Source: Lytechinus pictus (taxonomy: Eukaryota). Taken from it: a DNA stretch of 64,000 nucleotides. How positions within the stretch are numbered: position 1 is the stretch's first letter; every line of letters starts with the position of its first letter. Under the pieces are notes generated by a model, which saw only the letters and a program-made list of their open reading frames with translations, was not told where the DNA came from and did not search any database. Shown in pieces: positions 1 to 64,000 of this stretch. Location of the stretch: assembly GCF_037042905.1 (NCBI RefSeq), contig NC_087250.1, forward strand, positions 17,796,001-17,860,000, written 5' to 3'. A program made the position numbers and the translations under genes.

Positions 1-957
1 GTCATCAAGGAAGACTCTGAGAAGGCCGGGAAGCTCAAGCAATCTCTTCCTTCTGGTCTTCGAGTGAAGGAGATCAAGTAGACTGTGAATGCATTTGATT
101 TCTGTAAAATAAACTGTATGGCATAGGTAAGAAAAAAACAAAACAAAAACAACAACATTTGGTTAGCAGGTTGAATATACATTATAACAGAATACAACAA
201 TTATTACAATACAAATGCATTACAATCATAATACAAGATCCACATATCTAACTTGCTTGAAAGACTTTTTAGTTTCTGCCCTAGCCTCTTTGGTTTTACA
301 AGTAAACTTTCTCTCTGAAAACCAGGAAATGCTGAATGCTCCCTGCCTTGGATATACTGAAAGATTGCGTCCTTGCGGTACTTTGACAAATACTTCATTG
401 TCATTGGCATATGCGCTTGTCCGCTTGCTCTGGTACTCTATCTCAAAGTCAACAATTCCGGTCCCTGTTATCCCTTTGTGCACAGTCATCTCCTGTGAGG
501 CCTAGAAACTCATCCTGATGTAGACCCAGGTTTACGTTCCACTGCATGGAGCATTTTGCCGAGAGTTTGCTTGCACGGAAGAGCTATCATTTCCCTCAGG
601 TTTTCAGCTTAACATGGGCTGTGATATCTTATTGGCAGGCATAGTTTCCTTAACTTATCTGAATAACATCTAACTCCCTTTGCTTTTGAATTGTTTTGCA
701 GTTCATTTTCAATGATTACATACAGGTGTATTGGATAAATTTCTTACTTTTTTGTCTCCATTGTAGAGTAAGACTTCTTTGTGTACTACATCAAATAGGA
801 AGAAGATCTTCCCGGATGTTGTTGGAGTCGGGAAATGTAGCGCATCTGGGTGAAGAGAGCATCCGAGATACACAGCCATTGTCTTATTAGTGGATGCTCC
901 ATCACATACTAATGCCACCACATCAATGTTGTGTTGTATAAGTAACTCCAGGCATTC

Positions 958-1370
958 CTTGACAAGGAACGCCTGTCTTGGGCCATCAATCCCTCTGCAA
1001 AGGAAGTATCCTATTGGTGCCCTTACATGTGAGTCAATGGCGTATTCCATTCCTTTCTTGATTGCCACACCATCGATCATTAATGTCTACTTGAGTTGTC
1101 TTCCCTGTGTTCTTGGAATATCTTGATAAGGAATGCCTGTCTTGGGCCATCAATTCCTCTGCAAAGGAAGTATCCTATTGGTGCCCTTACATGTGAGTCA
1201 ATGGCGTATTCCATTCCTTTCTTGATTGCCACACCATCGATCATTAATGTCTACTTGAGTTGTCTTCCCTGTGTTCTTGGAATATCTTGATAAGGAATGC
1301 CTGTCTTGGGCCATCAATTCCTCTGCAAAGGAAGTATCCTATTGGTGCCCTTACATGTGAGTCAATGGCG
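958..1370. repeat. 164-bp tandem duplication of a transposase fragment (~2.5 copies)
   Basis: cttgataaggaatgcctgtcttgggcc recurs at about 958, 1122 and 1286 with near-identical intervening sequence. Confidence 0.85.
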
Positions 1371-3589
1371 GTCAACATGAAGAAAATATCATCACCTGAA
1401 AGGCCCAGAAATTCTTCTTAATGTTGTGCTTATTCTACACCTTTCTTGATTGATACTCCATCGATCATCAATGACCACCTCAGGGATCTGCCTTGTTGGT
1501 CTTGGAATCGGGACAAACAGCGCATACACTCCATTGTGAACCCAGGTTTGCCTTCCACTGATTCAAGTAGTAGTAAGTTACTTTGGTTATTTTTTTACAG
1601 GGAAGGGCCAACATCTGTTTTAGGTGATCGTAGCAACGTGGGATGTGGAATCGTATTGACAGGCATACTTTAATTTATCTGTATAACACCCTCCTTCGCT
1701 TTAAAATTATTTTTCTTTGTTTTTGATAATTGTCCTGGCATCAGATTTTATTTCAATCTGCCATTGTTCATGCAGTACTGTGACCAATAGTTCAATGTCT
1801 TTGGCATGTGCACTTGGCCGCTTGCTCTGTTACTCTATGGCAAAGTCAACAATTCCTGTTTCTGTTATTGACAGGCATAATTTCTGTAATCTTTCTGTTT
1901 ACTGTTTATCATTATATTTTTGTTCAACTCCCCGAAGGGTCACAGAGAAACCATTGAGCCGTATCCGGTTGCGGACGGCCTGTAATTTATTAACTTACCG
2001 ATGAAGACTAAAATAAGCCCGAGTCTCATATATGTAACACGAGACTGGCATTCCCTCACAGCGCAATTCATTGGCATGGTTGCGTTTTTTCCCCCGAATA
2101 TCCAAATTTAATCAGGGACAGTGCCCAATTAATCGAACAACAATCAGCTGTTGATCAACTTAGTGGCCGCTCCATCACATACTGATGCTACCACATCAAT
2201 GTTGTATTGTATCAGTTGCTCCAGGCATTCCTTGACAAGGAACGCCTGTCTTGGGCCATCAATTCCTCTGCAAAGGAAATATCCTGTAGGTGCCCTTACG
2301 TGTGAGTCAATGGCAGTCAACATGAAGACAATGGCCTGTGTCACATTGTCATCACCTGAAAGGTCCAGAAACTCATCCATATGTTGGTCGTATTCCACTC
2401 CTTTCTTGATTGCCACAGCATCGATCATTATTTTCTACTTCACTGTTGGTCTTAGAATCGGGACAAACCACAAATGCTCTCCATAATAAAGATGAGTTTG
2501 CCTTCCTCCGATTCCAGTAATTTTCTTTTGGCATGGAAGAACAATGCTGTAGTAGAAGAATCTCCAGGCATTTCTTGACAAGGAACGCCTGTCTTGGGCT
2601 ATCAATCCGTCTCCAAACAAAGTAGCCGATGGCCGAATGTACATGTGAGTCGATGGCTGTCAACGTGCACACAAAAGCCTATGTGGCTGCATCATCAGCC
2701 CAAAGGCCCAGAAATTAATCTTAATGTAGTTTGTATTCTATGCCTTTCTTGATTAATACTCCATCGATCATCAATGACCACCTCTGGGATCTGCCTTGTT
2801 GGTCTTGGAATCGGGACCATCCATGTATACACTCCATGGTGAACCCGGATCTGCCTGTACCAAGTGTTTTTTTTCCAGGAAAAGGCCAACATCTCTGGTA
2901 GGTGATCGTAGCAACTTGGGCAATGGTATCGTATTGACAGGCATACTTTCTTAAATTTATCTGTATAACGCCTTCCTTTGTTTTAAGGTTGTTTTTCTTT
3001 GTTTTTGATGATTGTCCAGGCATCAGATGTTATTTCAATCTTCCGTAGTTCATCATTATATTTTTGTTCAACTCCTGAACGGTCACAGAGAAACCATTGA
3101 ACCGTATCCAATTGCGGACGGCCTGTAATTCATTAACTTTACCGATGAAGACTCAAATAAGCCTGAGTCTCATATGTTACACGAGACAGGCATCCTCTCA
3201 CAGCACAATTCATTGGCATAATGTCTTTTTTTTCTCTTAATATCAAGATTTGAATGGAGTAAATAGTGAATCAGTGTCAGTGCCCAATCGAACTTCAACA
3301 ATCAGCTGTCGAACAGCTGTTGATCAGCTGACCTCAGGGATCTGCCTTGTTGGTCTTGGCCTTCGGGACAAACCGCAGATAAACTCCATTGTGAACCCGG
3401 GTTTGCCTTCCTGATTCAAGTAGTACTATGTTCCTTTTTTTTACAGTGAAGGGCCAACATCTCTGTTAGGTGGTCGTAGCAACCTGGGCTATGATATATT
3501 GACAGGCATACTTTCTTATCTTATCTCTATAACGCCTTCCTTCCTTTGCTTCAAGTTTTTCTTTTTATTTGATAATTGTCCTGGCATCA

Positions 3590-6500
3590 GATTTTATTTT
3601 AGTCTGCTGTAGATCATTGTTATATTTTGGTTCAGCTCCTCAAATGGTCACCGGGAAACCATTAAACCGTATCCGGTTGCGGACGGCCTGTAATTTATTC
3701 ACTTTAATACCGATGGAGACTCAAATAAGCCTGAGTCTCGTTTGTAGCACGAGACTGGCATCCCCTCACGGCGCAATTCATTGGCATGGTTGCGTTTTTT
3801 TCCCCGAATATCCAAATTTAATCAGGGACAGTGCCCAATTTTATTTTAGTCTGCTGTAGATCATTGTTATATTTTTGTTCAGCTCCTTGAATGGTCACCG
3901 AGAAACCATTAAACCGTATCCGGTTGCGGACGGCCTGTAATTTATTCACTTTAATACCGATGGAGACTCAAATAAGCCCGAGTCTCGTATGTAACACGAG
4001 ACTGGGATCCCCTTACGGCGCAATTCATTGACATGGTTGCGTTTTTTCCCCCGAATATCCAAATTTAATCAGGGACAGTGCCCAATTTTATTTTAGTCTG
4101 CTGTAGATCATTGTTATATTTTTGTACAGCTCCTCGAATGATCACCGAGAAACCATTAAACCGTATCCGGTTGCGGACGGCCTGTAATTTATTCACTTTA
4201 ATACCGATGGAGACTCAAATAAGCCAGAGTCTCGTATGTAACACGAGACTGGCATCCCCTCACGGCGCAATTCATTGGCATGATTGCGGTTTTTCCCCCT
4301 AATATCCAAATTTAATCAGGGACAGTGTCCAATTAATCGAACAACAATCAGCTGTTGATCAACAAAGTAGCTGATGGCAGACCGTACATGTGAGTCGATG
4401 GCTGTCAACATAAACACAATAGCCTGTGTGGCTACGTCATCAGCCCAACGGCCCAGAAATTTATCTTCATGTTGTCCGTATTCTAGGCCTTTCTTGATTG
4501 ATACTCCATCGATCATCAATGACTTGGGACAAACAGCGGATACACTCCATTGTGAACCCGGGTTTGCCTTCCACTGATTCGAGTAGTAGTAAGTTACTTT
4601 GGTTATTTTTTTACAGGGAAGGGCCAACATCTCTCTTAGGCGGTCGTAGCGACGTGGGCTATGGTATTGTATTGACAGGCATACTTTCTTAAACTTATCT
4701 GTATAATGCCTTCCTTCCTTTGCTTTCAAGTAGTTTCTCTTTGTTTTTTGATAATTGACCAGGCATCAGATTTTATTTCAATCAGCCATAGTTCTTGCGG
4801 TACTCTGACCAATAGTTCAATGTCTTTGGCATGTGCACTTGGCCACTTGCTCTGGTACTCTATGTCAAAGTCAGCAATTCTTGTTTCTGTTATTAACGGG
4901 CATAATTTCTGTAATCTTTCTGTTTACTGTCTACCTTCCTTCACTTTCAAATTCTTTTTCAGTTCCTCTTGAATGATTACATGCATGTATATCTGATGAA
5001 TTGCTTACTTTTTGCCTCCATTATAGAGTAATACCTCTTTGTCTGCAAGAAGGTTTCTGAGGAGTTTCTATTATTGATAGGCATCTACGTCATGTTGAAG
5101 TAGTAGCTTCTGCCATTCCTTGACAACGAACGCCTGGCTTGAGCTATCAATCCGTCTCTAAATAAAGTAGCCAATGGCCAATCGTACATGTGTGTCGATA
5201 GCTGTCAACATGAAGACATTAACCCCCGAAAGGCCCACAAACTCATTTTTATGCTAATCGTCTTCTACACCTTTCTTTATTGATACTCCATCGATTGTCA
5301 ATGACCATCTCAGGGATCCGCCTTGTTGGACTTGAAATCGGGACAAACCGCTGATACACTCCATTGTGAACCCAGGTTTGCCTTCCACTGATTCAAGTAG
5401 TAGTAAGTAACTTTGGTTATTTTTTTACAGGGAAGGGCCAACATCTCTCTTAGGTGGTCGTAGCAACGTGGGCTATGGTATCGTATTGACAGGCATACTT
5501 TCTTAAACTTATCTGTATAACACCTTCCTTCCTTTGCTTTAAAATTGTTTCTCTTTGTTTTTGATAATTGTCCTGGCATCAGATTTTATTTCAATCTGCC
5601 GTAGATCATTGTTATATTTTTGTTCAACTCCCCGAACGGTCACCAAGAAACCATTGAACTGTGTCGGGTTGCGGACGGCCTGTAATTCATTCACTTTAAT
5701 ACCGATGGAGACTCAAATAAGCCTGAGTCTCGTATGTAGCACGAGACTGGCATCCCCTCACGGCGCAATTCATTGGCATGGTTGCGTTTTTTCCCCCGAA
5801 TATCCAAATTTAATCAGGGACAGTGCCCAATTTTATTTTAGTCTGCTGTAGATCATTGTTATATTTTTGTTCAGCTCCTTGAATGGTCACCGAGAAACCA
5901 TTAAACCGTATCCGGTTGCGGACGGCCTGTAATTTATTCACTTTAATACGGATGGAGACTCAAATGAGCCCGAGTCTCGTATGTAGCACGAGACTGGCAT
6001 CCCCTCACGGCGCAATTCATTGGCATGGTTGCGTTTTTTTCCCCGAATATCCAAATATAATAAGGGACAGTGCCCAATTTTATTTTAGTCTGCTGTAGAT
6101 CATTGTTATATTTTTGTTCAGCTCCTTGAATGGTCACCGAGAAACCATTAAACCGTATCCGGTTGCGGACGGCCTGTAATTTATTCACTTTAATACCGAT
6201 GGAGACTCAAATAAGCCCGAGTCTTGTATGTAACACGAGATTGGCATCCCCTCACGGCGCAATTCATTGGCATGTTTGCGTTTTTTCCCCCGAATATCCA
6301 AATTCAATCAGGGACAGTGCCCAATTAATCGAACAACAATCAGCTGTTGATCAACAAAGTAGCCGATGGCAGACCGTACATGTGAGTCGATGGCTGTCAA
6401 CATAAACACAATAGCCTGTGTGGCTACATCATCAGCCCAATGGCCCAGAAATTGATCTTCATGTTGTCCGTATTCTAAGCCTTTCTTGATTGATACTCCA

Positions 6501-7535
6501 TCGATCATCATTGACCATCTCAGGGATCTGCCTTGTTGGTCTTGGAATCGGGACAAACAGCGGATACACTCCATTGTGAACCCAGGTTTGCCTTCCACTG
6601 ATTCAAGTAGTCGTAAGTTACTTTGCTTATTTTTTTACAGGGAAGGGCCAACATCTCTCTTAGGTGGTCGTAGCAACGTGGGCTATGGTATCGTATTGAC
6701 AGGCATACTTTCTTAAACTTATCTGTATAACGCCTTCCTTCCTTTGCTTTAAAATTGTTTTTCTTTGTTTTTGATAATTGTCTTGGCATCAGATTTTATT
6801 TCAATCTGCCGTAGATCATCATTATATTTTTGTTCAGCTCCTCGAATGGTCACCAAGAAACCATTAAACTGTATCCGGTTGCGGACGGCCTGTAATTTAT
6901 TCACTTTAATACCGATGGAGACTCAAATAAGCCTGAGTCTCGTATGTAGCACGAGACTGGGATCCCCTCACGGCGCAATTCATTGGCATGGTTGCGTTTT
7001 TTCCCCCGAATATCCAAATTTAATCAGGGACAGTGCCCAATTTTATTTAGTCTGCTGTAGATCATTGTTATATTTTTGTTCAGCTCCTCGAATGGTCACC
7101 GAGAAACCATTAAACCGTATCCGGTTGCGGACGGCCTGTAATTTATTCACTTTAATACCGATGGAGACTCAAATAAGCCCGAGTCTCGTATGTAACACGA
7201 GACTGGGATTCCCTCACGGCGCAATTCATTTGCATGGTTGCGTTTTTTCCCCTGAATATCCAAATTTAATCAGGGACAGTGCCCAATTTTATTTTAGTCT
7301 GCTGTAGATCATTGTTATATTTTTGTTCAGCTCCTCGAATGGTCACCGAGAAACCATTAAACCGTATCCGGTTGCGGACGGCCTGTAATTTATTCACTTT
7401 AGTACCGATGGAGACTCAAATAAGCCCGAGTCTCGTATGTAACACGAGACTGGCATCCCCTCACAGCGCAATTCATTGGCATGTTTGCGTTTTTTCCCCC
7501 TAATATCCAAATTTAATCAGGGACAGTGTCCAATT
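3590..7535. repeat. ~247-bp satellite unit from the THAP 5' exon, in three triplets (about 3590-4330, 5580-6330, 6790-7535)
   Basis: Unit ttttagtctgctgtagatc...cagggacagtgcccaat repeats at 247-248 bp spacing. The minus strand of each unit reads MPMNCAVRGCQSR..YETR..LSLHR. Confidence 0.9.
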
Positions 7536-10500
7536 TATCGAACAACAATCAGCTGTTGATCAACAAAGTAGCCGATGGCAGACCGTACATGTGAGTCGAT
7601 GGCTGTCAACATAAACACAATAGTCTGTGTGGCTACATCATCAGCCCAACGGCCCAGAAATTAATCTTCATGTTGTCCGTATTCTAGGCCTTTCTTGATT
7701 GATACTCCATCGATCATCAATGACTTGGGACAAACAGCGGATACACTCCATTGTGAACCCGGGTTTGCCTTCCACTGATTCGAGTAGTAGTAAGTTACTT
7801 TGGTTATTTTTTACAGGGAAGGGCCAACATCTCTCTAATAGGCGGTCGTAGCGACGTGGGCTATGGTATCGTATTGACAGGCATACTTTCTAATAAACTT
7901 ATCTGTATAATGCCTTCCTTCCTTTGCTTTCAAGTAGTTTCTCTTTGTTTTTTGATAATTGACCAGGCATCAGATTTTATTTCAATCAGCCATAGTTCTT
8001 GCGGTACTATGACCAATAGTTCAATGTCTTTGACATGTGCACTTGGCCACTTGCTCTGGTACTCTATGTCAAAGTCAACAATTCTTGTTTCTGTTATTAA
8101 CGGGCATAATTTCTGTAATCTTTCTGTTTACTGTCTACCTTCCTTGACTTTCAAATTCTTTTTTAGTTCCTCTTGAATGATTACATGCATGTATATTTGA
8201 TGAATTGCTTACTTTTTGCCTCCATTATAGAGTAATACCTCTTTGTCTGCAAGAAGGTTTCTGAGGATTTTCTATTATTGATAGACATCTACGTCATGTT
8301 GAAGTAGTAGCTTCTGGCATTCCGTGACAACGAACGCCTGGCTTGAGCTATCAATCCATCTCTAAATAAAGTAGCCAATGGCCAATCGTACATGTGTGTC
8401 GATAGCTGTCAACATGAAGACATTAACCCCCGAAAGGCCCACAAACTCATTTTTATGCTAATGGTCTTCTACACCTTTCTTTATTGATACTCCATCGATT
8501 GTCAATGACCATCTCAGGGATCCGCCTTGTTGGTCTTGAAATCGGGACAAACTGCTGATACACTCCATTGCGAACCCAGGTTTGCCTTCCACTGATTCAA
8601 GTAGTAGTAAGTTACTTTGGTTATTTTTTTACAGGGAAGGGCCAACATCTCTCTTAGGTGGTCGTAGCAACGTGGGCTATGGTATCGTATTGACAGGCAT
8701 ACTTTCTTAAACTTATCTGTATAACACCTTCCTTCCTTTGCTTTTTGTTTTTGATAATTGTCCTGGCATCAGATTTTATTTCAATCTGCCGTAGATCATT
8801 GTTATATTTTTGTTCAACTCCCCGAACGGTCACCAAGAAACCATTGAACTGTATCCAATTGCGGACGGCCTGTAATTTATTCACTTACCGATGGTGACTC
8901 AAATAAGCCAGAGTCTCATATGTTACACGAGACAGGCATCCTCTCACAGCGCAATTCATTGGCATGATGCGTTTTTTCTCCTAATTTCAAGATTTGAATG
9001 GAGTAAATAGTGAATCAGTGACAGTGCCCAATCGAACTTCGACAATCAGCTGTCGAACAGCTGTTGATCAGCTGATCGTGACGTAATCACAACAAAATTG
9101 GAATTTCCCAAACAGGTTTTTTTATGACATGTAAGTTGAAATTGTGGCTTACTTGCTTTTTGAAGGGACATTCTAGGCTATATAAGATTTAAAGAAATGT
9201 GCTTTATATCCTGATTTCCTAATTTGTGTCGTGCAGAAGTTGAAATTGTGGCTTCCTCATTTCTCTAATGGATTTCTGTAAACCATCAGCTCCATGACGA
9301 CGATGAGACAGCAGCAGATGTACAGAGAACTCAAATTTATAATTTCTTGGATATAGGACAATACAGAAGACTGTTCCAATGTGAGACTAGTATTAAGAAT
9401 GAATAATGGAGAAAGCTCTGACCGGCTGATAGATTGTTAACAGGTGGCAGTAATAAAAGAGAGTTTGAGAACGTAGTTTCAAAAGAAATTCACAAGAGGA
9501 ATGTGACCTGAATGTGAAAGAACTGTGGATGGGACAACAATAACTGAGTTGTCGAACAGCTGTTGATCAGCTGATCGTGACGTAATCACGACAACAAAAT
9601 CTTAATTTCCCAAACAGTTTTTTTATGACATGTGGCTTCCTCATTGCTCTAATGGACTTCTGTAAACCATCTGTGTTCACTAGTCTTTTGCCCTTTAGAT
9701 GTATAGCATTTCCCATAATTTTCTCCTTGTCTTGATGTGGTCAGCTTACTCCTGGACACCGATTCAACTGCCTGAGCCTTTTCCTCATTCTCTGTAAATA
9801 TCCAAGAATTTACCTGGATGCTATGCCATCCATCTTCAAAAAAGCACCTTATGTCTCTTACTGTGAGGTCAGGTCTCCTGGTTGAGAATCCGATGGAGAT
9901 CTGCAAATGCAGCTGCTGCGGTAAATTGATTAGGTTTAGAAGGTTTTGTCCCTTTCCCCTTAATGCTGTCACAAGTCTTACCTGACGATGCACTGTATGG
10001 TGTATTCAACTGATAAGTTCTCATGTTCTCTGTTCTCATGATACTCGAGGTTCCCTTTAATCATCAATCTCGTGAGTAGTAAGTGACCATATTATATATG
10101 GCGACCCTAGAGGTCTCCATGTCCAGGCCCCGTTGCCCACCCTTTCGACCTGGGCGAATGCCTGTCCTATGACTTAAAACCGTGGACTGTCCTGCAGTTG
10201 AGGCCCCTCCGGTCTTTTGGACGGAGGTGGTCTGAACATCATTACCTAAGGAATTACACCCGTTAGGGTTAGACTCCTTACTCCACACCTTGGAGCACCA
10301 TTTATCATCATCAGAAAGATGAGGTAATCTCTGAAATTCTTCATTAGACCCAAAGTCAACTTTTTGAAAATATTTGAAAAACTGCAGCTGTAATAACATT
10401 ACAAAATAAAAAGAAATTTTGAGATTAAAAAAGAGAAATTTGTTCACCACCCTCTTCGTACTGTCTTGCTCTTTAAGCTTTCCCCTTTCTGGAATTCCAA

Positions 10501-10902
10501 GAAGCGCAGTGGCTTCTCCAGAAGTATACACTTGATGTTTAAGTTTTTCCAGCTTCGTCAACACTCATTCCTTTTTCACTTTTGTTTATGAAATTTTGTT
10601 GTCTCAGTTGCATCTCTCCTAACCTAACCCCAAAACGAAGATTCACATATAACCAAAATGATGGAATGAAAGTGGATGTATCAGAAAGAGCTGCAACGTG
10701 TTTTGAGGGTCTTGGAGTGGTTTTGGAGTAGAAGTTGTTGGTTGAGGAGTACAGGATTCTGATGTGATGATATCCATCAGCTTCCATTTTAGTTGCATGA
10801 GAGTAATTTTCTCTCTTAATTGCCCCTCCATTGTCTTTTCCAAACTATCCAACCGCTCTTGAGGAGTTTTTATGTAGTGAGACAATTCTTTACTGCTGTA
10901 CA

Positions 10903-11139
10903 CATGGGCGGAAATCCAAGGGGGGACAGGGGGGACGTGTCCCCCCTACTCAAAATAGTAGGGGGGACACTATCAAATGTCCCCCCTACTATTTGTGGTC
11001 TTTTATAATGGTAAGAAATGCATCATTCAAAATCGATATAAAACATGTATTTTAGGACGAGATGACCTTACTTTTGGGATGATAACCTTTTTTCCAGCCC
11101 GTTGTCCCCCCTACCTTTTGAAAGAAATTTCCGCCCCTG
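10903..11139. mobile_element. Non-autonomous hAT-like MITE
   Basis: TIRs catgggcggaaat / atttccgcccctg; perfect 8-bp TSD gctgtaca at 10895-10902 and 11140-11147. Confidence 0.85.
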
Positions 11140-12220
11140 GCTGTACAAGGAGAAGATACTCAATCTGTTGGTTCACTAATTTGCATAATTACTTTCATTC
11201 TTTCCATCTTACCTAGCTCATCAAATTTAATTTGAAATGAAAATTAAGCTTTGTGACATCGTCATCAATTTCCCCTTTTATGCATGTCAACGTTCATGAT
11301 ACCATGCTTTGGTAGAGCATGGTTACATCTACAACTTCAATTTGGTGGAAATCGGTTCATAGGGGCCTTAGAGATGACCTCATAAATTTTGGGTTGTGGA
11401 GGTATTTCATCATGCTCTATCATTGGCTTAGTCGTAAATATTATGTACCAGGCCAATAATACATTGACTTAATGGGGCTTATTATGCATTCATGAGGTCA
11501 TATCTAAGGCCCCAATGGACCGATTCCCACCAAATCAGGGTTGTGGAGGTATTTCATCAAGCTCTACCAAGAAAATTGTATCAAAAACGCTGAAATTAAA
11601 AGTTTCTTTTTCTAATATTATTACTCTAGATATGGATATGCATCCTCCCTCAGTGTAATGTGGAAACAACCAAAATCACACATAATTTTAGACCACACTT
11701 TTATGGAATGCCAGTTGTCAACTTATTCACTAATTAAGAATTATTCTTATCCTACTGCCAAAAAAGTTGTCAAAAAATCAATTGTCTTGACCTACATGTA
11801 GGAAAAATAGGACAATTCAAAAGTATCATGAATTTAATGAAAAAAATTATACATTATAATTGCCCCAAATACTGAAAAATGTTATGAAGTCCAGCACTCC
11901 ATAGAGGTATGGATTAAATTCTAATTTAGCCTAGGATGAAAACTAGGTATAGTAACCAGAATGCTGCCAATTAGGGATAAGTTACCCTCATTTTTGCTGC
12001 ATCTGATGGACTAACATCCTTTTGTTGCTGAGATTCATTACTCTTCGAACTAGGTCACAATGTCAATGCCAGTGCTTTCCTAGTATGATCAACCCTTCTC
12101 ATCCCTTGTGACTATATAGGTTTTAACCACATGCTCCTTATGCATTGATATCTGCAGTGCAATTAACCAGTTGGAGACCGAGTGTGTGCTATGACGGCTG
12201 TAGTCTGTGGAAAACTTGTT

Positions 12221-12629
12221 GGTAAATTGCCAATTCCTCTACTGCCAACTTGTCCACTCACCACATGGTCTACTTTCATTTAGTGTAATGCCATTCCATC
12301 CAACATTTCATCTCACAACCATTGACAATTAACCAATTGGTCTCTTCATCACTTTGTCTAATCACCATTTCGTCTATGACCGTATTGTCTCATAATGCAG
12401 TTGGTCCAAATTCCATTTCATTTCATTCTGCATAATTTAACACATAGTCAAATTAGACCAAATGGTATATGGACTAAATGGCTGTTGGACCAACTGGTCA
12501 TTAGACGGATTGGCATTAGACTAAATGAAAGTAGACCATGTGGTGAGTGGACAAACTAAAACTAGACCAATGATAGTAGACAAGTTGGCAGTTGGACGAA
12601 TTGGCATTAGACGAAATTGGAAATAAACC
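12221..12629. mobile_element. Palindromic MITE, possibly Mutator-like
   Basis: Long imperfect inverted arms (gccaacttgtccactcaccacatggtctactttcatttag vs ctaaatgaaagtagaccatgtggtgagtggacaa), GG..CC ends, flanking aacttgtt/aacttgtg. Confidence 0.65.
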
Positions 12630-15600
12630 AACTTGTGTTATAGCAAAGAGCATTCAGTCTTCAACAGATTATATTGTCCCCACTTCTTAGCAATCTTCTG
12701 TATATGTAGTACAGCTGCATCATGAGGTTGTCAGTTTAATGAAATAAAAAGAAAGGGAGAGAATAAAAAAAGTGTTTGGCTTTTCAGTTATAAGCAGCAA
12801 GTTATTAGAGCCCCTTTCACAATTGATGGTGCGACTGCTTACAACCGTTGCGATTCTTGGCAACATATATTGTGACCAAATGATCGTACGAGCAATTGTG
12901 AAAGCCCCTTAAGATATGAACTATTAACTATGTGTCCAAAATTCAATAGACATGCATGCTTCAGCTTCGCCCATGCTCTATGTACTCTACATAAAGCTAC
13001 AGGTATACATATTGGAATGGGGGAGGGCTTGGGGACCATGCCCCCCCCCCCAAAAAAAAAAGAATAAAAAAAAATTGGCACCTAGAGCGTACAGAGAGAC
13101 CAAACAAACTTTTAATTGATCCACTTTGAAAATATATGTTATTGCAGAAGAGGAAAAAACAACAACAAAATAATGGCACGATTTTTGCCGCAATATGTAT
13201 GAATGTCCCGTGTGCAAAAAGAAGAGCGCATCTTGAAGCGTGCTAATTCTTGCCAACAGTACTATTACGTCACAATGAACAAACCCCTCATCAATGAAAA
13301 AAAACCAGACTAAATCATACAGTGTAAACTAAACTTTGTAATTATTAGTTTTCCATATTTTGAGTTTAGATCATGGTCTAAACTTGACTTGAGCTGTTGA
13401 GAATGGGCTTGTGATTTTAATGCAGTGGATTGAGGATCTATGTATTATAATGGAAATTTCAGCCTTTTTGAAGCATGGTTTTCTGTATTCTTATTTTGCC
13501 AACTATAGTTCATTATTATCATGCATTTAATATTATAATGGAAATGTCAGCTTGTTAAAGGCATGGGTGAGTAACAATTCTGTATATTTCTTTTATACTT
13601 ATCATGCCAACTAGTTCATTATTCACATGTTATGACTTCAATGTAATTTAATATAGTCTTTCATATGTATTATATAAAGTTTATACATGTTTATTTACAG
13701 TTGTAATAGATTTGATAAGATAAATGTTTGTTCATCTCATCTGTCATTCAAGTTTGTATCTAATTTCCTGGAGGAGAAGAAAAGGGGGACAGCAGACCAT
13801 GAATGCAATTGAGAGAGAGGAAGACGGGAGAGGGAGGTAGAGAGAGGCTCGAGGGGGGAGGGGGAGAGAAAAGTGATAGAGACAGAGATGGAGAGGAGAG
13901 AAAAGGAATAGAGAGAGGGAGATGGAGGCGCTGTTGGCATTAGGGGATGTGGCAAGATGAAAAACTCGAAATGGCCTGATTTTCAAGAAGTTTGACGGAA
14001 AACATTAGTTCTGCAAATATTTGAGCTAATAACTGAACGACCACGGATTAATATCTGTGTCCTTATTGATTTGAAGATGGCTACTATCTGAAGAAATGTG
14101 ATTATCAAACTGATCCATCTGTGCTAATTCAAGTGAGTTTTAACTGCGAGATTGTTACAATGTACATCTACAGAATGAGCAACATTTGGAAAATAAGACA
14201 TTTTTTTCCCAGAGCATACGGTGAGTTTTTCCATTGTAATATAATACGTTAGCATAAGAAATATCAAAACACACAACTCTTCATTTGTTCATGTATTATT
14301 TTCTCTAACAAAAAGTCCTCTTGACAGAAAGTATTTCTAAATAATATATTGGAAATATATTTTGAATACAGAATAACCCTCCAAAAGGAAATAATTATTA
14401 CATCTAAAATGAAAATTGATGGGAGACGATAAATCAAGATATGATCAAAGAGATCCCTACCTCTAGATCACCCTGACTATCATCAACTCGTACCCCCACA
14501 GGCACGGGGAAAGACCAATCTATACTGCGCTCATTCAGGTAATTAGAGTAGCACTGGCATTTCTTTGTTCGGGGGGGGGGGGGGGGGGGAAGACTAAAAG
14601 AGATTGGCGACTCGTCGGGGGTTTTAAGGAGAATCATAAATTAGGCCTTTTTTGTAGTTTTCTTTCTACTTTATTGTCTTCTCTCTCACTTATTTTGGAA
14701 GTACGTGATACAGAGAAAGAGAGCAGAATTAAGATCTCCAGGGAGGCCGGGTGCCAGCTGAGTCGCTCCACGATTGTGAGTATAAGACTCATTTTAAACG
14801 TGTTGCCTATCAAAACGTTGCAACTCTGAGAAATCCCTTTTTTGTCTTCTGCTATTGGACCGAGATTTGAAAATATTAACATACAAAAAATGAATACACA
14901 AGCATGTGGGCGTTAGTCATCAACCTTATCCAAGATAGATTTTTTTTTTTTTTTATAGATCAGACCATTAAATCAGATATAGCATGCCCTCTCAATAATC
15001 TTATTTTCTTTTTCAAGGCCCTTTATTAACATCGCTTATTTTAATAATTTCTATTGTACATGTACTTAGTTTTTACCGAGAAGCTCTTAATGAGTACGTG
15101 GTTACAATAAATGTTTATCGTTTCAGTATGCATACCGAATCCTTGTCTACATGGAGGCTCGTGTGAGGAAATATTTGCTGATTTCGATTTTAATTTTAAA
15201 TACTGCACGCTTCGTCGCAAAACGATGTAAAAAACAATACCTGCATTTTCTGTATTAATTAGGAATAATTAGTTTAAAACATGAGTATTGGCCAATATTG
15301 TTTCTTATTTTAAAAAATTGCGTTTGCTTCTAAGTAGGAAAAGTGATAGAAAATGAAAAAAAAAAAACTAATCGCAAAGCAAAGAATTAAACAGTGCCAA
15401 TTTATAAAGCGAACTGAATTCAAAACAAATTTAAACATACAAGTGTGTAGGTTGCTAGGATCGGTATTACAACTGATTAGCGTACAATGGTTAAGGATCG
15501 TAACATCTGTGTTTCAAAAAATGGTAATAGCTTAATAGGCAATAATGTTTCTGGTATCAAAAGCCGCATGGATCAAAATGAATGAAATCACTGACATTTT

Positions 15601-15659
15601 ATACATAAAATAAAATGTAACAACATAGGAGCTGTGTGACAATCAGCTCTTTTTTTCAG

Positions 15660-16735
15660 AGACATCAAACTTCTCGATATCAGATCGCCAGGGAATAGTC
15701 TCATTCTAGGCAATTGGAGGAGACTCCATGGGAGATCATGACCTTCTGGATCTGGGAACATTCGACCTCCAACCTCGTATGCAAATATCCTGGCTTTCCT
15801 GGAGTATACTCAACCATAGATGGCGTTGTATTTAATAGTTTACCGGAGAACGCCACCCTCTTTGCCAATGTATGTGTGATGCAATGAATATTACGAATTG
15901 TTGGTTCGGTGATGAAATTCCACCTGAGGGAACGGGATTGGTTGGCGTTACATGTTGCCAAGGTACATGCATATACATTGACTATTCAAAACGACACTAC
16001 ACTAAGTCAAGCAGGTGCTGCCTTTAGGCACTCTATGTACAACAATCCAGAGATTTAATTTTGGACCATCACTTGAAAAAAAGACAATCTGAGAACGTTC
16101 CGTTCAAGTTTCCTTTCAAAGCGTTCTTTTGATTTTACATCACTTGCTCGGATGGTAACCAGACTTGTTTGTATACTTAGACAAAGACTTGGGTTCTGAA
16201 GAGTCGAATTCAATAAAACACAAAAACAAATAAAGGAGGAGACAGAGAGAGAGAGGGAGAGAGATGGGTATATGGTAGTGGTTAGTGGGTTTTTTTTCTT
16301 AATTTAAAAGCAAATAGAACTGACTTCTTGTTAGTGAAGAAGATAAGAAAATGTATACTGATCAATTTCAAAACATCAGGTGGGATACGCATGCACATTT
16401 CTTGCGACTTTATTCACAGATTATGAGTGTACCAGTCCGGGAATTATTCTTGGCCTTGAAAATAGTGACATCATAGATGCGCAGATCACATCATCCAGTG
16501 AGGATCAGACGTACAAGTCAGCCACTGCAAGATTACACGGACCACAGTGCTGGCAACCCTTAATTCATGACAAAGTGCAGTAGTTACAGATCGATTAATA
16601 AACACCCTCCTCGTTACTGGCCCCTCCATGCAGGGAAGGGCTGATGAGGATTATTTCGTCACAGCTTTTACTTTGAAGTACTCCCTCATAGGCCCAGTAT
16701 GAAAGTCTGCAAAGATGAACTAGAACAAGTTAAGG
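15660..16735 (+). pseudogene. Degenerate SRCR-like exon (about 15660-15962) plus F5/8 type C (discoidin) exon (about 16419-16735)
   Basis: The first segment reads WEHSTSNLVCKYPGFPG...GLVGVTCCQ|GT (SRCR-like). The second reads CTSPGIILGLENSDIIDAQITSSS..SATARLHGPQCW..*LQID*..QGRADEDYFVTAFTLKYS (F5/8C). In-frame stops and frameshifts are present, with AG/GT boundaries. Confidence 0.65.
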
Positions 16736-17447
16736 TGATACATTTACTTTCTGTATTTTGTTTCTTTGTGATATTGAGATGGAGTAAATCAGATGCTATT
16801 ATTGATGCTACTTCAATGAAGGTTGAAAAAAATAAATCAGCTCTCAATGTCAAGGTCAAAGCAATAAATTTGCGTGGGTACTTGTATTTATTATTTCCAT
16901 TATTGAGATTAAATGCCAGTTTCATACAAAATTCAGTATTTCCAATTTGAGTCTGGCGACTGCCACTACAGTTACTGTTCTAAATAGTCTGAAATACAGT
17001 GGCTACGACCTAGTTTGGTTACACTGCTGCGGAATCCAATAATAATTAATATAGGATATTTATATTGCACACATATCCACCAATAGGTTCACATATAAGT
17101 GCCATTCTCTCAATTCTATCTCTTTATTTCTGTTTGTTGTTCCCCATTATTTTCCAGGTAACGCTAATGGCCCCCGTTACAGCACATTTTGGTAAAGTGC
17201 ACATTTAGGTAAATTACCAAAATGCGGGAAGAGTGTTGGGGATCTTTGTGTCTATTTTTCTAACAAGACCATCTTGACATCAGAGCATTTAGTGTTTGCC
17301 AGGTCAGGCAATCAAAGTAATCGCTGCCGAGGTAAGTAACCTTGAACATATTGAAATAGAATTTATGAAACACAGCACACTCATTTAATTGCTTCAAATG
17401 TTGTTGTCCCCCCTCTTGTCATAAATTGACATAAGAAGGAAATATGA

Positions 17448-17686
17448 CACTGCAAAAGCAAAAGTGTAGATTTAACACCAACCCGGAATTTATATATGTC
17501 CATACCAGAGAAGTGTAAAACTACACCAGTTTGGTTTCGGTCTAACACCAAATAACTGTTTATACAACACCAAATAGTATTAAAACAGCATGGGTTTGAT
17601 TAAAAACTGGTGTTGTTTCAATACTCTGGTGTGGACATATATAGATTCCGGGCTGGTGTTAAATCAACACCTGAGTTTTTGCAGTG
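17448..17686. mobile_element. CACT-ended palindromic MITE (CACTA/EnSpm-like)
   Basis: TIRs cactgcaaaa...ttttgcagtg plus internal inverted ttaacaccaacccggaat / attccgggctggtgttaa. Confidence 0.7.
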
Positions 17687-19774
17687 TACAATATTACAAA
17701 AACATGCTATGAACACAGGAATATCGAGTTGTATATAAATGCTTTTATTTCCCAATGTATAATAGCAGTTTATTGTCAAGATATAGAGATCAAATTTTTT
17801 TTCAAAGATTACAGTACACCAATTAATATGAAGTACGACGTTAAAGCTTACATTATTGTTTTGCCTCTCCATCCTCAAGATGTGAGTTCATAATAAAAAA
17901 TCCAAATCTTGAGAAAGGTGTTTGTTAATACGTTCAGTCTAATCACTTTGTTGTTGAATTTGTTTGATCCTAAATGACTGCTACACAAATATTCTTACTC
18001 CTTTAGCATCATAATAAACGTAAGAAAAATACACGAGTACAATTCTAAACTACTTCAAACAAGTCAAATGAATCGTAAAATCAAACAAAATAATAATCAG
18101 ATATAAGCGTCTGACTCACCTCAAACTTGTGTAACATACCCATAATCATAAAAGATTTTCAAATCAATTTATATGTACTTCTAAACGATATGGAATCGCA
18201 TTGACATGTAATAATCATTATTTATATACAGCTTGTTCAGAAAATACTATCGAACCATCGTCGCAGAAGCTTTATCACCATCATAATAATAATTTTATGA
18301 ACGTCATAATGCATGATAATTGCATATAAAGCGATCATATCAGCTGCAGTACACATTTCTACATAGCTTGTCTCTACAACATCACGTGGCGTATATCGAA
18401 TACCAATATTATATTCACAAGTGATTTTGAATACGCAGCTGTATTTTATTTTGATTGTCGATCGACTGTAAATTTCCCTTTTTCCCCAAATATTAGATAT
18501 ACCTATGGGGTACATTTTATGAAAAAAAGGATAACCATATACATTACGGTATACTTTTTTATTATGAGGTATGAATAATAGAGAGTAAACAAATTGCGTG
18601 CGACATCCTTTGTTTTGGAAATCCCCTCATTGTTTCTTTTGTCAGCTATTCTTGTTCATACTCTATAAATGTTGTGCGTCTTGTGTGGATGGTACAGAGT
18701 AAAGACGTGTTCCAGTGGATGTATACTTCTATAAAATATTTTAATCACGTTCAGAATTTGTTTTATTGTTTGTCTTGTTGATATAAAATGACTCAGCAAG
18801 TGTGGAATTACCTGAAAATGGAAGGGAATAATCTTTGCTTATATCTTTCTGATATGCTACCACTATAGTCGTAAGAATATATCATTTTACATTGAAAAAA
18901 TAAATAACCAAGAGTGTGTGATAACTATTTACAAAAGCAGCGTCGAAATATTTACAAAGAAACGATATAATCGTTTTTCAAAGATTTGTTTGCTCGCTTA
19001 TAATTTTAGTCAAGTTCTAGTTATATTTTTCATTTCCATTATCAACATTATAAGGAAATACAAATCAAACATACATTATAAATATATACAAATACAAATG
19101 AAATATTATAACAATGAATACAAATCAATTACAAGTTCCAAAATATTTGTAAAATAGTTTTAACAGAATCTGATATGGAAATGAGTCACATTGTGAAACG
19201 TTTACCAAAAACTTTTACACGTTAGATGGCCTTCAAATCTAAATTCAATGGAATGATTAATGAAATTGTAGTTAGGTCAAATGAATCAGATGATATGACT
19301 ATAACATTAATGAACATAAATTGTCAACCAGGTGGTTACTTTCATAAAATAAACGACAACTTAAAAAACTTGCAATCAGAACTGAGAATATCGGAGTTGG
19401 TTGTAACATAGGTCGATCGACGTTTAACATCTAAATAAAAGGCTAATAAGGATTACACAAAACAGGATATATAAACAATAAAATTAAAGATTATAAACAC
19501 CGAACAAATATATTTAAGTAAATCATTCTGCAAAAATCGTAGACTTGAAATGAGTAAATCTTTCATTGATACTACCTTACCCAATGACCGGGCCCAACGG
19601 TTGAAGAAGGAAGCTAAGATTTGATACAGTATGTATCATAATGACAAATCTGCCTTTTATATAATTATATTTCTATCTTTCATAAAATGGTGTATAAATC
19701 AAGCAGGAAATAACTATTTTTACTACGATATTTCACGCAGTATGTTAGCTATGTAAGTATACACATTATTTAAC

Positions 19775-19938
19775 CTCAACCCAGGTGAGGTGAATGGGTA
19801 CCTGGCAGGAATTTATTTCTTGAAATGCTCCAGCGCTGTAAAAGGCTGTGGGGCTAAAGCCAGGGTAATAATATCCAAGTCCTTTGGAAGCGCATAGAGA
19901 CGTTATTTATAATGTGTTATGCGCTATACAAGAACTGT
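19775..19938 (+). mobile_element. SINE 3' fragment with LINE-like tail
   Basis: caacccaggtg..aatgggtacctgg core followed by gcgctatacaagaactg and an (att)n tail; gcgctatacaa also ends the L2-like LINE near 48770. Confidence 0.55.
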
Positions 19939-20333
19939 CTATTACTATTATTATTATTTACAAGAAAATAATTAATCTTTAATCATTTTACACAAAGCTC
20001 CTACACTATATGCGCTCAATTACTAAACTTTACATTTGCAACATTGAAAAAAAATAACCGAAACCAAAAAAGTGCCAGAATTTTATGAAATATATTACAA
20101 TTGCTGTAGCACTCGTGAACGCAAACGAAAAAAAAATGCATAAAATGCATTCTTGCAGGACTTAAGTACCTACCTTATAATCTATCACAAATGACTTATC
20201 ATGACAAAACATTCAAAATAATGCAACAGAAATGGTATTTATAAATTATAGAATGTGGTCAGTCAGATTCTGAGAAACTAATGCTATACAATTTTCTTAG
20301 ATTTGGAAAGAGTAACCTGAAACATGATCTCGG

Positions 20334-20337
20334 TATA

Positions 20338-20383
<46 letters not shown>
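20334..20383. repeat. (TA)n microsatellite
   Basis: Direct observation. Confidence 0.95.
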
Positions 20384-20385
<2 letters not shown>

Positions 20386-20846
20386 AAACATTACGATTAG
20401 TAAGGAGTTGGCTATACTATTGCAGACCCTTCATGATAGATACTTGTATGCATATACAGTTCTAGAAAATTCACTGACACTTCTATACATACAACATTGG
20501 TCAATGTATACTCATATTGTGTATAATAATTATTAATAGTTAAAGTGTTATCATGCAATCACTTTAATTACACAGAATCACAGCAGTATCAGATCTGTTA
20601 TTGCATCTATCGAGATAAAAAATAACCCTCTTTACAAAGAGACAAAGAGAAAACAAAAACAACAAAACTCTAGCCTAAAGGAATAACTATTTCAGAAAAT
20701 CATCAATATGGATAATGCACATCTATGTATAGAATGCCATCACGGGGAGAATAAGAAAATGTTGAAAATATCTATCAAACGAACTGACTATATAGTAAGT
20801 AAAATTGAGATGTAAAACAGGATTGATTTGAACAATATGGTAATAT

Positions 20847-21117
20847 CATTGGCGGATCCAGGGGGGGGGGGGAGGCACAGGGGGTACGCCCCCCCCCCTT
20901 TGAGAAGCAAAATTAAAATTTGTAATGTAAAAATGCCATAAAAACAGAGGTGTGCCCCCTTTTTTTGAAATTGAAGACTTTTTTTTTGCTTGTCAATTAT
21001 TTTCAAGTACGAAATATCCTTTATTTGTGGTTTAAAACTTTTTTTTTTTTTTGGGGGGGGCTTGTCAAAATTTTCCTCCGAAAAATTTGCCCCCCCCCCT
21101 TTTGAAAAATCCTGGAT
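20847..21117. mobile_element. hAT-like poly-G/C MITE, right end degraded
   Basis: cattggcggatccaggggg... and ...gaaaaatcctggat inverted ends. Confidence 0.55.
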
Positions 21118-22129
21118 AAGATGTACCACATCCTTTAGAGATACAATTTATTTTGTGTCATTTCAAAATTAGTTCATTGTTAATTTCTTAATGTTTGTTC
21201 AAGTGTTTTATTGTATTATACAATTGTACAAGCAATTGATTTCCCTTTTACTGTTGTCATTTTTCTTTTTATGTTACGTTTCTTAATTTATACGCATTGT
21301 TAAGCTATGTTTGGCCCCCTGGTGATAAGCTCTATGCTTTTTAAGGGGCTCACATATTAATGATCAATGCTTGATTTAATTGTACACTTTGTGTTATGAA
21401 GATGGAATAAATGAAATGAATTAATGTTGTAATTCTAACATTGTAAGTACTAGGTTGGAGATTATGTCTGTCAAAGATAACAATTTTGGCACAGAAAATA
21501 CTATTCAACATCATATTAAATATTATTTATACTTGCAGCTACATGTATAAAATAATTCACTCACAGCCTTTGCCAACCACAAGCGAGCTATTTAATGAAG
21601 ATTCATGTTGGATCTGCTATAACACTTTATAGAATATGTCATGAACATCGACATATCACCAGCATGGACCCTTTCTAATACACCTACATGATTATCTGTA
21701 TCATGTGGTAATTGAAATTTGTATTTCCTTTTAATCCGAAAGTCACATATTCCTTAATTATTGAAGAACGGTTTATGTGCCTTTAATATGAATAATCTAT
21801 ATTACACAGAGTAATACAAACTAAATAGAGTTCCTTAAACGTTGCAAGAACAAGAACATTTAATTATGCCATTACTGTCATGCACATTTTACAAAGCTAA
21901 AAATACGCTCCCCTGTATGCTTTAATAGTACAGAGTGAGCATAACTTTCATTTTACTGGAAAAGATCACCAAAGGCGCTCCTTTAACAGTCTTGAAAATA
22001 CGTAACTGACATGCAGTAACGAGACAAACTGAATTAAAGTGTTTACAAAACCTTCCCCTCCAGTTCCTGCTTTAGAAGACATGGAAGATTCGTAAGAACT
22101 TATTTGAGCCTATGAGGATCGACTACACT

Positions 22130-22418
22130 CTAAGTGTCGTGAAATATGAATTCAGCTTCATGCCTTAACCCAACGGCCTCTAAAGCAAGTCGAAGTTGCC
22201 TAACCTGTTCACTAGGTCTGACACACTTTCTCCAGTCTTGAAGCATCTCTTTAAGACCTGACCTTGAGACATTTCTGGCCGAGGAGTCTGCTCTGACGAG
22301 GTATTTCTCCATTGATGAGTAGGAGAAACCGAGCTGGTAGCCAAGCTCACTTGCTTCTTTTATTCCACAGACTAAATCAATCAATACCTCTACCATGCTA
22401 TTCGATAATGGGCCTCTT
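22130..22418 (-). CDS. Terminal exon: death domain 5
   Basis: LSNSMVEVLIDLVCGIKEASELGYQLGFSYSSMEKY...LKEMLQDWRK...LRLALEAVGLRHEAE has the death-fold pattern; acceptor ttttag at 22419-22420. Confidence 0.85.
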
Positions 22419-25400
22419 CTAAAATAAGGAGTAATGAATGTGGATGAAACAAATTAATGAGAAAGCTCACACTGTCCGAGTTAAAACAGATACATAGAAA
22501 ACTCATCATTTTTTTTATCGTCTTTGATTTCAACGCCAAATATCATAAATTCAATGAAAGTGCAGGTCAACCGACAGCAATGCCATTCGTAAAGTTCCAA
22601 TATTTTCTTCCTAAAATGATGAAATCCAAGGAGAAAAGGGAAAATCGCCAACACAGATAAATAGGCACATGTTGAACACAATTCGTAATTTTCCATTTTG
22701 CACATAATTATGTTTCATCTATCTGTAGTAATTTATATTTGTACAAACTCTTTCTCGTCATCACAACCTGAATTTATTTTTTATTTAAACGATCTGCATG
22801 GTATAAAATCCATCCACAAAGTTGGAGCTACTCGTAATTGAAATACTGACGAAATTTACCACCCAATTCTAAAAAAAGTAATCATAAAATCAATTACAAT
22901 CGATATTTCATGGAATCTGTTCATATTCCCCTTTTCAGCAACTTTGCATGTTGTACCAAAATCATTTTGCGTATAATTTTACCTAGTAAGAAAGAAAACA
23001 AAAACACTGACGTAATCACTTAATAGCATTTGTTAAATGTCATATTTTTGAAATTTAAATAGCGATTTTTAAAAAGTCATTATTAAAAAGAAACATTTAT
23101 AAAGGTGATTAATTTGTCGCTATTTTATTTCTTTTTAATGGCAGCATTTTAAACTATTTTTGTTGTTGTTTAAAACTTGGTAAAGTTCAGACCTCATTTG
23201 TGTTGAAAGTTTGACATTGTCTTACCTTTGTACTTTTTCGTAGTCAGGTTCCACTGTTTAAAAAGAAAAAAAAAACGTATTTCTGTAATTTCTCCACGAG
23301 CTTGATAATTCATCATAAAATATTTATTTTCTCCATGTATATTTCGAGTTTTTTGTCATTATTAGCATTTTTTACGTGATACCATGCAAATAGAATGAAA
23401 TCAATATGATTGTTTGAGTAACCCTATATTCAAAGTACAATAAGAACTTCTTTTTTCGGAATACATACATGTATATAATGACTATAATTATGTTCGATGG
23501 TCTCTTTATTGTAAAATAACCTGTCTTCATTAAGATATATTTTTACACATACCTTCTTTAGAGATATTGATTTCTTGTTCTGCAAGTGTGGCCGGGCCTT
23601 GCTCAATGCAAACGCGAACATGCTTATCATCGGTTGAGGGTGGTAGATTGATATCTATAGTATTACAACATCCAGATAGTAAGGAACGCACATGAACCTT
23701 TTTGAAGAAATAGATTAATAACGGAACCTGAGTTAAAGTCATGAATTAGTCTGATAAAACTTATTTGTAACATTAATCTTCTACTATTCGACTTAGAAGA
23801 ACATTTCATCAGGCCTTCTTAATTTTTTTAGAGCATGGTATTAACCTCCTTTTAGGAAGAATGTAGCTCATTTGATAAGATTTGATATTTTAAACAGCAA
23901 ATTCCAGGGTGCATAGCAAATAAATATTACTGTCTAATGAAATGAACAGATTTTGGTAAATATGCTTCACATTTATTTCCAATAAAGTATATATTTGCCA
24001 CTTTAACTAAAAGGGTGTGACAGAAAAGACAACGTTTTTAGATGCGTACAGTTTCTCGAATTCTCTCCGGGCCAGTAAGACACGAAATCTTGATGTCATC
24101 TTCAGCAGATTTCAGATTGAATTTGATTGCCGTCGCGCCTTGGTAGACTGGTTCCGATAAGGTGTATTCCTGTCCTCTTACACTCTAGAAACAAACATAG
24201 TTGAAATCTAGATAACATGTGATTCTCCGTTTGGATAAAAGGTATGGTAATTCTTTCTCAAGTAACACTCATAAAACACACACATATAAGTATTATACAC
24301 ACATATGTTGCTGCTGCGCGATCAAAATGCCAGGTAATCGAGATAATCTTTTGTAGATGCGACAAGTTTTTCTTATATGATTTGATTAAAAGGTAAGAAT
24401 TTCCTCTCGTGTAATTGTTGTTCATGCATTGAATATGATTGTTTTATAATAAATGTAGGGCCTGTACATACTGTAGAGTCTGTGTTGCAAGGATGGGTTA
24501 TGTAGATTCGCAGAGTGTGATGTGAGGAGTTGCTGATGAAAAGAGGATGTGATACTTGACAGATGAATTGAACCCCATTGATGTCGTTTGAAGACAAAGC
24601 GAAGTATTGAAGATGACGTGTTGAGAAGGTAATCTTGTCTTCTGAGATCTCAAAATCTCTTGTCGATTCAGGAAGCAAAGTCCTGTACCCATATTCTCCT
24701 AGAATATGCAACGATAGACGAGAAAAATACTTCGTGTTAAAGCCAGTTTATCGCGTTGACAGCCATGTTAAGTAATAAAAATGACTTATGTTATTGACCT
24801 GATATACATTATGAGTCATACATTTAATATGTTAACTTGCTATACATTCAACCATACCATAAAACATTACTGTATTTTTATGTTTTATTTCTGGTGCACA
24901 AATGAAAAGCAAAAAGGCGACTGAATATGAATTTGAAAAGTTACACACCGACTGCCCAAATTTGACATCACACAATACAAGCAATTCCGATCACAAAAGC
25001 GTATACTACATAAACATTACCTGGTTCTATTTTGCTGTAAAGCTTCACACGCAAGTCTTGCTTCTTCTGCTGGTATCGATCTGAAGCAATGTAGTGTGGA
25101 AGCACTATAGTAGCAGGTTTGAGAAGATGATGGTTGAAGGAACATCGGATGGGTGGTGTTATAAGAACCTCCTGAGGATCCAGAGGAAACTTAGATGGAC
25201 TTCGACTGAGGATAGTGAGAGTAACGACTGATCTCATTCCTTTGGGGATTGCTCCTGATGGAATAGATACCCGGATATCAGGTTCGTCTAGCTTCAGGTC
25301 TCCACCATCATGATCAATGATGCCATGTGTGAAAGGATCCAAGAAACCTGGGTGGTTTGGTATTGCTGTTATAGTGAAGTAGAACATTTCGGGTCAGCAA

Positions 25401-28400
25401 GCAGATATGCAGATATTGCGGATTTTTCAAGAGCCGATTTTTGAATGTGTTACATTTGATTATTAAAACTAAAAATAACGTGATTGAGATAAAATGAGAC
25501 ATCAATCAATATGCTGTCTCTTAATTGAATTACAATAGTCTTATAATAACATGTGGCACTTTTCCTAATGGTAAAATGTCCATTCAAGAAATAAACATGG
25601 ATGAAGACAAATGTTGCCTTTGATTTCGACATGTTCGAATTTTATAGTTGAGTGCACAGGTATGAATAACGAACAAAAAATATTGTGCGTCTTTGCTACA
25701 AAAAGTATACTTATGATTTTTAAAATACACTTTTGATTTTAATATTTTCGTCCCATGACTGCTTAAACCTACCTCGGGCTATGTGATCTGCAGCATCGTT
25801 GAAATCAAAAGCTTGAACCATTTCAAGCAACCTCAGCCTTGTTCCTCCTTGCTTGGCCCATTTCTGAAGCATTTGTAGTACCATCCGACGTATCGAGGCA
25901 GGTTCAAAGGTCAAAGATGAAGCCATCACCTGAAGAATTTCAGAAGCTGGCAGATCCAACCTTTGAGAGAGGTCGATGAGGTCTGGAGTAGTCCGAATTT
26001 TGGCACAGATTTCACCAATACCTTTTTTATAGGGAACATAATGACATTGTAAGTTCATAGTGAATGACGACTCCTGTTTCCATTTTGCCGAAATATACAG
26101 TTTTACCATTACATTAAAAAATATATATATTTTGGCTAGTTGTCTATTCCATCCAACTTTAAAAAAAACGTGTTAAAAGCTATACCAAAAGCGAGTTTAA
26201 TAAAATTCAAGCTGTGATCAAACCTGGTTGAGCGTTTTCGATGTTGTATCCTTGAAGAAGCGTAGACACCTTCTCTTCCTTCTCCTGTCTTCCTAGACGT
26301 CTACACCACTGATGAAGGAGTTGCCATGCTAGTCTCTCCATTAATGCAGGGTCGCGAGGAGCAATGAGAACTATGATGTCATTAACGTCCAAACAAAGGG
26401 CTTTAGCTAGTTCTAAGGCCAACGTGACATTCGCCACCGGACGAACGACGCTACACAGTTCTGAATTACTTGGTGAACCTCCATACCCGTCGATGTCGAC
26501 AATAGTTTCATCTTTGTCTACGATTTAATAATATTTGGTTGGGTGAATGTTATTAGAAATTTCAATAAAGATCCGACAGTACTATATTGATACAACGTGG
26601 TGCAATTTTTGTATCTTGGTTTTGGTGCTATCGAAAACGCGTCTGATACATACAGTGCGTCCCACAAAAAACGAAACCGAGATTTATCGATGATTTATCA
26701 TAACTTATTCACAAATACAATAGACAAATTAACTACCATTGTAAAGCTTAGAATCTCCTTTTTAATCTGAAATTACTTAGATTATTTTTCATTCACGCAT
26801 GAGTGAGCAAAAACAATTTCAAGAGGGGATACCAAAAAGTCATTTGGCGGGCTGTATCTGGGTTTCAAAATCAAAACCACATTTTAAAAAAGTTCAATAT
26901 CCGCTCTTTAATTTGATACCTCAATTACAGAAAATGGTCAAGAAATAACAAAGTTCTGGTTATTTGAAATAAGGCTTGAATTTCAATAATTTCATAAAAT
27001 TAAGAGGTTCTACATGCTAGCGTTCAAACTCACTTGACACTCCCGTTTTGTTGACGATCAGCCATGCATTAAGTCTTTTGTTAACCATGCGATAGCTTCT
27101 GTTGGAAACGGGTGAAAACACGTTTGTTAAATGAAATTATGGAAATACAAGCATTGTTTCGAGGGATCATAACTTTCTTACTTCTTGACCATTTTTTGTG
27201 ATTAAGGTATCAAATAAAAGAGCAGATATTGAACTTTTTAGGCATGTGATTTTCTTTTTGAAATTCAGATACCCCCCGCCAAATGAGTTTTTGGTATCCT
27301 TTCTTCAAATTGTTTTTGCTCACTCATGCGTGAATGAAAAATAATATAAGTAATTTCAGATGAAAGAGGATATTCTAAGCTTTACATTGGTAGGTCAATT
27401 GTCTATTGTATTTGTGATTAAGTTGTGATAAATCATCGCTTAATCTCGGTTTCGTTTTTTCTGGGACGCACTGTATATACTTTTTGATTCGTTACTATGG
27501 CTTCTTTCCTCTTTTTTGTATTAGCCCCTCCCCCCTCTCTCTCTCTCTCCACCCCTCTTCATCCATACCCTCGCTTATCATTCATTCCTACCTGACTCTG
27601 AGTATTCAATGATCTTCCAATCTTCATTCTCTTCATCTTCATCCTCATCTGGTTCTTGAGGTGATCGGTCAGAATTCACATCCGGATCAAGAGGGGTCAC
27701 ACCATCACTATTCTCATCATCTGCATGATATGATTTATAGCCAAAGGGTTTTGTTGCATTCTTTTAAATATTACCTGATAATAACCACTGAAAACTCACC
27801 GCTTGTGCCGTAAGAAAGTAATAGTTCGGTGTGTTTGCACAACCCCCCCCCCCCCACTAAAGATTGCAATTTTTATTTATAACCCTCATTTTTGACGAGG
27901 CCAATTTCGACCAATTCTACCTCTTCTCAACAATTCCTGTCGACGAGAACGAAATATATGACAAGTTGACAACAATAGTAAAGCCCAGACCAACCTTCAA
28001 AGTTAAAAGAGCTTGACTTTCAATTATGATGCGTGTTATTTTTTTCTAAAAAGCACCAAGCAACATTTAAATGTATAAATTAGGATGTGATTTTACTCAT
28101 TATGCTGTAAAAAAGGGATCGTGTAATAAACCTTTTTATTTAAACATTCTAGTTTAGTAGTCGATTTCAGTTCACTAACGTATTAAAATGCGTTTAACTG
28201 AACTGAAATCAACTTCTGAACAAGAACTTGTCGCCACATTTTTCGTTTTGTGTGCATTTCCTTTTCATTAAATGATTTTAGATACCATTCACGTCCGTCA
28301 CTTTTGAAGCCTCATTTAAAGATTCCCAGACGGTCTTCAATTTCTCATCCGGTTTATCTGATGATCTTTGCGATGCTTTCCACAACGAGAGCATTTGAAT

Positions 28401-31400
28401 GTTAGCATCCTTTCTATTGTACAGGGATCGATGCTCGATGTGATGTAACTCTAGATCGTCAAATCCCAGCTGCCTGCCAATCTCATAGAATTTATCTTTG
28501 TTAATGTGACGGGAAATTTTCAATAGCATGCAGTCGGGAATCTCTCTGTATCATTGGATAGAAATCATGAAATTCACTATCAGTATTTGTTACCATCATG
28601 ACATACATTAACTTATAATAAACAAAATTTAAGAAAACTGACAAGTTTGTGTTATTGTAATTTAAAAGACAAATTAAAGTTTAAACTAATTTACATTAAT
28701 TTTCAGTGTTTTCAGTAAAGCAAACTAGTCACACATATCATTTATGAAGTTGCTGCTGTTTTTTTTCATTTGTCTGCAATATACAGTGTGTCTCTAAAAA
28801 AAGTAAACCCAACTTCAACGGCAAATTTTCAGAAAACTAAAAAATATTTACACATTATTTTTTCATAGTTAGATAGTCCAATAAGTCTTCTGTCCAATTA
28901 CATCACTTAGGTTATCTAACTCTCATGCATGACTGAGCATGATTCAACTTAGTGAACTGGTGTCAAATCATCTCTGTGGCAAGTTATTTCTTGTTATTTT
29001 CATGCATTCAAGGCCTATTTGAAGTTAAACTCAGTGGTTCCGTGATCAGCATACTTTCTCACATTGTACCAGATGGCCCTTTTGTTGGAGGCTGCCTCTC
29101 GGGGAACTGCACCCGAAAAGCCTCTTGAACTTCCACGAAACTTCTTGTTTCCTGGTATTGAGTTACCAAGAATACTCTCTGCTCAATTGTCAACTGTACC
29201 ATGTTTGGAAAGCATGTGAAGTGTGCCTGTGTTAGGAACAACCTTTGCTGAAGTTGTTATGAAATTATAGGCCTAAAATGTGACCAAAATTTAACTTCAA
29301 ATAGGCCTTGAATGCATGACAATAGCAAGAAATAACTTGCCACAGTGATGATTTAATCATAGGCCTAACATGTGACAAACATTTAAGGACGTTCCACAGT
29401 TATATTTGTGCGCATTATGATCTGCGCATAGTTTACACTCTGCGCGCTGACGTCACAATGGATGAACAGGTGATTAATTAGCTGCGGGTATGAGCTGATT
29501 TTTTTCATCTTCTGCACTTTAACTGCAGATCCGATGCGTTATTTCATGAAGCTAAAAAATTGAATTATTCCATGGACCATTCAAAAAAATATTCTCTATA
29601 ATTTCAAAATACTTTACTCTGCAGTGCTGCCAAGAAACACGAATATTACCCCGAGTTTGAATAAATGGTAGAGTGGTTTTGATTTTTTCTTCACATAGAT
29701 ACTAATCATTCGGCCCATTTTTGGTGTTTTAAAAAGCACATTTGCTCTAATAAAAATGCTGATAGTTTAAAAACAAGCACATGAACCCATATTTTTTAAT
29801 GTTTGTACCTCTTAGGTATACCTTCCTCTACAACTCTGCAAATTTTGGTGAAAATGACATGGATTTTTAATAAAGTGCAGCATTTATTGTACGTTTGTAG
29901 TTTGTTACTGAAATTTTACATTTTTTAGATTGGGATTTTGTTATCTTTTACGCCATTTTTAAGAACTGACAGTGCTGTTAAACTTAAAATTGCAAACAAA
30001 TAGCACTATTAATATATTCTCCATTCTAACGATACAATTATTAACTCTCTTGCGAAATTTGATGACTTTTTCATGTATTTTGACTGAGTAATGGAGGTTT
30101 AAACTCATTGTAGTAATCTTGGGCGGTCTAAAAATGCCAAATTCTTTTGAATGCGCAATTCTTAAGAACATCAATTTGGGTGAACTTTGAAGCTCTATGG
30201 CAAAAAATCAAGCACATGGACCTATGTTAATTTTTGCATATTTCAAATATTAAGGTTCTAAAGTATCTATGTGCAAAGTTTGGTGAAAATGACATGGATT
30301 TCACTTTAACTGTGGAACGTCCTTAACTTCAAATAGGCCTTGAATGCATGACAATAACAAGAAATAACTTGCCACAGTGATGATTTGACACCAGTTCACT
30401 AAGTTGAATCATGCTCAGTCATGCATAAGAGTTAGATAACCTAAGTGATATAATTGGACAGAGGACTTAGTGGACTATCTAACCATGAAAAAATAATGTG
30501 TAAATATTTGTTAGTTTTCTGAAAATTTGCCATTGAAGTTGGGTTTACTTTTTTTAGAGACACGCTGTATAACGTACTGCATACTGAAGAAACTTACTCA
30601 GTCGGTTTAATATCTTGATGGACGTAGCCGAATCCGAGATGAGAGCAATTTTAAGAGAAGAGAAAAATAAATTTATAGAAGAAAAATTACTGATAAACTT
30701 AATTATTAGTACGCTGCCTAAATGTCAGCAGGTATGTTGTTTCTCATGCAAATCTTTTTGATCTTAAGATACAAACGAGATAAGGAATTTTGGCATGTAA
30801 TTATACAAGAGTTACAGTAGTACCACTTAAGAACAATTTCCAAATACCCGTACTGTCAAATTTTCTAGCATGAATCTTGAAGTATTTTTTTGAAACTAGT
30901 AAAAAAATCATTACTCAACCCTTTACCGACGATGAAAAACTAGACTAAATTTATAATTTTATCCACAAACGAAAATAAAGGATAACGCTTTTTAATTTGA
31001 ATGGTAATGTCAACTATTTTTTTTGTGATAAAGAAAAAATAAACTAATGCTTGCAAAATATGTACTGTTATTAAAAGAAATTGTCAAATATCCGTACTCT
31101 CCATTTTATAGCAATATTTCCGATTTCTTACAAACGAAGATGCAGTTACATCATGCAGCTGAAAGTAATTATTCTGAAACTAGTAACACAAATAATTCTT
31201 ATCAATCTATTTAGACATGTTGGATACGACAGGCATCATAAAAACAAATAATGAAACCAAAGTAAAACCAACAAACACTAACTCAAACCTGGGAAGGTTG
31301 TATCATTTGAAGATGAGTTGAATGATTCTATAATTGTGATGAGAGTATTCTTTGCTGCTTGGTTACATGATTGTCTCCCCCTCCATGCCAGTAGCATGTC

Positions 31401-34400
31401 ATAGGTAGCTTGCTGCCTATCTCTGAATCTCATGTACTCTACGCGATCCAACTCAGCTATGGTGAAACCAAGAGCTATGCCCAAATCATAGAACTGATTT
31501 ACGTCCATTGTCTGGGCTATTGTTCGGATGTCTATGTCCGATTGTAGGTCACTGTTCTTTACTTCTTCTAGTATCCTAGAAGATGCATTGAAATAAAAGA
31601 CATGGCTGAAATATCAAAGAACTGTTATTCAATATTAATTAATCTAAATTACTATATTTTAAAACCGTTTTCACTTGCTATATCACATATACATCCATGG
31701 CGTGGCACTGTATTTTAGAGGTTACACTTCGTAATTCCGAAGGTTCTTTATTCCGAAGGTTCGTAATTCCGAAACACGTATATTGCATATACCTCGACGT
31801 TTGTTAATCCGAAAACGTAAAAGGGTTCGTTAATCCGAATATTTGTGGCGTTATTCCGAAGGTTCGTTATTCCGAATGTTCGATAATCCGAAAACGAAAT
31901 AAGGTTCGATAATCCGAAAAACGAAATAAGGTTCGTTGTTCCGAAGGTCCGTTGATCCGAAAACGAAATAAGGTTCGTTGTTCCGAAGGTTCGTTAGTCC
32001 GAAAACGAAATAAGGTTCGTTAATCATTATGTTTTCGGACTAACGAACCATCGGAATTACGAACCTCATTTCGTTTTCGGATTAAAGAACCTTCGGAATT
32101 ACGAACCTCACTTTGTTTTCGGACTAACGAACCTTCGGAATTACGAACCTCATTTCGTTTTCGGACTTACGAATCTTCGAAATTGCGAACATTCGGAAAT
32201 ACGAACCTTCAGAATAACGAACCTTCGGAATATCCGAACATTCGGAATAACGAAGCTTCGGAATTACGAATGTATGCGATTTAAAAACCCTTCGTTGAAA
32301 CGTTGCCGGTTTGAGAACCTGACTGAAAGTTCACGATCATAATTATTATTGATGTCTTCATCCATCTAATCGAGTCAACAAGCATATTACCTGAAATGAA
32401 ATTAATCTTATGTTTTGATTTTTAAACAAATATTTGAGTTTCCTCGAAAAAGAGAAAAAGAAAAACACGTTAATTGATGGAAACTTACCTAGTGAGGTCT
32501 GTCTGTTCGGAAGGAAATTGGAACATAGGTCCATCTAACACAGAGAGAAAATGAAGAGACATAAAACGAACATTCCACTGTGTATTCTGTTTACAATGAT
32601 AATACTTCTCTTTATTTCATGATCTAAAAATTACCCTCGGCATTAACGGATCATATAAACTATGCTGTTATGTTGTCAGCGATAGTGCCAAAGGATGTAT
32701 CTGTACACCTTGTTATGATAAAATATTTAATACCGTTATTCAATTAGTCCATGGAGCTGAATGACATGGCGGGTAATTCTTGAATCCATCGCCTTATCCA
32801 AGTCTTTGGTGATTAAAAAAAGAAACATAACATTTTATCATTGAATTATCAAACATGAAATTCTACCTGTATATCTGATGACAAAGGCAGTAGATCGCGA
32901 AATCCCAAGCTTTCCAGCCTGTGTAAGTGTTATGGTAATCACTGCAAAGTTTAGATCGTCTTCGCTGGGTGAAACGTATATCGATATACATTGGCTTATC
33001 TTGGCTAGAAGGTCCCTAAGAGAAACGATCTGTTGGGGAGAAAATACAGCAGCAGAATATAAATGCATAAACCACCAAGGGGCTGTGCCGCTTCGGCAGG
33101 CTTTGATCCACCATCAAAAAAAGGAAAACCCCGGGGGGGGGGGGGGGGGTACTTGGACTTGGTTAGGACGGGGGTGTGCGGCTGAAGGTTAAAAACCTGT
33201 ACCCATATTTACGGGTCTTTTTGGCAAATTTGGTACCCATTATAAGGGATTTATTAAAATTTGACAATAAAAAAGAAAGTTATCACCCGAAATTGGAGGA
33301 GAATATGGATGCATTTTTAAGGCCAGTATCTAAAAATTAGGGCAATGGACCCATGTTCAAGGCCAGTATCTAAAAATTGGGGCCATATTTATGAATTTTC
33401 CAGTATAAAGCCATACCCCATGTTCAGGGATTTTTTTTCTCCAAAAAAGCGACCCATTCTGGCGGTACATCCCCGTATGCCTTATTTTGTGAGTATTATT
33501 ATTTTCGCTTTGGGATTAGTTTTAATCTAACAAGGAGCCGGATTGCTAAGAGCACCTTATTTGTTTTACAGTTATCAAATAAGTTCTGAAGCTTAATTAC
33601 CTGGCTCTCAATTTCTCCTCCTTCACGATGGCACGTGATTGTGACGTCACCACCCTTTGTTTCAACATTGAAAGGGACCGAGCGATGACATCTATGGTAA
33701 GATTGTTGTCTCGACTCCCCTTGTGTTGCCTACAAAGATGATTACGATTACATTCTATTTCAATTATTAAACAAATAAAAAAATTGAAAAAAAATATTAA
33801 AACCCATATTTGTTCTAATTCTAAATAGAAATCTAAAGTAGAAACACTCCGAAGACTAATTCTGCCTGCCTAATTGATATTCGGCATGGCAGCGCTATAT
33901 ATACACAACAAAAAAAGTAAGTCCCCCTAAATCAAATTGCTGTAACTTTTGAACGAAGTTATTTTGAGATATGATATTTCGTAGGTGGTTTTCTACACTC
34001 ATTAAGCAACTCCTGGGGAAGAATGAGATTGATCGGTTGAGTCATGCATGAGTAATTAAAGATTGAATTAAAAATGACCATTTTTGAAAGTCACAAGAGT
34101 CGTTTTTCAGATTGTGCAAATACAACGTTGGGCAAAAGTTGTTTTTAGGTGAATTTTATGGTGTTATGCTGAACTTGCTATCCATCATTTCGCCACTCCA
34201 CACACAATTTTGATATCGTATGTTCGTGGTTAAGTGAGCACAATATCGCAGGGGCCGCGGAAGCGGGGGTGCGGGGGGGGGGGGCCCACTTTTTTCCAAA
34301 ATCATGTACAAAAATGTAAAAATGACCATAGATTGTGATTTTTTGCATGGTCAGCCCCCCCCCCCACTTTTGGCTCAGCCCCTTCCCCACACTTTGAAAA

Positions 34401-37400
34401 CCGTTCCGCGGCCCCTGTATTGTGACGTATCATCATAGGATTTTTTTGGTAGTATCCTCTACAACTTGTTAGGTCATATTAAAATTTGAAAATGTTGGTG
34501 GCTCCTCCGATTATAGGCCCCTCCCCCACTTTTAAATTCTGGATCCACCACTGATTTGTCCATAGATTAAACTGATCATGAGAAATTGTTAGGAAAATAA
34601 TGCATTTATGCAGTATAAAGAGTATTCATTCCTAAGTTTTCGAATGTGCTCGCTCAACCATGAAAATGTTAAGTTCGGTAAGTGTGTGGTGATAGAAACG
34701 ATGGATGATAAAAACAACAGCAATTAAAGTCACATTTGAAACCGAATTTGCCCCCAACATTCACCTTATTACCCTTTAAAATGAGTCTGTGACATTGAAA
34801 ATACCCATTTTCTCACTTTGATGCGTGCTCACTCATCCGTAAATAAACAAATCGATTTAATTTTTGCACAGAATTCTGCCCATAGGTTGATAAGGGGTTA
34901 CTAATTCTTAAACATATGCACCCATAATGTACACAAGTCTATGAGAGAGGAAGTCAAAATTTAACAAATATGAAATAAGGGGTTTGTTTCATGGATGGTT
35001 TTTGTTACTTCTGCCAACAGTTATTTCATGAAACTTCGCACATGGCTTCAGAGTAACACTATCCAAAAGGCGCGCAAACCAAAATAACAATTCAATGCGG
35101 CACAGAGTGGGGCAAAGGCCTTGAACGTTCTTCTCATTTGCATAATTTTCGAATATTGTGTGCTCACTGATGCATAAAACATCGGGATTTTCATAAAAAT
35201 CAAATCAAATGAACCATGCACGGAGGTTTGTGACATATATCCATAGTTACAAATTGCATTTTTTCCAATGACGTATAAAAGAGCTAATCACATTCTACAT
35301 GTTCATTCAAGCGTGAATGTTTAAATAAACGCCTTTAAATCATTGAAGCATGTTAATTGGTCATGAACATAACGAAAAATTTGATAAAAGATCAGTTTCA
35401 GTTACCAAAATGAAACAATACTTGCCTATGATATTTGAAAATCGTATTTTTTGTTTTCAATAAATGTTCATTGAACCGTTAAACGATGAATATTGTTGAA
35501 GATACTCTTCCCAAAAATAACTGTTATCATATTCTATCATTTTTATCGATGAAAATGTATACAAAATCCAATTATAGCAAATTTGGACTTGTGTTTATTC
35601 AACCGTGAAATTTAGCCCAAAAATTGTATCGTCTTTTAGAAAGTATCTTTTACAAGCCTTTTGACTATTTTTCATGATGAGAATGTGGAATCAGTTCCAA
35701 TAAAATGGAATCAAAGTCATGATTTTTGGCTTGTGACTTTTGAAAAGTGACATTTTTGCCTTCTGACGGTGCTCACTGAAGCATGACGTAAAATACGTCC
35801 ATAACATTTACTCAGAGGGTAGCTTATAAAATTACCTACACACTCGTGTCAAAATATATCAAAAACTCGCATTGGTTCGGAAATTATTGATTTTTGTTCA
35901 AGGGGGGACTTACTTTTTTACTTGTGTATATTTGACGCGGCCGGAGCTTGACCTCCCGACTTGTGAATAGGACGCTCTCACAACTGAGCCAAAACAGTTG
36001 AAACGATTGATATATATCAATGCTATTACCCATATGCAGTTACAGATGTGAAAAGTTACTTTACTTTATTTAATTGTAAAAAATATCCTGGCTGTTATTT
36101 GCAACGGTGCTAATACCTCTAAGCAGAATTATCTATAATAATGTTGATAAGAGCAATACTTAATATATGACAGTGGTATTTATATTAATAATAATAACAG
36201 TAATAATATCAATAATAGTGAAATGGTTCTGAGCGCTTCATATCATTACGTCAACCGATAGCATTCAAGTAATTTTGTTCTACCCGCAAACATTCACCTC
36301 ATTTGGCTGGAGGGTGGAAATTTTCAATCAACATCTTACCAAAATGATAAGGATCTTCAGCTTTTCAGAGCTGTTTTGAATTGGCGAATGACCGATAATT
36401 CTGAACTTATATGGAGCGACGATGTTTAATACTGACCGCTTCGTTTCCAGGTAGGTCGTTACGAAACTGAAGATTAACTGCAAATTCTTGTCCTCTTTCG
36501 ATCCTGTCTGGGACGTATGGAGTACACATTAGCCGCTGTCGGATCACCTGTTGTTCAAGAGGAATCAGAACCCACCACTCAGCACAGTGGTCAATGTACA
36601 GCTCAAGATGTTTTTTGTACAGTCTGCAGTATGGTGGTGTGTCTGGTGAGCTGGATGATTGCTTCCTTAAAGTTCTTGGAAGATCTAATTTTACCAATTG
36701 CCGAAAAGTGAAAAGATGCGATTTATCACGACGTTCAGAAAAGTTATAATGGTTGTAGACTTTATAATTATTATAAACGTTATTATTAGTGACATATAAT
36801 ACCTACTGACGGAAGCTGATAATGAATGATGACGCTGTGGTGCTGATAGTGAGAATGATTACGGATGCTACTTGTAATTTTACTGATTGTAATGATGATC
36901 TTTGAATGTCAAATTAGATATCTGGTATCTGGTAGATATATGGTAGCATCAAAGTCATTTAAAGAAAGAAAAAAGATAGTCCATATGCTTTACTAATACC
37001 ATAATAGTCCAATCTCAATCTTTATGGACTTACTCGTGATTGAGTCCCACACACGACAAACGATGTCTGGTTTCACCTGCTCTGGATTTACGACCAATAA
37101 AGAATGTGGTATATTGATCTTAACAGGCTGGTTGAAGATCAAGGTATGAGGGTCACACCTGATCCCATAGCAGATCACTGATTCACCTTCAGTGACATAA
37201 ATACCGGGATTGTCTGTAAGGATGGCTAGGGTGAACTGACAAGAGTCATCAGATAGAACCGCTCCTGGAGGAAGGTACATTGATATTCCATGGTCTTCTA
37301 GATTAACTTCCTGACTGGAATTTCTGTTGACTTTGACAGAGGCACCGTTAGAATTCGATGGCCGATCTGTGATATATGCACGTATACAAGGTGAACAAAA

Positions 37401-40400
37401 AGGTCATGGTAAACACAATACAGAGGAACAAACCTGTTTCTTAGCCTTGTGTTGTGATCTCGGTTATTCAAATTCAGTTTAAAATGGTTTGTTTTTAGAT
37501 TAAAAGAATCAATCAAGGCATAAAAACGAATGACTATAAGGCATAGCATAGTGTACAATATAACACAACACAAACGCAACAATTATTACATAGCTTAAGA
37601 TAAACAAATTATTACAGAACATTCACCATACGACACGACGTCAGCGAACTTAATCACAGAACACATATAACATAAAAATCCGCTAATATATAGAATACAA
37701 AGTTTTATAATCAATATGAATCATATTGATATATGAACAATTAAAAAAAGTCAATGTTAAAATCAGAATGTTGATTTCCAGATCGTTAAAAATTATTAAG
37801 AATGGGAATGAATGGGAAGGTAAGATAGAAGGTGGAGTTGATAGGAATAAGGGAAATGTATTGAGATATTTGATATAAAATTACATAGGAGGTAAAGTAT
37901 TATGAATCTTAAGAATAACGAAAGTGAGAAGAAGAATAAGAACAAAAAGAGAAGAAGTGGAAGGGCAAGAAGAATCAAATGTAGAAGAACAATACCATAT
38001 TAAACTAGACGAAACAAGTAAGTGAATGAAAAGACAGAAAAATTAAAATACAAAGTAAATATACATATAGTACGAATATAGGTACAAACCACTTGTTCCT
38101 AAAGTACACATTACAGTGCTATGTTTTTGGATGAACGGCCAATAATATACATATTAACGTGCAGTCATGTGCGACGGCTTCGGTGACGATTTCGTGTTTT
38201 GTATTTCAGGAATGCTCTTACCTCTAGTAGAATGTACATCATCCAAGGAAGTGGAATTTCTTTTCGGTATCCAACGCAAGGTGTTCCTTTTGTGTTTCTT
38301 ACGTAACTGCGTATTTCGAGTTTTCTCGTTGCGCTAACAAGCATATCTTTTCCATTCTCGGCTCAGCATTATTAGCTCGCGCACGTTTGGAAACCAGCTC
38401 CAGATTTTCTCTACGAGCCCTGCTACCGTATTTTTTCCGTCAAGATAGCGGCATGGACGTGGACGAGACCACGCCCGGCCCAGCCACGTCTCACAACATT
38501 TTACAAGCCATCCAGGCTCTTCAACGAAAGGTGGACTCTGCCTCCCGGAAATCTGCCAAGCCCGAAAGCTCCCCCTCCTTCAAGAGTGAGGGAAACAAGC
38601 AGCAATACGACCACGCCCAGAAAATTTTTCAGTGCATTGACGACGCTCTACATTCGCTGCAGGATATCGATATCGAGGCCGCAAAGGAGCGTCTACTCGA
38701 GGCATCCGCCCTCCTTACTCAGAGGCAGAAACTGATTCGCCTGGCAGACCGCTCCCCTTTGGGCTGGGCCACAGTCAAAGAGTATATCGCAGACGACCTC
38801 GCGGAGAATTCCGATGACGAAAAACGTCTCAGAAAGGCGGAGAAGGCTGCAGCCACCAAAAGGGCCGAAACAGCCAAAAAGTCGAAGATTCAGCCCCCCT
38901 TCCGGGCCCCCCGCTCTTCTGTACCTCCTCGCATTATGCCTGGGACTTTTCGTCGCTTCAACCCCTACCGTTCTGAAACCCGCATCTGCTTCCAGTGTGG
39001 CATCTCCGGTCACGTCCGCCCCAACTGCCCCGCTCTGCGAGCCGCTAGAAGTGCCGTCAACCAGCAACAGCCATCCAAGGCCCCCTTCTAGTGCCCCACC
39101 CGCCTCATCTCTCGACCCGCCTTCAGGCGTGCAAGGTAAATTGAGAAAATGTTTATCATTCTGGAAAAGTGAATTAAAAGCTTCCAAGTTTGTTTGCGAT
39201 ATTATCGAGTACGGTTATAAAATCCCTTTTGATAAAGTACCTCCCCCATTTTATAGCAAGAATAACAAGTCCAGTTTGGATCACCCAGATTTTGTTGAAA
39301 GTGCCATCTCTGAATTGATACAAAACAGATGTGCAGTAGAAGTAAAGCAACGCCCTTATTGCTGTAACCCTCTAACCGTTGCCGAAGGCAAAAAATTACG
39401 CCTAGTTTTGGATTTACGTCACACAAATCAGTTCGTTGCACAATCTAAATTTAAATACGAAGATCTCACTCATATTGCGCAAGTGCTTGGTTCCGAGCAA
39501 TTTTATTTCTCATTTGATTTAAAGTCCGGCTATCACCATGTCGACATATTTCCCCCCCACCAGCAATTTTTAGGGTTTTCTTGGACCCATTCTGATTCCG
39601 TAGTACGTTATTATGTATTCACTGTACTGCCTTTTGGGCTCAACAGCGCATGTTATTTGTTCACTAAATTGACAAGGCCACTAGTGTACCACTGGCGTTC
39701 ACATGGTATAATTGCTTACATGTATATTGATGACGGCCTCATCATTTCACCGTCTTATGAATCCGCTTTAGCAAATTTGGCAGTAGTAAGGGAAACTATC
39801 CGGCGCAGCGGTTTCGTTCCCAATGAAGCAAAGTGTGCTTGGAACCCATCTAGTAGAATTCTTTACTTAGGATTCCTCATCGATTCACCATCACGCTCGA
39901 TTTTTGTACCTCAGTCGAAACTAATAAACTTAGTTCAGAGCACTGACGAGCTTGTGTCATTTTCTAAGGCTGCTGCTCCTGTCCCAGTGAGAAAATTGGC
40001 CTCATTCGCCGGACACGTCATTTCAATGAATCTCGCTCTCGGTCCGGTGGCGAGATTGATGACGCGCGCAACTTATCGCGCAATCGAATCTCGGTCTTCA
40101 TGGTCCGATTTGATTTTTATTTCCGAATCTGTGCTCAATGAACTGGCTTTTTGGTCTGCCAACATTTTTTCGCTTAATGGATTTGCATTTTCATATCGCC
40201 TTGTACCGACCATGCAAATATTTTCTGACGCCAGCGATCTTGGTTTTGGTGCTCATGTCCAAGATCATTCACACCTGCGCGTCCACAGTTTGTGGTCACC
40301 TTCTGAGAAACTTCAGAGTTCCACTTGGCGCGAATTGACCGCTGTTTATCGCTCACTCAAAGCATTTTCCAGCCATTGCTTTAACCAAAAAATCAAGTGG

Positions 40401-43400
40401 TTCTCTGATAATTCCAACGTGCCTCGAATCATTAACCATGGTAGTGTTAAGTCCGATCTTCATCGTATCGCGCTTGATATTTTCTCTTACTGTCAGTTGC
40501 ACGATATTGTTATTTCACCGGAATGGTTACCCAGGAGAGAAAATATTTTAGCAGACAAGATCAGTAAATATCGCGATTATGACGACTGGTCTATCGACGA
40601 TCATTCTTTCTCACAAGTAGACAACTTGTGGGGGCCACATACAGTCGATAGGTTTGCCTCCCCCCACAATGCCAAACTTCCCAATTTTAACGCAAGATTT
40701 TTTTGCCGGGGCGTTTCCGCCGTGGACGCATTTTGTCAAAATTGGGAATTTGAAAACAATTACCTCTGCCCGCCAGTATCGTTCATTATTCAAGTAATAA
40801 AGCGCATGGCTGCTTGTAGCGCTGTCGGCACGCTGATAGTTCCCCGTTGGCCTACCTCCCATTTCTGGCCTTTCATTTGCCCCGACGGCATCCATTTTGA
40901 TGCGCACATTCACGATTGGAGGATATTAAATGCTTCATTTACTCCCTCCTCCTTGCACAAAGACAAAGATGTGTTTTGCGAGCAACCGTCATTTTTTACC
41001 CTAGCATTACGATACGATTTTAAGCGCTCGCCTAGAACTTCAAACACCGGTTTTTGTTCTGCTGACTTGGGTTATTGCCCAAATTGTATTTGAAGCAAAC
41101 GAGTCCTTATCATGATCAAGTACTCATATTACGATATTAGCTTTTTGCATTATACAGGCCGATTTGTGCGCCCTTCGTTCCTTTTGTACGATACAGGCCG
41201 ATTTGCGGGCCAATAATATTATTTTGTTCTATCGAGGCTGATTTGCGTACCTATCATTATCTCTATTTATTCTATCCAGGCCAATTTGCGTGCCTAGTCA
41301 CCCCCCCCCCCCGTTTTGTGATATACAGGCAGATTTGCATGCCTAGGTGATGTGCAGCCCTTGCTTGCATTGTAATCACACCTTGCTTAGGTCAATTTAA
41401 GTTCCTGGCAACTTTTTACCCTGTTATGCCTTCTTTTGCGTTTCTCGATAGCTAATAATCATTGCCCAGCTCTGACCAAACATGTTCAATCTTTTGTCAT
41501 TGTTGTTATTTTTCAGTATTTGTCACCTGAGGTAGATAAAGAAAGGAAATTAACTTTCCGACGTTGTAACACATAGGAGGAAAGTGGAATTTCTTTTCGG
41601 TATCCAACGCAAGGTGTTCCTTTTGTGTTTCTTACGTAACTGCGTATTTCGAGTTTTCTCGTTGCGCTAACAAGCATATCTTTTCCATTCTCGGCTCAGC
41701 ATTATTAGCTCGACTTCCCACCCCCCCTTTTTTTGTTCTTACGGCTTTTCCCTCACCCCCCCCCCCCGCCCCTGGTCAAACTTGCATTACTTAGTATTCA
41801 GGAGCAAGGAGCAAGGGAGTGCGCCCTCGCTCGGTACCCTGGGACGCAACCACGTTTCCTCCATGAACTAATATGGGGGTTTTTCGTGGCCTCCGAGTAC
41901 TAGTGTCTCGTACACTAGTCAGGTACTGGGCGCCTTGCATCCTCCTTATTCGTTTCCTGTCGCATTGTTATTCTTTTGATTAAATCTAGGTCTTTTGGAT
42001 ACCTACTTTTGAAAAAGTACGTATTAAGCAGCTTTTGGTTCTACTCATTACTTTGTTTCTTGAAATTTCTCACTCTGCTTACTGTACAGTATGTATGTCA
42101 GTCTTTCGACTGATTTCTTTTTATTAATTTTGTCTAATTTTCTTGCTCTCATGAGCTAACTTTCAGAAACATGGTCCGCCAAGCAAGACTCCATCTCCGA
42201 TCCGCATCTACGCAGCCTAGCCGCTGATGTTCTTCCATCCCTACTCATGTCTGCCAAAGCTTCATCTACCACATCAAAATACAAATCCCGTTGGGACAAA
42301 TGGGTCCAGTGGGCGAGCTCCAAATCTCTACCCACATTTCCAGTCCAAGCGTACCACCTCTGTCTATACCTTTCCCATCTGTCTTCCGTTAGCGGGGCCA
42401 AGACTCTAGCAGATTCCCTCGTCGCGTCAGTGAAATGGGCGCACAGTCTCGCAGGCCTTCCTTCACCCACAGATGACCCTATGGTAAAAACAGCAGTGCA
42501 GGGGTATAACCGGACTCACTCTTCCCCTGTTTGTCGTAAGGAGCCTGTTACACCAGAAATCCTGTCCCATCTTCGCGCATCACACGGTCAGCTCAATGCA
42601 TCTTTAGCTGATCTACGCATTTTGTTTATATGCTTCATTTCTTATGCTGGATTCCTACGCTTCGACGACCTTAGCAGGATAAGAAGGAAGGACTGCACTC
42701 TTCATCATGACAGGCTAGTCCTACACTTACCCTCTTCTAAAACCGATCAATTCCGCCAAGGCAGAGATGTTACCATTGCTAGGACATCCAACCCGACCTG
42801 TCCCGTCATTATAGCCGAGCGATATTTCGCAGCTTTAGGCGATCCTCCTCATTCTCACCTACCAGTGATTCGCAGGCTTGCTCGTTCCAAACGCGGTCTA
42901 GTCGCCACTTCTCACGGCCTAAGTTACACCAGAACTCGCGAGATTGTCCTGGAGGCGTTGAAGCCCCTTGTTCCCGACGTCTCTAAGTTCGGTTTGCACA
43001 GTCTCCGGTCGGGTGGAGCTTCATCCGCTAGTAACAATCGAGTTTCTCCCTTTCTGATTTCACAACATGGTCGTTGGAAGTCAGACAAAGCCAGGGACAC
43101 ATACATAAAATCGGACGCAACGTCAAATCTTCTTCCTTCACAATCCCTCGGGATTTAAGCTTCAAATCCCAATCCTTTATCATTGTTGTCGAGTTAATTT
43201 TCTTGGCTGTGTTTTTGCTTATGCATACTTTGCAATGTTCATATCATTCTGAACAAATATGAGTCTATTGAATAAACAGCGAGCTAATAATCATTGCCCA
43301 GCTCTGACCAAACATGTTCAATCTTTTGTCATTGTTGTTATTTTTTCAGTATTTGTCACCTGAGGTAGATAAAGAAAGGAAATTAACTTTCCGACGTTGT

Positions 43401-46400
43401 AACACATAGGAGGAAAGGTAATCTGCAGTAAGCAATCAATACAAAATCATTCAACTTCTAATATCTTGAATTATATTTACTTCATCAACTGAAATAAAAT
43501 CATTTAGAATATTCAAAAGAAAACCATAATTTTTCGATGGATTTCTGATAATAACGCATCAGTGAAAAGTATTCACATATTATGTGCCATTTCAAATTGC
43601 ACACGATGTTCTTTAAAGCTACACGGGCTAATCAAACGAAGAGAATGTTGAAAGGACAATTCAATCCCAACAGAAAATTGGTTTGAATGATAAGATAAAC
43701 TCCACACTAGCATAACACTGAATATTTAATCAAAATCGGGTTGGAAATAAGGATTTCTCTTTTAAAGTTTCGCTGGATTAAAAATAACATTTGTACAATA
43801 TGCACACTAGCGTACCTATGGGGGGGGGGGGTAGACTGCCCCCTGATGATTCACAACCCATGCAAGGGACGTATCCCCCCCTGACGAGTCACAACTGATC
43901 CCTGACGGGCCACCAGTGGCCCCCTCCTTTGAAGTTGAAGACCTTTTTTTTCTTTTGCTTGTCAATTTTTTTTTTTGGGGGGGGGGGGGGGGGTGCGAAA
44001 TGTCCTTTATATCCTGTTGAGGACCCTTTTTTCTGGCACGAAATCCTATATTTGTGGTTGATGACCCGTTTTTTTTCTTGTCAATTTTTTTGACGGACGA
44101 ATTTGCCCCCCCCCCCCTGTTGAAAATCCTAGGTACGCTACTGAATATGCACATTCTGGTCGCTATGCAAAAGAAGGAACTGATAATGTCACCCACTTGC
44201 TATTTCCTTTGTATTTTATTGCATAAAATATTCTAGATTTTCTCCTCATTCTCATATGAAGCAAGGTTTCATTCCACTCCGAGCATGTGGTATTACCATT
44301 GCTTTAACGATTTTATGGTTCGGTCAAGATGGTCCTCATTGTCAAATCTGTAAAATTGAAATATTACACATTTCAAACAATAAAAATATAGAAGGAAACG
44401 TTAGGGACATCACCGACTCTTTCATACATGTCACTGATTTGTGCATATAACTTTTTTAGGAAAAATAAGCGAAACTTCAAAATATCATATAATTTTACAT
44501 TCAATTGTAATAAAATTTCCAATGTTGTGCATGTTTGATTTTCCTCTATTGAAAATACATGTACATCAAAACCCGTTTGTACTGGAAATTTAGTTTTAAG
44601 TAATTGTTCACCTTGCCAATATCATCTGTCTGATCATTTCATCCTTTGCATAGTGGATTGGTAAGCAACCTGCTTCATCCTTAATATCAATCCTGGCTCC
44701 ATGTTCTAAGAGATAGAACACCAATGCCTTTTCAGGAGATAACCTGCCACTGTAGTATTCTTTGGATACCTGCAACGGATGATTAATTTAGTTTGTGTGG
44801 TAATTATAGTATTTAAACCTAATTAGTCCATAAAGTGTTTGATGCCATTAATATATGTGATAGGCTCAATGATAAAGCAATTTATGGTATGAATTAAATA
44901 ATTACTTTCTCACAAATTTAATAAAGTGAAAAATAGTCTTTTATATGCTTTTTGTTAATTCTTGGTAAGTTTGTATCGTATTGCAATAAGCAGCGGATGC
45001 CAGAAATGCCATGATAATCGTACTTCGTTGACTTAAATGTTTTAAAATCAAAGTGTATACTGAAAACTGAGGCAAATGTATTTTCCAAGACTAACCTTTC
45101 TGAGTGTTTCGGTGTCTTCAACATTCTTGTCCTTTTGGTAGCATAATTTGATAGCTTTATGAAGACATGTCTGACCGTCATTAAACTGTACATTGATATC
45201 AGATCCGTAAGCTATCATCCTCTCAATAATAGATGTATGTCCGTGCATCACAGCTAGATGGAATGCTGCTGAATCATTCTGGATTGACAAAATTATATAA
45301 ACGTAGTAGGAAAATTAGCATTCTTGTAAATTGTAGGGAAAAAAGCATTTATTTAGTAAAATCTTCCTTGTATATCAAACTGAAATAATTAATTCTTTGT
45401 TTGAGTGGTTATCAAACTACTCTTTTTCTGTTCTACTGTTTTCCGCCTTTTTTGACCAAGCATGTTTGCAAAATATACATGAGTATTCTATGCAGTTTAC
45501 AAGGCTCCTACATTTATAATATTGGATGTTACTTGCAGAATGATCAAAATGCAACTTTTCAGCTATTTATAGCTCTGTCAGAGAAAATTTTCGGAATTTA
45601 TGAATTACCTACCTTAGCATTACCGCTGTCGAAAATAAGACCAGCAATATATCTGTGCCCATGTAAAAGCGATTGATGTAAGGGTGTCTGACCGTGAATG
45701 TCTTCTACATCACAACCTGCTCCCCCTGTAAGTAGGACTTTAACAACGTCAATGCAACCATTCTGAACGGCAATATGTAAGGCAGTTGTCCCTTCCTTGT
45801 CGCCCTTATCGACCATAGCCTCTTCACTGATCAGATATTTGATGACGTCAATATGACCATTGGGAGCAGCACTGTGTAATGCAGTCCGACCATTATTATC
45901 CTCCTTATTGACCTCAACTCCTTCACTGATCAGATATTTGATGGCGTCAATATGACCATTGGAAGCAGCACTGTGTAATGCAGTCCGACCATTATTATCC
46001 TCCTTATTGACCTCAACTCCTTCACTGATCAGATATTTGATGGCGTCAATATGACCATTGGAAGCAGCAATGTGTATTGCATTCCGACCATTATTATCCT
46101 CCTTATTGACCTCAACTCCTTCACTGATCAGATATTTGATGGCGTCAATATGACCATTGGAAGCAGCAATGTGTATTGCATTCCGACCATTATTATCCTC
46201 CTTATTGACCTCAACTCCTTCACTGATCAGATATTTGATGGCGTCAATATGACCATTGGAAGCAGCAATGTGTATTGCATTCCGACCATTATTATCCTCC
46301 TTATTGACCTCAACTCCTTCATTGATCAGATATTTGATGGCGTCAATATGACCCATCTCAGCAGCAATGTGTAATGCAGTCTGACCATCATTATTCCCCT

Positions 46401-48603
46401 TATTGACCTCAGCTCCATTACTGATCAAACATTTGATGACTTCAATATCACCATCATCAGCAGCAATATGTAATGCAGCCCAGCCATTACTATCCTCCTT
46501 ATTGACCTCAACCCCTTCACTGATCAGATATTCGATGACGCAAATATGACCATTGGAAGCAGCACTGTGTATTGCAGTCCGACCATTATTATCCTCAACG
46601 GCCTCAGCTCCTTCACGGATCAGAAATTTGATGACGTCAATATGACCATTGGAAGCAGCACTGTGTAATGCAGTCCAACCACTTTTATCTTTCTTATATA
46701 CCTTAGCTCCTTCACCGATCAAATATTTGGTAATTTCAATATGGCCAAACCTAGCAGCACTGTGTAATGCAATCCGACCAATATTATCCTCCTTATTGAC
46801 CTCTGCTCCTTGACTGATCAGATATTTTATGACGTCAATATTACAATTGGAAGCTGCAATTTCTAATGCAGTCCTACCGACTTTAGCCTCCTTATTGATA
46901 TCTGCTCCTTTACTGACCAGATATTTGATGACGTCAATATGACAGTCGGAAGCAGCAATGTCCAATGCAGTCCGACCATCTTTAGCCTCCTTATTGACAT
47001 CCGCTCCACCACTGATCAGATTGTTGATGACGTCAATTTGAGAATTGAAAGCCGCCCTGTGTAATGCAGTCCACCCACTTTTATCGGTCTTGTTGACCTC
47101 AGCTCCCTGGCTTATCAAATATTTCAAGACGTCAATTCGACCAAACCTAGCAGCACGGTGTAATGCAGTCCAACCATCATTATCCACCTTATCGGCCTCA
47201 GCTCCTTGACTTATCAGATATTTGATGACTTCAATATGACCATTTTGAGCAGCATTGTGTAATGCAGTCCGACCATCTTTATCCTCCTTATTGACCTCAG
47301 CTCCTTTACTGATCAGATTTTTGATGACGTCAATATGACAGTCGGAAGCAGCAATTTGTAATGCAGTCCGACCAACGTTATCCTCCTTGTTGACCTCCGC
47401 TCCTTCACTGATCAGATATTTGATGGCGTCAATTTGAGAATTGAAAGCAGCCCTGTGTAATGCAGTCCGACCAACTTTATCCTCCTTGTTGACCTCCGCT
47501 CCTTCACTGATCAAATATTTCAAGACGTCAATTCGACCAAACCTAGCAGCACGGTGTAATGCAGTCCAACCATCATTATCCTTTTTATTGACCTCAGCTC
47601 CTTGACTTATCAGATATTTGATGACTTCAATATCACCATTTTGAGCAGCATTGTGTAATGCAGTCCAACCATTATTATCCTCCTTATTGACCTCAGCTCC
47701 TTTACTGATCAGATTTTTGATGACGTCAATATGACAGTCGGAAGCAGCAATTTGTAATGCAGTCCGACCAACGTTATCCTCCTTGTTGACCTCCGCTCCT
47801 TCACTGATCAGATATTTGATGGCGTCAATTTGAGAATTGAAAGCAGCCCTGTGTAATGCAGTCCGACCAACTTTATCCTCCTTGTTGACCTCCGCTCCTT
47901 CACTGATCAAATATTTCAAGACGTCAATTCGACCAAACCTAGCAGCACGGTGTAATGCAGTCCAACCATCATTATCCTTTTTATTGACCTCAGCTCCTTG
48001 ACTTATCAGATATTTGATGACTTCAATATCACCATTTTGAGCAGCATTGTGTAATGCAGTCCGACCATCTTTATCCTCCTTATTGACCTCAGCTCCTTTA
48101 CTGATCAGATTTTTGATGACGTCAATATGACAGTCAGAAGCAGCAATTTGTAATGCAGTCCGACCAACGTTATCCTCCTTGTTGACCTCCGCTCCTTCAC
48201 TGATCAGATATTTGATGGCGTCAATTTGAGAATTGAAAGCAGCCCTGTGTAATGCAGTCCGACCAACTTTATCCTCCTTGTTGACCTCCGCTCCTTCACT
48301 GATCAAATATTTCAAGACGTCAATTCGACCAAACCTAGCAGCACGGTGTAATGCAGTCCAGCCATCATTATCCTTTTTATTGACCTCAGCTCCTTGACTT
48401 ATCAGATATTTGATGACTTCAATATCACCATTTTGAGCAGCATTGTGTAATGCAGTCCAACCATTATTATCCTCCATATTGACCTCAGCTCCTTCACTGA
48501 TCAGATATTTGATGACGTCAATATGACAGTCGGAAGCAGCAATTTGTGATGCAGTCCGACCATTATTATCCTCCTTATTGACCCCAGCTCCTTGTCTTAT
48601 CAG
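22130..48603 (-). CDS. Ankyrin-repeat / ZU5-UPA / multi-death-domain protein (5'-incomplete, ~2229 aa if the split exon is restored; interrupted by a retrotransposon)
   Basis: Hand-spliced exons, all GT-AG and phase-consistent: 48603-45613, 45278-45096, 44769-44612, [43422-43415 + 38248-38222], 37366-37034, 36684-36437, 33729-33601, 33029-32867, 32534-32489, 31575-31289, 30613-30598, 28545-28286, 27720-27592, 26517-26224, 26021-25773, 25365-25021, 24698-24472, 24184-24050, 23697-23553, 23253-23226, 22418-22130 (TAG). Total 6690 nt with no internal stop seen. Confidence 0.85.
23226..24698 (-). CDS. Exons for the end of ZU5-2, UPA-like domain 2 and linker (24698-24472, 24184-24050, 23697-23553, 23253-23226)
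   Basis: Beta-rich ORFs (DKITFSTRHLQYFAL..LRIYI) with phase-consistent splice sites. Confidence 0.7.
25021..25365 (-). CDS. ZU5 domain 2 exon
   Basis: GIIDHDGGDLKLDEPDIRVSIPSGAIPKG...LITPPIRCS...LLKPATIVLPH is a classic ZU5 signature. Confidence 0.9.
25773..26517 (-). CDS. Death domains 3 and 4 exons (26517-26224, 26021-25773)
   Basis: LELAKALCL...LAWQLLHQWCRR and LIDLSQRLDL...MVLQMLQKWAKQGGTRLRLLEMV..F.FNDAAD are helical death-fold patterns. Confidence 0.75.
26653..27473. mobile_element. Tc1/mariner-type palindromic MITE
   Basis: TA-cagtgcgtccca...tgggacgcactg-TA with long inverted arms. Confidence 0.9.
27592..27720 (-). CDS. Acidic linker exon
   Basis: DDENSDGVTPLDPDVNSDRSPQEPDEDEDEENEDWKIIEYSES, phase 1-1, GT-AG. 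Confidence 0.75.
28286..28545 (-). CDS. Death domain 2 exon
   Basis: IPDCMLLKISRHINKDKFYEIGRQLGFDDLELHHIEH...ANIQMLSLWKA. Confidence 0.85.
28784..30567 (-). mobile_element. Internally deleted Tc1/mariner-type transposon with N-terminal HTH remnant
   Basis: TA-cagtgtgtctctaaaaaaagtaaaccc... with a ~250-bp inverted copy ending ...agagacacgctg-TA. ORF remnant MVQLTIEQRVFLVTQYQETRSFVEVQEAFRVQFPERQPPTK at 29059-29202. Confidence 0.85.
29387..30322. mobile_element. Kolobok-like non-autonomous element nested in the Tc1/mariner element
   Basis: TTAA-ggacgttccacagtta ... taactgtggaacgtcc-TTAA. Confidence 0.8.
31289..31575 (-). CDS. Death domain 1 exon
   Basis: DIDIRTIAQTMDVNQFYDLGIALGFTIAELDRVEY...QQATYDMLLAWRGRQ. 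Confidence 0.88.
31723..32274. repeat. Inverted minisatellite-type MITE built from ttccgaaggttcg / cgaaccttcggaa units
   Basis: The left half has tandem ttccgaaggttcgt and ccgaaaacgaaataaggttcg units; the right half has their reverse complements. Confidence 0.85.
32489..36684 (-). CDS. Exons for the end of ZU5-1, UPA-like domain 1 and linker (36684-36437, 33729-33601, 33029-32867, 32534-32489)
   Basis: PPYCRLYKKHLELYIDHCAEWWVLIP..RLMCTPYVP..FAVNLQFRNDLPG; SVPFNVETKGGDVTITC; phase-consistent splice sites. Confidence 0.75.
33904..35926. mobile_element. TA-flanked non-autonomous DNA transposon containing a nested GC-rich MITE (34249-34417)
   Basis: TA-cacaacaaaaaaagtaagtccccct ... aggggggacttactttttttacttgtg-TA; nested caggggccgcggaa...ttccgcggcccctg. 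Confidence 0.8.
37034..37366 (-). CDS. ZU5 domain 1 exon
   Basis: LEDHGISMYLPPGAV...ESVICYGIRCDPHTLIFNQPVKINIPH is a ZU5 signature. Confidence 0.88.
38453..39091 (+). CDS. Gag-like protein with CCHC zinc knuckle
   Basis: FKSEGNKQQY...RQKLIRLADRSPLGWATVKEY..DDLAENSDDEKR, then CFQCGISGHVRPNC. First ATG at 38453 (ORF open from 38387). Confidence 0.9.
   Translation: MDVDETTPGPATSHNILQAIQALQRKVDSASRKSAKPESSPSFKSEGNKQQYDHAQKIFQCIDDALHSLQDIDIEAAKERLLEASALLTQRQKLIRLADRSPLGWATVKEYIADDLAENSDDEKRLRKAEKAAATKRAETAKKSKIQPPFRAPRSSVPPRIMPGTFRRFNPYRSETRICFQCGISGHVRPNCPALRAARSAVNQQQPSKAPF
38814..41093 (+). CDS. Reverse transcriptase - RNase H - adenine methyltransferase-like polyprotein
   Basis: RT: KLRLVLDLR, FDLKSGYHH, LPFGL, YIDD. 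RNase H: FSDAS, RE, SDN, AD. C-terminal DRFAS...DAF.QNW..NNYLCPP MT-like domain. Overlaps gag in the +1 frame. Confidence 0.93.
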   Translation: MTKNVSERRRRLQPPKGPKQPKSRRFSPPSGPPALLYLLALCLGLFVASTPTVLKPASASSVASPVTSAPTAPLCEPLEVPSTSNSHPRPPSSAPPASSLDPPSGVQGKLRKCLSFWKSELKASKFVCDIIEYGYKIPFDKVPPPFYSKNNKSSLDHPDFVESAISELIQNRCAVEVKQRPYCCNPLTVAEGKKLRLVLDLRHTNQFVAQSKFKYEDLTHIAQVLGSEQFYFSFDLKSGYHHVDIFPPHQQFLGFSWTHSDSVVRYYVFTVLPFGLNSACYLFTKLTRPLVYHWRSHGIIAYMYIDDGLIISPSYESALANLAVVRETIRRSGFVPNEAKCAWNPSSRILYLGFLIDSPSRSIFVPQSKLINLVQSTDELVSFSKAAAPVPVRKLASFAGHVISMNLALGPVARLMTRATYRAIESRSSWSDLIFISESVLNELAFWSANIFSLNGFAFSYRLVPTMQIFSDASDLGFGAHVQDHSHLRVHSLWSPSEKLQSSTWRELTAVYRSLKAFSSHCFNQKIKWFSDNSNVPRIINHGSVKSDLHRIALDIFSYCQLHDIVISPEWLPRRENILADKISKYRDYDDWSIDDHSFSQVDNLWGPHTVDRFASPHNAKLPNFNARFFCRGVSAVDAFCQNWEFENNYLCPPVSFIIQVIKRMAACSAVGTLIVPRWPTSHFWPFICPDGIHFDAHIHDWRILNASFTPSSLHKDKDVFCEQPSFFTLALRYDFKRSPRTSNTGFCSADLGYCPNCI
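42167..43158 (+). CDS. Tyrosine recombinase
   Basis: Catalytic set R (GFLRFDD), K (SKTDQ), HxxR (HSLR), HGRW, Y (DTYIK). First in-frame ATG at 42247; the frame is open from 42160. Confidence 0.93.
43805..44143. mobile_element. hAT-like MITE nested in an older degenerate element (about 43650-44550)
   Basis: TIRs cactagcgtaccta / taggtacgctactg; 8-bp TSD aatatgca on both sides. Confidence 0.85.
44612..45278 (-). CDS. C-terminal ankyrin-cap exons (45278-45096, 44769-44612)
   Basis: AFHLAVMHGHTSIIERMIAYGSDINVQFNDGQTCLHKAI and KALVFYLLEHGARIDIKDEAGCLPIHYA. Confidence 0.88.
45613..48603 (-). CDS. 2991-nt exon encoding about 30 ankyrin repeats
   Basis: 33-aa G-x-TALH-xAA..G...IKYLISxGAEVNK repeats; strong acceptor ttttctccttag at 48604; donor GTAGGT at 45612. 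Confidence 0.95.
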
Positions 48604-48749
48604 CTAAGGAGAAAAGAAAAAGTTAGCCTGTTTTAGAAAATCTATAGGCAAAAAAGCATTTACTTTCATGCATATCAAACGCTTGCCAGTTAAATATGTT
48701 TGCCTAAGAAAATTTCAAATATGCGAGTTTCCAGAACAAGCTAAGTTTT

Positions 48750-51340
48750 TGTTTTATAATAAACATTTATTTGTATAGCGCAGCTTTTATGTGGATATAT
48801 TCAGCTGCGGCTTGTTCAGAGTTCTTGCTTATTTCTACACAGCACATTTTCTTAACAAAAGAGGTATTTTTTAAATTTTTATTTGAAGAGAGTCAACGAT
48901 GGAGAGCTTCTTATGTCAATTGGCAGGCTATTCCATAGTTTGGGACAGCAAGTGCAAATGCACGATCACCAATTCGACTTTTGTTTTGTGAAATGGGATC
49001 TGGAACAAAAATCTATTTGCGGAACTTCGCAGGCTTCGACTGTGTGATTGGGTTCTAAGATTTAGGAAATTCTGTAATGTAATGTGGGGTTTGACCGATT
49101 AATGATTTATATACAATTAACAGAATTTTGAATGAAATTCTTTGGCGTTCATGCAACCAGCGGAATTCTCTCAGAAGAGGTGTAGTGAAACTGAACTTTG
49201 GGACACGGTAGATAAGTCTTGCACTTGAATTTTTGGACTCTGTGTAACTTATAAATAGGACTATCAGGCATTCCAAACAACAAACCATTACCGTTGTCAA
49301 GCTTAACTGTATTAATCAGAGCATGTGACACCAGTTTGATACTTTCTTTATCAAAGCATTTGCGAATGCGCCGAATATTATACAGGAGATACTATGTTGA
49401 TTGGCATACATTTGTGACTTGAGTTTCTATGTTGAGGTTTGTACCAAAATAAACTCATAAATTACTTGCAGTATCAGAGGGTTTGACATTGGATACTCAA
49501 ATTTTCATACAGTTGATATTAATTTTAGAGATCTGCTGTGAGGTGCCAATGAGCAAAAAATCATTTTTGCTATCGTTTAATTTCACATTATTATTGAGCA
49601 TCCAACTAAGAATACAAATGATACATTGTTCTAGCCTTGAAACACTTGTGCCTGCAGAGGTAGAAGATGGCCTAAAAGATATATACAATTGTGTGTCGTC
49701 GGCATAACAATGACAAAAAAACTTCAGGAAAATTATTCTGAGTGATTATTGATAAGGCTACTTGTGTATAATGCAAAAAGTAAGGGACTGAGTCGTGAGC
49801 CCTGGGGCACGCCAAAAGGTACTGGTAAAGAATCTAAGAGAGTACCATCAATAACAACTTTTTGATGTGGATCAGACAAGTGTGACTTGATCCAGTTGAG
49901 AGCAACACCATTGATACCGAAACAATTCTGCAAAATTTCTTTAAGTCTGTTGTGGTTAATAGTATCAAATGCGCTACTTAAGTTTAGTATTACTAGAAGA
50001 GTGACTTTCTGATTGTCCATTGCCATCAAAATATCACTCTCAATCCCAAGCAGTGCAGTTTCTTTACTGTGGAATTTTCTATATGTGGATTGATAGGATG
50101 AAGGAAGTGAATGCTATTGATAAAATGTAAGATTTGTTGAGTGGCTGCACCTTCAAATTTTGAAATGTATTGTTAGTTCCTTACAAGTCTTAGATTACAA
50201 AATTCAGGATCCAGACCTGGGGTCCGTTTCATAAAGAGTTACAACTGTTGTAACTTTGCCATTCTGGCAACTACCATGACAAATTTGATTTGATTGGCTG
50301 CTGAGCCCTGTTACCATGGAAGTTGCCATAATTAGTTACAACAGTTGCAAGTCCCTTATGAAACGGGGCCCTTGTTTTTTTTTTTTTTTCAACAGAGGTG
50401 AAACCAGGGCTACTTTCCATTCAGTAGGAAAATGACCCGTAGACTGGGAGACATTGATTATAGATAAAATATATAGATATCATACAAGTTTGCCAATTCA
50501 GAAATATCTCGTGATACATGTAAATTTCTACATAGCGTACTATCTGCAAGCTCTTAGTTAACGACACAATCTTGTCGGTCAAAAATGGTTTACATGTGTT
50601 GAGATGGCACATGTCTGGAAAATGATCTGAAATAAGATATTTACATGGCCATGGCTGACCAACAATTACATGATCAGTTTGGCAACAAATACGGAGGTCA
50701 AGCGTGTGACCTTGAGAATGAATACACAGTAAGGTATAGTGATACAAAGAGATGCATAATACATCATGGATGTTTACATATAGTCCAGGATAGAAGGGGT
50801 CGAATTTTTTTTAGATATACAATTATTTTATGGTTTCTTGTCAATTCGAGGGTGCTGATTCCGAATCTGAATAATGCCATTCGTGTAACCTTGAGCATTT
50901 TCTGCAAATTGGCAAAATCCAACATGGCCGCCAAAATTATGCAAATTACCCATAAAAATCACAAGATTTTTGGCAATAAAGTACATGCAGTTGTGCTGCC
51001 GGAGTGAAATACTTTCTGAAAAATGATTTTTGACAAAATATTTATTTTCTTGGTATTTATATGACCATGGCTGACCAACAATTACATGATCAGATTGGCG
51101 ATAAATACGGAGGTCAAGCGGGTGACCTTGAGAATTAATGTAAACTGAGTACAACAGAGTGATTCGAGAAGATCTTTAAATGACTTTTATTCTGTTGAAA
51201 TCACAAGTTATTAAGAGTGGGACAATGGACAGTAGGTGATCCTGGATGTATTCATCAAATTGAGAAAGAAACCATGCAACAGACACCGGATGAGACTCTG
51301 AATATGGGGGTCTGTACACATCATTCGATTTAAGATGAAA
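48750..51340 (-). mobile_element. Degenerate L2/CR1-group LINE (APE + RT)
   Basis: YRPP...LLITCDFN and GHTLDL (APE); LNLSSAFDTINH, GVPQGS.LSPLLF, CYADDTQLY (RT); TTPLLREFRWL. Many frameshifts. Confidence 0.85.
50219..50371. mobile_element. Short palindromic MITE (Harbinger-like ends)
   Basis: ggggtccgtttcataa ... ttatgaaacggggccc. Confidence 0.7.
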
Positions 51341-51576
51341 TAATCCTTTGGGTTGGCATTGACATAAAGATTGACACATGTTGGGAAGTCCACAGGTAGT
51401 CCTTGACTTTGCCAATTTGACGGAGATGGTCAAGGTTGGGACACTGCCCAGTAAAATGTTCCACAGTCTCGTCGGCAGATTTGCAAAGAGGGCAAGTTCG
51501 ACTGGATGATTTCTTCAGCGTGAAAAGACGACACTGTGTTAAGTAGGTAGCTGTGAGGAGTTGAGCTCTCACCACA

Positions 51577-54500
51577 GATGCTCATCATCATCATCATCAT
51601 CATCACGGGTACACAGCAACAGAACGAAAGTTCCATGACGCTGTGGTCGGGTGCAGATGCGACATTGATTAGTTTAGAGCAGCCTTAAATTTGTCAAGGG
51701 ATTGCATTGATGTAATGGCTAAGGGAAGGTCGTTCCAGTTCCGTATGGTTCTGGGCAGGAATGAGTACAGGTGCCTATCAGTTCTGGATTCGATGATATT
51801 GTAGGCATCTGGTGTAAAGCGTCGACTTGGACGGCTAGAGTTTCTAAGGTGGAGTTTGGTTGACGTTACTGGAGATTCCCCCTTATGAATTAAGTAGAAC
51901 TGGCTCAATCTGGCATTGAGTCGTCTGTCAACAAAACTTTCCCACTCTAATTGTTTCAGCATCTTGGAAACACTGGACTTACGACTGTAGTCGTTGATCA
52001 CAAAAGAGCGGCTCTTCTCTGAACTTTATCTAACAGTAACAGCAGACGCATACTCCAGGTGTGGACGAACAAGAGCTTTGTAAGCTTTCCCTTTGGTATC
52101 AGAGCTGCACTGATGGATATTTCCTCGAAGGGTACCAAGAATCTTATTTGCTTTGCTGACTATTCGCTGATAGTGTGATTTCCAAGTAAGATCAGCAGAA
52201 ATCGTTACTCCAAGGTAAGTATGTTTATGAACTCGATCCAGAGTTTCTCCGATCATGGTGTACTCATGAAGGAGTTTCGATCTCATCAGACCCAGGGACA
52301 CGATATTACACTTCTTAGGGTTAAAGGTCATCTGCCACTTAGAAGCCCATCGACAAACAACGTCAAGATCCTTTTGGAGCCTGAAACAATCTTGAACACT
52401 AGAGACGGTGGTGTATAAGATGCAGTCGTCCGCAAACAGTCGTACATTGCACTGAAGCTCTTCAACAATGTCGTTGATGTAGATTAAGAATAACAACGGG
52501 CCTAATACAGTCCCTTCTGGGACCCCGGATATTACTGGGTGCCATTTTTGGTTACGCCATTGATGATAACACGTTGTTGTCGCTGGGTCAAGAACATATT
52601 AATCCAGTTCAAAACTTTATTTCTGATGCCATAATGGTGTAATTTTGATTTAAGCCTTTCGTGAGGCACGCAGTCGAAGGCTTTTGTGAAGTCCAAAATT
52701 GCAGCATCGATTTGTTGCGAGTTGTCAATTCCTTCCGTCCAATCATTGACAACCTGAATCAATTGAGCGACACATGAATGTCCCTTCCGAAAACCATGTT
52801 GCAATTGGGTCAAAATTTTATGCTTATCAAGGTGTTTGCTGATCTGAAAGTGGAGTATATGTTCCAAAAGCTTACACATAATTGATGTGAGGGAAACAGG
52901 ACGGTAGTTTTCAGGATTTCCTCTAGATCCCTTCTTGAAGATTGATGTTATGTTTGCCAAGAGCCAGTCGTCTGGGAGAATCCCTGTGTCCAGGGATTGC
53001 TGGAAAAATTATGTCAGAACGGGAGCCAATTCTGCTGCTGATTCTTTCAAAATTCTGGCAGTGATCTCGTCAGGACCAGCAGCTTTACTCGTGTCTAAGT
53101 TTTTGAGAAGCTTCAGGACACCTTGTCTAATCTCGATGTCATCCATAGCGGGGAATTCAATTAGCGTGAACGGGATGCAGTCATCCTTCTCAATTGTAAA
53201 GACGGAGTTAAAATGATTTGCAAGTGCTACAGCCTTTTCAGAATCTGTAATTAAAAGTTTAGAGTCCTTTTTCAGAGTTGGTATGGATGAATTATCCAGT
53301 CTTTTACCTCGGATGTACTTCCAGAAGGGTAGCTGATCTTTCTTCAGGTCATCAATGATATTCTTGATGTATTCAGACTCTGCCTTCTTGATGACTTTCT
53401 TGACATTTCGCCGTACTTCTCTTAAAGGAGAATGAAACTCTTGGAGCAAGTTAGCTTTTGTGAAAGCAGAAAAATCAAAGAATAAGATCAACAAAAGTTT
53501 GAGTAAAATAGGACTAGCAATAGAAGAGTTATGAGCATTTGAATGTCGAGATCACTAATGCTATGGAGATCCTCCCATTGGCAATGCGACCAAGATATAT
53601 GATGTCACAGATGAACAACTCTCCCCTTTTGGACACTGAAAATATACCCCAAAATATATCTTTTTGCTCATTCTAATCATATGACAAACGATTCATCAAT
53701 TATATAATGTTGTGAAACCTCTGTACTTGTCCTCTCATAAAGAGAACACCTCACCTTGTGATAGACTCTATAAAAGTGAGAATATAAGTGAAATAAGTAC
53801 TAAAGTAATGAGGGAGTTGTACGTGTGTGACATCACAGATCTTGGTCGCATTGCCAATGATAGGAACTACATGGCATTAGTGATCTCAATATTCAAATGC
53901 TCATAACTTTCTTATTATTCATTTAATCTTCCTCAAACTTTCAACAATATGTTTCTTTGATTTTTCTCTTTGATATGGATTCAGCTGGTTTCAAGGGTTT
54001 CATTCTCCTTTAAGGCTTCCCAGTCAGTAGACAGAAGAGACTTCTTGGCTTTCTTGTGAAGTTTGTTGCGTCTTTTGATCAGTTTACTAATGGTTTCAGT
54101 TACCCATGGAAGACTATTCGATTGCCTTGACATTTTTCATGGGATATTTTTATCTCTGGACCTAAGTACAGCATCTTTGAGACTGTTGTACATTTCCGAA
54201 ACAGATTTCTGAGTTGAATTTAGAGCGAAATGTTGCTCTTTAAACTGACTCATATCTTTAAGCATTTGATCGAAGTCACCTTTGTTAATCAAGTAAACTT
54301 CATGTCTTGGTTTCTTGAGAAGCTTGGGTTTTGGCACAACAGAAGTTAGACCAAATCATGGTCACTAAGGCCTGCCCTGACTATGCACCTCTGGACTTTG
54401 CAGGGTAAGTTGGTTAATACGAGATCCAGGATATTGGCTGTTGTCTCGGGGTCTCTGGTAGGCTCCTTGGTCATCTGCGTAAGATGAAATTCATCACAGA

Positions 54501-56441
54501 CTGACAACAGATGCCTTCCATGGTGGCCTCCAGCCGTAGATGGATCAGTAGACCAATTAATCTCTGGACAATTAAAATCTCCAGTTAACACCATAAAAGG
54601 CATGTTCTTTTGGTAGATTTTACCTAATGATTCTTCAAGCTGTGACCAATGCTCAATAAGTTGGCTAGGTGTTCTATTTAAATTTCCAATATACAGTGGT
54701 TTTGCATCTTGTTAAATGGATGCATACCCATATTATTTCACAGTTGGTGTCCATTTCTGGGCAATGAGTACTAACAAGATTTGATTTAACAACTGTGATA
54801 ATCTCACCACCTCCACGTTTCCTATCCTTCCGATACACATTGAAATGTGTAGGGAACAGTTCATATGAGGACACATTTTCATCAACTTTAGATTCCGTTA
54901 CACAAACAATGTCAGCCTCATGTTGGTCTATGAGAGCATGAAAAGCAGCAATTTTTATTACTCAGCCCTTCAGCATTAATTGTCAAAATTTTAACATCAC
55001 ATTTTCCAATGCACTTAGTTTGAAATCGAATTCCAGTTTGCTTGTCTGCCTGCTTATTCTTCCCTATACCAAGATCAGGCATTACCATTGGTGAATTGAT
55101 GTGAGATGGAGATTGAGTGTCTCCATTCGGTAGTAAGTTTAAATCTATACTCATGTCAGACAAATCGGTTGAGTCGCTATTTTCAGGGTTTACAGTATCA
55201 TTGTCAAGAAATGAATAACTAAATCTTAGTACATCACAGCTGGGACAATACCATTCAAACTCTCCGAGACCAATGTGGTGATCATACAGCTGATCAGAAA
55301 CATCTGCACATTTGGTGTGAGTCCATTCATTACACCGATCACTTTCCAGAGCCGGATGTTTTTTTGGCAACATGTTTAGCGCATATTGTGCATGGGTACC
55401 GTTGGTAATTGGGCCCGGGGTTTGGGTGTACATTCCCACTAATGAGCATGTGTAGGGCAATCAATAACTTCAATCTCGGAACAACAGACCCGTGCGTATT
55501 CAACGAAATGAGGGTATGAACTATGAATTATGGAATGGGGGTATGAACTATGGAGGTATGAACTATGAACTATGGAAAACCCACGGATTTTCAATTCATT
55601 CCGGCGTGATTGGTAGAAAACAAATATGTAGCTAGGAACAGATTGTACGTCCTTATTCCGTGGAGCTGAACTCTGAACCTGAAAGTCCTTGCCCTCATGT
55701 TTGTAGGCTTGTCTTTAGGACATTAATTGATGAATAAATCTCTATCGTTAATTCTATGAATAGTGAATGCTGGGCAGGTTTTCCCTTTCTTGTCCTGATA
55801 GTTTCTTGCAAATGTCGTCTCTTCATATTTAGCGTTATATTGTACGAGTATATTGTCAGAGTGTTTTTCTCTTAATGAAGTAAGAAATTGGAAAGTTCCT
55901 ACCTTATTCCAGCGCGGAGCCAAAGGCGTGGCACAAAAGTGGCAGTGTAGGCCCAAAACCAAAGTGAGCCAAAATATGACTAAAACACAAGTGGTGGTCA
56001 TCCTCCAAAAATCACTTGATAATCCTTCACAAAAAGGTACGGTTAGCTTTCCTTTCGACTAGAACTTGGAATTTGCTGTTAATTCCAGGGTGAATCCACT
56101 CCGAAAAATCTCTCTTTTGATTTTCCCGCGCTTTCAAGATGGCGGCTACCGACGGCTTTCTTAACGAATGCAATAGCTGGGACTACAGGCTACAGTCAGA
56201 TACGTACAGTCAGTGTGCAAGCGAATGGTGATGTGGCGAAATCAACTCACTAAAACTAACTCCTAATGCCGAAAAAGCACCATAAAATGTCCACAAAAAG
56301 TTGGTAAAAACTGGGTATAGCACACGTTAAAAGACTTTCAAGGCTAAAAAATTGCTAATTTTTTTTTTAAAGACGAATTTAAAAAGTTAAAAATGTTAAA
56401 AGCGAGAGCGCGAGCTAGACACGTCTGCACCCGACAAGCAA
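51577..56441 (-). mobile_element. Near full-length degenerate CR1-group LINE (2A-like - PHD - APE - RT) with (GAT)n tail
   Basis: PHD C..W.H..C....W.CPSC; APE LTGDFN, LDLVLTN, SDH; RT NYRPVSLTS, LDFTKAFD, FADD. The tail is catcatcat at 51583-51605, and a 7-bp TSD caccaca lies at 51570-51576 and 56442-56448. Confidence 0.88.
53426..54009. mobile_element. Kolobok-like MITE nested in the CR1-group LINE
   Basis: TTAA-aggagaatgaaac ... gtttcattctcct-TTAA with internal inverted arms. Confidence 0.85.
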
Positions 56442-56767
56442 CACCACACTGTCTTCGTATGACAGGAGAGGGTACACTTTTCGGATACAGGAATTTAGCA
56501 GAAGGACGTATACAATCCTGCCAGTACTTATGAGATGGCTTGAAAAGGATTCATTGACGTGTGTTGTGTTTGGTCAGCAGGTTCACTTTGTAATTGACCA
56601 ATCACTTCCAAGATAAGTATACGGGAGGATTTGAAAGAAGACTGTGAAGATCAGGAAGATCGTACTTCTTTGCTATGTCCTGCAAGATGAGTATTGTAGG
56701 AGAGGGCTTCTAGGAATATTCTAAACTCGAAGCGACTGTGATCGAGGTTGAGGAGTTGACCTACAAG

Positions 56768-59700
56768 CATGGGCGGAAATCTGTCCCGAAAGTTAGGGGG
56801 AACAACAGGGGCGGATCCAGCATTCGCCAATGGGGGGGGGGGGGAATTTTTTTCCAGCCATATGTTAATCCCAGATCGGCCGCTCGAAGATGATTTTTGT
56901 TTGTTTCATTGAAGGAGTAGTCCTCATGGCCACTTTTTAGCTTTATTCTTATAATTCAACATACATATATAATATCATATTTCTTATCTATATAATGCGA
57001 GCGCGAAGCGCGAGCAATTTTTTTTGGGGGGAATTTTATGTATTTTTTCCTAAAATTTGAACATTCTGGGCAATGTTTGTTATCCTGAAAAAGATGTATA
57101 TGCAACTAAATAATTACTTCGAACGCGAAGTGCGAGCAGATGTTAACTGATGGAAATTAAAGGTTAGCCATGAATACGTTACATATTTGAATAATCAAAT
57201 AATGCGAGCGCGAAGCTAGAGTTTAAATTTTTTAAAAATGTTTGCCTAAAGAATGGAAATTCTAAGCACTTTTTGTAACTGAAACATATAATAGGTCTAT
57301 AATTAAACAATTGATGCGAACGCAAAGCGCGAGCGGAAAATTTTGAGATTAAGACCTAAGAACTAGACACTCTATTAAGGATGAGTAATTGGGGGCCTTC
57401 CTTACACCCGGTCCTTACATTAGTAAAGCGAGTGCAAAGTGCAGCCATAAAATATTTTTTTATTTGAACTGATCGAAAAGGTACTTGTTAAGGACTGCTT
57501 GCACTTAGCCATAAAGACGTTACATATTTCAACAATCAAATAATGCTAGCGCGAATCGCGAGCTGAAATAGTTGACATTTCTACAAAAAGAATCAAAATT
57601 TTTAATCAGTTTTTCGTAATCGTTAACAGGGTAGCTATATAACTAACCAATTGATGCAAACGAAGCGCGAGCAGAAAAATTCGAGATTTAGACCTAACAA
57701 GTGGAATGCCTCTGGCGGTCTCACCTGCATCACGCGATTCAATATAGCAGCAGTGCTGACTTTGAAAACTACTATAACTCGCACAAGATATTCAGTGATA
57801 CTTGGTTACTCTTATTTCCACGTTTTATGAACTAGACCAATACACAAAGATATGGTATCAAATTCAACAAATACACCCAACGTGGCCAAAGTTAATTGAC
57901 CTTACATGACCTTTAACCTTAATCATGTGACCTGGAACTCGCACAGGATGTTCAGTGATACTTGATAACTGTTATGTCCAAGTTTCACGAGTCAGATCCA
58001 TAAACTTTCAAAGTTATGATGGTAATTCAACAGATGCCCCCATTATGGCCAAAGTTCATTGACCTTTGACCCTGGTCATGTGACCTAAATGCACACAGGA
58101 TGTTCAGTGATACTTGATTACTCTTATGTCCAAGTTTTATGAAATAGACCAACATACTTTCAAAGTTATGATGGTAATTCAACAAATACCCCCAATTTGG
58201 CCAAAGTTCATTGACCCTAAATGACTATTGACCTTAATCATGTGAAGTGAAACTTGCACAGGATGTTTAGTAATACTTGCTTACTATTATGTCTAAGTTT
58301 CACGAATCAGATCCATAAACTTTCAAAGTTAAGATGGTAATTCAACAGATACCCCCAATTCGGCCAAAGTTCATTGACCCTAAATGACCTTTGACCTTGG
58401 TCATGTGACATGAAACTCATGCAGGATGTTCAGTGATACTTGATTAACCTGAAGTTTCATGAACTAGGTCCATATATTTTCTAAGTTATGATGACATTTC
58501 ACAAACTTAACCTTAAGTTAAGATTTTGATGTTGATTCCCCCAACATGGTCTAAGTTCATTGACCACAAATGACCTTCGACATTAGTCATGTGACATGAA
58601 ACTCAGGCAGGATCTTCAGTAATACTTGATAAACCTTATGGCCAAGTTTCATGAACTAGGTTCATGTATTTTCTAAGTTATGCTGCCATTTCAAAAACTT
58701 AACCTTAGGTTAAGATTTGGTGTTGACGCCGCCGCCGTCGGAAAAGCGGCGCCTATGGTCTCATTCTGCTATGCAGGTGAGACAAAAACAGGACACTCTA
58801 TTCATGTTTTGTAAATCATGAAAAGGATGAGCAATAGAGGATCTTTCTACATTAATAATTCGAGCACAAAGCGCGAGCAGAAAATTTTTGATATTGCGAT
58901 CTGAAACTGGATAATGATTTAAATAGAGAACAAGTTGAATATTTGAATAAACATGCGCGTGTTTTAGATTTAGACCTAGAATCTAGGCATTCTACACCTC
59001 TTTTTTCATGAAAAATCTGGAAAGAGTCCATTTCAGCTATAATTATCACAAGCACTTTGTAGGAAAATTGTGAGGTGGATATGGATCGCACTTGATATAG
59101 AGCTGATATTTTTCATTGTTATTTGAGTTTTGACATAGGACCGGGACATCCTTGGGACATGTCATATGAAAATGATGACTATCGTCCTATTCCTCTTGCT
59201 AAGCGCGAGATGAAACAAAAGGGACAATTTAATCGTTAAATTATTATCTTATTTATTAATGCTTAATGAGGGCGAGAAATCTGATGATATTATGGCCTGA
59301 AAACTGGACATTGATTTTAAGCGATTTTGTAATTATGAATAGAATGCATCAGTCAAAATATTTTTTAACCATTACTGCGAGCACAAATCGCGAGCCAAAA
59401 TCTTTGACAAACTGTCATGAAAATCAATATTGAGACATACATAAATCGCCAATTAAAATGCGAGCGAGCAGCCAGCGCTATCTGATACGTTTTGACAACC
59501 AGACTTGATTTTTTTTCAAACTAAATGAAATACACAAAAATAATAGGTACTTAATAAATCGAAATTTGCGAGCGCTCAGTGCGAGCAGAAAATGTCAATA
59601 TTCAGACCATGAAGCTGTCACTTTTACAGAGCACTTTTTAAAAATCAGTTTGTAAATCACACAAAATAATGAAAGTTCGATTTCCGAGGTGAAATGTGTA

Positions 59701-60079
59701 ATGTATATTGACTTCCAAACTTGATATTTAAGCTCCATATTGAAAAATCACCTGACAGGCAATGCGAGCGCGAGGCGCGAGCGAAAATTTCATATAGTGA
59801 CATGAAAGATTTTTTTTATTTTCCAAGTCTTCCCCTCATCTTATTTTAGTCACTCTGGAAGATTTGACAATTCCCCCCCCCCAAAAAAAAGAGAAAGTTT
59901 TCAACCAAAATGTAAGGTCATTTAGTCCAAAATACACGTATTATTTCGAATGTGAATGATGCATTTTTCTCCATCATAAAAGACCAAAAATAGTAGGGGG
60001 GACATTTGATATTGTGTGCCCCCTACTATTTTTGGTAGGGGGGACACGTCCCCCTGTCCCCCTGGGATTTCCGCCCATG
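56768..60079. mobile_element. Long non-autonomous hAT-like element with recurring gcgagcgcgaagcgcgagc motifs (same family as 10903-11139)
   Basis: TIRs catgggcggaaatc / gatttccgcccatg; TSD cctacaag / cctacaat. The right end is the reverse complement of the left end of the 10903 MITE. Confidence 0.8.
57696..58787. mobile_element. Helentron/DINE-like non-autonomous rolling-circle element with ~180-bp internal tandem repeats
   Basis: Subterminal inverted repeat gtctcacctgcat / atgcaggtgagac, a GC hairpin near the end, repeated tgacctttgacc units, and no TSD (inserted in an A run). Confidence 0.65.
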
Positions 60080-60899
60080 CCTACAATAAGCAGATTCGTG
60101 CGATCTATTTGTGATGAGACTGGAAGGAGAGCAGTGAGGAGGTAGACGATCTCGTCGGCAGCAGTCTTGGGTCCCCTAGAACTTGATTAAAGAGATGAGA
60201 TTGAGCCCGGTCTAATTGTACAAGCATAGATTTAGTGAATTTGTGGTTAGATGAACCGTGCAGCATTCTAGGGATGCAGAAACTTTTTCAGAGCTGAGAT
60301 ACAAGAGTAGGAACCAGACCCCCGGTATATGCTCCAGTACCAGTGAGAGCAAAGCAAGTACGAATACCAGTTCCTATGGTGTCGCCAGTTAGATCCAATC
60401 GTATCGCAGACTTGAGGATACCAAGATGGGGGTGAATGACTTTCTCTCCGATGGTAGATCTGTCGAATTCCCAGGATGAGTTCGATGGTTGTTTTTTCCT
60501 GCTGCTCACAATCACTGCACTTTTAGAGGGATTTGTCCTGTATTGCCATTGCCTGACATTGTCAAAGGTGGTCTCTAGCATCTGCTGAAGCTCTAGGGAT
60601 GAGTTACAGATGAGTGCGACATCGTCAGCTAGTACAGTGATTCCGGAGAAGCGACCCCGTACAGAGCAGCCATGGTTCTTCTCCCGTATGACTTTTATGA
60701 GACCATCCACAAACACGGTGTACAATGTTGGTGAGAGAACGGCAACGCCCCCTTGTCTTACACCTTGAGTGACTGGTATCTGTTCGCTGACTTTCCCCTT
60801 TCAGAAGACTCTGCTTTGTAGAACTCATCTTGAATGGCGACCTGTGGATTCTTGGCGAAGAGTGACGACGAAATATCAAAGAGTTGAAGAATAGTTGAA

Positions 60900-61227
60900 G
60901 AATATGCCTCTAAAATGCTGAATATTGACCGATTTAAGGATTTGCAAGTTGATGCAATTAAATCTGCACCGAAAGGACGAGATGTGTTTGTAAACCTAGT
61001 CCACAGGATATGGAAAAAAGTGTTATCTTACATGCGATTCCACTTTGCGTTGTGTTGATTATCTCTGCGTTGAGGGAATGCTGGAGTCGAGTTCTTCAGT
61101 TGGTGCTACCCCTTGTGGACCAGGCCGATCTCCCGGGAAGTTTCGGGGCGGTGATACGTCTGTTACGGCTAGTACCACTACTTGTAGCATTTTGCTGGGA
61201 ATATCCCCTTTAGTGTCCGCAATTAAA
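60900..61227 (+). pseudogene. RecQ-like SF2 helicase N-terminal fragment
   Basis: DRFKDLQVDAIKSAPKGRDVFVNL/TGYGK/SVILHAIPL (motifs 0 and I, across two frameshifts) and SILLGISPLVSA (motif Ia). Confidence 0.65.
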
Positions 61228-61765
61228 TGAATCCTCACCAAAAGTGGTTTATTCCGAACTCCGGACGAAACAGCTTTGACATTTCATTGGTCAATTTACG
61301 ATGTAACCGTTCAATGTTTCATTGAGCATAGGTATATTCACTAGAAAGACGTTCCTCATGAATATAGAATTCAGCTCAGATGTCAAGAGGCCATGGCTCG
61401 CTGCGCTACAGGCCTAATTCGCTTTGCAAATTAGGATATCCCTCGCTTTACTCGGGAAGCAGCCGCCAGGGCCTCGACAAGAGGCTAGGATATGGCTGGA
61501 CATCGCCGGCATGAAGCAGTTCAAACTAAAAGGAGGCATTGCTGTTTACACTATATGGGATCCTCCTTTTAAGAAAATGTTGTCTAGTGAAAAGTTCACA
61601 ACCCAAAGAATGTACAGTGGTATGTCCACTGCAGTCCACAAAGTCAATAGCACAAGCAGAGTAGCACAAAAGGATGAATAGTCCCCCGATGAACAGCCTG
61701 CATTGTGGTTGATCTCAGTCAGAGCATTCAAGTTCATTGACGTACATGTAAACTACACAATAGCT

Positions 61766-63000
61766 ACACAGTAAGGTATAGTGATGTAAAGAAGTGCATA
61801 ACACATTATGGATGTTTACATTTAGTCCAGGATAGAAGGGGTCGAGCTTTTTTTTTGACATACAATGTTTTTTGATGGTTTCTTGTCAATTCGAGGGTGC
61901 TGATTCCGAATCTGAATGATGCCACTCGTGTAACCTTGAGCATTTTCTGCAAATTGGCAAAATCTAATATGGCCGACAAAATTTTGCAAATTACCCATGA
62001 AAATCATAAAATTGCCCACACATTGGCTATAAAGTATATGCATTTGTGCTGCCGGAGTGAAATACTCTCTGAATAAATAATTTTTGACAAAATATTTATT
62101 TGGCTTGATATTCAAAATGGCCGCCATAGACCCCCGTACAATACGAAAGGGGAAAATTAATTTAAAAAAAGTGAGCACTAAAATACAAGTAATTATGATC
62201 TACGAGTGAAGTAGTGTCTGAAAACATGATCGCTAATGATATATTTCATTTGTTTAATAATTTCAACAGAATTTGACTTTGCTTGACTAATTGGTGTTGC
62301 ATGTATGAGTGAAACATTGTCTGAAAATGTGATTTCTGACGAAATGATAATTTCTTATGTTATTTTGGTAGTAAATGCTATATTTTAACATTAAAAATGG
62401 CTGCAATATGCCCTTATGTGGAAATTGTCTTTCCCCATTCATTTACATATTATGATAAGGGCCTATGGCGGCCATTTTCAAAATGCAGCATTCATTACCT
62501 TTATGGCACAATATATATTTCATTAGAAATCATGGGTTTAGATAATACTTTTCACCTACATCAAAATTAAGCAATATTCAAAGTCAAACAAAGCATAATT
62601 CTTTCAAAATTATCTGTCCCCAGTTACAATGTACTTCATATTTTCAGGGCCAATGGCACCCATTTTGAATTTCAAACTAAGGTATTTATCACCTTCAAGA
62701 ACATTGAATATGTGATATATTTAGTTAGAAAACATGTTCAAGACAATATTTTATGGGTAAGGGCCCATAGGCGCCATTTTGAATTTAACAATACAGCAAT
62801 TGTCTCATGCAAGACAAAAAAAAATGATATGTTTTGCTAGAAAACATGTTTTCAGACAATACAGTAACTGTATCATGGCGTTAATCCGTGTTGATGGGTG
62901 GGGGGGGGGGATGATTGAAATATTTTGGCATTTTTTTGCAATCATGTTTTTAGATATGCAAGGAAGTGTCATTGATATGTCCATGTGGCAAATACCCCTC
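61766..63000. mobile_element. Degenerate DNA-transposon end with aaaatggccgcc motifs (possibly Academ-like); partial copy at 50723-51048
   Basis: tagtccaggatagaaggggtcg...gattccgaatct...ggagtgaaatact is shared between the two loci. The superfamily assignment is tentative. Confidence 0.45.
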
Positions 63001-63134
63001 CAATACTATTATCCTTTTTTACCCCATGATGATTTAATGGTTTTATTAGAGATTACATTCAAAATGAATTCATGAATAAATAATCCACTTCAATGTTCAA
63101 GCTTAAGGATATCCACACACCCACCACGCATATT

Positions 63135-63166
<32 letters not shown>

Positions 63167-63499
63167 TCTCTCTCTCTCACGCACATATAAACATGTTGTC
63201 AACATTTGCAAATCACTAAGTTTATTCAAATGATGCATCATTCTACACTATTAATCAAAGGAGAGTCATGAACACAATATATAAAACAAGATATAACTTC
63301 CTACTTTCAGACAGCGGTGTTTTAATAATAGGTCAATCTGTACATTCGGTGGCAAAAAACAAAACACGTCATGATAATCACCATGATAATAATGCTGGAT
63401 AATCTCATCGATAAAGTGTAATAATAGTAAAATAACAACAGTGAAAGAACAGAAAGACAATAAACAAAACAAGGGGATAATACTATTCCCTATTCATAA

Positions 63500-63800
63500 C
63501 AATGATGATGATAATAATAATAATAATAACAATAATAATTATATAATGATAATAACATTAATAATAATAATGATAATAATGATAATAATAATAATAATAA
63601 TAATAATATAATAACAATAATAATAATAATAATTAGGGCCTATGATAATATTAACAAAATAATAATTATGATAGTTAAAAGAATAATAGTGATAGAGAGT
63701 AATAATAATGCTATAAATAATAACAGTTATAAAAATGATTCTTATAATGATAATAACAGTATTAATAAAACTAATAATGATAACATTAATAGTTACAAGA
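63500..63800. repeat. (AAT)n-rich low-complexity tract
   Basis: Direct observation; it explains the Ile/Tyr-rich ORF 63539-63874. Confidence 0.9.
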
Positions 63801-64000
63801 ACAATATGATACGATGTAAATCCACTTGGTAGATGCTGGATGATTTGGCTTGTCATTATGAAGATGCAAGACATTCACAATCACAGGTTTGTTGACACTT
63901 TGTTGGTCTTGCTTGTCATGTTGGTCCCTGCTAGGTTCGGAGGTTGAGGCTTCTTCTTTACTGGCAGTTGAAGACTAATTTGAGACATTTTCTGCCACAT

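Follow-up and report, generated by a model that had tools for sequence, protein, structure and literature searches.

The window, a 64,000-nucleotide stretch of Lytechinus pictus contig NC_087250.1, carries a gene copy of 21 exons on its minus strand (48603-22130). The order of domains along the protein is ANK(~30)-ZU5-UPA-DD-DD-acidic-DD-DD-ZU5-UPA-DD, where ANK denotes ankyrin repeats and DD a death domain. The original prediction of 21 exons spliced in frame into 2,229 aa held for the 20 unbroken exons, which have AG/GT ends and compatible phases, the last one ending in a stop codon. For the complete frame it holds only if exon 4, whose halves lie on either side of a 5,166-bp retrotransposon, is rejoined. 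No stops were found within exons other than the broken exon 4, and no membrane segment was detected in the protein (maximum hydropathy 1.63). The exons, all on the minus strand, are as follows.

45613..48603, exon 1: 997 codons, 30 ankyrin repeats; mid-repeat start, no start codon
45096..45278, exon 2: ankyrin repeats (Pfam Ank_4 E 1.4e-8)
44612..44769, exon 3: putative degenerate last ankyrin repeat or cap; 43 genome matches, no match in the Pfam scan
43417..43422, exon 4, 5' half (6 nt): preceded by the native acceptor; contiguous with the 3' half in paralogs
38222..38250, exon 4, 3' half (29 nt): followed by the native donor
37034..37366, exon 5: ZU5-1
36437..36684, exon 6: end of ZU5-1, H-C-A replacing H-F-S; start of UPA1
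33601..33729, exon 7: UPA1
32867..33029, exon 8: UPA1
32489..32534, exon 9: 46-nt linker
31289..31575, exon 10: DD1
30598..30613, exon 11: 16-nt microexon, best candidate against homologue peptides
28286..28545, exon 12: DD2, tandem duplicate of DD1
27592..27720, exon 13: acidic linker (D/E 25 versus K/R 3 in 60 aa)
26224..26517, exon 14: DD3, a divergent unit resembling a five-helix death fold, with a profile match
25773..26021, exon 15: DD4
25021..25365, exon 16: ZU5-2
24472..24698, exon 17: end of ZU5-2, H-L-Q replacing H-F-S; start of UPA2
24050..24184, exon 18: UPA2, homologue fold match
23553..23697, exon 19: UPA2, homologue fold match
23226..23253, exon 20: 28-nt linker
22130..22418, exon 21: DD5 (Pfam Death E 1e-3) and stop codon

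Disruption of exon 4 and the missing start

The earlier assumption of an intact gene was not supported, as exon 4 is split and the start codon and 5' flank are missing. The 35 nt of exon 4 lie at 43422-43417 and 38250-38222, with the element between them. Its parts, all on the plus strand, are listed below.

38251..43416: PAT-type tyrosine-recombinase retrotransposon, within exon 4, antisense to the gene
38249-38379 and 41582-41712: split direct repeats A1 and A2, 100% identical
41450-41584 and 43282-43417: split direct repeats B1 and B2, 100% identical in two ungapped pieces
38231-39091: gag, open frame
38736-41093: RT/RNase H/methyltransferase (RVT_1 E 7e-18; Dam E 0.003, weak)
42160-43158: recombinase (Cre match E 1e-6)

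Split direct repeats, reverse transcriptase, tyrosine recombinase and the weakly matched methyltransferase are the marks of PAT-type DIRS elements, as set out in an excerpt of PMC4157794. The genome search gave 11 long copies of the element at 97-100% identity, and the 5.2-kb element in exon 4 is a young insertion. Because it splits the exon, the 2,229-aa product requires that the two halves be rejoined. Among the computed splice routes, skipping of exon 4 led to a stop at aa 1117, and use of the native acceptor with a donor inside the element led to a stop at aa 1124. The one route that kept the frame uses a cryptic acceptor in the element end, at 38259, which has no pyrimidine tract; this route yields 2,230 aa. 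Exon 4 was whole at 6 of 11 paralog loci, the remaining five giving no match.

Neighbouring copies open exon 1 with their own ATG and a capping sequence. The start flank of these neighbours was found at five places in the cluster and at none upstream of this copy (6/6 candidates scored). The first methionine of the frame is aa 43, at 48477, with A at -3 and G at +4, and a good-looking acceptor precedes exon 1. Three RNA runs were sampled at about 6% each; exon depth was near zero over 32330-45790, and no exon junctions were seen among the 15 of 87 joints listed. The exon-14 region was 99.6% identical to that of one neighbour, introns included, and the exon-3 and exon-6 regions were 83-87% identical; this copy is an evident mosaic of its neighbours, as judged from these identities.

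This copy was probably disabled by the transposon insertion and the loss of its start. Given the exon-1 acceptor, the methionine in good context, the in-frame cryptic acceptor and the stop-free remaining exons, translation of this copy may persist, or its disabling may be very recent. That a near-full-length protein is still made, starting at Met43 or in a further 5' exon and through the acceptor at the retrotransposon end, is improbable. The sequence context of Met43, the route to 2,230 aa and the absence of stops elsewhere would permit it, but the cryptic acceptor competes with an intact native one, the conserved 5' flank is absent, and no RNA reads supported a full-length product. The copy should be flagged as disrupted in annotation, and an intact neighbour, rather than this locus, suits functional work.

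Death domains and ZU5-UPA modules

Five death-fold domains had been proposed, and DD1, DD2, DD4 and DD5 were borne out. DD1 (26.6 bits) and DD2 (26.8 bits) exceeded the Pfam Death cut-off of 22.6 bits and matched each other in profile comparison (P 99.9), while DD4 (20.5 bits) and DD5 (19.3 bits) fell just under it. DD4 gave Pfam Death at E 5e-4 and also matched a profile built from 62 outgroup death domains (P 96.2, E 2e-9). The modelled DD5 of a close homologue superimposed on the PIDD death domain (Z 11.9, rmsd 2.2, 91 aligned). DD3 appears to be a divergent death fold, recognised by profile only: it matched the same outgroup profile (P 90.6, E 1.3e-6), and its score of 34.7 lay above those of all 120 shuffles (highest 24.1). 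Both models of DD3 contained five helices; the Pfam scan gave no match for it in this copy and a Death match in 2 of 25 family members (E up to 0.5).

The two ZU5-UPA modules were likewise upheld in part. Both ZU5 domains scored well above the Pfam cut-off of 21 (41.9 bits for ZU5-1 and 52.1 bits for ZU5-2), the top ZU5 matches in the genome (83-91 bits) being other genes. The Pfam scan found no UPA match for either module. UPA2 was identified by its fold (Z 9.3, rmsd 2.7, 112 aligned, against CARD8 7jn7), and UPA1 is placed by its position and a weak likeness to UPA2 (E 1.5e-4). The nucleophile position was alanine at 26/26 ZU5-1 loci and glutamine or glutamate in 33 of the 35 rows for ZU5-2; the two exceptions belong to an outside relative with an intact HFS. 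The H-C-A and H-L-Q triplets stand in ungapped register with HFS-bearing relatives. Both ZU5 modules have thus lost the autoproteolytic serine and are predicted to be uncleaved. Since this serine is lost in both, a PIDD1- or NLRP1-like mode of working is not expected, and the PIDD-like mechanism first suggested, which relies on the His-Phe-Ser self-cleavage motif, is not supported.

It is very unlikely that ZU5-1 cleaves itself through a nucleophile shifted by one residue, which would separate the ankyrin array and the signalling half. The residue after the histidine is Cys, Ser or Thr at 26/26 loci (18, 7 and 1, respectively), and these residues serve as nucleophiles in such reactions according to part of PMC9162469. 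The shifted register, however, usually places a histidine before the nucleophile, and a Phe-to-His change abolishes cleavage in CARD8, PIDD and Nup98, as stated in a section of PMC3210808. Moreover, the Cys/Ser/Thr residue occupies the buried Phe position in the ungapped alignment, and the 26 ZU5-1 loci share a single origin.

Gene family, ankyrin array and selection

The gene is not single-copy: 25 complete collinear copies were found, arranged in tandem clusters on four contigs of the L. pictus genome, and several family copies contain stops or split exons. A Lytechinus variegatus NCBI model (XP_041467271.1, P0173) was collinear and 82% identical over 1,302 columns (aa 931-2229, 6 gap columns). 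It has the same architecture and exon joins; its ankyrin repeats number about eight, and its exon 4 is intact. As expected beforehand, similar proteins exist as uncharacterised predictions, all echinoid (XP_041467271.1, XP_041452873.1 and XP_063960372.1, and halves in XP_071479624.1 and XP_011684014.1). The records bear the label 'uncharacterized', except that XP_011684014.1 is called 'ankyrin-3-like', and automatic naming has given 'UNC5' to some S. purpuratus relatives; both automatic names are misleading. An urchin NACHT protein contains related modules. The death domains have relatives in an NLR and in a HOIP-like ligase of urchins, both of these links being weak similarities (17-43 bits).

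At family level, P0173 spans both halves and speaks for one gene, as proposed. A split into two transcription units, the first encoding ankyrin-ZU5-UPA-DD-DD and the second DD-DD-ZU5-UPA-DD, can be dismissed almost entirely: each half resembles a separate predicted protein of other urchins, and no junction reads were seen, exons 10-21 lying outside the read test, but there is no stop or start between the halves, the phases match, single NCBI models span the join (P0173, P0029, P0030 and P0006), and the order is constant in 25 copies.

The predicted array of about 30 ankyrin repeats was recovered as 30 motifs at 33-aa spacing in exon 1 (29 stretches of Pfam Ank), exon 2 being likewise ankyrin by Pfam. 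Its variability was also confirmed: the ankyrin frames of paralogs range from 315 to 2,520 aa, and entropy peaks at particular positions. Apparent frameshifts near the ends were present in three of the nine frames read. The repeats are near-identical apart from a few hypervariable surface positions. Entropy was highest at repeat positions 3, 5, 10, 13 and 14, followed by position 2, and positions 2, 3, 5 and 10 ranked among the top eight in all three subfamilies; the variation is concentrated on the predicted binding face.

Under GY+F1X4, omega for six binding-face codons was 2.35, 1.27 and 1.04 in the three subfamilies, and 0.85, 0.39 and 0.49 for the ankyrin framework of the same subfamilies. 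Positive selection at the binding-face codons was significant in one of the three (2dlnL 6.7, F1X4) and model-dependent; under F3X4 the fit for that subfamily did not move from its starting values, and the estimates for the other two were 1.36 and 0.47. The signal may be inflated because the ankyrin repeats recombine. The framework was under purifying selection in two subfamilies; in the nearest subfamily its omega (0.75-0.85) was not distinguishable from neutral. The exons downstream of the array are conserved (dN/dS 0.14-0.62).

Proposed role and comparison with known systems

With confidence about evenly divided, we propose that this locus is one probably disabled copy of a sea-urchin family whose intact members act as uncleaved cytosolic repeat sensors and death-domain scaffolds under birth-and-death evolution. 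The long ankyrin solenoid, whose sequence pattern is that of an array homogenised and reshuffled by unequal crossing-over, would offer a variable binding face for foreign or altered-self ligands. The two ZU5-UPA units, having lost the cleavage motif, would serve as uncleaved structural hubs of the UNC5/ankyrin type rather than self-cleaving switches, and would restrain the neighbouring death domains at rest. On ligand binding or clustering the tethered death domains would be exposed and, being highly concentrated locally, could seed an oligomer with adaptors and lead to caspase or NF-kB signalling, as death domains behave elsewhere. The immune role and the nucleation of death domains in cis first suggested are putative. 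The present copy, mosaic, stripped of its start region and carrying a young retrotransposon in exon 4, would exemplify the turnover of the family.

The strongest competing reading, although still unlikely, is a non-immune adaptor resembling ankyrin or the UNC5 tail, which would link variable membrane or cytoskeletal targets (e.g., in gametes or development) and use its death domains structurally. The best folds were UNC5b and ankyrin-B, and both modules lack the cleavage motif, which UNC5 and ankyrins are not known to have either. According to a portion of PMC10855541, an urchin gene with ankyrin repeats shapes the apical tuft. Against such an adaptor, the ankyrin-type ZU5-ZU5 tandem is missing. 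Housekeeping adaptors, furthermore, are not usually present in many tandem, lesion-prone copies, whereas this family has 25 tandem copies, frequent lesions and changing repeat number. Somewhat less probable is a decoy or brake, whose divergent tethered death domains would soak up adaptors or pathogen effectors without starting a signal; the divergence of DD3 and DD4 and the loss of the catalytic serine relative to P0178, which retains it, are compatible with this, but DD1, DD2 and DD5 are ordinary death domains. Less probable again is a largely neutral expansion of recombination-prone tandem genes under relaxed selection and with redundant function. The copies with stops or split exons, the apparently frameshifted ankyrin frames (3/9) and a framework omega close to 1 for the nearest subfamily fit it, but variation falls on the same repeat positions in three subfamilies, the framework is constrained in two of them, and dN/dS in the DD/ZU5 exons stays below 0.65.

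Echinoderm immunity involves expanded TLR, NLR and SRCR families. Extending the sensor-scaffold proposal, we tentatively suggest that sea urchins possess a class of intracellular immune receptors without a nucleotide-binding switch, encoded by dozens of genes, in which recombining DARPin-like ankyrin arrays would form a germline library of binding surfaces joined to a preloaded multi-death-domain seed; it might have originated by fusion of two older ankyrin-ZU5-UPA-DD genes, whose self-cleavage sites were retired. Such a family would also let one ask, in a natural setting, whether signalosome assembly has a lower threshold when several death domains are tethered in one chain.

Among known systems, UNC5b (PDB 3g5b) was the top Foldseek match (E 2.4e-9), its ZU5-UPA aligning with that of the urchin protein at Z 10.1 and rmsd 7.8 over 209 residues in the second module, the first UPA being weaker. 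UNC5b is autoinhibited, as described in the excerpted PMC3210808. Unlike UNC5, the urchin protein has no Ig/TSP ectodomain (no Pfam matches) or membrane segment, and it has two modules, five death folds, an N-terminal ankyrin array and a multigene family. It shares with PIDD1 the succession of repeat domain, ZU5, UPA and DD, with the C-terminal DD5 matching the PIDD death domain in the homologue model. It differs in an ankyrin rather than LRR N-terminus, in ZU5 domains separated by a UPA and four death folds instead of a ZU5-ZU5 tandem, and in the double loss of the His-Phe-Ser motif, which PIDD1 activation needs (PMC9162469, in part). Ankyrins (ANK-ZU5-ZU5-UPA-DD) also place the repeat array ahead of ZU5, UPA and DD, and ankyrin-B (PDB 4d8o) was the second-best fold match (E 2.4e-8); in contrast to them, the urchin protein has a variable-length array in one exon, no ZU5 tandem and extra death domains. 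As in the FIIND of NLRP1 and CARD8, ZU5-UPA is followed by a death fold, and UPA2 resembles that of CARD8; UPA promotes death-fold filaments in NLRP1 and CARD8, to follow a passage of PMC11874512. Unlike these proteins, the urchin protein has no SFS/HFS motif, CARD or NACHT. Since no NACHT was found, the NLR-likeness claimed at the outset is not supported in the strict sense; Pfam detected neither NACHT nor NB-ARC in P0173, P0010, P0006 or the exons scanned. Fungal NLRs with highly internally conserved repeats (HET-E and relatives) differ from the urchin family, known from sequence, which lacks a NACHT/NB-ARC, carries its repeats N-terminally and has death folds as its predicted output. In both, the repeats are near-identical apart from a few hypervariable positions and are exchanged, and the genes turn over and include copies broken by transposons, the fungal features being those given in part of PMC13449251. 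If the urchin arrays diversify on their binding face, an animal would be using the fungal NLR repeat strategy without an NTPase.

Gene model, inserted element and state of this copy

The minus-strand gene (window 48603-22130) was reconstructed by combining open frames with mapped homologues and splice signals. Its 21 exons encode about 30 ankyrin repeats (ANK), a first module (ZU5-1/UPA1), death-domain units DD1 and DD2, an acidic stretch, DD3 and DD4, a second module (ZU5-2/UPA2) and DD5. Twenty exons were clean in this copy, and the exon joins, exon 4 among them, were the same in P0173 (XP_041467271.1, an L. variegatus NCBI model of the same architecture). The in-frame product of 2,229 aa in the original prediction was recovered exactly when the two halves of exon 4 were rejoined, but in this copy a 5,166-bp element (window 38251-43416) separates them. 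Exon 4 measures 35 nt in paralogs, being whole in 6 of 11 loci and without a match in 5, and in three close paralogs it runs uninterrupted across the insertion site (86-94% identity). The following features lay in or around the gene:

Window 48750-55700 and 60100-61300, upstream of the gene: stop-ridden fragments of LINE-type reverse transcriptase and endonuclease (open frames, by eye)
Window 31728-32270: a 16/42-bp tandem array lying in an intron
Window 15300-16600, + strand: short frames like discoidin (F5/8) domain exons (by eye), possibly a neighbouring gene
Window 1-9000: tandemly repeated fragments, transposase-like pieces in appearance (by eye)

The split direct repeats of the element were identical, save that the B pair had a small gap, and its gag, RT and recombinase frames were open. 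Eleven long copies, including that in the window, were present in the genome at 97-100% identity; the copy on contig C11 was 100% identical to the window copy, and the other nine carried approximately 145 extra bases near window 38835. The element family looks recently mobile, and the insert is a young PAT-type DIRS element by the criteria in the accessible text of PMC4157794. A Ngaro identity was rejected on the basis of a weak methyltransferase match and of internal repeats placed before the recombinase.

With the element present, skipping of exon 4 led to a stop at aa 1117; reading exon 4 on into the element was rejected, as it stopped at aa 1124. The sole route that kept the frame was a weak cryptic acceptor in the end of the element (window 38259). 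Among the contigs listed from the DNA-like read set X5, none ran across either transposon junction. Approximately 6% of each of three RNA runs was compared with window 32330-45790, the stretch from the end of exon 1 to exon 9. Depth was almost confined to intronic repeats; it reached 1.3, 0.7 and 0 in the exon-6 bin, where the first mate was on the + strand throughout, the expected pattern of minus-strand RNA, and was near zero in the bins of exons 1, 2 and 5. No exon junction was found among the 15 of 87 joints listed for this stretch.

In eight of the nine paralog ankyrin frames read, the ankyrin exon had a Met of its own and a capping sequence at its start. The exon of this copy begins mid-repeat, and a high-copy repeat starts about 150 bases upstream of it. 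The start flank of the neighbours had five matches within the cluster, of which one spanned 71 bases only; none lay upstream of this copy, and no trace of their start region was found in window 48607-64000. Around exons 13-16, this copy was 99.6% identical to one neighbour, compared with 83-87% around exons 3 and 6; it is a mosaic. Beside these lesions stand a good acceptor in front of exon 1, a first Met of the frame (Met43, window 48477) in good context and the lack of stops in all exons other than exon 4, which would fit a copy that is not disabled. We nevertheless consider it likely that this copy is disabled.

Family size, relatives and origin

In the 812 Mb genome, where the window is C6:17796001-17860000, the ordering of exon matches gave 25 complete copies, answering the original prediction's call for a paralog count, and 16 partial groups. 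A complete copy comprised exon 3, exon 6, DD1, DD3, DD4 and DD5 in order, with weak or cross-domain rows left out; the matches kept were 38 of 43 (exon 3), 26 of 41 (exon 6), 28 of 53 (DD1), 27 of 27 (DD3), 28 of 28 (DD4) and 29 of 38 (DD5). Stops or split exons were seen in several copies. Relatives of the ZU5-2 exon were named Lytechinus or Strongylocentrotus in 26 of 27 matches (top identity 95%). Among the 30 of 150 representatives listed, from which names were taken, all named relatives with family-level scores were echinoids, and sea stars and hemichordates had only ZU5 or DD modules in common.

Two Diadema proteins had the order ANK-ZU5-1-UPA1-DD1-DD2-acidic tail, and one S. purpuratus protein had the order ANK-DD3-DD4-ZU5-2(HFS)-UPA2-DD5. 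Judged by domain order, the family may have arisen through fusion of two such genes; gene fission is a possible alternative, and the half-length relatives are possibly truncated models.

Several other loci and proteins had parts in common with the family. A sixth cluster gene (C6:18.21-18.23 Mb) shares with it the ankyrin exon and also exon 3 (98%), and runs into a different ZU5-end exon, 27% identical. The cluster at C8:33.5-33.9 Mb, where an ankyrin-repeat open frame runs for 9,098 aa (C8:33869550), has in common exon 3 and weak ZU5 matches, without the family's death domains. A second large tandem array with more than 25 ZU5 matches, outside this family, lies at C8:39.8-42.4 Mb and on C37. 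P0111 (Diadema setosum) is a HOIP-like RBR ligase with four death-domain-like repeats, and P0187 (S. purpuratus) carries NACHT and, C-terminal to it, a ZU5 module akin to ZU5-2, which is an NLRP1-like domain order.

Ankyrin array and death-fold domains

The ankyrin frames ranged from 315 to 2,520 aa across cluster members (best 150 of 1,902 candidates). Among 58 distinct repeats, drawn from three neighbouring genes, variation peaked at repeat positions 3, 5, 10, 13 and 14. The test set, fixed in advance, was repeat positions 2, 3, 5, 13, 14 and 33, which we take to be the randomised positions of DARPins. According to the accessible text of PMC8683736, which is not the source of the exact numbers, the randomised positions make up the binding surface. 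The pN value was 0.40 at test-set positions versus 0.09 in the framework, with pS values of 0.16 overall and 0.30 at test-set codons. Codon models (F1X4) gave omega values of 2.35, 1.27 and 1.04 at test-set codons versus 0.85, 0.39 and 0.49 in the framework; only the first was significantly above 1, and it was not reproduced under F3X4.

ZU5-1, ZU5-2, DD1 and DD2 passed Pfam thresholds, DD4 and DD5 fell slightly below the cut-off, and DD3 had no Pfam match. P0006, an L. variegatus homologue, gave a predicted model (mean pLDDT 61.5, pTM 0.34) that contained five helical units, with pLDDT of about 72-87 in DD3 and DD4. The best fold matches of this model were UNC5b, ankyrin-B and AnkB/spectrin; DD5 matched the PIDD DD (Z 11.9, rmsd 2.2, 91 aligned) and UPA2 matched CARD8 (Z 9.3, rmsd 2.7, 112 aligned). 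A death-domain profile drawn from 62 outgroup sequences, with DD3 and DD4 left out of the seed, recovered DD4 (E 2e-9) and DD3 (E 1.3e-6). The DD3 score of 34.7 compared with maxima of 16.0 for column shuffles and 24.1 for block shuffles, and with 9.4 for the reversed alignment. Within its own family, DD3 matched DD4 and DD5 weakly (E ~9e-4) and did not match DD1 or DD2. Searches of PDB sequences with DD3 and DD4 profiles gave nothing significant (RIPK1 at E 0.4 for DD4), and the ESM Atlas leads for DD3 were all below 0.9.

Modelled alone (pLDDT 71.8, pTM 0.47), DD3 had as its top match an unrelated protein (Z 5.2, 40 residues), with no death domain among the matches listed and nothing at E 0.001 in Foldseek. 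Since its structural matches each span half of the model, the isolated model may be open in shape. Considering the Pfam, fold and profile results, four of the five predicted death-fold domains (DD1, DD2, DD4 and DD5) are solid, and the fifth, DD3, is probable by its profile.

Self-cleavage motifs and comparison with known systems

PIDD1 requires His-Phe-Ser (PMC9162469) and CARD8/NLRP1 the second Ser of SFS (PMC3210808), as stated in the accessible text of these sources. The HFS of relatives aligned without gaps with H-C-A in ZU5-1 and H-L-Q in ZU5-2. The nucleophile position was Ala in all 26 genomic loci of ZU5-1 and Gln or Glu in 33 of 35 rows of ZU5-2, the two exceptions being models of one outside gene. 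Because of these replacements, a PIDD mechanism appears unlikely in this family, which weakens the proposed likeness to a PIDD-like receptor. The residue one before the nucleophile position in ZU5-1 is invariantly Cys, Ser or Thr, which makes a shifted cleavage site there possible, though improbable. A genome search with the HFS-bearing relative P0052 retrieved only this family's ZU5-2 among the best 81 of 238 candidates. In the hemichordate Rel/NF-kB proteins P0133 (Ptychodera flava) and P0149 (Glandiceps talaboti), RHD-IPT-ZU5-UPA-DD with an intact H-F-T stands in place of ankyrin repeats; these are possibly self-cleaving NF-kB proteins.

The analysis established the architecture, family size, variable arrays, cleavage-motif loss and lesions in this copy. 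In the sensor-scaffold reading, to which we give even chances, the ankyrin array would bind ligand, ZU5-UPA would exert restraint and a death-domain oligomer would be seeded. A complex prediction of ZU5-2/UPA2 with DD5 (P0006), in which alignments were not used, scored 0.01 and gave no answer.

As anticipated, similar proteins exist as database predictions. Such genes may be listed in the surveys of sea-urchin immunity and apoptosis published in 2006, or in their supplements. In the titles and abstract openings listed on ZU5, death domain or ankyrin in sea urchin, echinoderm or Strongylocentrotus, we found no functional description of such proteins and no account of a doubled module, of five death folds or of a recombining array in a multigene family; the accessible portions of PMC8260672, PMC8195603 and PMC10855541 do not describe this family. 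The individual parts and the repeat-ZU5-UPA-DD plan are already known, and the variation pattern of fungal NLR repeats, as described in the accessible text of PMC13449251, matches that of this ankyrin array.
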